IMG/VR virus record: IMGVR_UViG_3300050343_000214
Span: 1 to 64,000 of that record
Direction: 5' to 3' (one strand)
Origin: a virus
Length of the DNA stretch: 64,000 nt
In this document: positions 1 through 64,000 of the stretch, piece by piece
How positions within the stretch are numbered: position 1 is the first letter of the stretch
How the letters are laid out: each line of letters opens with the position of its first letter
The notes under the pieces: generated by a model
What the model saw: only the letters and a program-made list of their open reading frames with translations
The model's database searches: none
What the model was told of the DNA's origin: nothing
Program-made: the position numbers and the translations under genes

Positions 1-975
1 TTTCTATGGAATGTCTATTCGCTGGATTTGACTATGCTTTATTAGATGGAAAAGGAAATGCAAAACTTCTTGAACGAAATGAGGGTTCTGCGTTTCTAAC
101 AAAGCATTTACGCGCCTACGGTGGTGATGGAGAATACGAAGGCTATAAAATAGGTAGATCATTGAGAGAGATATCCTTCTCTGGAAAAGGTTTGGTTTCC
201 AAGCCTGCTAATCCAAGAAGTGTCATTCTTGATGCTAGCAAAGCTTTCTGCGTAAGCTCTAAATCAAATAATTCTATTTTACTTTCACAAGGAGAAAAGA
301 ACATGTCAGACACTAATCTTTTAGAGAAGCAGCTTGCCGATCTTACTAGTGAGCTAGCATCTGTTAAAGAAGAAAATGATACTCTTCGTACCAAAGCTGC
401 TGAAGCCTCCACTAAGGAGTTCGATGAAGCTGTGGCAAAGCTCGAAACAACAATTGCTGAAAAAGAAGAAGCCATTGCAGCTTTGGAAATTTCTGTAACT
501 GAAAAAGAAGCTGCATATACTGAGCTTCATGAATCTTTGGAAGCTAAAGATAAAGATTTCAAAGAAAAAATGGAAGAACTTCAAAAGATGAAGAAGGAAA
601 AGAAAGCTGAAGCTCGTATGGCTGCACTTCTTGACCTTGGTTTGGAAGCTGAAGAAGCTGAAGAATCCCTCGCTTCTTACGAAACTTTTGATGACGCGAC
701 TTTTGACACCATTCTTACCGCCATGAAAAAGATGGTTAATAAGAAGATGGAAGATTAAGGCAGTCAAAAAAGAAGAAGAAGAAGAAGTTAAGGCTGAAGA
801 AGTAGCAGAAGAAACAGAGGCTGAAGAAGTCGCTGAAGAAGCTGCTGAAGCTGCACTTGAAGGTGTAGAAACTACAGAAGCTACCTTGGTAGATTCTTCT
901 AACGACGACAAAGAAATTGAAGCCACACGCGCAAGTGTCGCTGCTTGGCTCGAAAACAACGTACTTAGCAAATAA
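1..975 (+). CDS. Prohead protease/scaffold protein, C-terminal part (5'-truncated; one extra base near 756)
   Basis: The ORF 6..758 frame is open from the window edge. Removing one T in GAAGATTAAGGCA restores ...EDKAVKKEEEEEVKAEE...ATRASVAAWLENNVLSK* (TAA 973-975). Acidic coiled coil directly upstream of the decoration and capsid genes. Confidence 0.75.
303..975 (+). CDS. Nested in-frame scaffolding protein (internal start MSDTNLLEKQ)
   Basis: Strong SD AAGGAG at 289-294 after an AT-rich stretch, ATG at 303 exactly where the coiled coil begins. Same arrangement as lambda C/Nu3. Confidence 0.6.
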
Positions 976-993
976 TTAAAGGAGAAAATAATT

Positions 994-1461
994 ATGGCTC
1001 TAAAATCAGATAGATATGAACTCCAGACTGACATTAGTTTTTTCTGCAACACGGCGCTTGATCGCGGCTTGGTTGTAGTATATAATACAGGTGCAGGCAC
1101 TGGTGCCGCTATGGATCAGGGTGCAGCTGTTGTTGTAGCTGAAGATGGCGATGCAGATAGTGTTCCAGCTGGTTTCCTTCTCAACGACGTTGTTGACAAG
1201 GATCTCACAAGAACTCACCTCAACCAACATAAGGATGAGGTACAAAAAGGCGGTAAGGTTACAGTCCTTCGTAAGGGATATGTAGTGACTGACGCCATTG
1301 AATCCGGCGTCGATCCAGTTGTTGGCAGTCCTGCATACCTGTCGGCTTCTGAAGCTGGCAAGCTTGCAATTACTGGAGCAAGTGAAAATCTTTTGGTTGG
1401 TAGATTTCTTTCAGCAAAAGATGCTGATAACTACGCCAAAGTCGAAGTAAACCTTCCCTGA
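994..1461 (+). CDS. Head decoration/cement protein (155 aa)
   Basis: SD AAGGAG. Lies between scaffold and capsid genes. Small beta-rich protein with decoration-like pattern (GGKVTVLRKGYVVTD...GSPAYLS...GKL...VGRFLS). Confidence 0.7.
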   Translation: MALKSDRYELQTDISFFCNTALDRGLVVVYNTGAGTGAAMDQGAAVVVAEDGDADSVPAGFLLNDVVDKDLTRTHLNQHKDEVQKGGKVTVLRKGYVVTDAIESGVDPVVGSPAYLSASEAGKLAITGASENLLVGRFLSAKDADNYAKVEVNLP

Positions 1462-1492
1462 TCAATATAATATAACTAAGGAGAAATTTAAT

Positions 1493-2506
1493 ATGCCTAT
1501 TACAGAAAGACCTAGTGATGAATTTCTTAGTCTCCTGAAGCAATCAGGGGATTCAGACATCAATAAAGCATCAGCAGCGCAGCGTGAGTTCGCTAAAGCT
1601 CTTGAGCTTCCACTCCGAAAGGGTGTACTTGTTGGTAACATCCTCGGAAACATCTTTGAAACCATCAACGTAGAAGCTGGTTCAACAACTGAGTTTCCTC
1701 TTGATCTTATCAGCCCCGGACTTGAAGGCGAACATGTCGCTTATACCAATCCCGGTCATGGTAGAATTCCAGAGCGTTCGGTTGAAGGTGACTACGTAAT
1801 GATTCCAACGTACAGCATTGCATCATCGGTTGATTACCTCCTCCGATACGCAAGAGAAGCACGTTGGGACATTGTTGGTCGCGCCATGCAAGTCATGGAA
1901 GCCGGTTTTGTTAAGAAGATGAATGATGATGGATGGCACACCATTCTCGCAGCTGGAGTTGACCGAAACGTTCTTGTTTATGACGGTGACGCAGTTGCTG
2001 GTATGTTTTCCAAGAGACTCGTTTCTCTTATGCAAACGGTTATGCGCCGTAACAGTGGTGGCAATAGCGCCTCTGTTGGTCGTGGTCGTCTGACCGATCT
2101 TTATGTTTCACCAGAAGCACTTGAAGACGTTCGCAACTGGGGTCTGGATCAAGTTGACGAGGTAACTCGCCGCGAAATCTATTCCGCTCCAGAAGGTGGC
2201 GCTCCTATCACGCGCATCTTTGGTGTAAACCTTCATGATCTTGACGAGCTTGGCGTTGGTCAAGAGTACACTACGTTCTTCGACAGTGCTTCTGCACTTA
2301 ATGGAGAATTGGAGTCCAGCGACACTGAGCTTGTTGTTGGTCTTGATCAGTCGTCTAACGACAGCTTTGTAATGCCTGTTAAGGAGCAGTTGCAAGTCTT
2401 TGAAGACCCAACTCTTCATCGTCAGCAAAGAGCTGGCTATTATGGTTTCGCAGAGCTTGGCTTTGGCGTTTTGGACAATAGAAGAGTCATTCTTGGCTCA
2501 TTCTAA
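1493..2506 (+). CDS. Major capsid protein (HK97 fold, 337 aa)
   Basis: SD AAGGAG, typical size, synteny after scaffold and decoration genes, followed by a terminator. C-terminal GYYGFAELGFGVLDNRRV is typical of HK97-type capsid P-domain ends. Confidence 0.85.
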   Translation: MPITERPSDEFLSLLKQSGDSDINKASAAQREFAKALELPLRKGVLVGNILGNIFETINVEAGSTTEFPLDLISPGLEGEHVAYTNPGHGRIPERSVEGDYVMIPTYSIASSVDYLLRYAREARWDIVGRAMQVMEAGFVKKMNDDGWHTILAAGVDRNVLVYDGDAVAGMFSKRLVSLMQTVMRRNSGGNSASVGRGRLTDLYVSPEALEDVRNWGLDQVDEVTRREIYSAPEGGAPITRIFGVNLHDLDELGVGQEYTTFFDSASALNGELESSDTELVVGLDQSSNDSFVMPVKEQLQVFEDPTLHRQQRAGYYGFAELGFGVLDNRRVILGSF

Positions 2507-2531
2507 GGCTGAAACAGCGACCATCAAAGAA

Positions 2532-2567
2532 AAAGCCACCTTCAAACTTGGGGGTGGCTTTATTTTT
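2532..2567 (+). terminator. Rho-independent terminator after the capsid gene
   Basis: Stem AAAGCCACCTTCA / TGGGGGTGGCTTT (two G:U pairs) followed by ATTTTT. Confidence 0.85.
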
Positions 2568-2583
2568 GTGTATATATCGTTAG
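2568..2583 (+). promoter_or_regulatory. Putative late promoter GTGTATATATCGTTAG
   Basis: Recurrent GTGTA-W4-N4-T-R motif placed immediately after the terminator, upstream of 2620. Confidence 0.65.
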
Positions 2584-2619
2584 ATAACGTCCTATAGGAA
2601 AAGTAACGGAGAAACCCTT

Positions 2620-3303
2620 ATGGCTGCTTTGTCAGATTATCTAGAGTCTGGTGTACTCAATCACTTATTTAGAACAACACCTTTAAGCAAACCGTCTACC
2701 ATTGCCATCGCCTTGACTTCTGATGTAGCCAAAGATTCTGATGACGGCGCTTCAATTCCTGAAATCCCTACTCAGTCCAATACTGGTTCTACCGGCTATG
2801 ATCGCGTAGGCCTTGGCGACCCGTCTCAAAATGGTAATTCCAAGTGGAACAACACGGGAGTAGATGAATTGACTGCATTTGCTATACACAGCGAACAGGT
2901 TGATCATAGTGGATACTTCTACCCTTTATATCTTTCAGAGTCCTCTGCGGAAGCTGCTGACACAGCTAATGGTGCTAATCCAGCAGACGCTGAAGAGTAC
3001 ACGTTTGATCAGTTTGGCTCTACAATATTCTATGCGCCCAAGACTCTTGACGCTAGTGGAGTTGCAAGCAACCCCGGATATCTTCTTTATGAAGGCAATG
3101 GATTTATCAAAAATTCAGCACAAATTGTGTTTGACACAGCTTTAAGTGATTGGGGCTGGGTTTCTGGTATTGCTATTTTAGACAATGAGGTTCATGGGTC
3201 TGGCAATCTGTTAATGTACGCAGAGTTAAATAATCCTAGATATGTTTACACTGGAGATAGTATAAAATTTGATGTCAATGCATTAGAAATTAGTTTTAAT
3301 TAG
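2620..3303 (+). CDS. Conserved virion structural/fibre-associated protein with an ~80 aa insertion
   Basis: Recognisable phage family motifs LSDYLE..LNHL, GYDRV, I.F..A..DWG.V..IAI.D..GSGNLL.YA.L. Confidence 0.65.
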   Translation: MAALSDYLESGVLNHLFRTTPLSKPSTIAIALTSDVAKDSDDGASIPEIPTQSNTGSTGYDRVGLGDPSQNGNSKWNNTGVDELTAFAIHSEQVDHSGYFYPLYLSESSAEAADTANGANPADAEEYTFDQFGSTIFYAPKTLDASGVASNPGYLLYEGNGFIKNSAQIVFDTALSDWGWVSGIAILDNEVHGSGNLLMYAELNNPRYVYTGDSIKFDVNALEISFN

Positions 3304-3329
3304 CGTACTTCTCAGACAGGAACAGATTC

Positions 3330-6300
3330 ATGTTGTTAGGCAAAAACCAGCTAATAAACAATATCAAAAGTGAGCTTTCTGATAACGCCTCTCAAGCTAT
3401 TGAGCCTTATCATCTTAGGCATAATTTACTTGACATTATTGACTCTTTCCCTTCTGTTCTTCAAGACATTGATCTTGTTGGTAAAAACTACAGCACACCC
3501 GCAACTAGATCTACTATTGCTGGTCAGTTTGCTATAGAAAGAATAAATTTTAATAATTATCAAAGTGTAGATAATTCTGCATTTGGCTTTTCAGCACTCC
3601 GCACTAATTTTGAAGGTGAGAGGAACACAGCTGTAGGTTCTCAGTCGTTATATACAAATGTCTATGGTTCTGACAACAACGCTTTTGGTCATTATGGTTG
3701 CTACGGAAATACTACTGGTTCTAACAACTTAGGCGTTGGTAACTACTCCCTGCTATCAAACAGAACTGGTAGTAATAATATAGCTATAGGACATGGTGCT
3801 GGTTATTATGTCGGCGCTAGTGATAGTTATAAATTTTTCTTAGGATCTGCTGACGTAGACGAAGCAGCGATCTGTGCCGATCCAAGTGGCATAAATGTAA
3901 CGCCCCTGATGTACGGCGACTTACAAAGTAACAAACTTGTCATTAACTCTGACGAACTGGCAAACTCAGCCACGCTTCAAACTTCTGGAGACATTGCTCC
4001 CTCAGTCCACAACTCATTTGATTTAGGTTTGAGTAATTTCTATTGGTCTTCAGTTAGGGCTAATAATCTATATTTAAGCGAGACTCAAAAGTTTTCTTCT
4101 GGTACAGATGTCACATTTAACTTTGACTTGACTCCAGAGACTAATAACGCAGTAGATCTAGGGTCTACATCAAATAGGATTAAGAAAGTCTTTGCTTACG
4201 ACTTAGACGTAGTAAACAACGCAACTATTGGTAACGCTAGCTTCGTCCACAGCACACATTATTTAGATAAAACAATTCATTTAGGATCTCAAGCATTCAA
4301 CGTATCTCTAGACGGCGGCGGTCCAAATAGTCTTTATGATTATATAGCTGATACCTCTCACATAGAAGTAACGCCTCATCTCAGCGACTCACAGCTTGTA
4401 GGCGCTGGCATGTTTATACACTCTAGCGATGACAGAGATTATACATTTACATTTCAGCCACACAATTTAAATACTAATAATTTCCTCTTCAACAATGATA
4501 TCTTAGGTAAATCTTACTGGGATAGCAATGTCAGCATAGAGTTAGGTTCAGAGTGTTATCTTAAATCTAATTATATTTTATCTTCTGGAGTACACAGCGT
4601 AAACATAGTCTCTGGCGATACGTGTCACGCGCTAGACATTTCTAATTCAGAATTTTATTTTGGTGACAGAACATTTAAGTCAGGTAATAATTTGGGTTTT
4701 GGTAATATAAATTTTGTAGCCCAAGAAAACACTAACGAATTCGTTTCTTCCCTTCTTTCTCCATCAAGCGGAGTTATATCACAAAGGTTTTTAAGTCAGA
4801 TATCTGGTTCTGACGACACCAACTTTAATAACCCCTACCTTGGCTTTGCTTTTAGTTATACAGATCATGGTAGTAGCACTGATACTAATTCTTTCTTGTC
4901 CATTCAGTCTCACAGCTTGCGCTCAGGTTCTCCATACAGAAAACCTTTAAATAAACTTCTATTGTCTAGAGACGATGATAATGCTCTATTAAAAATTACA
5001 AATGTAGACAGTGAAGATTTACCAGACGAGGCTTTACACGTAGAGACTACTGATAATACATATGTCAAAATCGAATCTTCCGGTGTGTCCAAAAGCGCTG
5101 GTGTTCTTTTGTCTAATATAGACACAAACGCAAAAGTACATTTATCTGAAGATTATGTAGATATAACATATAATGACTCCAGTATAATCAGATCTAAAAG
5201 TTCTTCGGTTGGGATACTGAATGAAACTAGCGGGTCTTACAATTTTTATCTTGCTGTAGGAGATGCTCTAAATACGGAAGCGTCAATTGGCTTACATCAT
5301 GCGAGTGGAGCGCCCGTTTCTGCTGAAGATTATGGATCTCTATTCGTAAAAGAAAGAGAAGGGGATGTCAATCAAAGTTCAGATTTAATGTTTATAGACA
5401 GCTCTGGCAACTTGTTTAATCTGGTTAGGAACAGTTCTAATCCAGACGATGGCTTAATATTCTCTTCCAACAAAAACACCAGCGGAGGCTCAGGTTCTTT
5501 TTCAAGCAAAGAATCTGCAACTGGTATTGAAAATACTGGATTTGGCGCTTCTTCACTTAAGTCAATTACTGAAGGTAGTCAAAATACTTTTTATGGTTCA
5601 TCTGCTGGAGAGTCAATAACTACTGGGTCAAACAATGTAGCAATTGGTAAGGACACGTTTAAAACGCCCACGACCCTTAGTCATAATATCTGTATTGGTC
5701 CAAATGTAGGAAACTCACTGGATTCTGATTACAACTTCGTTCTTGGTGTTAGCGACGACGCTCCATTGCTCAGGGGTAAAACTGGTCCTGCCCTGACTGA
5801 GACCTTCCTAGAGCTTCCTACTAACGGTCTGCTTAAAATACAAAATATCTCTGACACTCAGGCGCTAGAGTTAAATTCCAGCCAAATATTAGTTTCCGAC
5901 ACAGATGGCTCAGACCATACGGATACGCAGCTCAATTTCAAATTCAAAGGAAATCAAGAAAATACATTATTCACTCTAGATCACTCCCATGCTCCTCTAA
6001 ATATACCAGTTACTCATTATGACAACTCCAGCGGGCCATACGCAGAAGTTCGTGGACATTTAAAGGTCTTGGGATCTATAAAGTTTGCTGATGGAACCGT
6101 TATCGAAAGCGGGCCAAAGAGTAGCGATAAAACATTGTCTGAGCTGGATAGCGACCGTCAATCCCTAGAAACCCGCCTAGATAGCCTTGTAATAGAGGGA
6201 ACCGCTTCATCTGATATCCCTAAAGCTTCTAGCATAAACACCCCTCAGAATGGAACTCTCAACCTTGTGGGGGGAGGCACGGCTGGTATCAAACATAGAG

Positions 6301-6407
6301 ATGTTCACAATCCTATCAAGCAGGGTGATTATATTATAGCAATTAAAATAGGTAGTGAATACAGGCCAATTTCAGTTAGTAGCCAATTTAATATTATTCA
6401 GTGTTAA
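3330..6407 (+). CDS. Fibre/adhesin protein with YadA-head-like N-x-A-x-G repeats (1025 aa)
   Basis: Two clusters of 14-residue repeats (NSAFG, NTAVG, NNAFG, NLGVG, NIAIG; NTGFG, NTFYG, NVAIG, NICIG) and P..N.FDLG fibre motifs. N-terminus is shared with the 6992 protein. Confidence 0.7.
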   Translation: MLLGKNQLINNIKSELSDNASQAIEPYHLRHNLLDIIDSFPSVLQDIDLVGKNYSTPATRSTIAGQFAIERINFNNYQSVDNSAFGFSALRTNFEGERNTAVGSQSLYTNVYGSDNNAFGHYGCYGNTTGSNNLGVGNYSLLSNRTGSNNIAIGHGAGYYVGASDSYKFFLGSADVDEAAICADPSGINVTPLMYGDLQSNKLVINSDELANSATLQTSGDIAPSVHNSFDLGLSNFYWSSVRANNLYLSETQKFSSGTDVTFNFDLTPETNNAVDLGSTSNRIKKVFAYDLDVVNNATIGNASFVHSTHYLDKTIHLGSQAFNVSLDGGGPNSLYDYIADTSHIEVTPHLSDSQLVGAGMFIHSSDDRDYTFTFQPHNLNTNNFLFNNDILGKSYWDSNVSIELGSECYLKSNYILSSGVHSVNIVSGDTCHALDISNSEFYFGDRTFKSGNNLGFGNINFVAQENTNEFVSSLLSPSSGVISQRFLSQISGSDDTNFNNPYLGFAFSYTDHGSSTDTNSFLSIQSHSLRSGSPYRKPLNKLLLSRDDDNALLKITNVDSEDLPDEALHVETTDNTYVKIESSGVSKSAGVLLSNIDTNAKVHLSEDYVDITYNDSSIIRSKSSSVGILNETSGSYNFYLAVGDALNTEASIGLHHASGAPVSAEDYGSLFVKEREGDVNQSSDLMFIDSSGNLFNLVRNSSNPDDGLIFSSNKNTSGGSGSFSSKESATGIENTGFGASSLKSITEGSQNTFYGSSAGESITTGSNNVAIGKDTFKTPTTLSHNICIGPNVGNSLDSDYNFVLGVSDDAPLLRGKTGPALTETFLELPTNGLLKIQNISDTQALELNSSQILVSDTDGSDHTDTQLNFKFKGNQENTLFTLDHSHAPLNIPVTHYDNSSGPYAEVRGHLKVLGSIKFADGTVIESGPKSSDKTLSELDSDRQSLETRLDSLVIEGTASSDIPKASSINTPQNGTLNLVGGGTAGIKHRDVHNPIKQGDYIIAIKIGSEYRPISVSSQFNIIQC

Positions 6408-6423
6408 GTGTATAAACTAGTAT
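6408..6423 (+). promoter_or_regulatory. Putative late promoter GTGTATAAACTAGTAT
   Basis: Same motif, intergenic, upstream of 6454. Confidence 0.65.
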
Positions 6424-6453
6424 ATTACAGCATTTACAACGGAAAGGTCAGAC

Positions 6454-6978
6454 ATGTCTTGGCAGACAGATATAACAACTATAGTTCGTCATCTTCTGAA
6501 TGACCTAGACGCAACTTCTCCATCTTTCTCAGATGATAGAGTACAAAAGACCGTTTTGGTTGCTGCTCAATTGATTGTTTCTCAGGTAGACCTTTCGCAA
6601 GATTACACGATTGATATTTCTGGAACCTCTTTGAGTCCAGACCCAACTGCGTCTGCTACCTTAGATAATGATTTTATTACGCTGTTATCCCTAAAGACAT
6701 CCTGTATAATATTAGGTAGTGAGGTTAGATCTGAATCTGGAAACGCGATATCTATAAAAGATGGGCCTTCTTCTATAGATTTGCGTGGAGTTGCCTCAAC
6801 GTTAGTTGTCTTGTACAAAGACTTATGCTCTAAATATGAATCTGCGCTTTTAGATTATAGCGCTGGAAACAGTATTGCTGGGCAAGCTATACTTGGCCCA
6901 TACAGTCCCGGCAGTGACTTTGTGAGACGTACACATGGTGACAGTTACAATCACAGAGGAAATTATTTTAGACATTAA
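6454..6978 (+). CDS. Head-tail adaptor/connector protein
   Basis: 174 aa helical protein with VRHLLND...FSDDR and ISIKDGPSSIDL patterns typical of gp15/gp6-like adaptors. Position after the head genes. Confidence 0.65.
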   Translation: MSWQTDITTIVRHLLNDLDATSPSFSDDRVQKTVLVAAQLIVSQVDLSQDYTIDISGTSLSPDPTASATLDNDFITLLSLKTSCIILGSEVRSESGNAISIKDGPSSIDLRGVASTLVVLYKDLCSKYESALLDYSAGNSIAGQAILGPYSPGSDFVRRTHGDSYNHRGNYFRH

Positions 6979-6991
6979 AGGAGAATAGAAA

Positions 6992-7936
6992 ATGCCTGCA
7001 AGAAAATTGAGTGACCTTACAACACGAATAGACGATGATCTGGCTAACAATAATGCTGGGTTGATATCTGCTGAAGACGTTCGTGAAAACATTAAGGATG
7101 TTGCTTTATCTATCACGACCGTTGTAGGAAGTGGAGATTTTGAAACAGAAACACCATTCTTAAAAAATGTTAAAATACAAGCGGCTAATCCGCAAAGTAC
7201 TGATTCTGGATCTTTGATTGTAGAATCTGGAATTAGCTTCCCCAATAATGGTAATACTTTTCAGTACGTTGCCTATCCCGGCGCTGCTAATATCTCTCAT
7301 AACGCCTTAGCGGATCTTGATACGGGAGATGAACACACGCAGTACATACCAATTAATGGCAGTAGGCATTTAACTGCTAACCTTGCTACAGATGACAACT
7401 GGATTAATGCCAGTGGTAATGTAGACAGCTTGGGCAGTACGTATAATGATAGAGGCTTTAAGTTCGATTATGTTGATGCTAGCAATGAGACCATAAACGT
7501 TGGTTCTAAATCTACTGTAGAATTCAATGCTGATAGTTCAAAGATGGCAAATGCTAAAGGTGTAGCTAAGGCTTGGATATCTTTTGGTTGGAATAATTCT
7601 TCTAACGTAAACGAAGTTAATAACTCATTTAACATAGCATCTCTTGAACGTACTCATGTTGGTAGATACAAAGTTACTTTTACAGAAGCTTTTCCCGACA
7701 CTTTATATATAGCTATTGGTACTAGTAATGGTCGTACTGCTGGCGCCACTGCTACCAACTTTGAAAATAATACTGTTGGTATTGTGGAAAGAACTGCAAC
7801 TTATATGACTGTAGGCATTATAGCCGATGACGGTAATGCTTATGTTGATGCTGCCGTAGTAGACATCGTAGTGTATGGTACGGTCACTGGTGAAACCAAA
7901 GAAACTACACCAACCATTACAAACAGCGTAGTCTAA
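6992..7936 (+). CDS. Short fibre protein (314 aa)
   Basis: SD AAGGAG. N-terminal L..NN.G.IS..DVR module, His motif HNALADLDTGDEHTQY, and C-terminal AKAWISF...SFNIASL...GRYKVTF domain common in phage fibres. Confidence 0.65.
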   Translation: MPARKLSDLTTRIDDDLANNNAGLISAEDVRENIKDVALSITTVVGSGDFETETPFLKNVKIQAANPQSTDSGSLIVESGISFPNNGNTFQYVAYPGAANISHNALADLDTGDEHTQYIPINGSRHLTANLATDDNWINASGNVDSLGSTYNDRGFKFDYVDASNETINVGSKSTVEFNADSSKMANAKGVAKAWISFGWNNSSNVNEVNNSFNIASLERTHVGRYKVTFTEAFPDTLYIAIGTSNGRTAGATATNFENNTVGIVERTATYMTVGIIADDGNAYVDAAVVDIVVYGTVTGETKETTPTITNSVV

Positions 7937-7953
7937 TAAATTAAGAGGGAATC

Positions 7954-10900
7954 ATGTCAGATAACTTAATCATTATTGCAGATAGAGTCAAAGAGACTAG
8001 CCTAACAGTTGGTACTGGCGATCTTGCTCTAGGTGGAGTCGTTGGTGGCTTTAGTGCATTCAGCGATGTTTACGCTAGCGGAGATGCTCTGTTTTATGCC
8101 GTAACCGATGGAACCAATTATGAGGTTGGCTCTGGTATTTTTCACTATGATCAACCAACTAGTCTGAATTCTCTTCAAAGATTTCCCACTAGAAGTAGTT
8201 TAGCAAATAATGGCTTGGTAGATTTTCCACAAAGTACTAAAGAAGTTTATGTTACATATCCAGCAACCCACTCAGTATACATTGGGTCTGGTGTCGCTGA
8301 TCTTAATTTCCCTCAAGCCAGCGGTCTTGCTTTTTGGTCGTCTAGCAACATACTGAATTATGATAATGATATCGTGTGGGATTCTGACAATCATCGTTTA
8401 GGCATCTTGAGTCCCAATCCGTCTTATGGAATTGAAGTTGGTGGCAATGGATTTGAATCTTCTGTTCAAGCTTCAGGCTTCTACGTAGGTTCATCTGGAG
8501 TTGTTTTTCCTGCACAAAATAATGGTGACGCAACTTATGCTGGTGGAAACCAGCTGTTACACTTTGAGAAAAATCAAACTAATAGTGAAACTGGATCAGA
8601 CTTAGTAATTGAACTAAGTGGCGTTGTTGATCAAGTTATTCTACTCAAGCAACAAAATAAAGGCACTGTTTTTGCTGGACCCGCAAGTGGCTGTCCCGGT
8701 GATTGTGATCCGAACTACCCTGAATTCAGATATTTAACTCTAGAAGACATTCCAGATTTGAGTTCTGTATATTCCAGCTTTAGTGACCTACAAGCAGCTT
8801 CTGGTGCTGTCAATACAGACAGTATCGCGCGTTCCGGTAATCTACAATCTCAAATTGATGACAATCTGACTTCAGTTAATTCTGACGTTAGTACCGTATC
8901 TGGTGCTTTAACTGCCGATGTTAATGCTGTCAAAAATACATTTGACGTTGTAAAAAGTGGTGGTGAGTATGAATTTAGCAACGTTGGAACTTCTACCGAT
9001 TTAAACCCAAATATCTTCTTACAAAAGGGTTTAACCTACTACTTTAATATTGACTCCGCTGGAACTCCTTTCTATGTAAAGACAGCACCAGTTGTTAACA
9101 CAGATGACGTTTTTGATGATGGAGTTACAGGCAATGGTATAACTAGTGGGACTTTAACTTTTGTAGTTCCACAAGACGCCCCAGACATTTTATACTATAC
9201 TGCTTCTAATATTTCTACAGCTTCAGGCATTATATATACTGCTGACATTAATCTTACCTCAGAAAATCTCTACGACAATCTTACTTCTTCTGATTCTCAA
9301 GCCAGTGACAAGATTGCTATTTGGGATTCCAGTGCTAGTGAATACAAAAATATTTCTTTAGAGTCTCTCTTGTTTGCTCCTAGCGGCAATTCATACATTA
9401 AACGAGAAACCATAGCAAGTTCTAGCGCCGTTGGAGATTTGGGAGAAATAACGTTTGATGATACTTACGCATATTTCAAAACGAGTACTGAGTGGAAAAG
9501 GATTAAGATGCTTCCTTTTCAAACTACTACTACCACCACTACAACGAGTACAACCACAACTACAACGTATCCACCATCTTGTACTACTCTGGCTCCAGAC
9601 TGCGGCAATCAAACTTGGAGAACGATAACTGGAGTTGATGTGAATGGATGTCCAGAGTATAGTTCTTGCGCTACAACAACAACTACTACCGCAGCTCCCA
9701 CAACTACGACTACGACTACAACTACTACCTTATCTCCCTCAGACTATTCAAACTTTATATACACTTGGGGTTATAATGGTAATAATCAATTAGGATATAG
9801 AACTAGTGAATTATTCAGTCTATCTCCTACTAAATTGGATATAGGTAATGTTTCTGAGCTATCAGCTGGAGATTTTCATGTTCTTGCAATAGATATATAT
9901 GGTGATCTTTATTCTTGGGGATGGAATATAAATGGTCAAGTTGGTGATGGCACTAAGGTTGACGCTCCAGTTCCCGTTGAGATAGGTTCTGGCAAAGATT
10001 GGAGTTCAGTTGCTGCTGGAGATCATCACAGCGCAGCGATTGATTCAACTGGTGCGCTTTACACTTGGGGTGCTAACAATCTTGGTCAGCTTGGTAACGG
10101 CAATAGAGCCACAGTCTTGACGCCAACTAGAATTGCTGCAAATGTCACTTGGTCTAAAGTGTTCTGCGGCACTGCTCACACTTTAGCTATTAGTTCAATT
10201 GGAGAGCTATACGCTTGGGGATCTAACGAATACGGACAGGTAGGAAATGGAACTTTCACAGACGTTCTGACCCCAACCAAGGTTGGTGTTGAAAACAACT
10301 GGACAACTGTTTCTGCCTACATGCATACTCTAGCTTTAAACTCTGAAGGTCAATGTTTTGCTTGGGGTAGGAATGATGCTGGTCAACTAGGACTTCATCG
10401 CTTAGAAGGCACAAGCCCACTGTTTGAAAACCAAAATTCTCCACAGCAGATTTCTAAGAGAGACACTGGAGGCAACGTTATACTTAACGCTGGAACAGTC
10501 GATAACTGGAAAGCCGTTGCTGCTGGATATCAACACTCTTTAGCTATTAACAATGCTGGAGAACTTTATGTTTGCGGCAACAATGAATTCCGTCAAATAG
10601 GTAGAGCTGGAATCACTCAGACAATAGTGCCGGGAGTCGGAACAAATCCTGCAACTACCACAATAACACAAGAACCAGTTCATACATTCACGCGCCTTGG
10701 ACTAGAAAGAAACTGGAATAAGGTTGCCGCCGGAAACTTCCACAGTATTATAATTAGTGCTGCTGGAGACATGTATGCAATGGGACGAAATAATTATGGA
10801 CAGCTTGGAGATGGAACCACTGATAATAAAGATGTTTTGACTTTGATCTCTACTGATTTTGATTGGGACTTCCCACAAGCTGGTTATGACTTTACTACCG

Positions 10901-11223
10901 CTATAGGAAACTCTAAGATGTCAAATACAACAACTACAGCTCCTCCTTCATCGTTTACAAATTCACTTACAGCAGCTGCAAACGGACAAGCTACTGATAC
11001 GACAAATGGCGTAACCTTCTTAGCCCCTGAAGGTGCTAAGTTAGACTACAATATTCCTTCTACAGTAGAAGATCTTGCTCTAAATACTAACGTCTTCATT
11101 GAAGGCAGCTACGTGTTTACCTTTACAGCCACCGCTGCTTTTGCGGGACAAGTTATTAGGTACACGCCAGTTTCTGGATCTCCTGTAATAGTTACTCTCG
11201 CAAACGGAAGGGTTGATGCATGA
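7954..11223 (+). CDS. Modular fibre/adhesin A: anchor, cupredoxin-like domain, Thr-rich linker, RCC1 propeller, C-terminal module
   Basis: N-terminal ADRVKET..GTG...EVG.G phage fibre anchor. About 7 RCC1 repeats (WG.N..GQLG...AG..H..AI). Poly-Thr tracts. Confidence 0.75.
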   Translation: MSDNLIIIADRVKETSLTVGTGDLALGGVVGGFSAFSDVYASGDALFYAVTDGTNYEVGSGIFHYDQPTSLNSLQRFPTRSSLANNGLVDFPQSTKEVYVTYPATHSVYIGSGVADLNFPQASGLAFWSSSNILNYDNDIVWDSDNHRLGILSPNPSYGIEVGGNGFESSVQASGFYVGSSGVVFPAQNNGDATYAGGNQLLHFEKNQTNSETGSDLVIELSGVVDQVILLKQQNKGTVFAGPASGCPGDCDPNYPEFRYLTLEDIPDLSSVYSSFSDLQAASGAVNTDSIARSGNLQSQIDDNLTSVNSDVSTVSGALTADVNAVKNTFDVVKSGGEYEFSNVGTSTDLNPNIFLQKGLTYYFNIDSAGTPFYVKTAPVVNTDDVFDDGVTGNGITSGTLTFVVPQDAPDILYYTASNISTASGIIYTADINLTSENLYDNLTSSDSQASDKIAIWDSSASEYKNISLESLLFAPSGNSYIKRETIASSSAVGDLGEITFDDTYAYFKTSTEWKRIKMLPFQTTTTTTTTSTTTTTTYPPSCTTLAPDCGNQTWRTITGVDVNGCPEYSSCATTTTTTAAPTTTTTTTTTTLSPSDYSNFIYTWGYNGNNQLGYRTSELFSLSPTKLDIGNVSELSAGDFHVLAIDIYGDLYSWGWNINGQVGDGTKVDAPVPVEIGSGKDWSSVAAGDHHSAAIDSTGALYTWGANNLGQLGNGNRATVLTPTRIAANVTWSKVFCGTAHTLAISSIGELYAWGSNEYGQVGNGTFTDVLTPTKVGVENNWTTVSAYMHTLALNSEGQCFAWGRNDAGQLGLHRLEGTSPLFENQNSPQQISKRDTGGNVILNAGTVDNWKAVAAGYQHSLAINNAGELYVCGNNEFRQIGRAGITQTIVPGVGTNPATTTITQEPVHTFTRLGLERNWNKVAAGNFHSIIISAAGDMYAMGRNNYGQLGDGTTDNKDVLTLISTDFDWDFPQAGYDFTTAIGNSKMSNTTTTAPPSSFTNSLTAAANGQATDTTNGVTFLAPEGAKLDYNIPSTVEDLALNTNVFIEGSYVFTFTATAAFAGQVIRYTPVSGSPVIVTLANGRVDA

Positions 11224-14200
11224 GTATTGCTATAACCGCTCGCCTACAGCTGGTTCAACACTTCGATACTACTTCTAGTATCACTATAGCCGATCTTTCT
11301 GCTGGCGTTCTTGACAATATCAAGCTGATTTACAGGTTGAGTGACACTGGTGGCTACCAAGCTTGGACTAAAGATGGTGGTAAGGCTTTTCCTGCATTAG
11401 AGTATGGAAAGGGGTATTTGTTTGTATCTGAAGATGATGCAACCTTTCCTTACACCGTAAATTCTGATACTGAAAATTTTCCAGCAGAAATTTCAATTTC
11501 AACATCTCCAGCAATTGTTCGATATGTTGGTGATAGCTTGGACTTAAGTGATACAGCAAATATTGCTAACTTTAGCCAGATCTACAAAATATCTAATGGT
11601 CAGTATTCCGCATGGAGTAAAGTTGGAGGTAAAGCCTTTACTACTTTAGACGACGGCGAAACCTATCTTGTAATTAGCGAAGACAGCGCTACTTTTCCAT
11701 ATACATTCTCCACGATTACCGCAGCAAATAATCTACATTTCCTACAAAACAGACATGTTAGAAAAGTAAATTCTAAAACTGGGACTTTAAAAGACTCTGT
11801 TTTTATTTCCACTAATACTTACTCAGCTATTCATGTGGATTCAGTTACTGGTATAATTTATGTGGGTGACAGTGGAGATTTAGTAGTTATTAAACGCGAT
11901 TCTTCTAAGGTTACTAGGAGAGTAAATTTAGCTCAATACGGTCTTTACAACCCAACTACAATCTTCACACAGGCTGGCAAGATATATGTTGGATCTATTC
12001 AGTCTAGTATTATTTGCGAATTAGATGAGACCACATACGACGTAGTGGCTTACGATGTTAACGACAGAGTGGGCGAACAGTTAGATTCCATAAGTGGCGT
12101 ATCTAGTTTTGTTCTCGCTGGAGACCAAATATATGTTTGTCCAGCTAGCAAGACTTACTCTGTGTTACTGGAGAACATTAAGACAATAGTTCCTGATGAC
12201 ACTCTTCCAAATTTCACTTCTGAAAATTCTACTGATGAAAATTTATATTTGTCTTTTTCTGATAATCTGAAATACACAGCAATTGTAGAGCCTTCTCCAC
12301 CACAAGATCCTCCGTCTGTGATACTTTCAGTATATGAAATCTCCTCTGGATCTCTAGTGAGGGTTGGAGACCCCAAGGTTATGAATAATAGAATGGGCAT
12401 AGAATTTGGTTCGATTGTAAAAATTTCTAATGATGGAACTACTGTATTAGTTGCGGCCCCTAAGCTTAATACTTCCAGCGTTAGCAATGGAGCTATCTTT
12501 GTTTATAATTATGTCGGAGGTGTTTGGTCTGAAACTGAAAACTTGCCCAGCGTTATAAATTACGAATTATTTCCTCGAAATATATCGCTATCTACTGATG
12601 GCTCATGGGTAGCGGCATCATCTTCTTTGCATAGTGTTAACAACTCAGTTGAAGAAAATCACGGAATAGTAAGAATTTATAAAAACACTTCCACAACTAG
12701 CGCTAGAACATACTCCTTGTCTAACACCATAGTGGGTTTAGATACAGATAGCAAACTAGGTGAAGAGATTTCTTTAAGCGGGTCTGGATCTGTATTGGCT
12801 GTTTCTAACGAATCCCGATCTTCAATAAATATTTATAAACTCAATAATAGCAATCCCTCGTCCCCTGTTTGGACTCTTCATTATACTATATCTCCACCAA
12901 GTGGTTATTCAGTCAATAATTTTGATTTAAATTATAATGGAAACTCTATAGCTGCTAGCTACTCTGGAGATTACGGTCCAATATACGTGTATGAAGACGA
13001 TGGCAGTTCTTGGGTTATAAATAAATCTGTTATATCTTCATCTTCTGCGCAATATAGAGCAGGAGGGCCAATATCTATAAAAGACGATGGTAATAAAGTA
13101 TGTACTATCTCACAAGTTAACGGTAAAAAGTATACAACTACCTATACTTATGATTCTTTAAATAACACTTGGGAACCCGTCTATAGCGATGAGTATCCAT
13201 CAAACCATGTTTTTCACACCATCTTTACAAATCCAGAAATAGATTCTTTTGCCCACGCCTACAAGGGTAGGATTACTTTTGTTTCATCGCCAAACTCCTC
13301 TCTTTTTAGTTCAATTTCTGTGGCAGGATTTCTGGTAAATAATTTTGGTACACAACGCATTATTGAACCTAAAACGTATGTAGAATGGAAAAAGGAACAG
13401 TAGCATGAGTTACAAGCAGACTATTAGAATACCACTCGAAAATAGGCCAATAGATTCATTTTACGATGAAGACTCTAATCTTGTATATACATTATCTTCT
13501 GACGGGCTAGTTAGTATTATTAATGTTTCTGAACACAAGGTTGTCAAGACAATAATCACTAGAGAAAATCCAGTTACTATGAACTATGATAAAATTAATA
13601 ATAATATATTAGTAGCTCATGCTTCTACATCGTCTACTGGTCTAGGGTTTTTAAGCGTTTTTAATGCTGATACGCAAAAAAGAAGGAGAGACATCTCTTT
13701 AGGATTAAACTGCGTTCCTTCTCAAATTTTAATTGATTATGATTCTCAACTATTACACATTATCTCCACTAATATTACTAATACGGCTAATCAAGATTTT
13801 CAATTCGTTAGGTCTTTTGACCTTTCTGATAATTATGCAGAAGTTCGTACAATTATAATGAAAGACTTTGGTGGTAGTAGGTACTCTAAATATGCTGACA
13901 TACTAAGATCATCCACAGTGGTAACAACGACAACCACCATGCACCCTTTAGCTTCTCAAGATTTGTATGTGGTGCATTCACAAAACTCTAGTATAGATAA
14001 GATGGATACTATCAACGGCACGTTTAGTCAAATTAAATCTTTAGAATCAGGCGCATTTCCACAAAAGATAGCTTTAAACACTTCTTCTAATTTAGCGTTC
14101 ATTACCAATTACAATAAGCCCTATATATCGGTATTAGATATTGCCAATCCTAGCAATTCTATAGCAAATGTACCAGCTGAAAAAGGCGTTTGTGGCATTA

Positions 14201-15216
14201 AGGTTGACTCGTCTAATAATCTTTTATACTATATAAACAACCTTTCTGATGAATTCGTTTGTTATAATTATGCTAACTCAACATTTGTTTCTACTGTAAG
14301 GCTAAAACATTTGCCCACAGATTTAGCCATAGATTTTGTGACGAACAAAGCCTATGTATTAAACAATATACAGCGTAATATGTATGAGATCAATCTTTCA
14401 GACTTCACATACGAAACTTATAATTTTAATTTTGCTCCATTTGCTATGTTTTTAGACTCTAAATCGCAAAATATTTACATATCCGACTTTGATAATGGCG
14501 GTGTATATACTTTTGACAGATTCTCTAAGCAGTATAAAATAATAGATTTTCCTTTTGGCAAGATATTAAATTTATCATATGATTCTAACGCCAATATGTT
14601 ATATTGTATATCAGAATTTGGAAACATCTTTGGCTATCACACGGGGACTAACAAGATAATTGTAAAGTTTATTAATACTGATAATATAATTGATGGGGCC
14701 AACACGGCTAGTGGCCCAACATCTTTAGTTGTAGACAGCGTGGCTAAGTTACTTTATGCGTCAAATTCTTTGGGTAATACGATATCAATATACAATTTGA
14801 AGGACCACACATTTATGAAAAATATTTCTTCAAGCCAGTTTCCAGATGGTTTGCTTTTACATAATAGTCCTACAACGACTACCACGATAGCTCCCACTAC
14901 GGCTACATTAACCATTGGAAGTTCTTCTAATTTTATAGCTGATAACTATGTGGTATTTTATGGTAACGCTGGAGATGAAATAGAATATGAAGAGATTGCC
15001 ACCGTCTCTGATACTAATAGTATGTCTGAAATTATTATCTCAAGGGGAGGCTCTGCATTAAGTAGAGTTACTTTACCAACAGAATATGTAACTGGCGATA
15101 AGCCCTTTAATATTACAATTGCGTCTGGAGCAGACGCTGGAACTTATAACAATCTTAAATTTGGTGATGGGTCGCTGTCCTCTGGGGGCAATTACAGGAG
15201 TATAACTTTATCATGA
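11220..15216 (+). CDS. Modular adhesin B (~1330 aa; ORFs 11220..13403 and 13405..15216 joined): 2 N-modules, YVTN-type propeller with nested FG-GAP-like propeller, second YVTN propeller, C-module
   Basis: Removing one A from the A5 run at 13389-13393 gives VEWKRNSSMSYKQTIRI, matching the earlier blade VVIKRDSSKVTRRVNL, and completes a 4+3 blade propeller. Confidence 0.65.
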
Positions 15217-17639
15217 TTACCCAATATACACAAATATCATTTTACATAGGTCAAAGCACCACACCAATATCTGGACTTAGCAACGTGTCTAATGTTGACA
15301 AGATTTATGACATTGATTCCAACGGGAATTATATAGGCTATTTAGATGACTTTTCAAGCCTGTCTTTCCTTCAGGGGCTAACTGATCTGCAACCTAATAC
15401 TGGATACATCATACACTCAAAGTCTTCAGCCACTCTTCCTTATCAGTTATTTCCAGACGAGACAGAAATTACTACAGACACAGAACTCGCAACTGTTTCT
15501 GGAGTTCTACAGGGCGGCATTGATAATGTAAATTTATTTTCTAACGCTGTTTTTCAAACGTTAATGTCTGCTTCTGGCATTTTAGACGGAGAGATTACGG
15601 TAGTTTCTGGAGACATGAGTTTTGTTTCCGGGGAGTTGATTACTGCGTCTGGCGCTCTTCGAGATTCTATAGACACTCTTGACACTTCAGTAACTGATCT
15701 GGATACTAAATACTTAAATGCGTCTGGTTATCTACAATCTCAGGTAACAAGTAATTCTGGAAACATTGATATCGTATCTGGAATTATGAATACTGATATA
15801 GCTGCGCTCAATGTTGATGTAACAAATTTAGAGAACGATCTTGACTCAGTTTCTGGAGAAATGATTAACAGGGTAGCGGCTTCTGGTCAAGCGGCTCTGG
15901 ATCATTCCGCAACTGTTTCTGGATTATTAGTTGCTTCCTCTGGCAACTTAAGCAATAGAATTTCTGACAATACATCTAATATTGCTTTTGTGTCTGGAGA
16001 AATTATTACTGCTTCTGGCGCTCTCAAAGATCAAATAGATAATATAACTGTAGATTTAGCACCAACAGAAGGCCGCATAGACTTTGTTTCTGGTGAGTTG
16101 ATTACAGCATCTGGAGCCTTGAGAGCAGATATCACCACTGCTGAGTCTGACATAGATTTTGTTTCAGGTGAACTTATCACAGCTTCTGGAGCCTTGAGGG
16201 CAGATGTAGATTTAAAAGCTACGGAGTTAAATTCCGTTGCTAGGTCTGGCAATCTGCAATCTCAGATTACCACTGCTTCTGGTGCTTTACAGGCTGACAT
16301 CGCTACTGCTTCTGGCGCACTGAATGCAGATATGATTGCGAGTGGGACTAGCCTACAATCTCAAATCACCGTTATTGAAAATGACACAGCGATTTTGTCA
16401 ATTTTGCAGGACATAGATGATATTATTGGCGGCACTAATGCTACTGATCTAAATGCTTTTCTGACATCTGTTAACAGCGCTAGCGCATTTGTTTCTGGAG
16501 AAATCATCACGGCCTCTGGAGCTTTGCGAACTGACGTAGACTTGAAAGCTACCGAGGTAGACTCTGTTGCTAGGTCGGGGAACCTACAAGGTCAAATCAC
16601 CACTGCTTCTGGTGCTTTGCAAGCAGACATTGATGCCCTATCCAGCTTAGACCTCGAAGAACTAGGAAACTTGGCTGGTATATTGGGAAGCAGTGCTGAC
16701 TTGGCAGCTTTAATATCTGGTATGGAATCAGACATAGCGACTAACGTATCAGATATAGATTTTGTTTCTGGCGAACTGATTACCGCTTCCGGTGCATTGA
16801 GGTCAGACATTAACGATGTTGATACAGATTTAACATCGCTTTCTGGTCAAATGCTTTCCCTAACTGACGCAGCGGCGCAAAGCTTAAATTTTAATGTTAC
16901 AGTATTTGATGATAACGGTGTTAATAAATATAGGTTTAATGGATGTGGCACAACAGATAGTAATAACCCTGATCTATATCTACATAAAGGTCTCACTTAC
17001 TACCTTAACATAGATGCAGCTACCCATCCGTTTTGGATCAAAACAGAATCTGGTGCAAGTACAAATAACGCTCAAGCAGGGGTTATTAATAATGGCACAG
17101 GAAACGGCACTATAATATTTACTGTACCGCAGGATGCGCCGAGTGTTTTATATTACAATTGTCAGTATCATGAACTTATGGCTGGAAAGATTTACACAGC
17201 TGTCGATAGTGTTCCATCTGTTAACGGCGGGTTAGCAGACACATACTCACCTTTTGGGACTACAACCGTGCCTCCTATTGCTACTACTACTGCTGCTCCA
17301 ACCTTTGATAACGAAGTTACTACAGCTGGTGCTGGGGTTGTGATGGATAATATTTTTGCTACACAGCCAATATCATTTAACACTATTGGTGCAGGATACA
17401 TATTAAGATGGAATTCTCACAATTTATCAAGTATACCAGAAATCTGGGCTACATCTGCTAGAAGGCAAAACATTTACAAAAACGGTACAATTATTGCCTC
17501 TATAGACTTTTATGAACTGGCCTTTTTAAACCAATCTGATAATCCATCATATGAATTTGAACTGCCCGATGGAACCGTTTATTCTGTTAATTGGGGCGCT
17601 GGAACTCAAAATGGTAATGATTACGACGTTAATCTTTAA
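15213..17639 (+). CDS. Fibre C: N-module, SG-rich coiled-coil shaft, cupredoxin-like domain, C-module
   Basis: ATGA overlap start. Six FVSGE[LI]ITASGAL repeats. THPF...YYNCQYHELM motif. Confidence 0.75.
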   Translation: MITQYTQISFYIGQSTTPISGLSNVSNVDKIYDIDSNGNYIGYLDDFSSLSFLQGLTDLQPNTGYIIHSKSSATLPYQLFPDETEITTDTELATVSGVLQGGIDNVNLFSNAVFQTLMSASGILDGEITVVSGDMSFVSGELITASGALRDSIDTLDTSVTDLDTKYLNASGYLQSQVTSNSGNIDIVSGIMNTDIAALNVDVTNLENDLDSVSGEMINRVAASGQAALDHSATVSGLLVASSGNLSNRISDNTSNIAFVSGEIITASGALKDQIDNITVDLAPTEGRIDFVSGELITASGALRADITTAESDIDFVSGELITASGALRADVDLKATELNSVARSGNLQSQITTASGALQADIATASGALNADMIASGTSLQSQITVIENDTAILSILQDIDDIIGGTNATDLNAFLTSVNSASAFVSGEIITASGALRTDVDLKATEVDSVARSGNLQGQITTASGALQADIDALSSLDLEELGNLAGILGSSADLAALISGMESDIATNVSDIDFVSGELITASGALRSDINDVDTDLTSLSGQMLSLTDAAAQSLNFNVTVFDDNGVNKYRFNGCGTTDSNNPDLYLHKGLTYYLNIDAATHPFWIKTESGASTNNAQAGVINNGTGNGTIIFTVPQDAPSVLYYNCQYHELMAGKIYTAVDSVPSVNGGLADTYSPFGTTTVPPIATTTAAPTFDNEVTTAGAGVVMDNIFATQPISFNTIGAGYILRWNSHNLSSIPEIWATSARRQNIYKNGTIIASIDFYELAFLNQSDNPSYEFELPDGTVYSVNWGAGTQNGNDYDVNL
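15616..16810 (+). repeat. Degenerate coding repeats FVSGE[LI]ITASGAL (x6) and VARSGNLQxQITTASGALQAD (x2)
   Basis: Visible in protein and DNA, for example tttgtttctggtgagttgattacagcatctggagccttgag and its variants. Confidence 0.85.
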
Positions 17640-17659
17640 AATAACAAAGGAACCATGCT

Positions 17660-20600
17660 GTGCAAATTACTCAAAGATCTCAATTAATTACTTATAATGA
17701 ATCTTCAGATAGTCTTATTAATAGTCTAGCTGGGTATGCCAATGTAGATAAGATCATAACCTTTTTATCGAATGGTCAATCATCTATTTGGAGAAGCGGC
17801 GCTGGTTTGAACGGTTTTTATAGTTTAGTGTCAGCTGAAGGATATTTGATTATATCTAAGTCTTCAGTAACTCTTCCTTATGAGCTTTATCCGTCTGATG
17901 ACGATATTCCAGATAGCGTGATAATTGATCAAAAGTTTCAAATTGCTACATATTGCGGCCCCGACTTTGATCTTGTTAACAATCAGTTTACCACCGCCCC
18001 ACCAACAACAACACCCGCTCCAACAACAGCCCCACCAACAACAACCGCTGCTCCTTCGTCGTGGAGTCAGGTTGGAAGCACTATAAGCAGAGCCAATACT
18101 AGCTTTGCTGTTAGTGTAGACATGACTGAAAGTTATGGCAATAGACGTATTATAGTTGGTGAACGTTATTACAGCGCTTCAGCTGGGGGCGATAACGGTC
18201 GGGTACGAATATATAAAATTAATAGCGACTCAGTAGATGAGCTTAAAACTTTTGATGGCGGTCAAAGTCAGTTTATAGGAGAGAATGTTGCTATATCTGA
18301 AGATGGGTCGAGTGCAGTTTGGGCTATGGGTGGTAATGAATCTTTTAGAAACCTGACAATTGTAGAAAATTTATTTAATAGCAGCGAAAGCACAACTATT
18401 GTTAACAATGTAGTTGACCAATCCAGTACTAACATCATGCTAGACAACGGCATCAATTTGCCCGGAAAAAGATTGTCATACAGAAATGGTAGAGTTATAT
18501 TTGGCGATCCACGAGATAACTCAACCCGAGGCAGTGTCAAGTTATTATCAAAGTCTCAAGGTCAGTGGGGATCGACAAGTGTTGATCCACCTAATGCTGA
18601 TGCTTCAGCTAATAGAAGTCCTTCTGATGTGTTTGGCGCTAACGTCTCTCAAATGACGGGTGGGTTTATTGTATCAGCTCCCAACGCTGACTTCTTAACC
18701 AACTCAACTAACTTTGAAGGCTTTGATGCTGGCGCTGCATACGCCTACGACTACAATCTAAGTACTGTTAGAATTATTGATGACGACAATGAATTAAATG
18801 ATAATTTTGGTAAAATCAATGATTCCAAGGGAGAGTTTGCGGTACTCGGTGGAAACACAGAGATAAGATGCTATAGAGATCTTAGGGGTGCTGCGGCATC
18901 TTCACAGCTGCAAACATATCATCGCGTTAGAGAAATAATAACACTAAATAGCATAAGAAGTCTAGATTCTGATATTTTGGGCAGCGACTCTATTTCATTT
19001 GCAGATGCTTGCATAAGCTCTACTGGGGAAACGTTGGGGGTCTTGGTTTTCAATTCTTCTCAGCGAAGACTTACTGGGTACATATATAAAGCATCTGGTG
19101 GTAGTAGAAACCCTTATGATAATAGCGCCACATGGACTTTTGATAGAAAAATTTATGATCAAGATCAAATTGAGTATAATGAACCTGCTTTTAATATCAA
19201 GTGTGATGGTAGCGGTGCGTATGTAGTCATCTCCGCTGGCGAAGCTGCGATCAGCTCTCCAGATGATAAAACTGGATACCTTTATGTTTATAGAGATAGT
19301 TCTTTCGAGCCTGAAATTAGAATTAGGCGAAAAGCTAGCGATGGATCTACTAGCACATCGTATTACGAAAGTGCGAACTCTCACATTTACGCCAAAGTTT
19401 CAAAAGTAACTAACGACACAACACTTACTTTTGCAGGTGCTATAGCAACTACTGGTGGAGCCGTTACGTACCAGTGGCAGAAGAGAAATACGTCAGGCTC
19501 TTGGTATAACATTGATGGTGCTAATGGTGCAACACTAACGCCAGACTCTTCGTATAGTAACAATAACTCTCTTTACAGAGTACAGCTGACTGCCAACAAT
19601 TGTGAGCCTACTTTTAGTGATATAATTAGGCTGGAACTAAATCCTCTCTACTTGGTTGGCACAAGTATTACGGATTCTCTTTCTTCTGCTAATATACTCA
19701 CCGGGGCTGTTCAGCTAAGTTTAACTGGGGCTGACGGGACTAGAGCTTTGAAGAGAACTACGAACCGCAATCTTGTTCATGCTAACACTAATGCTACTTC
19801 CAATAATGCTTCGTCTCCTCATAGAATTTTAACACAAGCTATGTCTTTGGAGATAGATGAAACCATTTTGCATGAAGATTATAAAAATATCGTCACCAAG
19901 CCATACCTTAGCGTTCCGTTGGTTGATAACATAGATGCCTCCGTAGAGTGTCCTCGACGAGTTACGAATGGTTCTCAGTTGGTAGATAGCCTTGAGTATA
20001 ACTATGCTTTATCTGTCAAGGTTGATAATTCTAGTATGGGCGATGAACATTTCTTAGTTCAAAGTCAAATTTCTCCACCAAGATTACCTTTTTTCCAACT
20101 AGTAGCAGGAGCGGATACTGGAGGCGAAGGTTTTTCTAAATCAGCTACTGAGCGGTCTAATTCAGAGTTCTATGTTCTTACTAAGCCTTCTCACAATAAT
20201 AATGCAGGTAAAGTTGCTATCAGTCAGATGTTGGCATTGCAACAGCACCGTTTACATGGCACTGTAGGAAATATTCCCGCAGCTGTAGCCGCCTGTAATG
20301 TAAATACTGCTACTGTTTACTTACCCGGTGGTGAACCATATATTGGAACATATAATGGTGTACAAAATCAAGGCAATGCAACTACCGTTAATAAACAGAT
20401 AAAAGTAAATAACTCTACTCAACCTTTTAATAGTTACGGCGCATTTCCAATTACGTCTGAAGACGCGCTAGGCTATACTGTAAGCTTTAACTTGACAAGT
20501 GAAAATGCAGACTTCTCCAGTGACCTTACAGCTGCATATGAAAATTTACATTCTAATAATGCTTTCAGACAAGTTCATACTTTAGTTTCTAATAATAGTC

Positions 20601-23193
20601 AAGACGTTTTTGGTAAAAGTGTTGCATTCTGTAACATGGGTAAGGTATTAGCTATTGGAGCGCCAAGGGTAGACGCAACTGCAAGTGTAATTAAGAATAC
20701 ATATATATTTGAATCAGATTATAACTCTTATGGTGACATTAATTTCCATGCTTCAACAAAGATGCAATCAGATGATCCTCATTTTGGAAAATATGTTTCT
20801 TGTTTGACTGTTGGTTCTAGAAGCTACGTCGCTGTAGCTGGAAACTCAGAGCTACGAATTGCTATTAAAGACTATTCTCTGTTTGGTAACAATGCTTGGA
20901 ACACTGTTGTCTCTGACCTAAACGGCTATGGCTCACACAGGCATTGATCTCACTCTTGCTGGAGAGTTTGATAGCTTGTTTGGAACTTCATCTGGCGATG
21001 CTAATAATGAAAATTTAAAAGTTTATTTGTACGGGACAGACAAGCAGGGGGCGTACCAGATGTTTTGATATCACTAGCTTTAAGAGCGCTGGAAGTTCAA
21101 GCCTAGCCTCCGAAAACGTGGTTGGAGATGTAATTCCTGCAAAGCCTTATGGCGCTGGCGCTGGAAGTACAGTAAAAGCATCTACCTACTATGATCACAT
21201 AAACAATAAATTTGTAAATAGAATTATACGAACCGCAGTGTCTAATACCACTTCTGTTTACTTTGAAGATTCTAACAATCCTTCTTTGGGAGCAAAGAAT
21301 GGTCTAGTTTCTGTGTACGATTTTGATAGCGTTCAAAACAAGTGGGTCCAATATCTGCCAGACATCTCTGACTCTAGCCTTACTGCTGACAAGCAGTTTG
21401 GTACAAATAATGGTAGAAATCTTGGCAGATCCGTCGCGCATCATTATCATACATCTAGAGTGTCCGATCAAACCACAGATGATTTTGTTCGCTACAGTAT
21501 TCTCGCTACTTCCTTAAATTCAGATACATCTGGAATAAGCGCTATGCGTAGAGTCACAGACAAATTAGTTACTACGACCCCAGCGCCCACCACGACTCCA
21601 GCGCCGACTACTATCCCGCCAGAACCTTCTGCGGACATACCTAGATATACTAATACGGCTGGTATGGTCCCTGTAAACTATGCTTCTGACAACATTGGCC
21701 CTCCTGTTTACGATAATAATATTTCTTCTTCAGAAACTCCTAACGATTTAATGCACTTGCCATTATCTTCTATTGTTACATCTGAGGATGGTTACACATC
21801 TGTCATGTGGGACGATAGGTCTAACTATGTAAATATTGATGACAGGAGGACGTATATACTCACTGGATTTCCGAACATTACAGAATATGAGCCAGCTAAT
21901 ATCCAATCTTCTATAGATCCTATTTCTGATGAGTATGAAGTACATACTGAACTGACGGTTGATAGTAACCATAAGAGGAGGGTAGTTGATTGCGCTGTTT
22001 CTGATGGCGGTGAACACATTGCAGTCACTATAGCTCAAACTCCTGCTGGTAAGTCTGCTGGCTTGGAAAAATCTTATGTTTTACTTTATCAAAGAAATCA
22101 AGAAAAACTTGGGGATGGAGCTGATACAGCTCAATTATTAAACAAATTTGTTTATTCTTTACTTAAAACTGCCACACAGTCTATAAACAATTCTTTAGAC
22201 ACAAGTGGGCAAAATCAATCTAATTACATAGATGGTGTAGATTTTAGTGAATACTCATTAGGATACAAAGATGCTCCTACTCCCGGTGAAACAAACCTTA
22301 ACTATCAGAACCGAAGACACAACAGACATAAAGTGATTTGTGTGCTTGTATCTAAACCTTTAAATGATTCTTCTGGGAATTCCTCTACAGCTATGTCTGC
22401 TTACTTGTTTGGCCTTAAGCTTGCTAATCAAGCTTTGACATATCGTGTTCCGGCGGGCTTGGTGGATGGTAAGGATGACGCACAGCAGCTTTATAAGGTT
22501 GACATTCCATATAATAGACTCATGGATGAATCTCTGTTTATAAATGGATCAAGTAGAAACGATTTCATTAGAACTGCTCGCCAACAATCTATGCATATAC
22601 CTAGAATTGTAGATAGGTATTTTGTTAAGAATGATGATGGTGATAGATATGCTCCAGATGATCGAATGTCTGCTGTGGCAGCGCCAACTGGTTACGATGC
22701 TATGGATACGGTCTCAAATGTCATTGGTGATTATACTCATCAAAAATACGACATATATATTTACAGGCTTAATAGGTCTCAACCCGGAACTAACGTTTTT
22801 AATACTCATCACTACGATGTGTTGTCTTGTATAGTTTCTATGAATCAATATGACACAAAGATTCGTACTTATAATACTAATTCTGATACTAGCTTTAAAT
22901 TTAATGGCTCTTCAGTGAATTTTCGTATAAGTCAGACAAATCAGACTGATCAAAACGAAAGCCACCAGTGGAGAACAGGAAAGGTCTCAAGAACTGGCTT
23001 CCTTCCTATTAGCGCAATAGATCAAGAGTATACTGGTAGAAGTGGTCTAACTAGATCAGACTTTGGTGGAGAATCAGACCCTTCAACACCAACTGTTCCT
23101 AATAACAATACTACTGATGCTCCTACTGCAACTACCACCACTGCATACGTAGCGCCGGACAACAACAACAATAATAATGGAGGAGGATATTAA
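17660..23193 (+). CDS. Modular adhesin D (~1840 aa; ORFs 17660..20947 and 21118..23193 joined): N-module plus orphan half-module, FG-GAP-like propellers, Ig-like domain
   Basis: GTG start with SD AAAGGA. Two extra bases (~20920 CTAAACG, ~21065 ATGTTTTGAT) restore ...DLTAMAHTGIDLTLAGEF...YQMFDITSFKSAG... Ig motif VTYQWQK...LYRV. Confidence 0.65.
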
Positions 23194-26100
23194 TGCCTAC
23201 GCCAAAAAGCAATTTGATCAAAATAGTTAAGCTATCCGAGAATGCTTCTATACTTGAGCAGAAAAGCACTATTGCTACAGATAGGGGACATCAGTATAAC
23301 ATGCATGTTTCTAATGATGGCGCTAGACTTTTAACCCAAGATGCTCCCCAATCTCTTCAAGACCAAGGCGCTAGTGATTGGAGCGGTGGAGGATTTAACG
23401 ATTGGTATAATAAATTAAATTCAACGTCTTGGGATCAACCAAAATCTGATTTGCGAGAGTTTTATAATACTACTCAGAACGTTTATGGATATGCTGCTAT
23501 AGATAATACCAAACAAGTTTTCGCTGAACAAGTAGTTAATTCACATTCTAATTCTACAATTGATATAAGCAACAGCGCCATTACTTGTCTTGACAAATCA
23601 GACCCTGTTGTTTCTACTCCGGTTATTAGACTAGGGCCACTAAGCACTTCGGACCAATTAAGCGATGTACATGGTTTTATGCATCGTGAACCACTTAAGT
23701 CAGGCAGCGATTATGAGTCGGCATTTGAGCATGTGTACAACTATTCCTCTGTTACTGACGCGCAGTTAGATAGATGGCGCTTACACGTACCTGCTGTGGG
23801 TGGCGGCGCCGTAAGAAGTCAATTTGACCGCTCTTCAGGTTTGGTTATAGAAGAAGGATCATCTACAATCGGCTTAGAAGAACATGAAACAGCATTTGAC
23901 TTTTCAGAAGAACGGCTAGGTTCAAGATCAACTCAATCATTACCAAGCGATCTCATGGTTCTTCACAATTATCATTTAAAATCTGATAGAGATTCTGTTA
24001 GCACCCCCACCGCCACCGATACGGCTGGACGCATCCATTTGCCAGATTTTGAAGAAAATACCAACAAGACAGGGTATGACGATGGCGCTGCGATGCTTGG
24101 AGAATTCTCAATAGCACGAAGTCGATACTGCGATCCTGCATCCAACGGCGGGAATACATTTTTAGATTTTTCTGTTAGCCTTCGACTACAGAGTGTTACT
24201 CAGTCCGCAGGAGTACCTGCCATGAGAGACATATACTGTTATAGCACTCCGTTTTCAACCTTTGGATATGGGTTCTATGAATTTCCAAACTCGCCCACGA
24301 ACAATTATGTCACCACCCATGATATGAAATTTTCTAAAATACAACCTGCGTACATGAGATTTGGAGGGATATCCCTAAGATCTTCTACTGGTGATATTAA
24401 TAAAATGGATCAAGTAGTTTTAAAATCTAATGAATGTATATCATTAGCTGGTTCTAGTGTTGGCACTAATGGCCTTTCTTATAATAATTCTGATGTTGCA
24501 GATATAGTTATATCAATTCCAGAAATGTCAACAGAAAAATGGTATTTCCTTCACGTATTTTCTGATGTAGAAAAACTTACCGTTGCTATAGACGGAGAAG
24601 TTGTTGCCACTAGAGAGCATGAAACTTCCTTAACTTCACAACATATCTATACTGTTGGCGATTCTGCAAGTGCGGCAAAGTACTCTAAAGATCCCAACGC
24701 ATACCGACCATACATAAACTACAGTAATACGCGGGCTAATGTTATGGGACTAACACCTAGTCATGGCTGTCCTCCTGTTGCAGCTGGTAGATCCCTTTTT
24801 GCTAAATATCCCATTCAAAATGATTACAATACTTACGACGTTACTACCCATCAGTTAGTAATTTTTACCACCAGTGCAACACCTAGATTTATTTATAACG
24901 AGCGTCCCGACGAAATATTTCTTATGAAAAATTTAGCTCCACACTTGTCGGACCCTAATAAGATAAGTACGAGTTTGTTGAGTGCCATAGGGAATATTAT
25001 TCCTCACTTTAAAACACTAACACCTGCAACACTTGGTCTTTCCTTGCGGTTTTCGACTAATTCTACTGCGGCGTCTGCTATGAACATCTGGACCGGACGA
25101 GACAGCATGGTTCTCAACAAATCTGAAGCTTGGTTGCTACATGCTGATCATGATTCTATAACGGACTACCTATCTTGGGATCAACCATCATACGCCTTTG
25201 GCAGGTCCAATACATCAGAAAAGATGCTAGAACATGATCCGGGTAAAGCTGGTATAAATTCTCTCTTGTCTGTTTATTCGTCTAGCTGGAACGGATTGTT
25301 AAACTATAATGATTCACACAACGCAACCTATGGTTCTTCACGACATTATATACATTCAACGGTTGATATTAGTACAAACACCACCACCAGCCGAATGCGT
25401 CAAGATTCTAGCGAGCAAATGCTGTACGGCATATCTCCAACTCATTTAATAATAGCTCCAAATAGAAGGTATGGTCAAGCTGTTATAATGTCTAATGAAA
25501 AAAACCAAACTGTTTTCTATACTCCTTTTTGTGGACACATGCATTCTTTTAGTTTATCAAGATTAGATGGTCGAAAGATTATTAACAGTAAGGAGTTCGC
25601 TAAAGCTAAACATGCACATTTCTCTAAGATGAATGATACAAGAAAAAAGAACAACAGTTTCTTTGCTACTGATTCAGAAAATTTAAAAGATCGAGTGAAT
25701 TTATATGGAAGCACTAAGCCAACGCAGGAAGGTCTTTGGCCTACAACCGACAGCAGCTTTTCTAGCACTACCGCTATAGAAGATTATGTAAATACTGGAT
25801 CTGATCTTTCTAGTAACCAAGCATTCCATGTTGGAGAAGCGCCAATAGTGGGTGATAGAAGCAGAACCCAATTCAATAAACACAACTCCCTATCAGATGG
25901 CAATGTTAGATATTACACAGAGCAATATGTTTCGACAGACTATAATAGTGATTTGAATGATTTAATAGTTGCTCCTTTTTCAGACTACAAAACGGCTACT
26001 ACAGATAACATTGTTACTCAAGGCGTGAGACATGATGTGTTTTTTAATTACAAGAAAACCGCCCTTTCTTCTATGTACAGTGTTGGCGTTGTTGGGGCAG

Positions 26101-26231
26101 ATAATTTTGGTCAAGCAGGAGTTGGTTCCTCAGAACACGCTCTTGGGGATACTGGAATATATAATTCTGTAACGTCTGTTGGCAAAAACAATTATGGACA
26201 GCTGGGTGACGGTTCTACAAGCACAACTTAA
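23193..26231 (+). CDS. Adhesin E (1012 aa) with LamG/ConA-like segment and C-terminal RCC1 half-repeats
   Basis: SD GGAGG with TAATG coupling. KWYFLHVFSD..LTVAIDGEVV (LamG-like). Ends GADNFGQAG...GKNNYGQLGDG. Confidence 0.65.
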   Translation: MPTPKSNLIKIVKLSENASILEQKSTIATDRGHQYNMHVSNDGARLLTQDAPQSLQDQGASDWSGGGFNDWYNKLNSTSWDQPKSDLREFYNTTQNVYGYAAIDNTKQVFAEQVVNSHSNSTIDISNSAITCLDKSDPVVSTPVIRLGPLSTSDQLSDVHGFMHREPLKSGSDYESAFEHVYNYSSVTDAQLDRWRLHVPAVGGGAVRSQFDRSSGLVIEEGSSTIGLEEHETAFDFSEERLGSRSTQSLPSDLMVLHNYHLKSDRDSVSTPTATDTAGRIHLPDFEENTNKTGYDDGAAMLGEFSIARSRYCDPASNGGNTFLDFSVSLRLQSVTQSAGVPAMRDIYCYSTPFSTFGYGFYEFPNSPTNNYVTTHDMKFSKIQPAYMRFGGISLRSSTGDINKMDQVVLKSNECISLAGSSVGTNGLSYNNSDVADIVISIPEMSTEKWYFLHVFSDVEKLTVAIDGEVVATREHETSLTSQHIYTVGDSASAAKYSKDPNAYRPYINYSNTRANVMGLTPSHGCPPVAAGRSLFAKYPIQNDYNTYDVTTHQLVIFTTSATPRFIYNERPDEIFLMKNLAPHLSDPNKISTSLLSAIGNIIPHFKTLTPATLGLSLRFSTNSTAASAMNIWTGRDSMVLNKSEAWLLHADHDSITDYLSWDQPSYAFGRSNTSEKMLEHDPGKAGINSLLSVYSSSWNGLLNYNDSHNATYGSSRHYIHSTVDISTNTTTSRMRQDSSEQMLYGISPTHLIIAPNRRYGQAVIMSNEKNQTVFYTPFCGHMHSFSLSRLDGRKIINSKEFAKAKHAHFSKMNDTRKKNNSFFATDSENLKDRVNLYGSTKPTQEGLWPTTDSSFSSTTAIEDYVNTGSDLSSNQAFHVGEAPIVGDRSRTQFNKHNSLSDGNVRYYTEQYVSTDYNSDLNDLIVAPFSDYKTATTDNIVTQGVRHDVFFNYKKTALSSMYSVGVVGADNFGQAGVGSSEHALGDTGIYNSVTSVGKNNYGQLGDGSTSTT

Positions 26232-26257
26232 TATAAGAATTTAACAAGGAGTTAGAA

Positions 26258-27736
26258 ATGTCTTTAAAAAATGCACTACTTCCAGATAGCGTTGTCGATG
26301 CAGCGTGTGGTAATGATCACTCTTTAGCTGTAACATCTGGTGGCGAATTATATTCTTGGGGTAACAATGGCTTTGGTCAACTAGGTCATGGAGATCGGAC
26401 TCATAGATCAAGCCCTACTAGGGTTGGTTCAAGAACAGATTGGGTCAGAGTTTTTGCTGGTACAAATCATTCTGTAGCTCAAACCTCTGATGGAAAGTTT
26501 TATGGGTTTGGATTAAATGTATCGAAACAACTTGGGGAAGGTCTCAGTACGACAGCTCAATATGTACAGACCCCAGAACTTTTGCTTTCAGAGCCTACCA
26601 ATTTGTCGAGTACAGAAGCTAGTGATTTGCAGACAATGAGGGGAAATATTAACAGTCTCAGCACTAATGTTTTTTGTGGTCCTAATTGCACTATTTTTAT
26701 TACTTCCAGCACTGTATTTTGCAACGCTCTGTACCTCAGTGCTTCGTATAAAAACAACAACGTCTTCTTGTTGGGAGCTAATCCATCTTTTCTTAATAAA
26801 GTTGTTCAATACAGCTTACCACGCGGCATTGGCGCAATACCAGATGGAACTACTGATTATTCTATAAGTGATAACGGAATTTTATTAAATAGATACAATA
26901 TGTTAGCAATGAACGGTATGGTTAGGTTATGGTCAGATCAATCTTGGAGTGGATACAATAATTATTATAAGAGCAGCTCCCTTGCAAACCTTGGTTATAA
27001 TGCTAAGTTGAGTGAGAGATGGTCTTATACATTTGCCTTTGCTAATCATTTTGTTACAAGAGATTTAAGTTACGGTGGAGAAGCGTTTTACGCCAACATG
27101 GCTGACTTCATGGTTGGGACAAACGCGAATTCGGCTAGCAGTCTTACCATAAGTAGAAATTTATTCACTCATGAAAAATCTTCAGATTATACATACGCCG
27201 CTCAAGATGCTTCCGTAAGTTTAGATGATCATACTGTTTTTGCAATAAGTTCTAATAACGATTTGTTGGCTTCAGTAGCACCAAGAAGATTCATATCTTA
27301 TTCAAATTCATATTTCGACACCTACACTAATTATAATTACATCTCCCAATTGGGAGAGGCTCCATCGGGACCAGACAACACGGGGAGCTATCGCATTAGC
27401 CTTATAAACGATGGGGGCAAAAGTAATCCATATTATGTAAGCAATAATCGCCCTGAGAGTTCACCCCTTTTCAATTCTTCTGGAGGAGGCATGGATGGAA
27501 CTGGAGACCTTCAGCCTTATGGCAATGTGAAGTGTAGCACAGTTTTCAACGGTAGAGATAGAATATATGCATTGGATAATAACGGTATTCTTCTTTCTGC
27601 TGGCAAGGATGATAATTATCTTTTAGGTAGAGATGTTTCTACGTCTACTCCAGCTAATGAGCTACACCCTACAGCTATTCGTAATGTAAAAAGAGTCGTA
27701 TCGGGTCGTCACCATTCCCTTTTCCTACAGAACTAA
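26258..27736 (+). CDS. RCC1-repeat beta-propeller protein F (starts mid-blade)
   Basis: SD AAGGAG. VVDAACGNDHSLAV..GELYSWGNNGFGQLG. Ends VSGRHHSLFL. Confidence 0.75.
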   Translation: MSLKNALLPDSVVDAACGNDHSLAVTSGGELYSWGNNGFGQLGHGDRTHRSSPTRVGSRTDWVRVFAGTNHSVAQTSDGKFYGFGLNVSKQLGEGLSTTAQYVQTPELLLSEPTNLSSTEASDLQTMRGNINSLSTNVFCGPNCTIFITSSTVFCNALYLSASYKNNNVFLLGANPSFLNKVVQYSLPRGIGAIPDGTTDYSISDNGILLNRYNMLAMNGMVRLWSDQSWSGYNNYYKSSSLANLGYNAKLSERWSYTFAFANHFVTRDLSYGGEAFYANMADFMVGTNANSASSLTISRNLFTHEKSSDYTYAAQDASVSLDDHTVFAISSNNDLLASVAPRRFISYSNSYFDTYTNYNYISQLGEAPSGPDNTGSYRISLINDGGKSNPYYVSNNRPESSPLFNSSGGGMDGTGDLQPYGNVKCSTVFNGRDRIYALDNNGILLSAGKDDNYLLGRDVSTSTPANELHPTAIRNVKRVVSGRHHSLFLQN

Positions 27737-27739
27737 AAT

Positions 27740-29962
27740 ATGTTTCCAGAACGTTTTGATAAAATAATACAGTTTTTGCCTAATGGTCAATCTGTGACTT
27801 ACGTTAAGGGCGCTGGTCTTCAGGGAATTACTTACTTGAGGAACGGAGAAACGTATGTCTTTATTAGTGCTAATGATGATGACCACATTGTTTGTGATGG
27901 GGTTGTGGCTACAACGACGACTACTACTACGTCAACTACGACCACAACAACTACAACTACAACTACAACAGCCGCTCCTACCACTTCACTTTCTTTCAGA
28001 AATATTGTAGGCGATAACGGTTGCAATGGTTCGCTTAGTGAATTTCCTAAATGTATTCCTTGTTCACCCACAAGCATTAGCCATGTTGTTAAAACTAAAG
28101 AAGAAGATGGCGTTATTACATTTAAAGTCTCTGTCGGCGTAACTAATCCTAATACTAGTCAACTTCAGTATATATGGGAGTATAAATCCTATACCACAGA
28201 ATGTTCCAGTGGTGATTGGACCCGCTTTGGCACTTCAAATTCCAGCGCCAATCAATACGGAGTTACGTCTGTACCCACTGTAGACTTTAATTATGACTGT
28301 ATTATTGGTCAGTCCTTGAGGATAGAAGTAAGATGTACTGCTCTTATGGGTTGGGAAAACACTCGTACCATTTCAAATAGTTACTATTACAAATGCGATA
28401 ACGAGCTAGATACATCTGAACTTGTTAATAAGTTTGATTTATTAATTAGTACACCAGAAAACGCATCAGAATCTTTCCCCACAGGCTTTACGACAATTAG
28501 TAGAGGTTTTGTGTTAAGCGATAGTAAGGAATACGACTATGATACTGAACAATGTGAATATGATGACTATGTTGAAGGCGGTTATTTACTCTTAAACCAA
28601 CCATCTGACATGTTAGGAGATCGTAATCTTCTTCAATTACCGTTTTCTGAATCAACTAAAGAAGCTATAAAACAAATAGGTCAAGTCGAATGGCTTATAA
28701 GAAGACCCACCGATACGCCTCTTGCAAGTGATAGCGCATCTACTCTAAAAACATTACCAAACAACCAGAGATCGTTCCAAACCTTATCGTCTACTACAGC
28801 GCTCAATAATGATAACGATCCGACTACTTTAAATTTGGCATCTATTAATTTTCCTAGTTTGTATACAGGTTATTACGAAATAGTGGCTAAAGTTCGACTT
28901 GGCACTGAAACGTGCTACTCCAAAATTGTTCCAGTTTTTCTCAATAATTATCTCAGTTCACGGATAAGTATGTATGACACAAGCCGTCCTGATTTAATTT
29001 CTTTAGGTTATCACGGTCATCAAAAACATTGCGCTTACACGGGGAATTATCCTACTGTCGGCGCGCCTAGTATAACAGCAGACGTTGCTATTATTAATGG
29101 TACGGCACCCAGCGCTGGTTTGCCAAGTAGTGATACACAAAATGTTTATGTAGCATCAAGAATAGGAGACAGGAGTTATGGCGCTTTGGAGCATCTATTT
29201 CCTATAAGCTCAGTTTATGTTGACGGAAATTATGTTACGAGAAAAAATTTGAAAGTTGTGTATAACCAAAAAAATAATTCTTTGTCGTATAATAATTCGT
29301 ATTTTATACATGAGGTGTCGGATTCGGAAAATACGAATGTGCTTGCATCTGTTCAGTCGTTAGTAACTTCAGTCTGGGGATTTTATGATCCTCAAAATCC
29401 TATCTGTGCGTTTGGAAGATATTACCCTCACCCTACGATAAGACCTTGGAATTATGGTGTTTTAGCTCCACTTAAACGTGGCTCTTACTATAGTTCCAGC
29501 GGGTACGGTTCTTATCCGGCACAGATATCTGACTTAACTGGTGGTAACACCTTAAAAATAAATTTAAGAACAGCGTTCACTTACAATGACGACGATAAAC
29601 CAGAAGCTCACGATTTAGTTGTTGTTCCACACATGCAGTATAGTAATGATGGGGGTGGTACTTGGAGAAATGCCGGGGGTCTGCAATCGGTTGTCAAGAA
29701 AAACAATAAATTTTGGCAGGCAACTTTTCGTAATCCTTATTCTTATGGTGCTAGTTATTGGGATATTTTTGGATGGCGTAGTGGCACTCTGATCCGTTAC
29801 ACCCCCGTAGGTTATGCAGGAGTTCTCGGAGGATCTTATGATAAAGATATATACAACGCTGGTGGCTATCCGGGTCTTGCGATTAGGCAGTTAACAGATC
29901 CATCTATTCCTATTAATTCTAGGGTTCATTCTGTATTTTCACAGCCATTTTCTTTACCATAG
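27740..29962 (+). CDS. Adhesin G: truncated N-module, poly-Thr linker, Cys-containing Ig-like domains
   Basis: N-terminus FDKIIQFLPNGQS..GAGLQG..L..GETY is homologous to the N-module. LQYIWEY...IEVRC Ig-like pattern. No clear SD; starts 3 nt after the in-frame TAA of 26258. Confidence 0.65.
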   Translation: MFPERFDKIIQFLPNGQSVTYVKGAGLQGITYLRNGETYVFISANDDDHIVCDGVVATTTTTTTSTTTTTTTTTTTTAAPTTSLSFRNIVGDNGCNGSLSEFPKCIPCSPTSISHVVKTKEEDGVITFKVSVGVTNPNTSQLQYIWEYKSYTTECSSGDWTRFGTSNSSANQYGVTSVPTVDFNYDCIIGQSLRIEVRCTALMGWENTRTISNSYYYKCDNELDTSELVNKFDLLISTPENASESFPTGFTTISRGFVLSDSKEYDYDTEQCEYDDYVEGGYLLLNQPSDMLGDRNLLQLPFSESTKEAIKQIGQVEWLIRRPTDTPLASDSASTLKTLPNNQRSFQTLSSTTALNNDNDPTTLNLASINFPSLYTGYYEIVAKVRLGTETCYSKIVPVFLNNYLSSRISMYDTSRPDLISLGYHGHQKHCAYTGNYPTVGAPSITADVAIINGTAPSAGLPSSDTQNVYVASRIGDRSYGALEHLFPISSVYVDGNYVTRKNLKVVYNQKNNSLSYNNSYFIHEVSDSENTNVLASVQSLVTSVWGFYDPQNPICAFGRYYPHPTIRPWNYGVLAPLKRGSYYSSSGYGSYPAQISDLTGGNTLKINLRTAFTYNDDDKPEAHDLVVVPHMQYSNDGGGTWRNAGGLQSVVKKNNKFWQATFRNPYSYGASYWDIFGWRSGTLIRYTPVGYAGVLGGSYDKDIYNAGGYPGLAIRQLTDPSIPINSRVHSVFSQPFSLP

Positions 29963-29970
29963 GTAATCAC

Positions 29971-30456
29971 ATGCCAATTAATGTACCAGAATCTGTTTTC
30001 GATAAATACTTTGATGTTATAGACTCCACGTTTAATATATTTGGAGTTACGTGTCAACTTGTGTCTATAGAAAAAAGAGAAATCGTTACCCCTCACAATC
30101 CAAACAATAATATTCCTGATAGAAATACAATCAATAATCGCAAAAGAGGTGGTGGTGAGTATGACATTGGCAATAAAACTATCAGGGAAGTTGAAACACT
30201 AACCGATATAAAATTAAAAGTGTATTGGGATGCTCGAAAATTTATAGGAATTACTGATCTACTTAAAATCCCAGATGGTTCTATCCAGACGATTGGATTT
30301 ATGTCAGATGTAGAAGCTGTCATGAAAGCAAAACAACTCATAGTACATAAAGATATTAAAGATAAGAAAGAGCTAAGGTTTGAAAGAGTCGGTGAATACA
30401 TACCCATCGGCCTAAAGCAAGATAGATATTTCGCATGTTTCTGGAAAAGAGTATGA
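29971..30456 (+). CDS. Head closure / head-tail joining protein
   Basis: 161 aa beta-rich protein (FGVTCQLV, IKLKVYWD, P.GLKQDRYF.CFW) in head-completion synteny. Confidence 0.55.
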   Translation: MPINVPESVFDKYFDVIDSTFNIFGVTCQLVSIEKREIVTPHNPNNNIPDRNTINNRKRGGGEYDIGNKTIREVETLTDIKLKVYWDARKFIGITDLLKIPDGSIQTIGFMSDVEAVMKAKQLIVHKDIKDKKELRFERVGEYIPIGLKQDRYFACFWKRV

Positions 30457-31085
30457 TTACTTTAAAATTATTAGACTCAAATTCTGAGATCGCTAGTAAA
30501 ATCAATGGAGCTATAGCTCCAGAGATAAATGCTAGAATTTCTAAAAACATAGATAATATTAAATACGAAATGCAAAGCTTGATAGATGGATGGATACTAT
30601 CACAGCCAGAAATTAAATCTATACAAAGCGCAAACCCTATATCGTTAGCTGGTCAATTTGGCATTCGCCCTAATTCTGTTCCGTCTGTAGTGTCTGGAAT
30701 TGTGGGCGCGGTTAAGTCAGCTGTGTTTATACAGTTCAAGCCGTTTGATAGTAAGCTTTCCGGCGGGTTTAGTATTAATTTCCAACCTATTGATTTTTCA
30801 AATTTACTATCGCTACCGGAAGGCCATGTGTTCTACGAAAAAGGAGACTTACACTGGATGAACTGGCTGCTGACTATGGGTTCTACTATCATTGTTGCTA
30901 ATTATAGTTATTCACCGTCGATGGGTTCTGGTAGATCTGGCTTAGGTGTAATGTCTATAGGTCGTTCTTTTCGTGTTCCTCCCGCATTCAGTGGTACTAT
31001 AGATAATAATTTTGTTACTAGAGCGCTGAATGGACAATCTCAACAAGATCAAATTACTAAGGTCATAGAGAAAGCATTAAGTTAA
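30453..31085 (+). CDS. Neck / tail completion protein
   Basis: Likely start is ATG 30453 (ATGA overlap). LHW..WLL..G, GRSG...M, FRVPP.FSGT..NNFVTRAL. Synteny. Confidence 0.55.
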   Translation: MITLKLLDSNSEIASKINGAIAPEINARISKNIDNIKYEMQSLIDGWILSQPEIKSIQSANPISLAGQFGIRPNSVPSVVSGIVGAVKSAVFIQFKPFDSKLSGGFSINFQPIDFSNLLSLPEGHVFYEKGDLHWMNWLLTMGSTIIVANYSYSPSMGSGRSGLGVMSIGRSFRVPPAFSGTIDNNFVTRALNGQSQQDQITKVIEKALS

Positions 31086-32023
31086 TGGCTTACTTAAATA
31101 ATATAAATAACGTATTTGATAGTACTCATTATAATGAGATACAGGATAATCTAGTAGAATGGCTAGATTGGGGATTGCTAGAAAAGGGCAACTATTTTAA
31201 TTCTACTCTGGGCGAGCTGTCACCTCAGAACACAGACTATAGTTTATTGCAAATATCTAACAATTCTAACTTTTCCGCTGGTCAAGCATGGGATGGCTTT
31301 AGGCCAAACTGGGTCTGGCAGAGCGGTGTCCCATACAGTCCTGACCCTATCATAGAGTCTGGAAACACATCTAAGCCCGGAGTATCTGGTGTTTACGTAG
31401 ATGATACATTCTATCCTACGGACACAGCTGGATCTTACGCTCATCATATAGACTATCATAATGGCAGGGTCGTTTTTGACTCTCCCATACCCACTGGCTC
31501 AAAAGTCCAAGTGGAACATAGTTATAAGTATATTAATATAATATATGCTAATTCTCTCCCTTGGATTAGGGAGGTCAGCTATGACAGTTTGATTAATGGA
31601 AGAGACCCCGTAATGCCCCCTGAAATGACCATAAAACTGCCCTGTATAGCCATTGAGCTTTCTAGGCGAAGTATGGAGCCATTTTCTCTAGGTGGAGGAC
31701 AGAGGATCAATACGGATGTTTTATTCCACTGCGTGGCTGAAGATTCTTACACTAGAAATCAGATGTTGGATATGATTTCCTACCAGAATGATAAGCCTAT
31801 ACAGCTTTTCAACACTAATGATGTTATAGATAATGACGCATTACCTATAGATTATTACGGAACTCCAACGGCTAATGCTCTTAGATATCCTGATTTGATA
31901 ACCACATATCCTCTGTGTACCATGTTTCTCAGAAACATGACTGTACAGAGTGTTAATACCATCAATTCCAACATTCATATGGGCATTGTGAGGGCTACTA
32001 CGGAGATCTACGACTTACCTTAA
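31085..32023 (+). CDS. Tail terminator-like protein
   Basis: TAATG overlap. LP.IAIE...P..LGGGQ...DVLFHC.AE....RN pattern. Immediately precedes the tail tube gene. Confidence 0.55.
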   Translation: MAYLNNINNVFDSTHYNEIQDNLVEWLDWGLLEKGNYFNSTLGELSPQNTDYSLLQISNNSNFSAGQAWDGFRPNWVWQSGVPYSPDPIIESGNTSKPGVSGVYVDDTFYPTDTAGSYAHHIDYHNGRVVFDSPIPTGSKVQVEHSYKYINIIYANSLPWIREVSYDSLINGRDPVMPPEMTIKLPCIAIELSRRSMEPFSLGGGQRINTDVLFHCVAEDSYTRNQMLDMISYQNDKPIQLFNTNDVIDNDALPIDYYGTPTANALRYPDLITTYPLCTMFLRNMTVQSVNTINSNIHMGIVRATTEIYDLP

Positions 32024-32046
32024 AACTACTCAAAATCGTTAAAAAT

Positions 32047-32062
32047 GTGTAATTAATTCTAG
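32047..32062 (+). promoter_or_regulatory. Putative late promoter GTGTAATTAATTCTAG
   Basis: Motif variant in the 110-bp intergenic region before the tail tube gene. Confidence 0.55.
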
Positions 32063-32134
32063 AGACTAACATGTTCTGGAGTGTTACACGCTCAATCCAC
32101 TACCAGATAATAATATTCATAGGGAGAAACCAAT

Positions 32135-33078
32135 ATGGCTAATAAACGTATTTTTTATGCACTCCAGCAAGTGTTAATAGGCGACGGAGAAGCGAGTGAA
32201 ACATCAACCGCGCTAAAGGGTGTACAAAGTGTTGGAATGAGTTCCACCACAAATGTAGAGAGTTTTAGTGCTTTTGGTGGCATTGAGGCAACTACAATTC
32301 TGCAAGACCTAGATCTTGAAATAACTATTGAGAATGGTCTTGGTAGCGATTGGACGAACGCCCTTGGAGCTGCTGGCTATAGCTCGTTCAATAGTGCGTT
32401 TTTTGACACGAAAAGAACGATTACTTTAGAATATCTTACAGATAGTGGCACTCCGAACGTGACTAAATTAATCACACTGGAAGCTATTTTGACTTCATAC
32501 AGTGTTCAGATGGGTCTTGATGGTGCAGCTACAGAATCTATTACTTTCCAAAATGCTGGCACCTCAGTCTTTACTGCGGGTTCTGACGGTACAGCGCTGT
32601 CAGCTCAAGCAGGCAAAAAACTTTGTAATGTAATTACTCGACCTAACTTTACTAATTTTACATATACTGAATACCCGGAATGCTGTGAAGCAACCACTAT
32701 AGCCCCCGCAACCTATAGTAAAGTTCAATCATTTAGTGCCAATTTTGATGTTGGAAGCGAAAAGGTTTCAGCTCTTGGGCAGTCTATGCCATTTGGCAAA
32801 TTTGCTACCTTCCCAGCTGAAATTTCGGCAGAAGTAGAATACCATCTTGATCCAACTGGTGGTATTGGTACTCTTAATTCTGGAACTATTACTGGCAATA
32901 GCTTGGATGATGTGTGTTATGATGTAGAAATTGCTATGCCCGGAAATACATATGCGATGGATAAAATGAGGCTCGCAGGAGCTAGCCGAAGCGGAGGTGA
33001 TGTTGGCGGTGGAAACGTAACTATTTCAGAAAGTTATACTGGATTTAATACGTTTAGCCTACTACTGGCCCTTCTTAA
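32135..33078 (+). CDS. Major tail tube protein (true stop probably TAA 33076-33078; base missing near 33060)
   Basis: SD GGGAG. NKRIFYA, GVQSVGM, YSVQM..DG..TESITF and a duplicated VQSFS module. The ORF-track tail MRTDEEEH... belongs to the next gene. Confidence 0.65.
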
Positions 33079-33085
33079 TTGTTAC

Positions 33086-34028
33086 ATGAGGACTGACGAA
33101 GAGGAACACTGGATACAGTCTATTAGAGTTGGCACTATTAAGTATGAAAATATTTCAATAGTGCCAGCTACTATAGATCAAGTGTCTGACGCTGCTAGAT
33201 GTCTATAGGACGATCTTACGATGAGTCTCTAAATAGTGGTATCATGACAGACTCAGGATTGGAACATTGGATGATAGAAAATTCTTTATTGCCGAAGTCG
33301 TTTCATACTTCTAGAGAAAATTTGAATAAATCTATAGACAATCTTAAAAAAAGATCTGTTCCGAAATAGGGCTAGCAAGTCTGCAATTAAAAAGATCCGT
33401 AGCGCAGATCTTACAAACACTCGCGCCAAGTTAAAAGATTGTACTTGCTCAAAAAATCCCACATGTCTCACAATACTTGTGAATTTATAGCGCAAACTGA
33501 AAAGTTAGTCTCTTTACTACACGCTACAACTTTCAAAAATAACAAGCCTTATAAGCCAGCTAATATGAATGTTGTCATTGAAATATGGCAAGAGTCTTTA
33601 GCTTCTGAATCCTTTGATCAGATCTTTAGTCTAGATGTGATACTTGGAGGTCTATTTGGGCTAACAAGGGGTTTGGCTTTAAGTTGTTTAAAAAAAATAA
33701 CCCAGATGATGATTTAACTATCAATCAAAGAAACTTAATCACATGGTCCAGAGTGTACGACAATATACAAGAGTCAATAGATTGTCCATCAGACGCAGCG
33801 ATTGCTAACCATGACATGCTTGATGGGTGGTTTTTAATTCAACAAGCTAAGAGGGAAAAAGAAAGAATGGAGCAAGAGGCAGAAGCACTAACTGGCGATA
33901 GAGGTAAGTCTGCAAATGCTCAACATGTCTTCGTTCCTCAAGGCGCAGACAACATAGATATTAATATTTTAAATGAGGGCCACGAATCTAAGCCTATACA
34001 TAATATAATTGAGGATCATAATAAATGA
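33086..34028 (+). CDS. Probable tail assembly protein (several indels; reconstructed)
   Basis: ATG at 33086 (MRTDEEEHWIQSIRVG). Fragments continue ..HNTCEFIA.., ..TWRSIWANKG.., ..WSRVYDNIQES.DCP...DMLDGWF.. to TGA 34028. Confidence 0.5.
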
Positions 34029-34357
34029 ACAACTATAATAATAGAAGGAAAGAAATTCACGATGCTAAGTCTTATAATAGGCTTTCTAGAAACATGAAAA
34101 AGAAAATACAAACAACTATGATTGGCGCTCTTAGCAGTGTTGAGAAACATTTTAGTTTTTTATGGGAGCAAGAAAATATTTCTGAAGAACAAAGGGAGTC
34201 ATTAAAAAGAATATATGACGATCTTAGATCTGAAATATTAGACAAAGGAAATCATCAACTAAGGAATGTTGATGCTGAATTGTCAGACTATACTATATCA
34301 TTACACCCAAACGTTCATGATATAAATTTTTTCGTAGATAACAAAGAGGAGAATTAA
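34025..34357 (+). CDS. Hypothetical protein, possible tail chaperone (110 aa)
   Basis: ATGA overlap. Helical KKIQTTMIGAL..E..F..LW...R..ILD.GN. Confidence 0.55.
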   Translation: MNNYNNRRKEIHDAKSYNRLSRNMKKKIQTTMIGALSSVEKHFSFLWEQENISEEQRESLKRIYDDLRSEILDKGNHQLRNVDAELSDYTISLHPNVHDINFFVDNKEEN

Positions 34358-35230
34358 ATGAAAAAGGAACCTAAAAGGATACCAATTGAAGCTAAAGACG
34401 ACGATGATAACGTAGTCAAGGGTTACATTAGAAAGCCCGGAAGTAGCGTACTCGCTAGGGCGCAGAGGGTTCATGCTAAAGTGTGGACTGATTGCGTTAG
34501 GGATAAAATAATGACTAAGCAAGAGCTTCAAAACTTTATGTATGAAAATAATGTGTGGAATGCTGAAAAAGATCTTAAACAGCTCACCTTGAGTAATGAT
34601 ATCCAGCAGCTAGAGAAAAAACTGTATGTTGGTAATAAAGGGCAAAAGACGATGAAGGCGTCAGAGGCCAAACAAATTGCTATAGACATGCGAATTGCCA
34701 GAGCTAAACTGCGAGATTTGATTGCGGAGAAAATGGCCTTAGAGCAGAACACTGCTGAAGCCTTGGCAGATAATGCTAAATTTGACGTTTTAGTAGCAGG
34801 CTGCACATTCGACGAAAATGATAATCGTGTGTATAATAGTGTAGATGAATATTCCGAAAATGCTGATACTGGGTTTGCTTTTGCGGCAGCTACAGCTATG
34901 GCTGAATTGTTATATTCATTAGACAAAGACTTCGAGAAAACCTTGCCAGAAAACAAGTTCCTCTCTGATCAGGGGTATGTTAATGACGAGTTATCTCTAG
35001 TCAACAAAGACGGTGAAACCGTAGATACCGAGGGTAGAAGGATAAACGAATTTGGCTATTATGTTAATGACGCAGGAAAGAGGACAGATATCGAAGGTAA
35101 TCTATTGGATGAAGATGGTAATTATATCCCTTCAATACAATACGTAGAAGACGAAGAAGTGCCTAAAAAGAAGGTTGCTAAAAAGAAAGCAACTGCTAAG
35201 AAAAAGGCGGCTACTTCGTCCGATAGTTAA
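34358..35230 (+). CDS. Probable tail assembly chaperone (290 aa)
   Basis: SD GAGGAG. Directly upstream of the tape measure gene. DxxG hairpin repeats and Lys-rich tail. Confidence 0.5.
   Translation: MKKEPKRIPIEAKDDDDNVVKGYIRKPGSSVLARAQRVHAKVWTDCVRDKIMTKQELQNFMYENNVWNAEKDLKQLTLSNDIQQLEKKLYVGNKGQKTMKASEAKQIAIDMRIARAKLRDLIAEKMALEQNTAEALADNAKFDVLVAGCTFDENDNRVYNSVDEYSENADTGFAFAAATAMAELLYSLDKDFEKTLPENKFLSDQGYVNDELSLVNKDGETVDTEGRRINEFGYYVNDAGKRTDIEGNLLDEDGNYIPSIQYVEDEEVPKKKVAKKKATAKKKAATSSDS
34829..34844 (+). promoter_or_regulatory. Putative intragenic late promoter upstream of the tape measure gene
   Basis: GTGTATAATAGTGTAG. The 15-mer at 34828-34842 is identical to 53109-53123. Confidence 0.5.
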
Positions 35231-35247
35231 TAGCCAAGGACGTTATC

Positions 35248-38200
35248 GTGTCTAAATTCGTTTTAACTGCTCAACTACAATTAAAAGCTCCCAATAATGT
35301 ATCCCAAGTTGTTTCTCAAATGCAGAAGCAGCTTTCGGGTGTCTCTGTAAATTTGAATGCGCAGGGAGCTGTTAAGGCTAATCAACAAGTACAGCAACTA
35401 TCTTCAAATCTTAATCAAGCTTCCAAGTCAGCTAAAGGGCTTGGCAGCGACTTTGCTCAGTCTGTACGTAGATTCTCTGCAATGGCAATCGCCACAAGAG
35501 CTGTTAGTCTCTTTACAAATACTCTTAGTAGCGCAATCAAAGAATCTATAGCCTTTGAACGAGAGTTAGTTAAAATTTCTCAGGTCACAGGGCAAACAGT
35601 TCAGAATTTATCTTTTCTAACTAATACTGTTTCTAGTTTATCTACTAATTTGGGTGTTGCTTCTGGCTCGCTCTTGAGCGTTAGTAGGATGCTATCTCAG
35701 GCTGGTCTCTCAGCCAAAGAAACAGAAACTGCCCTGCGTACCTTGGCTATGACTGACCTTGCTCCAACGTTTGATAATATCGCTCAAACCGCTGAAGGCG
35801 CTATTGCTATCTTTAACCAGTTTGGCAAAGGAGCTGCGGCTCTAGAACAACAACTTGGCGCTGTCAATGCTGTCGCTGGTCAGTTTGCTGTAGAGTCTGG
35901 TGACTTGATTGCTGCTGTTCGTAGAACTGGTGGTGTATTTAGAGCTGCTGGTGGTGATCTCAATGAATTAATCGCTTTGTTTACTAGTGTAAGATCTACT
36001 ACGCGAGAAAGTGCCGAAAGTATTTCTACTGGTCTTCGTACTATCTTTACTAGAATTCAAAGACCAAAAACCATTGAGTTCATGAAAAAGTTTGGCGTTG
36101 AACTTACAGACATGGAAGGAAAATTTGTTGGACCGTTTGAGGCCGTTAAAAGACTGAGCGCTGCGTTAGCTGGTCTTGAACAGGGTGATACTAGATTTAT
36201 CAAGATTGCTGAAGAGTTGGGTGGATTTAGACAGATTGGTAAAGTCATTCCTTTGATTCAACAATTTTCTACAGCTCAGTCTGCTTTGAATGTAGCCCAA
36301 GCTGGTGGCAATTCTTTAGCCAAAGATGCTGCCACTGCACAGCAAGCATTGGCGGTACAGATTATAAAAGTTAAAGAACAATTTTTGGAGTTAATAAGAG
36401 GCGTAACTGCTACTCCAATATTCCAGATGATGGCTACGAGCGCATTGACTTTAGCCTCTGCTCTAATCAAAGTCGCTGATACCTTAAAACCTATTCTCCC
36501 TATTATAACAGCGATTGCCGCTGTTAAGTTCACCAAAGGTATTGCTGGCTTTATGGGTGGTCTTGCTGGCAATATGAAAGGATTTTCCCAAGGTGGCAAA
36601 GTTCATGCTTTTGCTAGAGGAGGAGTAGTTCCGGGTTCTGGTAATCGTGATACTGTACCCGCAATGCTCACCCCCGGCGAATTCGTAATACGTAAAAGTA
36701 GCGTTGCAAAGCTAGGAGCTGGTAATCTAGAGGGAATGAATAAGTATGCTGCTGGAGGGATGGTATCTCAAGACAGACATACATATGGACCAAAAGCTCC
36801 CCCTGCTATAAAAAGGATGAAAGTTGCCCCCAAGGTTTCTCCTGAAGAACAAAAAAGAATAAACGAAAAAGGTGCCGCAACAAGAGCAGAAAATGAAGCC
36901 AAGCGCAAACAAGGTGAAGAATTTGATGGCGAGACGACTAAAGATAATAGTGGCAAAAAATTACCAACTATTGGTTTAGCCGCTTTGCATGGAACTAATA
37001 AATTATATGACCAAGCTATTCCAAACATAGGCAAAAGGGTTAAGTTACAATTCAGTACTTTAGATCCCAAGCAGGCTAAAGGCTATGAGAGAGAGATGAG
37101 AGATTCGGTTGAGTCAGTAGCTGGCAAAATGGCTAGCGAGTTAGCTACTGATATACGAGATTCTACACCTATAAATCAATCTGAAATTGATGGAATGATG
37201 GACAAGGCTGGTTTTGCCAATGCTGTAGGTGCATTTTTTGAAAGCGCCCTAGCCCTTACCGGATCTCCATATGAAGGCGCTAAGGGTAAAATGCAGATCA
37301 ATGACTCTCTTGATTTTGCTTCTGGACTAGGAACAGCTGCTAAATCCTTTAAAGGATTAACTTCAAACATGCCCACAGACGCTACGCGAACAGCAGGATC
37401 TGAAGGTAAAAGCGCAAGTAAATTTGCCTCACAGGTTGGTAGATGGTTTGCTAAAAATCCAAACTATGATATAGATTTAGTTAAAAAAATGGCTGAAGGC
37501 GGCGGGGTTGGTTCTGATACTGTTCCAGCATTGCTTACTCCCGGTGAATTTGTTGTTAATAAAAGCTCTGCTCAAAAGATTGGGTATGGCTCTTTAAACC
37601 GCATGAACAAAGTTGGTAAGTACGCTAAGGGTGGCTTTGTTCAAAAATTTGCTGGTGGTAGTTCTGGAAGCGGTGTTAAGGGTGGTGGCGGTGGAATGAT
37701 GGGTGGGATGTTTGAAGGAATGACGGGTCAGTTGATGGGTGTTCAAATGGCTTTGTCGATGCTTACTCCAGCTATTGATGAAAATAGTGGAGCTTTTGCT
37801 AGGGGCGCAAATAGTTTGATGGGCGGGTTTAATTCGCTTATAGGCGTTGTCACTATGGCTCAAGTAGCTTTAGCTGCATTTGGTGTCAATTTACAAAAAC
37901 AAAATATTGGCTCCTTGCTTAAATCAATGTTTAAGACGGGGAGAGGCGGTTTAGGAGATATTATTGGTGGGGTACAAAAACGAAAAGTCGGTGGTAAATT
38001 ACGCGCCGTCAGAAGGAAAGGAGAGGGTTTCTCTGAGGCTTTTCAAAATGAAATTGGAGTTCAAAAAGAACGAGCTTCTATTAATAAAAAAATGAGAAAT
38101 GTAAGAAAATCTGCTCCACAAAAGAATTTTGTTGAATCACCTGCTGCACAACAACAAACTCAAATTAAGAGAAAAAGAAGGGCTGATAGTTTACGGAACT

Positions 38201-41200
38201 TAAGATCTCAAAAACTTTCACTTAAATCAGCCTCTCCTACGAGTATTACTGGTCAGTTAGGGAAAAAAGCTGCTGGTAGCCCGATGCTTCAAGGAGCATT
38301 GAAAAAATTAAGTGGACCCTTACAGACGTTAGGAACTAAACTTCCTACATTTACTGCTGGACTGCAAGGCGCGATTGGTGCGGTTGGGCCTTTAGCTGGT
38401 CATCTTACCGCTGTTGCTGGCCCAGCGTTGGCTGCTGCTGGAGCAATGAAATTAGTTTTAGGCAGTTTCGATGCTGTTACAGGCAGGACGGAAACACTAA
38501 ATAAAGCTATTGAAGAGGGTAATGTAGCTCAAGCCGAAAAAGTAGCATTTGATAAGGCTGGGGCAGAAGCTGTCACTAATCTCGCTGCTGGCTTAACAGC
38601 CGCTGGTGGATTAATTGGCGGGCCTTTTGGAGCCGCAATTGGTGCTGCGACCGGGGCTGTTCTTAAGGTTGCTAGTGAAATGCCCGTAATTGGTCCAGTA
38701 GTTATGGAAGCTGCTGGTTTTATTAGTCAAGCTTTTGGTGGTAAAAGTTTAAGTAGTATCGTTGCTTTAGCTGGAGCAAACGCTGCGGCAAATAAAGCAA
38801 CAAAAGATTTGGCTAAAGCACAAACTGCTGCTAAAAATGCTACTGAAGATTTTCAAAATGGAACTCTGAGTGCATCGGAAGCGCTAGCTAAAATTCAGCA
38901 ATCTACAGCTAGTGTAACGCAATCTGAAAATAAAGCTAAAAAAGCTGTTCAAGAGAATAGTAAAAATAAATCCGCTGACGGATTCTTTAACTCAGGAGTA
39001 GGACCGTCTGGAAGAGATATTGCCTCATTTGTTAGTTTTGGGATGGTAGACAGCTCTACTACAAGAGACAAAAAGATTGATGATGAAAACAAGGGCGCTA
39101 TGCAGACAGCGATGAAGCAAGATGCTGAACGCTTTCAAATGACTAAAGGTCTAAAAATGTCCACCGCAAAATCTGTTTTTGCTACTGGTGGAGACATGGA
39201 TGAAGCCGCAAAAGCTGTTGGAATTGAAGACTCAGTAGATCCAACAACTGGAAAAGTAAAGAAAGGATTAAGAAGCAAGCAGCTTGAGACTGTTCAAGAG
39301 GCTGAAGCACTTAAAGCGTCTGGCGACGAAGAGGGTGCTAAGATATTAATGCAAGCGGCAAAGCAAACAGAAGAGCAAATACTTGACTTAGAACGTTCTT
39401 TAGAAAATTTACAGAAATCAGTTATAGAACAACAAAAAGCATTCGCTGCGATGAATCTGGGTTTGAATTCTGCTCAAGGTGCTGCTGGTGCATTTAGCGA
39501 TGCAATGAAAAACTATCAAGCTTCACAAGAAGCTGGCAACGTTGGTGTCATGCGCAACTTCGCCACTCTTGAAGCTGGTATTGGAAAAGCCGCTGCTGGA
39601 ATGGACCCCAAGGTATTCCAAAGCGCACTGTCGGAAACTTCTGATGCTCTTAAGTCTTTTGGCGCAGATGACGCACAGATTAAAAAGTTTGAAGAAAATA
39701 TTTCTGCTGTTAATGCAAGCGCTCAGGCTAATGCTCAGGCTGGTTTAGAGAAGTTTAGGCAGAACTCTGACTGATAAAAACAATAGGGGCGAAAAAGGTC
39801 TGGAGTTCTGGCGAAGCGATCAGTTTGAATTCATTATTGGATACTATTATGGACTCTGTTCCAGCTGGTATGGGCGATGAAGTTAAGGGTCGACTAAAAG
39901 ACATGCTCAAGGGTATGGACATTGATTATGGCAAGATTGCCGTAAAGGAGACTTCAGCCAAATTAATGAAGTGTTTAAAAAGCTTGGAATGGAGACACTT
40001 GACCAAGCTAAAGCTATAGCCCAAGCAGAGCAGTTCTATCAAGAAGTTATTGTAGACGCTGCAAAGAAAAGAGCTGAAGCTGAATCTCAACTTATAGATG
40101 CTACTCGCCAGCAACTTGACTATCTTAAAGAGTCTAAAGAAATTATTGCCTCTGCTGGTGGTCCAGCTGTGACTGCCCAAGACAGAGAAAAGATGGCTAT
40201 CGACCGCTACAATGCTGGGGTAACTAGTGGTCCAAAGCTAGGTGGCGCAAGCGCCAAAGACATTGTTGCGCAACAAAAATCTTTGGGTGATCGTAACGCT
40301 CAAATAAACGCAACTAGACTCGGAGCAGCAGCTGGAAATGAAGCCGATAAAGCAACCATAGCTGGTGAGAGTGGTCAAAAGCTGGATGCTGAACAAAGCA
40401 GCATAGCTAAACAAAACCAAGAACTATATCAAACTACCAAGTCTCTCATAGATAGTAAACGTAAAGAAATTGATATAATTAAAGCTAAGAACAAGTTAGA
40501 ACAAGACTCGTTTGATGCTTTGATGTCTGGCGATGCTGATGGATTCTTAGACGCTCAAGCTACTCAGGGCGCAATCGGAGCTATTGCTTCTGGCAACACT
40601 GATGACTTTGATGGTGACACATTGCAAAGAGCTTTTGAAGATCTCAAACGTCAACAAGCTGCTGGCGTAGAAGAAGTTAATGGTCAAAAGATTGGCGGGC
40701 CGGGAGGATTATTAGAAAAGGCTGCTAGTGCTACAATGCAAGCTAGAGGTCTTGATCCTGCGACGGCAGCTATGGAAGCTCAAAAAGTTTCGGGAACACC
40801 CGCAGAGCAAGCAGCAAATAAAGAGATACGAGAACTTGCTGCTACGCTACCAAGATTTGGTGATATTGCTATTAACTCTGCTGAAACTCAAATGAGAGCA
40901 GCTGAATTACAAAAAGAAGCCGCCATTGAAAACAAAGCTAATGCTGTAAACGAAATAAAGACGGGTGGTGGCGCTGGTGGTGGTGGCGCTGGTGGTGGTG
41001 GCGCTGGTGGTGGTGGCGCTGGTGGTGGTGGCGGTGCTGGTAAAGGTGTTGGAACTACCGCTCCTCCTACTCCTCCAGTATCAACTACTGCTGCCCCTAC
41101 TCCTCCAGCTGGTTATAATGACTTTACCAAGCTAGCTGCCGTATCTAGTGGTGGCCCAATGCCAAACGCAACTCCAGAAGAAATGAAGAAAGCTTTATTA

Positions 41201-41857
41201 GCGTCTCAAGGAGCTGTTACACCAAAGCCCGCTGGAGATGGCGGTCTGTTAGGCACTGGTGTTATGAGAAGCCTTGCTTCTACGGCTACGGGCGGCTTGG
41301 TATCCAGCAATCAAGAAGTTATATCTGGCAAAAAGGATGAGGTGGGTAGTGTTGGAGACTTTGTTGGTAATCAAATAGATAGAATTGGCAGTTTACAAAG
41401 AGACATAGGCTCTTATGCGACTATGGGATATATGGATACTTCAGCGCAAGTAGCACAAAAACAACAAATGGGAGCAGCCAGCGCGGTAGCCGCTACTGCC
41501 CCGTCAGCCATGTCGCCAGACGTTATTAGCAAGCTAGAAGAAATGACAAAAGCTATAACTGATAGTGGTGGCGGTGAAGGAATGGGAATGGATAGCTCTG
41601 CCATGACTCAATTCGCTAGCTCTTTAGATAAATTTAATGAGACTATACTGCAAAGTATTAGTACTTTACAAAGCACACAATTTAGCATTAAGCTTGAGCC
41701 TACTACTGTAAACCTCAACATAACTGGTACTTCATTCCTCCAAACTATGACAAACGAATTGCAAAACAAGCTGTTTGCAATGGTGAGCGATAAGATTAAG
41801 AATCTTAAAGTCGGGCCAGACGGCAGGATCAAAGAGTCTCAAAGCGAATTGGCGTAG
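35248..41857 (+). CDS. Tail tape measure protein (~2200 aa; indels at ~39770-39970)
   Basis: GTG start with SD AAGGA. TP901-type core (AFERELVKISQVTG, ISTGLRTIFTRI, EELGGFRQIGKV). Ala/Gly/Gln-rich helices continue through fragments 39825 and 39971. Confidence 0.85.
40964..41033 (+). repeat. Perfect 15-bp tandem repeat (GGTGGTGGCGCTGGT)x4 plus a partial copy, encoding GGGAG
   Basis: Read directly from the sequence. Confidence 0.95.
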
Positions 41858-41858
41858 A

Positions 41859-44800
41859 ATGACAAACTTTAGTTTTAATTGTGTGTTTCAGGATCATTCA
41901 TTGATCCGCAATAAAAGCTCGGCAAGTGTCAGGGCCACGACTAAGTGCGTGAACGCCGCAAGAACTAAATTAGTTTCATCTGCATCTGTCAGAACTATTG
42001 CTGGCAAGAAGGTTCCCGTATCGGCAAGGATTAAGAAATCTTTAAAGTTGAATGCTGCGCTGCAAACACAGGTGGTTGCAGTTTCGTCCAAGATATCCAT
42101 TAAGTCTAATGTTAGATCTTCTCTTGTAAATACTAGCGGGTTGTCTGTTGGCTGTAGGATTTCTTGCCAATCTTCTTTTAAGAATACATACGTTGATAAA
42201 ATAGGTGGTGATTTATCTCAGATAAATGCTATTCAAGGATTTACGGGAAACCAAAAATTATATCCTAAGAGTGATATCACTATATCTGTGAATAACAATA
42301 CTTTTGTAGACCAGTTTGGATCTACCTCTAATCTTTTTGATAAGATAAACGATGGTATATTTACAGGTAATTATCAAGAAAATTTTAACTCTAGTAGTAG
42401 GATGGTTGACAGTACCACTTTTATAGAACCCTCTTCTATATTAACAGACGGTACGTTTAAATATGTTTGTGAGGTAGACGCTCCCACCACTACTCCAAAG
42501 CAAAGTTTTCTTTTTGTTAGAGCAGCAGCTCCAATGAGAAATTATGCTTCGTCTATGCCCCCTTCTTATAAACTATATAATGTATCTTTTCTAGACCCTA
42601 ATGGTGATACTATAGTACAGTATGATGATATATTAATTAGGGGTGATTCTAATTACAATGATAATAAAGATGATAATTTTGTTACATACATATCTGGCCC
42701 CTTAGTCAACAATATAGAAAAACCTGAGTGGCATACTGGCTATCCCTTATTTGGTCAAACCTCTGGCTACAAACTCTCTTTTGATTTAGATATTATATGT
42801 AGCGATATAGGATTCTCTGATAAGTTCAACCAAGGCTATCTTACTGAGTCTTGTGTTCTTCCTAGCTCTATCCACTCTGGCAATGATCACCTTGCTATTG
42901 ATGGTTCTCCCTTATCCACAAGTAGTCAAGGATTTATAAACCCTACAGACAATGTAAGAATCAGCGCTATAGAAATTGTAAATAGTGGTACTCCATTTGG
43001 TTTCTCTGTAGCTAATGCTGTAAACGCATTTGTGAAGACTGACGAAAAAGGACTGAGAATAGACAGGGAAATATTACCTTCTGAAATACAACTATCTACA
43101 TTTGACACCACAATACACCCTCAAAGTTTTTCAATTTGGGAATCTGACGATGCCTCTTTAGATAATACCAGCTCTAGCGGTTGTCAAGAAATTACTAAGA
43201 TATTAAGAAAAAATAATGATGAGAATTATATTAACTTGTCTAGCTCTACAGTAGCAGACTCTGGAAAGTTAATAGTAAAGTTTAGTCATGAACCCCCTCT
43301 GCCAACCAATCGTTTCGTTGCTGGAGCTTTTGATATAAATTTCATGCAGCCAGAGAAAGAGTTTGATTACGCAGAGTATAAGAAGGTACATGCTTCCGAC
43401 TCTATGTTTGTCGTAGATGAAGTGTTCTTAAAAGTCATTGCTAAAAAGGGAGCAAGCGCACCAGACTATACCCTAGATGTTGTGGGATACAGTTTTGATC
43501 ATTTACTTTTTAACACGCCAAAGGTTGGCGGCTTCCTGCAAAACACTGAGGGCGCAGGAACCATTCCGTCTGCCATTCAAACTGTAGGTGTAAATGATTT
43601 AGGGGTTGCAACTGAACCTTTATCTAACAAACAGGGATTTGCATTAAAGCCTTTAACTCCTAGTGATGGAGGAGATCATTATATTGTTGCTACAGCACCC
43701 GTAGTAAACTCCACTACTTTTGAAGAATACATTGTACCGCTCAAGGTTTATAGGCAGGGAGATGTGGGCATTCATCCAAATTATAATGTTAGCACATTCT
43801 TTGAGAATTTATTTCTAGATATTTGCCCCTTGCCGGTAGATGCTACTATTGCTTCTGTTAGATTATTAGTTAAACATAAACCGTCTAACGCGATGACGCT
43901 ATACACTCTAGGACATAAAGATTCTGTTGACTTAGGCAGAGAAGACACTTTCATGTCTCCTTCTGAGAAAAAATCTGTAGATACTCCTACAAGTTTTGGT
44001 AATTATAATCATCCGTTATCTACTATAGAAAATATTCCAGCAGGATATAGTTCAGACGATTCCATGAAAAGCAACTACTCTAGAAGATGGAGGGGTGTTG
44101 ATGGGCTTGTTGCTGTTGGTCCGTTTGATTTTTCAGAGTTTGGTTTTGGTTTTTATAACCCGCAACTTAAAGCTCCATTCTTGGGAGGTTATTTCTCCTT
44201 TAATAACGACTCTGGAAATGATATTATATCAGATGATTTATATGAGCTACCCGGAATTACTGGAGAGTATATAGGTAATTATAATAAGTTACAGAATACA
44301 GGCTTAAGGTTTAAAAACGACCAGCTGTTCACTGGCTCTACGTCTCATACTACTATTGATTGGACTTCAATAACAGCCAATCAAGCAGACCCCCTATCTG
44401 GTCAGATCGCTGATGCTTTTGATAACACCGTTAGAGTATCTGGAGTTAATGGATATATTTCCTTTGATGATTTTGATGTTACCTCTGGCGTTATTGCGTT
44501 TGTTAGGTTTAGTCCTGACGAAAATATGTCATTTAATTCTAGTGTATTATTCTCTAAATATAATTCTGGCAAAGACTTAGAGTTTTCTTTAGGTTATAAC
44601 AATGGCTACCTCACAGCGCAAGCAACGGATGATCAAGGCAACCTTATAACCATACAAGATTCTCTTCTTTATACAAATTATTCTTACCCATTATCTGTTG
44701 TTTTGGCGTATAATAATACAAGCGACGGAGTAATGACATTATACACTGATAATGAAATTGACTCTACAGGATTTAATAGGCTCAGAGCTACCTCAAGCAC

Positions 44801-45794
44801 TTTCCAAATAATAGACAGCGATAGCTCTTTTGACGTTGGTTATAGTAGCGGCGCTAGTGGTGGATCTAATGCCTTCATTACTGATTTGGCGATATCTGCT
44901 CCAAACCTATATACCGACCCAATGATGTTGTCAATGAATGTTTCTGATTTCTTAGATTCAATTCATACTAAGTATTGGGATGATGGAGAGGCTGCTGCTA
45001 ATGACACTAGAGAAATAAGCAGATTCATTGATAAAAATACAGACGAGTGGCACTTAGGAGGATTTTCAGTCTGTGCTTTTGATAAATCTTTCGATAGATT
45101 TACAGAGCGCTTTGGTAAAGATTTTATTACTCACAGGGTTAAGAATGACGGTCAGGCTTACAGCACTCACGTAGATTCTAGCATATCTTCTGACGTAGAT
45201 AGCGACACATCGTATCACACTCAAATAGAAAATGATTTCCTTAGAGTTAATCTAAAAAGCACAGAAGATTCGTTTAGCGATGAAGATGTCTTTTATTCAT
45301 TAGCTCCCAGAATTACCAAGCAGCTGCCTAGAGGTTATAAGTTTTTTAAAGACTCAGTATCGGTAGACACTATAATAGAGCATATTACATATGATGATAT
45401 AGTATGGAATGATGATAGCATAGGACCAAAACTAATTGTTAGTTTATATACGACGAATAAGGACAATACATTGAGATCTGAAAATAATATTGGATTAATA
45501 AACAGGTCAGTGCATTATATTCCACCTTCCTCGTGTATCCACAAGATAACCAGCGACTTTGCGTTTGAAGACTTAATTAATACTGATAGCGAGGCTTGGT
45601 GTGATTTCGATCAGTCCTTAAACAAGACTGAGTTCACACATAAGTTTTTCGCAGAGGACATGCAAGAAATGTTTTTGCAGTACGATATAGCTTATCCTTC
45701 TGGAGTAGCTTATGACTCTACTGTTAATATTTATGGCTCTAGAGTAAAGTTTGAAGAACCTTTCCACAAGGCTAGGACTATAACTAATTTATAG
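41859..45794 (+). CDS. Large tail-tip protein with LamG/ConA-like domain (1311 aa)
   Basis: Follows the tape measure gene. GYISF...AFVRFSP...LFSKY...EFSLGY..GYL LamG-like segment. Basic N-terminal ~110 aa. Confidence 0.55.
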   Translation: MTNFSFNCVFQDHSLIRNKSSASVRATTKCVNAARTKLVSSASVRTIAGKKVPVSARIKKSLKLNAALQTQVVAVSSKISIKSNVRSSLVNTSGLSVGCRISCQSSFKNTYVDKIGGDLSQINAIQGFTGNQKLYPKSDITISVNNNTFVDQFGSTSNLFDKINDGIFTGNYQENFNSSSRMVDSTTFIEPSSILTDGTFKYVCEVDAPTTTPKQSFLFVRAAAPMRNYASSMPPSYKLYNVSFLDPNGDTIVQYDDILIRGDSNYNDNKDDNFVTYISGPLVNNIEKPEWHTGYPLFGQTSGYKLSFDLDIICSDIGFSDKFNQGYLTESCVLPSSIHSGNDHLAIDGSPLSTSSQGFINPTDNVRISAIEIVNSGTPFGFSVANAVNAFVKTDEKGLRIDREILPSEIQLSTFDTTIHPQSFSIWESDDASLDNTSSSGCQEITKILRKNNDENYINLSSSTVADSGKLIVKFSHEPPLPTNRFVAGAFDINFMQPEKEFDYAEYKKVHASDSMFVVDEVFLKVIAKKGASAPDYTLDVVGYSFDHLLFNTPKVGGFLQNTEGAGTIPSAIQTVGVNDLGVATEPLSNKQGFALKPLTPSDGGDHYIVATAPVVNSTTFEEYIVPLKVYRQGDVGIHPNYNVSTFFENLFLDICPLPVDATIASVRLLVKHKPSNAMTLYTLGHKDSVDLGREDTFMSPSEKKSVDTPTSFGNYNHPLSTIENIPAGYSSDDSMKSNYSRRWRGVDGLVAVGPFDFSEFGFGFYNPQLKAPFLGGYFSFNNDSGNDIISDDLYELPGITGEYIGNYNKLQNTGLRFKNDQLFTGSTSHTTIDWTSITANQADPLSGQIADAFDNTVRVSGVNGYISFDDFDVTSGVIAFVRFSPDENMSFNSSVLFSKYNSGKDLEFSLGYNNGYLTAQATDDQGNLITIQDSLLYTNYSYPLSVVLAYNNTSDGVMTLYTDNEIDSTGFNRLRATSSTFQIIDSDSSFDVGYSSGASGGSNAFITDLAISAPNLYTDPMMLSMNVSDFLDSIHTKYWDDGEAAANDTREISRFIDKNTDEWHLGGFSVCAFDKSFDRFTERFGKDFITHRVKNDGQAYSTHVDSSISSDVDSDTSYHTQIENDFLRVNLKSTEDSFSDEDVFYSLAPRITKQLPRGYKFFKDSVSVDTIIEHITYDDIVWNDDSIGPKLIVSLYTTNKDNTLRSENNIGLINRSVHYIPPSSCIHKITSDFAFEDLINTDSEAWCDFDQSLNKTEFTHKFFAEDMQEMFLQYDIAYPSGVAYDSTVNIYGSRVKFEEPFHKARTITNL

Positions 45795-45802
45795 AGGATA
45801 TT

Positions 45803-48800
45803 ATGTCTGGATTTAATTTATATATTGAAGGTGAAAAAATACAATATGGTTCAATGCCTATCTACGTGGGAGGTCAAGAATCTTCTCATAGTAGCCTAAA
45901 TCTATTTCATCAAAGCATAATTAAGTATCCTACCTCTGGAGAGTTAAATCTTTTTTGCTCACAATTGACCTGCACTCAGGTGGGAAATGATCTTGTCTGC
46001 CCTATTGAAGACAGTTTTATTCTGCACACCCTAAGAACTGAATCTCTAATAGACGGTGGTTCTTCTGAGGACGATTTAGAATTTTCTCTTTATGTTCGTG
46101 GCAGACAACGCTTCTTTGGAGAGCCTACCACTGGCGGTGGCTCTAGCGGTTCTGATAGTTCTACTCAGCGTGGCGATGTCAATACAATGCCCCTGTATCT
46201 TGAAACTTCCAACGGTTTAGATAATGGAACTTTAAATCTATATACATCTGGACTGAATTCTATACAGGACACCAACAACAATCTATCTCTTTTTACTTTT
46301 TCTGAAACTGTAGGATTACCAACTCAGACTAATGCGTCTGCCCCACTGCATGTGTTTGGATTTATTGATGAAAATGACGACAAAGCTATAATGCCATTGG
46401 TTCTTTTCGGCAAAACTATAAGCTCAACCTTAAATCAAGAAACAATTAATGCTAGTTTTTCACTATTCGTTTCTAAAAATTCTAACTTTACTTGGAACGC
46501 TTCTGCGTTTGGCGTTAGTACAGAGGTAGACGACGAGCCATTTATTAGTGTTGATCCTACTGACGCAATCCGTGGCGTTGAATTAATTTGTTATGGAGAT
46601 TGTATAACGGGCACTTGCGAAGAATTAGTTTTACGATCCCATGATACTGATTGGTTTTCTGTAGATTGTTTAGACGGTGGCATATTCAGAGCTGAGAATA
46701 CATACACAGATTTAAATAATAATGCGTTTGGATCTAGCGTTCCTTATAGTGGTCATTTTTACGGAGCGAGAAAGTTTACTGGATTGGAGCCTTTCACTCC
46801 TTATTCTGTTAACATCAAGGGTTCGTCAGGTTCTAGCGTTAGAATACCAGCACCTAAAGAGTTAAATAATTGGGAATTTACATCCAACAGAGAAGATGGA
46901 GATAATGATTCTTTACCATTATTCTCTGGACTTAAACTTATAGGGGATGCACCATACGCATCTGGCGGCAGAAACCAAGGCGATAAGTATGGCAGCTCTG
47001 TTTCTATGACTCAAGATCTTTTAGCCGTTGGCTCTCCAAACTTTGATATAGATGAATGTTGCTGGTGTCTTAGAAGATGATAACGATATAACTCTGAATA
47101 ATGCTGGTACTGTATTCTTATATAGGAGAGGGCGCAGAGCCAGTGTCTGACGCCGAAATTGTATCTGACAAGGCTGGCTGGGATTTAGAAGCGCAATTAT
47201 TCTTGCCTTCAGGTATACTAAGAGATTATTATAAAGAGACGATCCTTCCGCTTGCTGGTACAGATGCTACTGTAACAGAAAGAAAGTGGTATCTTGGTCA
47301 AGAAGGTAGGAACTTTGGTCAAAGCTTGGCGACTTGTATAATTGATCAAGTGGATTTAGCCTCTGGTGAGAAAGCCTCTGTTCGAGGATGATAAACAATT
47401 GAGTTGTTGTTGGCGCGCCTAACGCAAGTTGGACAAGAACATTTGCTGCTCCAGCGCAAGCTGAACACGATATCTTATTAATGGTATTTACGGATGAATT
47501 TTCTCCAAGTGTTGGCAGGCAAACTTACAATGATATTCTAAATGACATCAAGCAAAATAACTTGTTGTACAAATATTATTCTAAACCAGCCATTGATATA
47601 ACTATTAAAGTTATAATATTCCAACCTATGGATTTTACTTTGCAACCAGACATAGATTTTCCAGAACCCACACCTACATTTATCTTGAAGAAGTCTATAC
47701 TCTAGACACACTAACGATGTTAATGGAACTTCTGAATTTCAGAACCGAGACGATAATATATTGCAGCAGATAAAAGACGCTTACTTTGAAATGTATCCTA
47801 CTCAGCGATCCCAAGCAACCCTCTATACTTGGAGTCTATGTAGATGATAGTAGATCTCTAGGCACTACAGCTATGGAGCCTGCTCTCTCTAGATTCAAGT
47901 CTTTCTACCAAGACAGAGTATTTAACAATGGATTGCAAGATGTTTTCAATACGCCCTTCTTCTGGAGCCGTGCTTGAGACTGTTACCGACGACGAAAACT
48001 GGATTCAACAGAGTAGGTCTTTGCTTGACTTTACATTAGATAGCGGTAGATTGATCACGAAAGAGTTTTTGAGTTTACTAACTGACCCAGAAGAGTTTGG
48101 CTCCTTCAATACCGACTCTAGAAGAGTTCAACGAAGCCCCTGCTAGCGGTGGAACCGTTTACGTTTTTGAAAAAGAAAGCGGCGCATGGAATCTTATACA
48201 AGAGCTAGCATCTCCTACCACAGAAATTGATGTAGACGTAGACAGGTTTGGAAAAGCTGTAGAGATAAGTAAAAATGGTGAGGTCATAATAGTAGGTTCT
48301 CCTTACATGGATGAAGCTCTCACTGTTTACGAGTACGATTACGACGAAAAAGAACGTCTTTATAGCAATGTTGAAAAATGGGTAGATTATCATATAGCTG
48401 AGTCTACAGATCAAAATGTATATCCTAATCTTAAATTTAATATTGATGAGCTTAGGAAAATATTTGATGACGATGAAGATGTTTTTAGATCTATTTATGC
48501 TGTATTGAATCCAGATCAAAAATATAGATACCGTACAGACGCTGCTTATTGGGGAGCGCAAGGTGTCATAGAAGAATACAAAAAAATATATGAATACAAA
48601 TATAGTGACATTGAATACAAGGGCAGTTATACAAAGTTGTTAGAAAGATTTGCTCCTACTTCCCGAATGGGATACAGCGTAGCTGTCAATGCTTCTGGAA
48701 CTTCTCTTGCTATTGGTTGTCCTACTGACAGTCTTGATCAATCTGATGATTCTAACTTATACTATCATCCTACTAATTCTGGTCAGATATTATGGCCCTC

Positions 48801-51800
48801 ACACACCAACGCTGGCTCTGTGCGCGTTTTTGATGCAAGAAAGTATTATCCTCATAGCAAAATTGTAGAATATGGAAAGTTTGGAAACAAAACTAAATCG
48901 TTTATAGACGAAGGCTCTGAAAGTCAATTTGCTCATTACTCTGGAGTGTATGATGGTATAGACAAGACTTTCCACATTACTGACTTCAATGATTTTGACA
49001 TACCTGAAGACGCTGGTATTGTTTTTATAATCTGTCCAGAAGTTAATTTTGCTAACGATGCAGTCATTGGAAGACTACAAGCTTGGCTAGACTTGGGTGA
49101 TAGAAACTTAGTTCTAGTTGGAAACAATTCTACATTCGAGGAGAATTCAGCATTTTATGAATCCAACGAAATTGTAAATGATATTCTTGCTAAGTTGGAT
49201 TCTGCAATGACTCTTAAGCCAACCATAGGCATGAAGAGATCTCTACTTGGTGATAACGCTTGTCAGGATGTCCCCAATATACTGCCAGTTTCCCCGCCGG
49301 ATAATTCTATAGAATCTTATATAGATAATTCTAGCAACTTACATGCTAGAGGTGTGTCTCATATTGCAATGAAGACCCCCAACGTTCCTAACAAAAGCTC
49401 TTACTTTATTAATGTGAATCAGATTATGTATGAAAATTATACATGTGATTCTGACTACACTCAATATAATAATTATTGCTCCCCACCCTTGCAAGACGGT
49501 GCTGATCTTAGGTCTTCTTGGAGAACTAGTGCGGGAGTCAGGAATTGGCCTAATATCTTTGATGATGTTTTTGAAGGTAGCCGACAACCACCTGTTCCGC
49601 TATATACTTCAGCAGAAGTCAGAGAGCCGTTTACTTTAAACATACCAGAAGTTCCTGCTAGGTCCGGCATCTTCTTAGAGTTTGATTTAGTTCAATCAGA
49701 TGCCTCTCCAGCGTTTGGTGATATCATAGACAGTAACATCAAAGACTTTGCTTGGTCTAGCACTGAAACTGATTATACATATCTTAATACTAATTATGGT
49801 AATAATACTAATCCAAACAGATTTTTTGATCCACAGTCAAAAGTTTTTACTGACCCATTAATACAGTCTGAGGGTTCTAACGGCGTAGAAAACATTAAGA
49901 CTGAAGCGGAAGTTTCAGACAAGGCTTATTTCTCAGCTGAAGAAAGACTTCCCAACAATTTCTCTAAAGTCTATTTAATATCTTCATTGAGGACAGAGCT
50001 TTTAGATAAACTTTATTCTGGAGGAGATAGGAATATCAATTTCTATTTTAATATTGCTGCCAAAAATAGGTTTGGTGGATCACACATAGCGCAGCTCAAC
50101 GCTTTCTCTGGAAGGTCAAATTTCACAGATGCTATTTCAGGCTCTGCGCTAGAGCTAGTGTTTACAAATAATGGTAATACCGTAGATACTAATGTTAATA
50201 TATCACAGCTTGTCAATGGCAATTCTCAAGGTAAGACATATGATGTGTGTTGGGTAGCAAATCCTCTTAACAGCCCTTCTGATTCCGAAGTACGTGAAAT
50301 TAAATTGTGGATGAGTAATGGCAAGAAAAAACTTGTTGTTACTTATGACAACCCCGAATCTGCTCAAGCTGCTAAGGATTTATGCGAGGCTCTAGAATTG
50401 TCAATGGCCCCCTTGTATTTACCCCAAAGAAAAAAGTTTGCTAATAACAAAAACGATACACCTAAGAGCAGTAGGTTTTATTCTTTCAATAACTCCTCTA
50501 GATTTGTTGGTATTAACGATAATAATAGAGCAATTAGATTTGGATTCGACGCAGAAAGAGATAGCATATCGACGCTAACTTTAGATATATCTAGAGATAC
50601 TTTTATACCTATATCTTTGGGTAGAGCTACCGCCATAGCGCAGGTTAATCATGGGATAAGTGATGATAAATACATAGATGTGGGTTTCAGCTTCATGAAA
50701 ACTGGAATCTGTAAAGTTGATTTTGCCGTTCAGCCAAATACCGCTTACAGGATTTCTTTTGAAACTATAGCATTTTCTAAACTAGAAACAGAGCCTTTAA
50801 ATGTATACATAACCAATTGCAATGGAACGCCCACCTTTGAATCCGCTGATACGCCTCCCACGCAGGATATTATAAACTGGGACAATGACAATAATAATGT
50901 TTCTGTATTCACAGCGCCAGTTGGTATTATTGGTTCTTTGGGTAGTCATACTTCTTTTAGAAAAATTCACGAATTCAATATTAAGACTTTGAGTAATGTA
51001 GATAGCATTTCTGTATTTATAGAGGGTAACAATCCTAGAACTAGCAACACATCAATTCTTCCCAGCACTCTGGCCTTGAATAGTATATCTGGTCATGAAA
51101 TTTCGATAGAAGAACGTCCAGTATTCAAGAAGGTAGCTAGATATGAGACTAGACTTATCAGACCGGCAGAGCCAGCTAGAACAACCACTGTTACATTTGA
51201 TGAACCTATTCCGTTTACGTCTGATAGTTCTAATAATTGTCCTACTGCTGACTGCTCTGATGTGTTTAAAAATACTGAGATAGAAGATGGCGCCGTAGTA
51301 GTGGCTCAGGAAATTTATTATGCTGGTGATCATAGCAAGGGTATAAATAGATCTAGGATAACTGTCATTGCTGACGCAGACATGATTCAAGGTAATTGTA
51401 TATTTGATGACGATGGTTCTATTAAGCCTGAACATAAAGACTTCCTGCAAAGCCTGTATCCAGACACTATATTCCCAACCAATCTAAATGCAAGAATTTT
51501 TGATGTCAATAAAAAAATCATATCAGACGAACGAGGCAGTCCTGCTAGGTACTATCACGGTTTTGGTAAAGATGGTTTAATTGGTCGTTTCATTCCAGAG
51601 CAAGGAACTCCTTCTTCTGGATTATTGATGCAAGACTTTAGAGATGTCTCTGATACCGCTATCGAGCGACCAGTATTAGATGATACAAATCAAACTTCTG
51701 TATTCTCAGCTTTCATAGATAGCCAATCTCACTTCGGTGTTAATTCTAAATTTTCTCAAAATTTCAGTGGCGTATCTTACTCCGATGCTAATGTTTTAGG

Positions 51801-53286
51801 TGGACTGCCTGACGTTTTAAGAGACCACAATGTAGACTTTTTAGATTTTAGAGCATTTCCTTCAGGCTATCCGGGCGATTTATTTGGATTTGATATAGCC
51901 TATTATAACGGTCACTTGGTAATTGGTTCTCCTTATGCTGCATATGAGCGAACATACATTACTCCTTGGTCTGAAGTTTCTGGTAACACCCCTCAGTTTT
52001 CTCATCCTAGCGGAATAGTTGTTAGTAATTATGGTGGCGCTGGTTCTGTATATGTTTATAATCAGTCTAGCAATGGCGATTGGGATTTAAAACAAAAATT
52101 AAGGCCAGATGGTATTAATGTGGGTCAAGATCTTAGCACTCAAGCAGAGTCTATCCTGACGGCAGCTTTAGGTGCTAACAATTACGATTTAGATTTCCTT
52201 CTTGAGTATTCTCCTATTACTGACAAATTTGGATACTCCGTAGATATTCACGGTGACGTTATAGCCGTTGGCGCTCCGGGTCATGATTATCCAGTTGAAG
52301 TGGACGTAACGGTTCAAGGAGCTTTTGAAACAAGAAGTTTTAATTTTGAATTTGATATTGAAACTAGAATCAGTAAAGACTTGGGAGACGAAGAAGTTAG
52401 ATTGGTTTTAGGTGTCGCCAGCGGCGTGCTGAATAACGGAGCTATATTTACTTTTGAGAACAGGTTTGGGGACAAGATATCTGGTTTCAGGAATTGGGAA
52501 TTTGTAGAAAAATTAATGCCTCAAGGTTACAACTCTAGAGTGCAAGAACAAGTGGCTGCCTCTGGTACAGAAAATGAAAACTTTGGCGAATCTCTTGCTA
52601 TATACAGACCAAAAAGAAGAGACGCTGATTATACTGTAGCTATTGGCACTCCTTATCACAAGTTTGCGACTAGTGGAAATCATATTTCGCCAGAGCCTCT
52701 AGAAGATGCTGGAGCAGTCACCACCTTTGATGCTATGCTGAGAACTAATAATGCATTTAGTGCGGCTTCTGGGTCTGGCGCTTTTATAGATGCTTTTGTG
52801 TACGGGATAGCTAGAAACCAATACAGCGTAAATCTATACATAGACAATACTGATTTAGATAGAGACTACTATGCTAACGGCGTAGTATATGCTAATAATG
52901 AAGGAGAAATATTTATAGAAGCTTCTGGTCAAGATCTTAACGCAAATGGCTTCACAGTGCATAGACCTTACATTCAATCAGTTTTAGGTGGAATTTCTCG
53001 TCCAACCTCGTCTTCTATTAATGATAATTTCTCGCTATACACCTCCGCTATTACTGACTCAACTCGGGCAGAAATGCCACTATATTGCTTACCCTCAAAT
53101 AAAGCAAATGTGTATAATAGTGTGGGAATGTTTGTAGATTCTATCGACTTGGCTGGCTCTAACATTATGCCACTATTTGTAACTGCGGGATCAGGAACTC
53201 CTATATCTGACGATGATTTTAACTTGTTTGTTAGCGGCGTTGGTAATCCTGACGACAACATTCACCTTATTACTTTTGGATTTTAA
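45803..53286 (+). CDS. Very large tail-associated protein (~2490 aa; indels 47050-48120) with FG-GAP repeats
   Basis: D.[FY]G.SV....D..AVG[SA]P and AG.V..[FY] motifs run through fragments 45803, 47101, 47481, 47786, 47928 and 48097. [LM]xL[FY]xxG repeats at both termini. Confidence 0.6.
53110..53125 (+). promoter_or_regulatory. Putative intragenic late promoter upstream of 53289
   Basis: GTGTATAATAGTGTGG, about 180 bp upstream of the next start. Confidence 0.5.
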
Positions 53287-53288
53287 TT

Positions 53289-54866
53289 ATGTCAACACTA
53301 GTCACAGTTACCTCTACTTCACCCACAACTCCCGCTTATAGAATTAAAGATGTGTCTGGCGTCCTAAAGTATCTTGAGCCAGAACCTTTAATATCTTTTT
53401 CCAGTTCTCCTGTGCAGCAGGGAAGCCATTCGTTGGGGTATGAACACAATGTTACTTTGACTTGCTATGCTCACACAACTGGAAATGCTACTGAAAGAGC
53501 TAATACGCTTCTAAATAATATAGCTTCTTTAGATAATTTTTTCACTACAGAAGCAAAAGAATTTCAAATCATGGGCGCTGCCAATGCAACCCATCCAGCT
53601 TACACTTGGAACATCTTGAACCCTACTGTTTCTACAGAGGAGTCCAATTTCTACAATTTAGTTAAGTATACTATTAATTTTACTGGCTACACACCAGAGA
53701 GCGGTGGCTCAGTATCTGGAACAATCAGTCATAAAGATGATGACCAAGTAATTGATACCAACTTTACTAGCATTCCATTGGCATCTTTTTCTGACACTTT
53801 CGATTACCAACCAGACGATTCTCTAGGTTATGCTTTCGATGATCCTACTGCAAAGCCTTATAGGTTTACTAGAACTGTCTCGGCTACCGCCAGACCAGTA
53901 AGCAACGCTTCCCTCCATCGAGATAGCGTTTTTCAAGCCAGCGCTGTTAGCGGAGCAAAAACTTTTGTGGAGGCTAGATTGGCTTATGACGGCACAGACA
54001 TCGGTGCGCACCAAGTATCTGACACGTTTAGGTATGGTGAAGGAATTAGTCTGTTTAATCTACAAAGGTCTGTTAATATTGATATGGCTAATTTGTCATA
54101 CAGCGTTACTATTAATGGTATTTATGCAAGTGGTAGTGCGGGATCAGTTACAGAGCAAGGAGCTTTTGAAACATACAGCACAACAGTATCTAAAGAGGCA
54201 AACACTCCTATTGTTAGCGTAACTGTAGATGGGAAGTTGATGGGCTATCAAGCTAACACTCAAAATACTAATCTAAACACAGTTAATGCTGGTGCAACTG
54301 CTGGAGCTATGGCTAAATTATCTCATATATCAAATGGTAATTATGGTTATGGATCAATTATTTTTAGACGCGCACAGTTCGCCGCTGGAGTACCACTAAA
54401 TTCTAGCCCCAAGTCTGTAAGCATTGCTGACAGCACCATCGCTGATAATTCAATTAGTTATAATGTTAGTTACGACAATAGACCGTCTCCTATTATAAGC
54501 GGAGCAATAACAGAATCAGTTACCGTAAATGATAGTTATCCAACCGATGTGTACGCTTCTATTCAAGTTATGGGTAAGCGCAGCGGACCAGTGTTTCAGT
54601 ATATGAACACCACTACTCATTATGAAAGAGATGTTTCAATAGAACTACAAATGGATTTAAATAATATACCAAATACTTTAAATGGAGCTGCGTTAATGGG
54701 ATACAGCCCTTCTTTGGACAGCAATACTAGAGATGCAGTCAACGGCTTAATAAATAGCCTGTCTCCAGCTGGAAGTTGGGGCTATGTCATGCTAAAAAGT
54801 TGTAATGAAAGTTGGTCTCCAAAAGATGGAAGATACACGGCTAATATAGGATGGATCTATAAATGA
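53289..54866 (+). CDS. Tail protein, distal-tail-like (525 aa)
   Basis: Repeated beta units (YTINF, YSVTING, ISYNVSYD). Ends ESWSP..GRYT.NI.W.Y. Synteny. Confidence 0.5.
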   Translation: MSTLVTVTSTSPTTPAYRIKDVSGVLKYLEPEPLISFSSSPVQQGSHSLGYEHNVTLTCYAHTTGNATERANTLLNNIASLDNFFTTEAKEFQIMGAANATHPAYTWNILNPTVSTEESNFYNLVKYTINFTGYTPESGGSVSGTISHKDDDQVIDTNFTSIPLASFSDTFDYQPDDSLGYAFDDPTAKPYRFTRTVSATARPVSNASLHRDSVFQASAVSGAKTFVEARLAYDGTDIGAHQVSDTFRYGEGISLFNLQRSVNIDMANLSYSVTINGIYASGSAGSVTEQGAFETYSTTVSKEANTPIVSVTVDGKLMGYQANTQNTNLNTVNAGATAGAMAKLSHISNGNYGYGSIIFRRAQFAAGVPLNSSPKSVSIADSTIADNSISYNVSYDNRPSPIISGAITESVTVNDSYPTDVYASIQVMGKRSGPVFQYMNTTTHYERDVSIELQMDLNNIPNTLNGAALMGYSPSLDSNTRDAVNGLINSLSPAGSWGYVMLKSCNESWSPKDGRYTANIGWIYK

Positions 54867-55678
54867 GTACAACCACTGTTGACCCAGCTGTTGCTGTTTT
54901 AAAATACAATGCAGCGAGGTATCCAGAAGAATTTGATAGCGCCATAGAAGGTGTGTCATGGAATACTTACAATGAATTGTCTATGGCTGAGATAGACTTA
55001 GATTTTCTTTCTAATAAAACACAAGTCGCACAGAATAATTTAGAAGCCACAATACTCAATGATGGAACAAACACGTATTTTGATACTTTTTCTTCCGATT
55101 TTTCTTATGATAATGTTTTATATAGCGGAGTAAAGAGAGCCACAGGAACTCAAACTGGCGGGTTCGTAGAGGTTGATCAGTCAGAAGTAGAGTCTAAGTT
55201 TGAGCATAGGTTTATGCCTAATTATGATAGTGACAGCGACTTGACATATACAGGCGTCGATGACGATGGGAATACTCAGACTTTTAACTTTCGTGGAAAA
55301 TTTGGTGATCAGGCTTCTTTTGAGAGTAATCAATCTAATGCTTCTGGCGTCATTGAATTTAAAACATTTAAGTTTAAAGACGGAATTGTTGAAGCTGCCG
55401 TCAAAGAGGTAGATTTAGAACACATGGGGCTAAGTGGTATTGTTACAACAGACACTTTTACCAGCTTAGACAATGATGAGAGAAATCCTAACTTTACTAG
55501 TTTTGAGCCAGACGGGAGTAAGGCTGCTGGAGGTATTTTTTTTGAGCCAGATGGTAAGGGTGGTGGAGTAGACACTGGTGAACCAACTGACGATTTTACA
55601 GAGCCTGACGAGGCACAGGAAGAGGAAGAGGAAGATGATACCACTCCAACAGCTACCACCACATCTGCCCCAACTTAA
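54863..55678 (+). CDS. Acidic hypothetical virion protein with Thr-rich C-terminus
   Basis: ATGA overlap. Intact 271 aa ORF. Confidence 0.5.
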   Translation: MSTTTVDPAVAVLKYNAARYPEEFDSAIEGVSWNTYNELSMAEIDLDFLSNKTQVAQNNLEATILNDGTNTYFDTFSSDFSYDNVLYSGVKRATGTQTGGFVEVDQSEVESKFEHRFMPNYDSDSDLTYTGVDDDGNTQTFNFRGKFGDQASFESNQSNASGVIEFKTFKFKDGIVEAAVKEVDLEHMGLSGIVTTDTFTSLDNDERNPNFTSFEPDGSKAAGGIFFEPDGKGGGVDTGEPTDDFTEPDEAQEEEEEDDTTPTATTTSAPT

Positions 55679-55698
55679 TATTATAAAAGGACTGTCAA

Positions 55699-58600
55699 AT
55701 GACTTATAATTCTAATACTAACAAATCTATAATTAGAGAAAACCAAAGCGCCCCTAGCTTAAGTTCGTCTTATGCCATTCAACAGGGAGCAAGAGAAAGT
55801 GGCTTATTTGCTCCTGAGCAACAGAGTTTCTTGGGTGCTAGCATTACAAACTTTAGCGTACAAAACGGTGATGGTTCTAGTCCATCATCTTTATCCGTAG
55901 AGCTTGTAGAAGATCCTGACTTTAACAATTATGTCAATGAGATATCTGGTGTTGGTGGCTTTGAGTATGACCCGTATCACAACGGATCTAGTGACAACTT
56001 CAATCCACCAGCTGTAGGTATGCCTGTCTTTTTTGTTTACGCGACTCCAAGAGCTAAAATCAAAGATGCGTTTTACCCAACTGGCGCCCTTCCTAATGGT
56101 GAATCTATTTTTAAATTTGGGGGCTTGCTACAAAGTTTTCATCAAACTAATTCTGTTGGTGGTAGGACTTTTTCAGTTACAGTTTCAGACCCAAGAGAGA
56201 TACTATCCAATATATATTTGATATTAAATCACTCCGACACAAAAGTTGGAGACGTTGAGAACAATGTATTTAATGTGTTTGGTTTTTTAGAATACAATCC
56301 TACAGACGACACAAGGGAAATGTTTAATGGTTATACCTCTAACGTCTTAAGAAGGAGTGGGGATGGAACACAGTTTGCTGGCGACGACATGTATTATAGC
56401 GCGGGAATACCCGCCTTGCCAGCTAATCAGCTGTATCCTACGCATTACTTTGAAAATACAGGTTATGACATACCAAGTTCCCCATAACTGGAACTGCAAT
56501 GTCTAGGCGTGGATCTTACGGAATGCCTTACTACAGGATAATGCAAGGCTTATCTGCAATGAGCGCTACGCTTCCACATGCAGAATATTCTGGATTTTGC
56601 TGGAGGTATATATTATAGAGGTATGACATTCAATTTAGTCTTTAATGGACTACCTCCCTGTTCCTCCTATGTATTGTTTCGATCAAGACAGCACTGATCT
56701 ATTATCATTTTTGATAGAGATAGCTGACGCCTCTGGCAGAGAAATATCCGTATCTTTGAGGCCATCTCAAACCAATTCGGCTACTTCTTTCTCTGGTGGT
56801 GATATCATAATTAATTTTATTGATAGAACTATGGAAAGTTCTGTGGGTCAGATACGTAATTTTATTAAAAATAATGTGCCACAATCTAAAGATCCGTCAA
56901 GCGGTGGATCGTCTTCTGAGTTTAGTCAAGCTGAAAAGGAAGATATTGGATATGAAGCTACTAATCCTGAAACTGGCAAGATAGTATTTGGTGGTAATAG
57001 GGTTGACTTATATGCATTTACTAGCAATCATGATGATGGCAGATATTTTAAACTAAACAACGGGCAAGTACCAGTCCAATGGATCTTACTTTGCTAACAA
57101 TCAATTCTTGCCGTACTATGGGAAGTTGTCTGAAAATGTTTTCAGTCCCGTTAGAGGGTCTGGGGATTGGAGGCAAATATTATTAGACTCCAGTGGGCTG
57201 GGTGCGTTTGGGGTTGGCAACTATTACATTGCGACAGAAGTTGAATTGAGATACGCTGCAAAAAACTTTAAGGCTTGGAAAAGTTTTCTGGAGTTCTTTG
57301 ATCAACAAGTACCTGACCAAGCTAGTAACTAATCCAAGAGTCTAGATATCAAGATGTGTTTAGAGACGGTGGGGCGACTAAGAGTGCAGGATTCTGACGG
57401 GGTGCGCGTTAGAGGTCTGAAAGTTCCTAGATGCTTATTCACTAACGATACAGGTTTTGAAGACGGAGTGCCTAAAAATCCTTGTTCTCCACCTTTTGGT
57501 TTTCCTCTTTACTATGGAAGATCTAACTCTATAGGACTATCATTAGACGGTCTTATTGATCCTCGGTTTAGTGTTCTTGCTGATTTAAACAGGGTTAAAC
57601 AGTCTTCCGGTGAAGACATACAGGTGGTAGTAAATTATCTTATTGACAAGTATACTAAACTAAGAAATTTGAGAGGTATTAGTCAAGCAGAAGAAGACTT
57701 GTTAGAAAGTCTAGAAGAAGGAAATCTTAATCCAGAGTACTTACAAAGAGCTTCTGAGTCTCTTTCCAAGCAAGTATACACAGCTAAGTCTGCGGAATTT
57801 AGCAAAAACAGAAAAGAGAATGTACAGAAAATATATAACTTTGTTAGATCGGTAGCTACACAATGCTATGGTAAGAAATTTCTAGTTAGAATACCGAACA
57901 AGCCCAACTACAAGTTTGCTTCAGGTACTGCTACTGGAGTAGAGCTTAACGGCAATAAAAGCATTTACAAAAAAGGATATTTTGGTTTTCCCCCAAGGTC
58001 TTCTGTGTCCGGTTCAGACTTGAGCGGTGCAGCTGGTGGTGACGATATTTCATTTGTTTACAATTCCAATGACACCAATATTAATAACGATCAATCTAAA
58101 TTTCATAGAGCATTAATAACTAATTACAATCCTATAGATGCTGCTTTAGCACATAACTTTACTCCCAATGCAGCTGGTGGATTTTTAACTAAAAGCGCAT
58201 ATGCGACAGGGCTTAAAAGTGCATTAATACCTAGAGATTTAAGTTCCTTTGGTACTTCCTATAGGATACAAGGTTATGCTAGATATGATCACGCTGAATA
58301 TTTAAATATACCCAGTACTGATTGTTATACTGAAAAAGTCGGAGATGATCCAAATAGGAAAAACGCCATACCAAATAAAATAGCTGGAACAGATGAATTT
58401 GAGGCTCGGGTTAGTGGGGAAACTATGCTAGGTTTCATGCCTATAGAATTAGATGAAAAATATTATTTTCCAGCACAGACTGTTTCACGTACTGTTAAAA
58501 GATACGGTACAAACTTAAGAAGCAAAGTCTACTATGTGGCAGAAGCTCAAACTCCAGATGAGGATGGGAAACTGCCAGAGAATGCAACTTTAGAATCAAA

Positions 58601-59861
58601 AATAGAATTAATACCAAACTACAAATCTAATCACACACAATCTATAGTAGATTTTCCAAGAGACAGTATAGGCAAAATTATACCTTATCCAGATACATCT
58701 AGAGCTTACGCTCTGATTACTTTGCCAGAAAAGGTCACTGTCAAAAGAGACAACGTTGGAGACATACCGATTCGTAACCATTTTAAGGCGGCAACTTATA
58801 TAAATCATTTCGGAGACGATGCGTCAATAAATACAGTTACACACGTAAAGACAAACAAAAGATTAGATTTTGCTAATCAAGGCGCTTCTCTTACATTCTT
58901 TAACCCCAATAGGTTGTTTAGCTCTCCTAAAGGTTTGCCCCCAGACGTTGTTGTGTTGCCATTAGAAAATGAGCAGGCTTGCTATGGACCTTGGTATACT
59001 GGTCCCGTTAGAGTTAAAAATGATGATGATACCTACAGTTATAAGGTGATTAAAAACTCTGGAGGTAAGGTTAATATTGAGATGGATGAAAGTTTGACCC
59101 CTTGGAACTTTGGGTCATATGAGCTGATGAATGTAGCTGGCATGGCTAGGACAGAAGTTATTAATACTTTGTATTTTGCGTCAGAAAAAGGATCTATCAC
59201 TTTTCCCGGTATGCCTTTTGGTATCTTTGAAATAGGAGATATCGCTGCAAATTCGGGGCCAATACTAGACAGTATAAGTTTTGATATAGGCGTGGGTGGA
59301 GTTCACACTAGCTATAGATTTCAAACATATACTAGAAGTTTTGGAGCTATGAAAAAACAACAACAGAAATCTTTGGATTTAATGAAGACGCAATCTTTAA
59401 AAGCTGGCAAAGCTAATTTTGATTTATTCACTAAGGGGATAATAAAATCTAAATTTAGCGGCGCACTTCCCAAAAGACAATTTAAGCCTTACGAGTCTTT
59501 TTACGAAGAGCCAAGCAGTAGCACTACAGACACTGAAATTGTATCCTTAGTACCAGCTGTTAATCCAGCTGATCCCAGAGGGGACTCTTTTACAAAACTA
59601 ACGCCTCAAGCGGCTAATGTTTCTTCAGAAGGTCTGCAAGCAAGCATAGAAGGTTCAGAAGATATTACATCTTTAGCGGAAGAGAATTACAATTCTGCAA
59701 TAAAACAATCTTCAGACGGAAAGGTTGTTGTTTCTATGGAGCCTCACGCTAGCGTCCCGTCTGTAGATATAGGAAATGCTGAATCGTTAGAGTCGTTGTA
59801 TCAACAACCCACCGATTCGTATGATTTAGACAATATAACACTCAGTTATTGGAGGACATAA
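55699..59861 (+). CDS. Baseplate hub/Tal-like tail protein (~1380 aa; indels 56480-57370)
   Basis: SD AAAGGA. QSFLGASI..F....G..PS.LSVELVED at the N-terminus; YGPW, DESLTPWNFG, E.GSITFPG, T.YRFQTY near the C-terminus. Fragments are contiguous. Confidence 0.55.
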
Positions 59862-59862
59862 A

Positions 59863-62800
59863 ATGGCGAGTCAAGGAAACTTTTTTAGCTCTACTTCACA
59901 AAATCATCAGTTTCTTACTAATGATCCCGTGTTTTTAAAATATGGTTCTGGTAGTTTTACTAAGAAAAGTATTAAAAATGTTTTAAAAGGTATGAGGGAT
60001 GACGGTGATAATATATCAGATGAGGAATTCTACAAAGACCATCTAGAGGGAATAGCAGATGATGGCTTAACCATTGACATTATTAATAATGCAAACAGTG
60101 GTTCTTGGGTTGGTAAAGAATTTGTCGATGCTAATAATTCTTATAGCGACGTAACCTACACCTTTCAAGAGGTAATAGATTTAGTAGATACTTTTGAAGA
60201 AAAAATAAAAGACTTAACTAAGAAGCACGAAGACAAAGATACTGCTGTACAAAAAAGAACCGATGCAAAAAATTGGATATCTGCTAACATTGATACGTTT
60301 AAAACTGGAGAGCAAGAATGCTTACAGTTACACGGAACACTTTTTTATGATAAAGACTTAGACGACAACGGTAGTCAAAAAGAGTATTGGACTAAAATAT
60401 TTTTCTACATGCCTAAAGAAAGAAACAATGAAAGGGTTGTAGCCACCAAGGGAAAGACAGTTATATCAGACGTTGGCACTCGCGCTACTGGAGCCAAGTA
60501 TTCAACCAGCAAAACTAAATCAGCGTTATCAAGACACCATCCGGGCCTGTATATTAACGCTGATGCTATAGATGCTTCCAGCCTAGACGATCTTGCTTCA
60601 GGGCCATTACGATTATCTTACAATAATAGTCTTGGGATGTGGGAATCTTCTCAATGTATATTAGCTAGACTTATTACTGACTTGGCGCCAGCCGGTAACA
60701 ATCCGTTCACTATGCCGGATGAAACGAATGGTTACTTGTCTGATCCCGATGAGGCGGCAGCGTTTTATAACAAAGGGTCTGAATTCTATACTGGCAATTT
60801 TAGTACTGGGTTAGCAGTTCCTGTCAATGCTGAAAATAAAAATCCACATTTGTTTGGTCCTAATTTTAACATGGATGAATATGGCGAAAAATCAATAGAA
60901 AGAATCATGGTCGTTAACAGGGCAGAAAAAGAGTTTACTGCTGGCACGTTGATAATGTGTACTTTGATTGGGGCAGAGTGGATAGTTTCTGAATTTAGCA
61001 CAGCTGGTCAGGGATTTCCTACTAGAATGGGAGCTTGGACTTTCTCTAAATTTATTGCTAACTCAGATAATTATTTCAGAAGCAATGATGAAACAGACAG
61101 AATGTGGGACATAAATACATATGAAGACAGAGCTAGAAAGAGATGGTATGAAGATTGGAAGACATCAGTTGCTGATGGATCAGAATCTCATTTGGGATTT
61201 CACAACATTGCAACAATCGCTACAGACAACGGAGCGGAAAATGTTCCATTCAATCCCAGCTGTGGTTATCAAATGTGTACATCTTTTGATACAGCTAAAT
61301 ATCATAAAGACACTAAGATAAATTTTGATGAAATAATGTCAGACACTCAGGGAGATCCACAGGGCAATCACCTTCCTATATTTTGGGGTCCGGTTCTTCC
61401 AGATGGATACAATTCTAAAGCTCCCACTATAGGTGAAGCTGGCGCGTCTTTTGGTATCAATAGTGACAAATATTTCTACTCTACAGACTATCTAGATGAA
61501 ATGAATATCCCAGCGGACATGGCTGTTAACGGACCCTACAGTGAAGATTATAATACGTCTCCCATACTTCCGCTAGATTACTGGCAAGAAAAACTTTTTG
61601 GTGGTGGAAGTCTTTACAGTAATGCTAAAAGCTATAGAAACGAAATATTTGCTTCTCAAACTTACAAAAATGGTTTTGGGTTTCAACCTAAAAATCCAAA
61701 CAGACTTCAATTTGCTCCACTTACTATGGAGATGGTAATTAATACAGACGAAGATCAAGCAGATGAATCTAATCCAAATTACGACAATGGATTTACAGGC
61801 GGCGGTAAGGTTGCGATGTATAATAACTGGAGGCAAGCGTATGGTAATGAAAACATGTTTGGCTTTATGTTTGACAGATATAGCTGTGTTGCAAAACAAG
61901 CCAAGCAAATACAGTACGACAAAAAGGTTGAATTTAAACCTTTAAGTACTCCGTATAATTATTGGTATACTCTATTTAGAGACCAAGAAAATGAACAAAC
62001 ACAAGGCTTGAATCTTACAGCGGTCACGGCTGCTATCAACAGAATATCGCGCCCCGGTGGTGGAGAAGTTAATATTGAGGTTGCGCAACAATTTGGTACA
62101 ACACCCGCAAGAACAGTTTCAGGTGGACAGAATGCTTCTTTTAATGGAGTGGCTGCTTTCTTTGGTGTACCGTCCATGACTCCCGCTACTCCTCCAAGTA
62201 GCAATACTTTTACTCAGTGGGGTAGCGTTACAGATAAATATAATACAGCTGGGACAACAGCTCTTCACTGTAGAGCGTTTGATGCTTGGCCTCGTAGAGA
62301 TACTATATGGGATACGAGATTCTTTTCTGCTCTCCATTTCAATCCAGATTTAGAAGATGAAGACGGCAGGACAGATGTAGACTTTCAAGTTCCCACATTG
62401 TCTTGAGTGGAGGATTTCCTTCAGATGGTGCTTCTATCACCGCTGCCGATGAAGCTAGTTATAAAGACAAGAAAGATTGGACGTATGATAAAATACGCAG
62501 AGGAAAGCTTCTCACTAATGGTGGATTTAAATATAATAAATTAACTATTGGTCTAGACCCATCTAGCCTTGTAATAGCTAAAGCTGGCGAAACTGGCGTG
62601 TCTGGATTTGTTGATAATGATAGAAATGAATATAAGTTTTATGTAAACGTTACTGATGGCGCAGTACAATCTGTGGATTTTAACGCTTCTGATTCTTTGG
62701 GTGTTTCATTAGAAGGTGTAGATTTAAGTCCCTAATGCGTTCTCGGGCGCTTATGTTGATGATGACGGAACGACACACAATGGTTTTATCGTCAGGTACG

Positions 62801-63086
62801 CAGATGCTGTCCTTATATTTCAAGGGAAGGTCAGGCTCGTTAAAAGGCAAGATAATGGGCCTACGGAACACGGTGGAGTTGTCAGATGTACAGCTAGCAG
62901 CAAACTACGGGCAAGGTCAAGTAAGTGGCACAACCAGCGCTTCTTTGGCGTTAGATCCTAATAAATACAGGGAAATACGACGTTTATTTCTTCTTTCATA
63001 ATGACATTTCACACACGTATCAGAGCGCCGACTACAATCCCTTTATGTCAAATGGATTACAGTACGTGGTAGCTAATATAACTTAA
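59863..63086 (+). CDS. Large virion/tail protein (indels 62400-62980)
   Basis: SD GGAGGA. Fragments continue to ...YDVYFFFHNDISHT...LQYVVANIT* (TAA 63084-63086). Confidence 0.5.
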
Positions 63087-63091
63087 TTTTG

Positions 63092-63107
63092 GTGTATATA
63101 ACTATGT
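63092..63107 (+). promoter_or_regulatory. Putative late promoter GTGTATATAACTATGT
   Basis: Intergenic copy of the motif, upstream of 63136. Confidence 0.65.
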
Positions 63108-63135
63108 TTCATACCTTTTTACGGAGATTTTAACA

Positions 63136-63888
63136 ATGGCAGAGATCAAATTTATGGCAAATATCAAGGGCGCAGCAGCAACAGCTGACTCTAATTTGCT
63201 AAACCACACTGGGAGTAATGGTGAGGAGAAGCAAGGGCTAGGATTTTATGGCTTGGCTCATGGCTTGTCTGTTCCGGTTGGTAGCGTTCAAGACACTACT
63301 TTTGTGACCAACGAAACTGGAACAGCAGTCGGCTCGCAACTAAACAATACGGCTATGTCTTCTCTTGGAGATGGTAGCACGGTTGGCGAAGTAAAAGTAA
63401 ACAATTCAGCGGCAATTGATCTAAACAAATTGCCTAATTATTTATGCCCACTTAATCTGAGATTTACAAACGACGATGCAGTTAGAGTTCAAGAATGTAA
63501 GTTGCGTGTCTTTAACAAGAGCGACATTGATACGCCTGCTCAGGGTGTAACTACTTACGTCTTTGAGGCTAGGCATCCATCGAATCTTCAGACTGTAGGA
63601 AATCTCAACCATAGAGGTAGATCAGATAACAGCTGGGTTGAGTTCAGTTCTTCTACCGCCAACAACGCAGGGCAAGTTGTTGACATGGTAATGACACCAT
63701 CTCCGGGTGCGAGCGGAGTAAATACTGACAACCAAGACAGTGATACTGCCTTGGGCTATAGCACCACTGAGGGAGTTACACACGCCAGCACTCAGCACGA
63801 TTGGTATGTCGCTCTCAGCGCAGAACCTGAAAGCATTGGAAGCAAAGAGAATTACGCTCTGTATTTTACATTAGAATACTTGTCGTAA
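63136..63888 (+). CDS. Conserved hypothetical, probably virion protein (250 aa)
   Basis: SD GGAG. Intact ORF with its own promoter motif and terminator. Confidence 0.6.
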   Translation: MAEIKFMANIKGAAATADSNLLNHTGSNGEEKQGLGFYGLAHGLSVPVGSVQDTTFVTNETGTAVGSQLNNTAMSSLGDGSTVGEVKVNNSAAIDLNKLPNYLCPLNLRFTNDDAVRVQECKLRVFNKSDIDTPAQGVTTYVFEARHPSNLQTVGNLNHRGRSDNSWVEFSSSTANNAGQVVDMVMTPSPGASGVNTDNQDSDTALGYSTTEGVTHASTQHDWYVALSAEPESIGSKENYALYFTLEYLS

Positions 63889-63914
63889 TTTTTTTATTAG
63901 GTATGAAACAAGAT

Positions 63915-63948
63915 AGCTACCCACCCCTTGCGGGGTAGGTAGCTTTTT
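63915..63948 (+). terminator. Rho-independent terminator ending the structural operon
   Basis: AGCTACC-C-ACCCC-TTGC-GGGGT-A-GGTAGCT followed by a T-run. Lies between convergent genes. Confidence 0.85.
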
Positions 63949-63950
63949 CT

Positions 63951-64000
63951 TTATTCGTTGGTCTTCGTCTTGGGATTCCATTTAACCCAACCGTTATCAG
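63951..64000 (-). CDS. 3' end of a convergent gene (..DNGWVKWNPKTKTNE*)
   Basis: Open minus-strand frame from the window edge to TAA at 63951-63953, abutting the terminator. Confidence 0.55.
   Translation of the reverse strand, partial: DNGWVKWNPKTKTNE

Follow-up and report, generated by a model that had tools for sequence, protein, structure and literature searches.

A new domain pair, probably serial fibre connectors, in consecutive genes of an uncultured marine phage

The window considered here is the whole stretch of DNA that was analysed, 64,000 nucleotides in length, and belongs to the 105.8 kb genome of an uncultured marine phage. A block of fibre genes, flanked by capsid genes on one side and tail genes on the other, carries two types of module, designated the N-module and the C-module from their usual places at the termini of the encoded proteins. 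By megablast, 50 kb of the window has no match among GenBank phages, and the tandem of N-modules is likewise without a match there by tblastn; the sole GenBank phage match for the capsid protein is Bacillus phage G, at 21% identity. The genes and modules are as follows; all but g27740 belong to one of two arrays.

7954..11223, + strand: g7954, an ORF of 1089 aa, first gene of array 1; conserved N-terminal region (candidate virion anchor), stalk and degenerate cupredoxin-like domain, poly-Thr linkers around a 4-Cys knot, RCC1 propeller, Thr linker and C-module; no match to the N-module
10927-10953: linker TTTTAPPSS on the N-terminal side of the g7954 C-module
10945..11220, + strand: C-module of g7954 (aa 998-1089), from jackhmmer convergence with the C-module of g13405 and the family alignment
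11220..13403, + strand: g11220, 727 aa, last gene of array 1; tandem N-modules, then a propeller-like payload; no C-module
11220..11504, + strand: N-module copy 1 of g11220 (HMM 118 bits)
11490..11759, + strand: N-module copy 2 of g11220 (HMM 109 bits)
13405..15216, + strand: g13405, 603 aa, first gene of array 2; lactonase/YVTN-type beta-propeller, Thr linker and C-module; no N-module
14899..15213, + strand: C-module of g13405 (aa 499-603), from an AF2 model and HMM matches to g15213-like C-termini
15213..17639, + strand: g15213, 808 aa; N-module, long repeat stalk, cupredoxin-like domain, Thr/Pro linker and C-module
15213..15500, + strand: N-module of g15213 (HMM 124 bits)
17301..17636, + strand: C-module of g15213 (aa 697-808), a divergent family member, from hhalign against the C family
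17660..20947, + strand: g17660, 1095 aa, GTG start, last gene of array 2; N-module, Thr/Pro linker (17990-18061) and large payload; no C-module
17660..17956, + strand: N-module of g17660 (HMM 129 bits)
27755..27922, + strand: short-form N-module of g27740 (aa 6-61), without the first two strands (HMM 54 bits, profile positions 29-93)
27908-27988: poly-Thr linker after the g27740 N-module

Stop and start codons overlap as ATGA at the 7954/11220 and 13405/15213 junctions, and a gap of 20 nt separates g15213 from g17660; every C-bearing gene abuts or nearly abuts an N-bearing gene on its 3' side. The sequence-only reading had treated 11220-15216 as a single gene, however this region consists of two ORFs (11220-13403 and 13405-15216), which are read in different frames and separated by a TAG, and the counterparts of g11220 and g13405 are separate ORFs in five related contigs (L003, L004, L005, L007 and L010). 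A single frameshifted gene, with the shift at an A5 run near 13389, was considered and rejected; five contigs have an offset of +1, yet in L010 the two ORFs share a frame and are separated by a stop. Middle genes had also been described as carrying both modules, which within the window is true of g15213 only; the 11220 ORF has two N-modules and no C-module, and the 13405 ORF has a C-module and no N-module. As the mid-chain gene model is wrong, the window holds two arrays (7954 to 11220, and 13405 to 15213 to 17660) instead of one. The N-terminus of g7954, which had been called a virion anchor, has no family match, but is the best-conserved part of g7954 in distant orthologues; it may hold the first array on the virion. 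g13405 has no recognisable anchor.

The N-module, earlier described as a unit of ~80 aa that starts several fibre genes, is real; one HMM recovers six copies of ~85 aa in five genes of the genome, with the conserved pattern I-x3-Q-x3-Y-x-G ... I-x5-G-x4-W ... L-x4-GY-x-I-x-S ... PY. The family comes from metagenomes only, and a search of 1.84 billion proteins gives 114 representatives at E<1e-3; the module starts within the first 15 residues in 92 of these and forms a tandem pair in 80. N-modules in L002, L011 and L012 are internal and lie between Pro/Thr linkers, with some tandems behind large N-terminal domains, and are therefore considered modules in their own right rather than mere N-terminal extensions. 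The AF2 model of the g11220 tandem (pLDDT 89, pTM 0.83) features beta strands and one 4-residue helix. Homologues of the short-form N-module occur in P0050, P0056 and P0069; the gene upstream of g27740 is without a C-module. A Hint-domain gene also carries a short-form N-module and likewise has no C-module upstream.

The C-module is a beta domain of ~90-110 aa with nine strands, which follows a Thr/Pro linker and forms the very end of the protein; the C-module of g13405 is modeled by AF2 with a pLDDT of 95 and a pTM of 0.86. The three C-termini of g7954, g13405 and g15213 had been judged homologous by eye, and they do form one family by profiles once orthologues are included, while showing no pairwise similarity. 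Jackhmmer searches from the C-termini of g7954 and g13405 end on one common set (inclusion E 1e-4), and an HMM of g13405 C-module orthologues matches the g15213-like C-termini of P0041 (41 bits), P0029 (31 bits) and P0019 (25 bits), the last being the positional orthologue of g15213 and a robust member of the C family. Aligned to this family by hhalign, the C-terminus of g15213 gives a Prob of 86-92% (91.8% at best; P 7e-7) over 71 columns reaching both C-termini, compared to at most 0.5% when the controls, which are C-termini from six further proteins in the block, are aligned; the C-terminus of g11220 gives 0.5%. A word-indexed search of 5.8 billion proteins with the C-module profile returned only orthologues of g7954, g13405 and g15213, and C-only and mixed alignments, as queries for viral or genome contigs, either had no matches or offered no usable conserved stretch. 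L002 and L011 also have weak N' and C' variants, whose detection is marginal.

Both modules are previously undescribed and without a database name; neither has a sequence match in Pfam, NCBIfam, PHROGs or the PDB, the ESM Atlas returns unnamed clusters only, and the confident predicted folds resemble nothing among solved structures. A common fold or family for the N- and C-modules was also considered, and was rejected at an hhalign Prob of 0.2%.

From the payloads listed by the sequence-only reading, RCC1 is confirmed in g7954 (Pfam E 1e-85). The evidence supports a YVTN/lactonase-type propeller and is weak for FG-GAP, and cupredoxin, Ig and LamG have no Pfam match in the fibre proteins at E 0.01 or better. 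The family phrog_677 ('baseplate wedge tail fiber connector') has matches in g15213 and g7954, which are confined to the stalk and cupredoxin region and lie outside the N- and C-modules. Payloads in other viruses include lectin-like FGE-sulfatase, LRR and fn3 domains, and in L007/L009 the tandem-N gene has a replacement payload; payloads vary widely among lineages while the junction modules persist.

The two modules co-occur, as had been proposed, rather than being distributed independently. A C-module is also present in 15 of the 114 N-module representatives, and whole-record searches of G001 and G002, two virus records with a completeness rating of 100%, find the modules confined to the same few adjacent genes, which in G001 are two C-bearing and two robust N-bearing genes. 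The C-then-N adjacency test, named beforehand, held throughout; all 8 genes ending in a robust C-module have an N-module gene directly next, in five lineages (the window group, L002/G001, L011/G002, L012/G003 and L013/L014), although the four lineages outside the window may share ancestry and these are therefore not 8 independent events. Within-locus shuffles of gene labels reach 8 adjacencies in 0 of 100,000 trials, and a shuffle limited to N/C genes gives ~0.004 by arithmetic. All loci outside the window were found through N-module queries, so the direction in which a C-module implies an N-module downstream is sampled with bias; searches with the C-module alone gave orthologues or nothing. 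In L013 and L014, fetched by an N-only query, the upstream gene ends in a C-module in both, as predicted beforehand. Since tandem duplication of N...C paralogues gives C-then-N order automatically, only the array ends are informative; in every array seen, the first gene has a C-module without an N-module and the last has an N-module without a C-module, which is the pattern expected of a chain.

The N- and C-modules are a new domain pair and probably act as serial fibre connectors. The probability is about 0.5 that they form a matched docking pair, in which the C-module of one subunit binds the N-module or N-modules of the next gene's product. Each module is a self-folding domain bordered by linkers rich in Thr and Pro; in this reading the C-module that ends a fibre subunit distally would bind a single or tandem N-module of the following product, and consecutive genes would thereby give a head-to-tail appendage of different proteins, each with its own binding payload. 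In this phage the two arrays would be joined in this way, g11220 docking on g7954 in one, and g15213 on g13405 and g17660 on g15213 in the other. A direct N:C contact would be consistent with gene order and with the array ends, and diverged paralogues may form specific pairs. The docking pair is also favored by the close coupling of C- and N-bearing genes, by the internal N-modules, by the high conservation of the modules in g11220 and g13405, and by natural fusions among the N-module proteins (N-N-C without a payload in P0078, P0093 and P0060, and C joined to N-N in P0090). Against it stand g13405, with neither an N-module nor a recognisable anchor, the short-form N-modules that lack a C-module upstream, the lower conservation of the C-modules in g7954 and g15213, and the marginal N' and C' variants. 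The plug-and-socket idea of the sequence-only reading thus keeps its C-module homology, its co-occurrence and its C-then-N order, and loses the single chain and the middle gene model.

Modules are usually better conserved than payloads. Between g11220 and its counterpart in L005 the identity is 64% in the modules and 30% in the rest, and in g13405 it is 50% in the C-module vs 36%, the modules being the best-conserved part in both cases; g7954 and g15213 each have a C-module that is less conserved than the remaining sequence. The faster evolution of these two C-modules, which is like that of receptor-binding tips, would suit an arrangement in which the N-module fixes each fibre separately at one repeated virion site (capsid, neck or tail) and the C-module is a distal receptor-binding or folding knob, with C-then-N order arising from tandem duplication of an ancestral N...C gene. 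This arrangement, considered unlikely, is also favored by the position of the N-module at the start of 92 of 114 members, where phage fibre anchors usually lie, and by the several paralogues in one genome that carry it; however, it leaves unexplained the array starts without N and the array ends without C, the payload-free N-N-C proteins (P0078), the internal N-tandems behind large N-terminal domains, and the C-module as the best-conserved part of g13405.

One of the natural fusions also bears on a further alternative. P0090 consists of a signal peptide and then a C-module fused directly to N-N, and such joining of C to N in one chain could indicate that the C|N junction is the split point of a giant fibre gene, or a site of payload recombination, with the order inherited and no direct binding; the diverse payloads across lineages with junction modules kept, and the replaced payload in L007/L009, fit this as well. 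It is nonetheless thought improbable: the products of a split gene must still assemble, making C:N contact the simplest consequence, the conservation is at the protein level with no matching DNA in GenBank phages by megablast, and the module identity of 20-40% between lineages is too low for homologous recombination. Least probable is that both modules resemble carbohydrate-binding modules on Pro/Thr linkers and bind glycans or surfaces, adding avidity and not assembly; the beads-on-a-string layout does recall secreted glycoside hydrolases, and the small proteins P0089, P0090 and P0106 are composed of a signal peptide and these modules only, but there is no match to a carbohydrate-binding family in Pfam or among solved folds, and neither the strict terminal positions nor the C-then-N order across gene boundaries is predicted by it.

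The serial docking of C-module to N-module can be compared with several known systems. In the cohesin-dockerin pairs of cellulosomes, dockerin is a ~70-aa duplicated calcium-binding helical domain with F-hands (PF00404), and cohesin is a ~140-aa nine-strand jelly-roll (PF00963). The likeness lies in the modular plug-and-socket logic, the Pro/Thr-rich linkers, the exchangeable payloads and the diverged pairs that possibly give specificity; no homology is apparent. The N-module is a ~85-aa beta domain rather than a helical calcium-binding one and has no Pfam match to dockerin even at E up to 10, and the C-module (~100 aa) has no Pfam match to cohesin and none among its fold matches. In the T4-type long tail fibre (gp34-gp35-gp36-gp37), subunits encoded by consecutive genes are joined end to end, and the downstream product sits on the distal C-terminal tip of the upstream one and performs the receptor binding. 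Consecutive genes are a shared feature, and end-to-end joining of subunits would be another; in contrast, the sequences are unrelated, neither module is assigned to a gp34-38 family in PHROGs, and each T4 joint is unique whereas here one homologous pair would serve up to three joints per virion, with Thr/Pro linkers. In T2/S16/PP01-like phages gp38 is located at the fibre tip (PMC12892980).

Klebsiella phages use anchor-branch receptor-binding proteins with a T4gp10-like branching domain and a conserved docking peptide (PMC6872550, PMC13352976). There, too, an anchored first protein has a dedicated domain, a second docks through a conserved N-terminal element, and payloads are exchangeable; however, docking there is through a short peptide, and the first protein carries its T4gp10-like socket close to its own N-terminus, while here both putative partners are folded domains of ~90 aa, the socket would be at the extreme C-terminus, and the assembly would be serial, not branched. 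The podophages GP4, VP1 and A1002 have chain-like fibres in which gp80-type dimers assemble on a 'rope' protein (PMC13730344). These are likewise multi-protein chain-like appendages, with beta-sheet augmentation in those phages, and a gp80-like gene is found in the same window (2620-3303; PF23140, E 1e-20); they differ in having many copies of one small dimer on a single rope protein, whereas each link here would be a different large protein, and no N- or C-module matches PF23140, the gp80-type fibre dimer domain, in Pfam.

Ordered assembly of many receptor-binding proteins is known for a few cultured model phages, each with one-off joints, while the N/C pair looks general and repeated in uncultured marine phages whose sizes range from 47 to 238 kb. 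If the pairing is true, fibre architecture could be read from gene order in metagenomic phage genomes, the swaps of RCC1, lectin-like, LRR, fn3 and propeller domains between viruses would be explained, and small orthogonal docking domains would be available for protein engineering; the pairing is testable with short recombinant domains, so that phage culture is unnecessary. A broader proposal is more tentative, namely that the modules have new folds and make up a reusable connector system, in which cognate diverged pairs set the assembly order, any number of adhesins are placed in a defined chain, and the payload-free N-N-C proteins (P0078, P0093 and P0060) are extension pieces; such a virion counterpart of the cellulosome would provide a plug-and-play kit for multi-specific fibres. 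Under this proposal, the signal-peptide C-N-N protein would point to use of these connectors by cells as well, or by proteins that they secrete.

The window covers the opening 64 kb of a virus record that is one contig of 105,801 bp, and its gene order runs from a head module through a fibre block to a tail module; tail genes that include a 1508-aa tape measure protein indicate a long-tailed phage. Megablast with a 50-kb part of the window finds no DNA-level likeness among GenBank phages. The main features are:

994-1461, cement protein (PF22758)
1493-2506, major capsid protein, distantly related to the head protein of phage G
2620-3303, gp80-like 'fiber I' gene directly after the capsid gene, 227-aa protein (PF23140, E 1e-20)
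3330-29962, large genes in a row, all on one strand
35248-39774, tape measure protein (1508 aa), among the tail genes

Within the fibre block a β-module of ~85 aa (N-module) begins the genes starting at 11220 (g11220, two copies), 15213, 17660 and 27740, as the sequence-only reading had noted; BLAST among nine large proteins joins these N-termini, the full-length copies score 7 to 25 standard deviations over shuffles by Smith-Waterman, and an HMM built from the five copies, searched against the six-frame translation of the genome, recovers them and just one other. This sixth copy, a short form at about 98.8 kb on the minus strand, heads a gene that runs into a Hint-domain protein. That Cys-rich gene (~98000-98900 of the genome on the minus strand, beyond the window) is frameshift-broken in this record, through either a sequencing indel or decay to a pseudogene; its metagenomic homologue P0057 (782 aa) is intact. 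Strands one and two are missing from both short forms, that of g27740 and that of the Hint-domain gene, and neither has a C-module upstream. Among 1.84 billion cluster representatives the HMM retrieves 114 (E<1e-3), all from metagenomes and none named; the module lies within the first 15 residues in 92 and is a tandem pair in 80. Searches of Pfam, NCBIfam and PDB sequences, and tblastn against GenBank phages, return nothing for it.

The second module (C-module, ~90-110 aa) had been proposed by eye at three C-termini, those of g7954, g13405 and g15213, which show no significant likeness in pairwise comparison; the similarity would have failed on pairwise scores alone and is rescued by orthologues from related contigs (L003-L010, of marine metagenomic origin, one of them a TARA contig of 112 kb, and L002, which belongs to an IMG/VR virus of 186 kb). 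An HMM of g13405 C-module orthologues matches g15213-like C-termini in the metagenome proteins P0041 (41 bits), P0029 (31) and P0019 (25), that of g7954 matches the C-terminus of L002_8734 (29 bits), and jackhmmer ends in the same set from either start, also when the inclusion E is 1e-4. The g15213 copy in the window is the most divergent member; profile-profile comparison brings it in at Prob 91.8% (P 7e-7), the 71 aligned columns reaching both C-termini. Against the C profile, the C-terminal 110 residues of the block's six other proteins score at most 0.5%, and the N profile shows no relation to it (0.2%). A 14-row alignment displays a common start T-x-T-L-T, a strand pair V-x-F-x-G-x-x-G-D and a common end Y-x-x-x-F-x-x-G ... 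I-D-L. AlphaFold2 models the g13405 C-module (14 rows; pLDDT 95, pTM 0.86) with nine strands and one short helix, and the tandem N-modules (38 rows; pLDDT 89, pTM 0.83) with roughly seven strands plus a short helix each. In g11220 and g13405 conservation is highest in the modules; in g7954 and g15213 the C-module changes faster than the remainder of the protein.

The sequence-only observation was essentially right bar one gene model, a single ORF at 11220-15216. ORFs 11220-13403 and 13405-15216 lie in different frames, separated by TAG and one base, and two ORFs are kept in five related contigs. The junction (13386-13407; TGG AAA AAG GAA CAG TAG C ATG) contains an A5 run at which a +1 slip would fuse them; a conserved frameshift fusion is unlikely, because the two ORFs of L010 share a frame. 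Regarded as two genes, g11220 and g13405 divide the window's modules between two arrays, listed here with those of three further viruses found by N-module queries, which follow the same order with quite different payloads:

Window, array 1: g7954 (C), then g11220 (N-N)
Window, array 2: g13405 (C), then g15213 (N...C), then g17660 (N)
L002/G001: 8734 (C), then 10001 (N...C), then 11474 (BspA-type LRR, internal N-N)
L011/G002: 5105 (C), then 6420 (FGE-sulfatase, Pro/Thr linker, N-N, RCC1)
L012/G003: 7483 (C), then 8693 (FGE-sulfatase, Pro/Thr linker, N-N, C), then 10860 (divergent N)

The window's order is preserved in L003, L005, L007-L009 and L010 at 20-80% protein identity. For L013 and L014, retrieved by an N-only alignment, a C-module was predicted upstream, and the adjoining upstream gene ends in one in both. 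Taking one locus per lineage, an N-bearing gene comes directly after each of the eight C-bearing genes, an outcome that none of 100,000 within-locus gene-label shuffles reaches and that has a chance of ~0.004 when N/C genes alone are permuted (arithmetic from the same label sets); the lineages outside the window group may share ancestry and were all located through N-module queries, so that the sample is biased for the rule that a C-module is followed by an N-module. The modules also co-occur: 15 of the 114 N-module proteins carry a C-module, and the G001 and G002 records (each rated 100% complete), searched in full, contain no further modules.

Simple tandem duplication could produce the C-then-N order, but it does not predict the array ends: in every array the first gene has C without N and the last N without C, which is what a chain requires. 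The best-supported reading, to which we give a probability of about one half on comparative genomics, is that the N-module binds the C-module of the preceding gene's product and so would chain different fibre proteins. The N-terminus of g7954, where distant orthologues are best conserved, may be the virion anchor; g13405 has no recognisable anchor. The 15 proteins with both modules include P0090 and also P0078, P0093 and P0060, which are N-N-C without payload. P0089, P0090 and P0106, small metagenomic signal-peptide proteins for which the prokaryote genome collection gave no match, consist solely of N-like modules, plus, in P0090, a C-module that follows the signal peptide and is fused directly to two N-modules; they suggest that these modules are present, too, in proteins that are secreted and may be cellular.

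T4 gp34-37 form a serial fibre from consecutive genes. The principle of joined fibre proteins is thus already known, from T4-type serial fibres, in which gp38 sits on the gp37 tip (PMC12892980), from anchor-branch receptor-binding proteins (PMC6872550, PMC13352976) and from the chain-like fibres of GP4, VP1 and A1002, built of gp80-type dimers on a rope protein (PMC13730344). Here, in contrast, a homologous pair of folded domains serves repeatedly at several joints, has Thr/Pro linkers at its borders, and occurs in several uncultured-virus lineages. The likeness to cohesin-dockerin is confined to logic: the N-module is not a dockerin by Pfam search or by its predicted fold, and the C-module, nine-stranded but ~100 aa long, has no cohesin match in Pfam.

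Several payloads of the block have features of their own. RCC1 repeats (26068-27736) end gene 23193-26231 and begin gene 26258-27736, on both sides of a 26-nt spacer that includes AAGGAG, so that one propeller seems split over two gene products. The g7954 protein carries a four-cysteine mini-domain of ~34 aa (aa 539-572, window 9568-9669) flanked by long poly-Thr linkers (9523-9567 and 9670-9729), and a degenerate cupredoxin-like copy (~8990-9270) without copper ligands. A cupredoxin-like domain in g15213 (aa ~590-660, window 16980-17200) has an apparently full type-1 copper ligand set, His in HPFWIKT and then C-x2-H-x2-M in YYNCQYHELMAG, and the pattern is kept in orthologues P0019, P0029, P0031 and P0041. 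The cupredoxin-like region has no Pfam or PDB sequence match and is labelled 'baseplate wedge tail fiber connector' by PHROGs.

Follow-up and report, generated by a model that had tools for sequence, protein, structure and literature searches.

Chaperone-usher pili such as Fim and Pap are extracellular fibres in which an incomplete beta fold is completed by a strand of another polypeptide, giving a very stable non-covalent joint. In the engineered SpyTag/SpyCatcher system, a domain has been split into a short strand and a remainder that reassociate and are covalently locked. Among phages, branched receptor-binding protein systems have been described, including those of KP32, K11 and KP34, in which a branching domain of RBP1 is matched by a conserved docking peptide of RBP2 (PMC13352976), the TSP complex of the Ackermannviridae (PMC11414711) and LtfA/LtfB of DT57C (PMC4728585). 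When the literature was searched for donor-strand mechanisms in the tail fibres of phages, no relevant work came up. Here we describe an uncultured marine phage in which one module is divided between the heads of two proteins, and we contend that these split heads are likely a docking device of the donor-strand type.

The window is the whole stretch of 64,000 nucleotides analysed (positions 1 to 64,000 of IMG/VR record IMGVR_UViG_3300050343_000214). The module belongs to an unnamed family of N-terminal heads of about 80 aa in marine phage fibre proteins (71 representative clusters), for which a profile of 75 positions was built by iterated hmmsearch. This profile matches the N-terminus of gene 11220 twice, that of 15213 once and that of 17660 once in complete form; the module is a head domain common to several consecutive fibre or baseplate-periphery proteins of the phage, and the body of 15213 has a match to phrog_677, annotated as 'baseplate wedge tail fiber protein connector'. 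Each module opens with two short strands at its N-terminus; a loop bearing a short helix then leads into a core of four strands. Two genes served as intact references, both located with the module profile:

11232..11708, plus strand: gene 11220, with two modules in tandem, both intact (aa 5-80 and 93-163)
15213..15452, plus strand: single intact module of gene 15213 (aa 1-80)

AlphaFold2 modelled residues 1-172 of 11220 with a pLDDT of 94.3 and six strands in each module. Fold searches of the PDB with this tandem-module model gave nothing convincing with either Foldseek (best E 0.06) or VIA-align (best Z 4.3, rmsd 3.0 over 69 aligned residues, HPr), a search of the ESM Atlas returned 'hypothetical protein' clusters only, and the heads had no family match in Pfam or PHROGs.

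The divided module lies further downstream, in the genes that we call donor (17660) and acceptor (27740):

17660..23193, plus strand: donor fibre gene, present as two ORFs in the record (17660-20947 and 21118-23193) and as a single gene in relatives
17660..17899, plus strand: module 1 of the donor head, complete (aa 1-80; match at aa 3-77, profile positions 2-75, E 2.5e-26)
17900..17989, plus strand: orphan tail of the donor head (aa 81-110), corresponding to the initial two strands of another module (profile positions 1-21)
17990..18061, plus strand: Thr/Pro-rich linker after the tail, read from the translation
23193..26231, plus strand: large gene of the fibre body with RCC1 half-repeats at its end, fused into the donor polypeptide in a relative (L007)
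26258..27736, plus strand: RCC1-repeat protein between donor and acceptor, from Pfam RCC1 matches and sequence
27740..27910, plus strand: acceptor head (aa 1-57), a core-only module without the first two strands (profile positions 27-68)
27911..27985, plus strand: Thr-rich linker after the acceptor head

Module 1 of the donor is predicted by AlphaFold2 with a pLDDT of ~79-95 and is followed by a partial match (aa 88-108) to profile positions 1-21 only, with the tail strands at aa ~84-106 carrying the motif ..QIATYCG..FDL.. that includes C99 (TGC, 17954-17956). After the tail, most donors continue with a linker or with Ig-like repeats, and in none is a module core found there. The acceptor starts with Met, the four-strand core (aa ~2-47), Cys52 (TGT, 27893-27895) and the Thr linker, and its match at aa 5-46 is confined to profile positions 27-68 (E 7.5e-12). 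The tail thus covers positions 1-21 and the start of 27740 positions 27-68, and the two fragments are therefore complementary; across all acceptors the coverage runs from position 24 or 27 to 68 or 73, against 1-21 for the tails. This is the split module that the original prediction had described, and its sequence statements proved correct throughout: the tail joined to the N-terminus of 27740 aligns end to end with intact modules, C99 and C52 are both present, and the window's four intact modules have no Cys at those positions. When a profile of 11 tails was compared by hhalign with one of 40 intact second modules, it was placed on columns 1-20 (probability 95%, E 3e-8).

Both halves are well conserved among homologues. 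Twelve donor proteins were found among 1.84 billion representatives, and in all of them P84, V87, Q94, T97, Y98, C99 and L105 are invariant; in the 11 donors compared, the tail is the most conserved segment of the head (57.5% vs 34.5% for the module core). Donor lengths lie between 459 aa (L009) and about 2500 aa (L007), with one head common to them all. Five orthologues of 27740 (57-92% identity) all start with MFPERFDK at the same truncation point and keep the Cys, with a mean pairwise identity of 91% in the head vs 62% in the C-terminal 510 aa. Retention of both halves and both cysteines in relatives, on which the original prediction had staked itself, was observed in L007, a distant relative on a TARA scaffold (49% identity in the head), whose 2497-aa donor keeps module, tail and linker and whose 27740-like gene keeps the core-only start together with '..VCDG'. 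Judged from these comparisons of sequence, the split arrangement is old and conserved. Other searches added little: the donor head retrieved only itself among proteins of similar length, the acceptor head retrieved one fragment only among shorter proteins, neither 17000-29000 (megablast) nor the 17660 protein (tblastn) had a match in the 'phages' collection, and the searches for related loci yielded nothing from viral contigs with single-protein queries, one record already known (L010) with a further query, and no relative from genome contigs.

The split could also be a phenomenon of the DNA or of its assembly, either an excisable or invertible block, with 17989 normally joined to 27746, or an artefact of assembly or frameshifting in an error-prone record, and the record does contain frameshifts, in 17660/21118 and in a gene for a Hint-domain protein elsewhere in the genome. 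In the donor, the single ORF P0019 of L006 (MDTC01055409.1 of a metagenome collection, the locus of ENA protein P0014) matches the window first in frame 2, then in frame 3 and finally in frame 1, changing frame at about 20933 and again at about 21040-21065; on this alignment, 17660 and 21118 form a single gene that two +1 frame shifts interrupt, and in L007 the counterpart of 17660, 21118 and 23193 is one ORF of 2497 aa. The split itself recurs across independent assemblies, represented by an NCBI protein, by Logan proteins, by ENA P0014, by the TARA scaffold and by IMG/VR donors. The direct repeat reported at the break points, AATCAGTTT / AATATGTTT, is real (7/9) and in phase, but it does not rise above chance, as two 30-nt segments drawn at random from the window have a 9-mer in common, with 7 or more matching positions, in 42% of pairs. 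Within the length range that was searched, none of the five 27740 orthologues is a contiguous (fused) allele, and neither of two related loci contains one. With a chance-level repeat and no contiguous allele found, we consider a DNA-level or artefactual origin highly improbable, and the proposal of an excisable block producing long and short variants is not supported. The companion idea that a three-gene block had been inserted into an ancestral gene is not supported either, since the intervening DNA is mainly the donor's own body, as the ORF fusions in L006 and L007 show.

The best explanation, and on balance a probable one in view of the sequences and the complex model, is that 27740 docks in trans on the tail of 17660 by strand complementation. 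The orphan strands of the donor would insert into the incomplete core of 27740. A two-module head like the one present in cis in gene 11220 would thereby be rebuilt in trans, and the 27740 fibre would be docked as a branch of the giant fibre. C99 would then adjoin C52, and an inter-chain disulfide could form once the virion leaves the reducing cytoplasm. The two cysteine positions are coupled in intact modules: among 105 intact cis modules, a Cys at the Y-x-G position is accompanied by a Cys just after the last strand in 5/6, and modules that lack the first have the second in only 9/99 (Fisher one-sided p=1e-4; about three independent lineages).

A model in which the two halves co-fold, as originally predicted, was obtained when residues 1-112 of 17660 were modelled with residues 1-60 of 27740. 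The complex scored 0.67, compared with 0.06 for the best of 3 controls, and passed a mark that 58 out of 80 complexes of solved structure had reached, as had 2 out of 110 mismatched pairs, a calibration that applies only approximately because the present model was run on alignments of our own. At least 89% of the contacts agreed between runs, with a partner pLDDT of at least 65. Tail residues 93-98 are set antiparallel to acceptor residues 36-42, against the core of 27740, and the predicted interface includes donor residues 86-106 and acceptor residues 49-53, ranges within which C99 and C52 both fall. With an unrelated chain in place of the donor, the pLDDT of the partner dropped to 42, and with unrelated partners that of the donor fell from 79-83 to 57-63. 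The pass may nevertheless reflect the model's knowledge of intact tandem modules, in other words likeness of the halves and not binding. The claim that the halves re-form the module in trans, possibly with a disulfide, is supported computationally, namely by conservation, cysteine co-variation and the complex model.

A different account, which we regard as unlikely, holds that there is no complementation in trans and that the tail acts within the donor, by packing on module 1, by oligomerising the fibre or through donor-donor disulfides; the accompanying view, that the core-only heads of 27740 and of the Hint-domain protein are autonomous mini-domains attaching elsewhere, seems to us equally doubtful when taken together with the first. 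The four-strand core might be stable by itself, which would count against docking. When the donor head is modelled alone by AlphaFold2, the tail (aa 81-101) is coil with a pLDDT of 68-77, and a value still near 70 can be read as favouring a role within the donor; the tail lacks module-like strands in that model, however, whereas in the intact 11220 module the homologous residues are modelled as strands with a pLDDT above 90. Some donors carry the tail with no acceptor in the fragments examined, and the genome has one donor for two acceptors, both of which speak for this account. Against it stand truncations that are exactly complementary and fall at the same loop, two cysteines whose positions are also those that co-vary in intact modules, and a complex model that passes its controls with a mutual gain in pLDDT.

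The second core-only acceptor in the genome was missed by the original prediction. It is a Hint-domain protein encoded at about 96.6-98.9 kb on the minus strand, ~70 kb away, with relatives P0081, P0015, P0061 and P0063; it covers profile positions 24-73 from residue 2 and continues with '..PYTNCDDG'. Orthologues of 27740 and Hint-type proteins alike start at profile positions 24-27, at most 5 residues from Met. With one donor tail for two core-only acceptors, the pairing is not one to one, and the Hint-domain protein may use the same donor.

It can be speculated that the mechanism is as described and that the Hint-domain protein is the physiological acceptor of the 17660 tail, replacing or alternating with 27740. 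Its core-only start with the subsequent Cys motif and the 24/40 residues that its core shares with the 27740 core agree with this, and a gene far from the fibre array could explain donors without an adjacent acceptor. Such donors occur in two syntenic relatives, L008 and L009, which keep the tail and TYCG and lack a 27740-like gene in the corresponding slot. Nevertheless, no acceptor, and hence none of the Hint type, is present in those two records (28.6 kb and 37.8 kb, only 18% and 24% complete), and an acceptor of the 27740 type lies two genes downstream of the donor in both the window and L007, the two genomes of known context, so that we hold this assignment to be rather improbable. In L010, an acceptor is present with no donor within 10 kb. 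The tails of L008 and L009 without an acceptor, the single tail for two acceptors and the acceptor of L010 without a nearby donor all weigh against docking of 27740 on the donor tail.

Docking by strand complementation would resemble the chaperone-usher pili in that an incomplete fold is predicted to be completed by a strand of another polypeptide and used in building a fibre. The phage acceptor, however, lacks two N-terminal strands whereas a pilin lacks its C-terminal G strand, the donor strands lie between a complete module and a linker and not at the extreme N-terminus as in pili, and the module fold has no clear PDB match. Neither a chaperone nor an usher takes part, phage assembly is cytoplasmic, and the Cys pair may add a covalent lock. 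The heads were not assigned to the chaperone-usher pilins, given the N-terminal position of the missing strands and the absence of pilin, chaperone or usher matches in Pfam or PHROGs; the fold searches of the PDB likewise gave no Ig-pilin match, a result inconclusive alone. The phage pair would also be like SpyTag/SpyCatcher in its short strand, its reassociating remainder and its possible covalent lock, but it would be natural and the lock would be a disulfide instead of an isopeptide bond. As in the branched receptor-binding systems, a second fibre or spike would be hung on the first through a short conserved N-terminal element with variable distal parts. The polarity is reversed here, with the primary fibre giving the peptide-like strands and the secondary fibre the domain, and together the two parts make up a single recognisable domain, which is intact in paralogues; no sequence-family match links the heads to these systems in Pfam or PHROGs.

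If true, docking of this kind would show how very large and highly variable fibre proteins are joined in abundant uncultured marine phages, and would provide a case of donor-strand complementation from phages, possibly with a covalent lock in addition. The pair would also be a small natural split domain (about 25 aa and about 50 aa) testable as a protein-ligation tool. When such genomes are read, a 'TYCG' tail without its core and an N-terminus made of the core only would mark partners that are possibly far apart. More tentatively, these heads could constitute a natural 'tag and catcher' code of a family of marine phages, in which the giant fibre bears the tag (two strands) and interchangeable secondary proteins (27740-type, Hint) bear the catcher (four strands), disulfide-locked after release. 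Taken with an RCC1 propeller that is likewise divided, between 23193 and 26258, fold complementation might be the general rule by which this phage wires its fibre complex; this wider proposal is somewhat doubtful.

One further observation concerns the genes between donor and acceptor. Genes 26258 and 27740 are in the same frame, separated by TAA and one codon, an arrangement also seen in L006; stop-codon readthrough from 26258 into 27740 is nonetheless unlikely because the shared frame is absent in L007.

The window covers the first 64 kb of a 105.8-kb virus record estimated to be 68% complete. A nucleotide search of a collection of deposited phages with positions 17000-29000, and a search with the 17660 protein, turned up no near relative of this record. 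Between 7954 and 29962 there is a series of large genes, all on the plus strand and named here by their start coordinates, whose products contain RCC1 repeats, FG-GAP-like repeats and Thr/Pro linkers. The product of 15213 matches PHROG 677 ("baseplate wedge tail fiber protein connector"), and upstream genes match tail-fibre and tail-spike PHROGs. Given these repeats, linkers and matches, we take the source to be a tailed marine phage, uncultured, and the region to be its module for fibres and the baseplate periphery.

The N-terminal module of ~80 aa described in the original prediction is visible in the translations, and a profile seeded from the window's own modules and iterated over 80 related proteins locates it as follows:

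11220, plus strand: two complete modules, aa 5-80 and aa 93-163
15213, plus strand: one module, aa 1-80
17660, plus strand: a complete module, aa 3-77, and a partial match, aa 88-108, to profile positions 1-21 only
27740, plus strand: aa 5-46, matching profile positions 27-68 only

The giant fibre protein from 17660 (the donor) thus carries a complete module and an orphan tail, while 27740 (the acceptor) starts with a core-only head. Joined in silico, the tail and the 27740 N-terminus align across the full module length, and a profile of 11 tails matches columns 1-20 of one built from 40 intact second modules (probability 95%, E 3e-8). The cysteine codons reported for the two halves (C99 and C52) are indeed found where they had been placed. 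AlphaFold2 models aa 1-172 of 11220 confidently (pLDDT 94.3): each module has a pair of short strands, then a loop containing a short helix, then another four strands, which puts the break in the loop after strand 2. Structure searches with the tandem-module model returned no convincing fold match for the head module among solved structures.

It had been proposed that a three-gene block, possibly excisable, was inserted into an ancestral gene, with a 9-nt direct repeat at the break points. The repeat is the only part of the sequence observation that does not stand up: a 7/9 match of this kind occurs in 42% of random 30-nt window pairs from the same sequence. In the related locus L006 (MDTC01055409.1), the orthologue of 17660 plus 21118 is a single ORF whose alignment to the window passes through three frames in turn, with switches at ~20933 and ~21040-21065; the middle 44 codons use the third frame (window 20925-21070), and the second switch adjoins a G5 run at ~21046. 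Because a single ORF spans the three frames, ORFs 17660-20947 and 21118-23193 are one gene with two +1 frame shifts in this record, which could be either errors of assembly or true lesions; the gene for a Hint-domain protein in the same record is frameshifted too. A TARA scaffold that is more distantly related (L007) encodes the counterparts of 17660, 21118 and 23193 as one fused protein of 2497 aa. The single ORF and the fusion thus reduce the supposed block mostly to the donor's own body plus one RCC1 gene. The order donor, RCC1 protein, acceptor is kept in L007 and, as far as the contig extends, in MDTC01055409.1, and both the insertion and the excision scenario are left without support. 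Genes 26258 and 27740 lie in the same frame, a TAA and one codon apart, in the window (27734-27742) and in L006 (8552-8560) but not in L007; close packing of the genes probably produced this by chance, and readthrough is the less likely reading.

All five 27740 orthologues (57-92% identity) start with MFPERFDK and retain '..IVCDGVV', and their mean identity is 91% over the first 57 residues versus 62% over the C-terminal 510. The L007 counterpart, with similarity confined to the head region, still has a core-only start followed by '..VCDG'. For the donor, 71 of 1.84 billion representatives were hit in an exhaustive profile search: most have two intact tandem modules and some have one, while about a dozen combine a module with a tail and continue with a linker or Ig-like repeats, never with a core. 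In these donors C99, Y98, T97, Q94, V87, P84 and L105 are invariant, and conservation across the head peaks in the tail (mean identity 57.5% versus 34.5% for the module-1 core), which is not what a vestigial remnant would show. Relatives thus keep both halves of the module and both cysteines.

Among 105 intact modules, six have a Cys at the Y-x-G position in strand 2. A second Cys just past the last strand is present in five of these six versus 9 of the 99 others (Fisher one-sided p=1e-4), the five double-Cys modules representing about three unrelated lineages. This co-occurrence argues for adjacency of the two positions once the module is folded. The split places them on separate chains, with the first Cys in every donor and the second in every core-only head.

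A complex model of 17660 aa 1-112 with 27740 aa 1-60 scored 0.67 versus 0.06 for the best control. Of 80 solved complexes 58 reach that mark, as do 2 of 110 mismatched pairs, although these rates are only rough here as our own alignments (A3, A4) were used. The model supports binding of the heads and the proposed re-forming of the module in trans as a prediction; it does not show binding, and the score may come from what the model has learned of intact tandem modules. Contact agreement between runs was at least 89% and partner pLDDT at least 65. Tail residues 93-98 are modelled antiparallel to acceptor residues 36-42, in an interface of donor residues 86-106 and parts of module 1 with acceptor residues 2-4, 9-16, 30-43 and 49-53. 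Confidence with the cognate versus a replaced partner was 65-70 versus 42 for the acceptor and 79-83 versus 57-63 for the donor. Modelled alone, the donor head retains module 1, and tail aa 81-101 is coil (pLDDT 68-77).

The best reading of these sequences and models, to which we give slightly better than even chances, is that donor-strand complementation docks the two proteins. Two strands on a flexible linker would come from the primary giant fibre and an incomplete core from the secondary protein; combined, they would restore a two-module head like the one that 11220 carries on a single chain. Once outside the cell, where conditions are oxidising, the Cys pair could lock the joint. Chaperone-usher pili join their subunits in a comparable way; however, the strands missing from the phage heads are different ones, there is no Ig-pilin signature, chaperone or usher, and the heads do not belong to that family. 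In Klebsiella podophages, pairs of a branching domain and a docking peptide (PMC13352976) do this job with the polarity reversed, as do the branched spike complexes of Ackermannviridae (PMC11414711). The distinctive point here is that each part can be recognised as half of a domain found intact in paralogues. The proposed split-head docking is of interest for phage structural biology.

A second core-only head, followed by ..PYTNCDD, starts the Hint-domain, Cys-rich protein of the same genome (G000:C1:96571-98883, minus strand, outside the window), a candidate second acceptor with relatives P0081, P0015, P0061 and probably P0063. In this record the first ~60 codons of its gene run over three frames via two frameshifts; a relative at locus L010 is intact. 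A single orphan tail can be detected in the whole 105.8 kb, and either 27740 or the Hint protein, or both, could pair with it. Two IMG/VR relatives (L008 and L009) keep synteny across the fibre array, and their donors (2347 and 459 aa) retain the tail with TYCG. No 27740-like gene occupies the slot before their conserved 161/216/312-aa genes, and no acceptor is detectable in the rest of these 28.6-kb and 37.8-kb records, only 18% and 24% complete. L010 has a Hint-type acceptor and no donor within 10 kb. The second acceptor and these unpaired loci mean that donor and acceptor need not sit side by side.

Module cores are more alike within a lineage than between orthologues, which suggests gene conversion or co-evolution of heads. 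The 27740 core shares 20/40 residues with 17660 module 1 (window 17741-17860 versus 27752-27871), 24/40 with the Hint-type core and only 18/40 with its own L007 orthologue; P0063 shares 22/40 with L007 module 1 (L007 1140-1290). The bodies behind these almost unvarying heads differ enormously, as if cassettes had been exchanged on the distal side of the docking heads: the L008 donor (10001-17044) has Ig-like, 'WTQRTLP' and FG-GAP-like repeats, the L009 donor (10001-11380) is the short one, and the L006 orthologue of 27740 (8558-12013) has a ~400-aa FG-GAP-like insertion directly after the acceptor head.

An RCC1 propeller is seemingly divided as well, with two half-repeats at the 23193 C-terminus and the rest at the 26258 N-terminus (window 26068-26400). 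The division is kept in MDTC01055409.1 and in L007 (8400-8700), there at the C-terminus of the fusion, and may be another instance of fold complementation among these proteins. The products of 7954, 13405 and 15213 each end in a ~90-aa domain after a Thr-rich linker, encoded immediately 5' of the next gene's N-terminal head module (10950-11223, 14900-15216 and 17330-17639), and these domains could be further docking partners for intact heads.

What the first reader, a model, noticed from the sequence alone, without database searches (positions are those of the whole stretch)
26068..27736. RCC1 propeller begun by one gene and closed by the next
Seen: protein 23193 ends with two RCC1 first-half motifs (SVGVVGADNFGQAG; SVTSVGKNNYGQLGDGSTSTT*). 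After a 26-bp AT-rich spacer with SD AAGGAG, protein 26258 starts with the second half of a repeat (VVDAACGNDHSLAV) and ends with the closing strands (VSGRHHSLFL). The frames differ and the RBS is strong, so this does not look like an indel. Known: RCC1 rings close by pairing N- and C-terminal half-blades. Inference: the tail of 23193 completes the ring of 26258 in trans and tethers it. The duplicated half-motif might dock a second partner.
Basis: partly seen in the sequence, partly recalled or inferred. Interest (0 to 1): 0.75.

Follow-up and report, generated by a model that had tools for sequence, protein, structure and literature searches.

The report
Split RCC1 propeller joining two phage proteins
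In an uncultured phage, the outer "closing" strand of a seven-bladed RCC1-type propeller sits at the end of one virion gene and the rest of the propeller in the next gene; diverged relatives keep this split, so the two proteins probably lock together through it, but no complex could be modelled.

Summary
Gene 23193-26231 (g1, 1012 aa) ends in an RCC1 first-half motif. After a stop and a 26-nt spacer with AAGGAG, gene 26258-27736 (g2, 492 aa) starts with the second half of a repeat.

- **Not an artefact.** All three frames carry stops in the spacer. A metagenome contig with about 90% DNA identity has the same spacer. Three g1 relatives (92-71% identity, about 1000 aa) end in the same ...GKNNYGQLGDGSTSTT. 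Six g2 relatives (92-67%, 492-500 aa) start MSLKN. No fused form was found.
- **Register.** g1's last 22 residues fill columns 2-23 of a 48-column RCC1 repeat profile, and g2's first 25 fill columns 24-48.
- **Control.** About 25 other viral RCC1 proteins start strand-D-first and end strand-C-last. g2 starts one strand late, and g1 has no propeller of its own.
- **Structure.** A moderate AlphaFold model of g2 overlays whole RCC1, UVR8 and RPGR rings (Z 21-26) but leaves the closing D strand unmatched.

Best reading (about 50%): an old, conserved gene fission in which g1's tail donates the closing strand in trans and tethers g2. This scan noted a similar 6+1 RCC1 split in another phage genome.

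The parts
23193..26231 (+). g1: 1012-aa virion (fibre-like) protein with no Pfam or PHROG family apart from its RCC1-like tail
   Evidence: ORF. Pfam and PHROGs are empty apart from a sub-threshold RCC1 hit at 995-1010. Orthologues P0121, P0122 and P0123 are 998-1000 aa and share the same C-terminus.
26076..26135 (+). Weak upstream RCC1-like first-half motif (g1 residues ~962-981, ...VGADNFGQAGVG)
   Evidence: Marginal in hmmsearch (E 0.08; 0.015 in P0123) and not found by hhalign. The G-x-x-F-G-Q-x-G pattern is kept in P0123.
26163..26228 (+). g1 tail (residues 991-1012): RCC1 strand D plus the GQLG loop, the proposed donated 'velcro' strand
   Evidence: Repeat HMM positions 4-23, 16.2 bits, E 6e-7. 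hhalign columns 2-23, 93%. The last 16 residues are identical in all four orthologues. Against L018 the last 90 codons show 4 synonymous and 2 nonsynonymous differences.
26229..26257 (+). g1 stop codon plus the 26-nt AT-rich spacer with SD AAGGAG (26246-26251); stops in all three frames
   Evidence: The spacer is identical in relative L018 (and no differences) and unique in the window.
26258..26332 (+). g2 residues 1-25: second half of an RCC1 repeat (strands A, B, C of blade 1)
   Evidence: hhalign places residues 1-25 at columns 24-48 (82%). HMM positions 35-49 match residues 11-25. UVR8's N-terminus aligns to g2 9-56.
26336..26704 (+). g2 residues 27-149: two further RCC1 repeats (the second carries an insertion)
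   Evidence: Pfam RCC1 85 bits. HMM 72 bits for residues 27-74. hhalign matches 28-75 (99%) and 78-148 (67%). pLDDT is 86-95 over residues 11-90, falling to 63-70 towards residue 150.
26705..27577 (+). g2 residues ~150-440: variable middle with no detectable RCC1 repeats; probably degenerate blades 4-6 with insertions
   Evidence: No HMM or hhalign repeat is found here. pLDDT is 25-50 from residue 151 to about 420, with one 10-residue block at 55. This is the least conserved part of g2. Residues 100-400 show 36 nonsynonymous against 6 synonymous codon differences versus L018.
27578..27736 (+). g2 residues 441-492: last RCC1 repeat (D6, loop, A7, B7, C7); the protein ends right after strand C with no closing D strand
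   Evidence: HMM positions 1-47 match residues 441-488. The model's residue 492 aligns to RCC1 416 and UVR8 345, which is the end of the last C strand. The C-terminus is invariant in six orthologues.

Best explanation
g1 and g2 descend from one gene that was cut inside the first repeat of a seven-bladed RCC1-like propeller, in the loop just after the N-terminal closing strand. This origin is inferred with high confidence. The cut is old and has been maintained. Today g2 carries blades 1-6 plus strands A, B and C of blade 7. The last ~22 residues of g1 carry the missing outermost strand D of blade 7 and its GQLG loop. The proposed mechanism is inferred and was not shown here: after both proteins are made from the same message, g1's C-terminal strand pairs with strand C of g2's last blade. 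This finishes the blade and 'velcroes' the ring, and so fastens g2 non-covalently to the C-terminal end of g1. It resembles the donor-strand complementation that links pilus subunits. On this reading g1 is the proximal, shaft-like piece and g2 is an exchangeable distal propeller. The fast-evolving middle of g2 is then the likely ligand- or host-contact surface.
For: 1. Real boundary: stops lie in all three frames, with a strong SD and a single possible start codon.
2. Conserved split: L018 (about 90% DNA identity, an independent metagenome) has g1 of 998 aa, the identical spacer and g2 of 492 aa. P0121, P0122 and P0123 (92, 86 and 71% identity) all end ...GKNNYGQLGDGSTSTT. P0001-P0006 (92-67%) are all 492-500 aa and start MSLKN.
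3. No fused form: none was found among proteins of 556-1771 aa (g1 query) or 862-2460 aa (g2 query).
4. Register: g1 991-1012 fills columns 2-23 and g2 1-25 fills columns 24-48 of the same repeat profile. No residue is lost or gained in the ungapped register.
5. Control: about 25 RCC1 proteins on eight unrelated viral or MAG contigs, and the window's own gene 7954-11223, have 7 repeats or multiples of 7. They start at HMM positions 2-5 and end at 39-49. Only g2 starts at position 35 at residue 11, and only g1 carries a lone half-repeat 1 residue from its stop.
6. Structure: an AF2 model of g2 (46-sequence MSA, pTM 0.59) overlays complete RCC1-type rings (RPGR, UVR8, RCC1) with Z 21-26, 283-305 residues aligned and rmsd 3.1-3.9 A. 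The model ends at RCC1 416 and UVR8 345. RCC1's first ~22 chain residues and UVR8's last ~36 residues stay unmatched, and these hold the closing D strand.
7. Selection: against L018, g1 as a whole has 125 nonsynonymous and 30 synonymous codon differences, and the g2 middle has 36 and 6. In contrast g1's last 90 codons have 2 and 4, and g2's last 92 codons have 0 and 1. DNA identity across 25956-26480 is 97-99%.
Against: No complex was modelled or observed. The g2-only models are weak: mean pLDDT is 37 with 7 sequences and 52 with 46 sequences, and the second MSA, padded with generic RCC1 proteins, may have steered the ring shape. Residues 150-420 are unresolved, so the blade count of seven is not proven. 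Residues 3-8 of g2, the supposed strand A1, are coil in the model. The tail is conserved but not exceptionally so: 32% of 20-aa windows of g1 are at least as conserved against P0123. A propeller lacking one outer strand can be stable, so g2 may not need the tail. Adjacency of the genes is shown by DNA only for the window and L018.
Confidence: 0.5

Rival explanations
1. Fission or recombination scar without docking. The genes were once one, or a propeller module was swapped in at the GQLG motif. The g1 tail is now part of g1's own C-terminal fold, or it is kept for DNA-level reasons such as g2's translation-initiation region or a homology block for module exchange. g2 closes as a ring with a three-stranded last blade and binds the virion some other way.
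For: The tail's conservation is ordinary for g1. The junction DNA is almost identical in L018, which fits recent shared ancestry or a recombination block as well as selection on the protein. The AF2 model already forms a ring without the tail. The stretch upstream of the tail (IVTQGVRHDVFF......SSEHALGDTG...) looks like further decayed RCC1 strands that could pack within g1 (weak evidence).
Against: A useless remnant should decay, yet the last 16 residues are identical at 71% overall identity and synonymous changes outnumber nonsynonymous ones there. g1 has no propeller of its own for the strand to close. Both ends of g2, which flank the missing strand, are its most conserved parts.
Confidence: 0.33
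2. A single fused protein is made by recoding (frameshift, readthrough or ribosome hopping) across the spacer.
For: The register is continuous across the gap. Phages are known to use recoding in tail genes (general knowledge).
Against: Stops lie in all three frames within the 29 nt, two of them in g1's own frame. g2's frame is closed by a TAA at 26234-26236. No take-off and landing codon pair gives an open continuation (my reading). A strong SD plus ATG is conserved.
Confidence: 0.03
3. Assembly or sequencing artefact: one gene is broken by an indel in this record.
For: The same record does carry a probable double frameshift elsewhere (20947/21118).
Against: The identical junction appears in an independent metagenome contig. 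The same protein ends appear in clusters from Logan, ENA and NCBI assemblies.
Confidence: 0.02
4. Ordinary domain ends. RCC1 domains normally begin and end with half repeats, so two independent genes merely look like a split blade.
For: UVR8-type propellers do start with a second half.
Against: g1 has no propeller that its half repeat could belong to. g2 both starts and ends with a second half, so it is one D strand short in either the RCC1 or the UVR8 register. None of about 25 control viral RCC1 proteins shows this pattern.
Confidence: 0.07

Closest known systems
Sec13-Sec16, Sec13-Sec31, Sec13-Nup145C and Seh1-Nup85 (eukaryotic COPII and nuclear-pore edge elements)
   Same: An open beta-propeller is completed in trans by strands from a partner protein, and the shared blade is what holds the two proteins together (PMC2922654, read).
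   Different: In those complexes the partner gives three strands of a seventh blade, and Sec13's own N-terminus gives the outer velcro strand. Here the partner would give only the outer velcro strand. The fold is RCC1-type, not WD40. The setting is a phage virion, and the two genes are adjacent products of a fission.
Donor-strand complementation in chaperone-usher pili (Fim, Pap)
   Same: A subunit whose beta fold lacks one edge strand is completed by a terminal extension of the neighbouring subunit, which builds a fibre (established knowledge, not tested here).
   Different: Those folds are Ig-like and the donor is an N-terminal extension. Here the fold is a propeller blade and the donor is a C-terminal tail.
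Single-chain RCC1-like domains (human RCC1 1A12, UVR8 4D9S, RPGR 4QAM, HERC RLDs)
   Same: g2 has canonical RCC1 repeats (Pfam 85 bits). Its model overlays these rings at Z 21-26.
   Different: Those proteins close the ring in cis, with one to three strands permuted between their own termini (general rule in PMC3797127). g2 lacks the closing strand, which lies in the upstream gene. About 290 aa of g2 are not recognisable as RCC1.
Docking of a secondary receptor-binding protein by a short conserved peptide in Klebsiella podophages (KP32-type branched RBPs)
   Same: A short conserved terminal peptide of one fibre protein anchors it to another (abstract of PMC13352976).
   Different: In that system the peptide is on the secondary RBP and binds a branching domain. 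No shared propeller blade is involved.

Membership tests
RCC1-like repeat propeller (Pfam PF00415 / PF25390 RLD) | RCC1 repeats above the Pfam gathering score | tested here: met
   g2 scores 85.3 bits on PF00415 against a cut-off of 21.7, and 60.1 bits on RCC1_2. g1 alone does not pass (12.9 bits), so only g2 is a member by this test.
RCC1-like repeat propeller (Pfam PF00415 / PF25390 RLD) | Seven blades forming a closed ring | tested here: inconclusive
   Only four repeats are detectable by sequence. The AF2 model (pTM 0.59, middle pLDDT 25-50) overlays whole seven-bladed rings at Z 21-26, but its MSA was padded with generic RCC1 proteins.
RCC1-like repeat propeller (Pfam PF00415 / PF25390 RLD) | Ring closure in cis: the chain starts with strand D and ends with strand C (RCC1 register), or an equivalent permutation | tested here: not met
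   g2 starts at repeat column 24 and ends at strand C, so one D strand is absent from the chain. The control proteins all start at HMM positions 2-5. The register is met only when g1's tail is counted in.
Trans-completed beta-propellers (Sec13 type) | Partner strands inserted into the open propeller, seen in a structure or a confident complex model | not testable with these tools
   The structure tool folds single chains only.
Trans-completed beta-propellers (Sec13 type) | The incomplete propeller and the donor segment are both conserved across relatives | tested here: met
Phage tail-fibre or receptor-binding proteins | Homology to a known fibre or RBP family, or position in a tail-fibre module | tested here: inconclusive
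   g1 has no PHROG hit, and g2 hits only 'RCC1' PHROGs. The genes lie in a run of large structural genes between a head protein (2620-3303) and the major tail and tape-measure genes (32135-39774). Neighbours hit tail-fibre, tail-spike and virion-protein PHROGs.

The most novel reading that the evidence does not exclude
A phage uses a split RCC1 propeller as a plug-and-socket joint. The C-terminal 22 residues of one virion protein are the velcro strand of the next gene's propeller, so a fast-evolving tip protein is clipped on by donor-strand completion of a blade. Together with the 6+1 RCC1 split that this scan noted in another phage, this would point to a recurrent, undescribed way of joining fibre proteins.
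Probability: 0.45. Interest if true: 0.7.

Novelty: new variant of a known kind. Interest (0 to 1): 0.55.

Why it matters
How successive fibre proteins of large phages are joined is mostly unknown, and it limits rational swapping of host-range modules. A joint made by sharing one propeller blade would be a simple rule readable from sequence: an upstream tail carrying the closing strand, followed by a downstream propeller that is one strand short. Such a rule could be used to find partners in metagenomic phages. It would also extend trans-completed propellers, known from eukaryotic coat and pore proteins, to viruses and to the RCC1 fold. If docking does not occur, the locus is still a clean, dated example of gene fission inside a repeat domain.

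Tried and rejected
- **AF2 of g2 with its 7 true homologues.** The result was unusable (mean pLDDT 37).
- **Phage GenBank records.** There was no DNA or protein match for g1, and only generic RCC1 hits for g2.
- **IMG/VR.** No relatives of g1 were found, only generic RCC1 loci for g2, and no other gene ends in the same tail.
- **GTDB genomes.** One unrelated RCC1 hit.
- **Exhaustive representative search.** It was swamped by giant multi-repeat proteins. Among the 150 hits listed, only one representative (P0006) is a full-length g2 relative.
- **ESM Atlas.** It returned only generic viral RCC1 clusters and holds no model of g2.
- **Self-comparison of g2 for hidden repeats.** It was confident only at the two ends.
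- **The 144-aa (stop-to-stop) ORF in L009 ending in a partial repeat.** On reading, it is a chance resemblance.
- **g1's last 60 residues against PDB sequences.** The match was not significant (E 1.7), although the RPGR alignment reads as strand C, strand D and the GQLG loop.
- **Ribosome hopping or frameshifting.** Rejected from the stop-codon layout.
Full report
**What is there**

The window is the first 64 kb of a 105.8-kb IMG/VR virus record, estimated 68% complete, with 39.5% GC. The finding lies in a long run of same-strand genes for large structural proteins (3330-29962). This run sits between a head-protein gene (2620-3303) and the genes for a putative major tail protein (32135-33208) and the tape measure (35248-39774). 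Several neighbours hit tail-fibre, tail-spike or virion-protein PHROGs.

g1 is 23193-26231 (1012 aa). It has no Pfam or PHROG family apart from a sub-threshold RCC1 hit at residues 995-1010. g2 is 26258-27736 (492 aa). It scores 85 bits on Pfam RCC1, with the hits at its two ends.

Between the genes lie TAA and 26 nt of 23% GC, with AAGGAG 6 nt before the ATG. The frames differ by 2, and every frame carries a stop in this stretch. ATG 26258 is the only start codon after the in-frame TAA at 26234-26236.

**Is the motif real?**

I built a repeat HMM from 800 RCC1 repeats taken from the homologues returned by the searches.
- g1 992-1011 matches HMM positions 4-23, which are strand D (G-x-v-y-x-w-G) plus the N-x-x-G-Q-L-G loop. 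The score is 16.2 bits, E 6e-7 for one sequence.
- hhalign of the g1 family profile gives 93% probability for residues 991-1012 against columns 2-23 of 48.

**Not an error, and old**

The search for homologous proteins returned six full-length g2 relatives (92-67% identity, 492-500 aa) and three g1 relatives (92, 86 and 71%, 998-1000 aa).
- Every g1 relative ends ...GKNNYGQLGDGSTSTT.
- Every g2 relative starts MSLKN..LPD.VVDAACG and ends VVSGR.HSLFLQN.
- No fused protein appeared among 556-1771-aa candidates for g1 or 862-2460-aa candidates for g2.

One relative could be read as DNA. L018 (MDTC01055409.1) is collinear with the window at about 87-93% identity. It has g1 at 4473-7469, the identical 26-nt spacer, and g2 at 7496-8974. 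Its g1 product is exactly P0122.

**The register argument**

RCC1 blades have four strands, A to D, named from the inside out. In the usual sequence repeat the order is D, GQLG loop, A, B, C.
- hhalign places g2 residues 1-25 on columns 24-48 of the repeat profile (82%). g1's last 22 residues lie on columns 2-23.
- hmmsearch gives the same ungapped abutment: g1 T1012 at position 24 and g2 M1 at position 25.
- A MAFFT alignment with generic RCC1 proteins offers an alternative register a few residues off, with g2 P9 on the conserved Pro. The abutment is therefore exact to within about six residues.
- g2 then has a full repeat at 27-74, a repeat with an insertion at 77-149, about 290 aa with no detectable repeat, and a last repeat at 441-490. 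The protein stops right after strand C.

**Control for the 'ordinary ends' objection**

I tested that here.

In about 25 RCC1 proteins on eight unrelated viral or MAG contigs, and in this phage's own gene 7954-11223, the repeats number 7, 8, 21 or 35. The first repeat starts at HMM positions 2-5 in nearly all (one at 18), and in most the last reaches position 39-49, a few residues before the end of the protein or domain. Gene 7954-11223 shows this between two Thr-rich linkers: its domain begins ...FIYTWGYNGNNQLG and ends ...DFTTAI.

Only g2 starts at position 35 at residue 11. Only g1 (in the window and in L018) carries a lone half repeat one residue from its stop. g1 has no propeller of its own. 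g2 both begins and ends with a second half, so it is one D strand short in any register.

**Structure**

AF2 on g2 with its seven true homologues failed (pLDDT 37). With 46 sequences, made up of the family plus 38 single-domain RCC1 proteins (alignment A4), the model reached pTM 0.59. pLDDT is 86-95 over residues 11-90, 63-70 up to residue 150 and over most of the last two blades, and 25-50 from residue 151 to about 420, with one block at 55.

The model overlays complete rings:
- RPGR: Z 26.0, 299 residues aligned, rmsd 3.2 A.
- UVR8: Z 25.1, 284 residues aligned, rmsd 3.1 A.
- Human RCC1: Z 21.0-22.9, 290-294 residues aligned, rmsd 3.4-3.9 A.

Model residues 1-492 span RCC1 43-416. This leaves the first ~22 residues of that chain uncovered. 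From my knowledge of the RCC1 sequence, those residues hold the N-terminal closing strand GLVLTLG.

Model residues 9-492 span UVR8 14-345. By the alignment, this ends just after the last ...HTLAVT strand and before UVR8's final NVFAWG...GQLG strand and loop.

No strand follows C7 in the model. These results agree with the register argument. They are not independent proof, because the padded MSA could impose the ring, and the blade count in the middle remains open.

**Selection pattern**

Against L018, most differences are nonsynonymous. g1 has 125 nonsynonymous against 30 synonymous codon differences, and g2 residues 100-400 have 36 against 6. This is typical of exposed, host-facing phage proteins. 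The junction is quiet by comparison: g1's last 90 codons have 2 nonsynonymous and 4 synonymous differences, g2's first 100 have 3 and 1, g2's last 92 have 0 and 1, and the spacer has none. DNA identity is 97-99% over 25956-26480, next to a 70% patch at 25806-25955.

Against the 67-71% clade, g2's two ends are its best-kept parts and the middle is the most variable. The g1 tail is well kept, with its last 16 residues identical. It is not an outlier, since 32% of 20-aa windows do as well.

**Interpretation**

- **Shown:** a real, conserved two-gene arrangement; ends that abut in the repeat register; and a g2 that lacks one closing strand which g1 carries.
- **Inferred with high confidence (about 85%):** the pair arose by fission of one gene in the D-to-A loop of the first repeat.
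- **Inferred with about 50% confidence:** the tail still docks as strand D of blade 7 and tethers g2 to g1's C-terminus.

The main rival (about 33%) is a scar that is kept for other reasons, with g2 closing as a ring that has a three-stranded last blade. Recoding into one protein is unlikely given the stops in all frames. An artefact is excluded by the independent assemblies.

The closest known mechanisms are the trans-completed Sec13 and Seh1 propellers (PMC2922654) and donor-strand complementation in pili. The general rule that propellers permute one to three strands between their termini for velcro closure is given in PMC3797127. Full-text searches found no paper describing a phage RCC1 propeller split between genes. 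That is weak evidence of absence. Within this scan, a 6+1 RCC1 split in another phage was noted and followed up (e1-5881241). I did not test that case.

**Limits**

The host and the position of these proteins on the virion (tail, neck or head fibres) are unknown.

Noticed in passing
window 20925-21125 (ORFs 17660-20947 and 21118-23193): These two window ORFs correspond to one continuous ORF in relative L018 (181-4473, 1430 aa). The window has two extra single bases, near 20932 and in a G run near 21047 (G5 against G4). Together they account for the +2 frame offset. This boundary is therefore a double frameshift, either an assembly error or a broken gene. It is not a designed split, unlike the g1/g2 boundary.
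   Followed up: partly
window 27740-29962 vs L018 8978-12433: The gene after g2 is 740 aa in the window but 1151 aa in L018. About 1.2 kb present in L018 is missing between window 27916 and 27962, and the following ~1.5 kb is only patchily similar (77-86%). This is a mosaic, fast-changing fibre gene.
   Followed up: no
window 23193-27736: Between the window and L018, nonsynonymous codon differences far outnumber synonymous ones in g1 (125 against 30) and in the middle of g2 (36 against 6). This suggests diversifying selection or patchwise recombination in exposed parts.
   Followed up: partly
window 7954-11223 (RCC1 domain about 9757-10905): A second virion gene carries a complete seven-repeat RCC1 propeller bounded by Thr-rich linkers. 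Its last repeat has GRNNYGQLGDG, nearly the same as g1's tail motif GKNNYGQLGDG.
   Followed up: partly
window 25929-26160 (g1 residues ~913-990): The conserved stretch before the tail (…IVAPFSDYKTATTDNIVTQGVRHDVFF…, …SSEHALGDTG…) reads like further decayed RCC1 strands (B, C, D, then C). It may be the remains of an extra blade. It is not statistically supported.
   Followed up: partly
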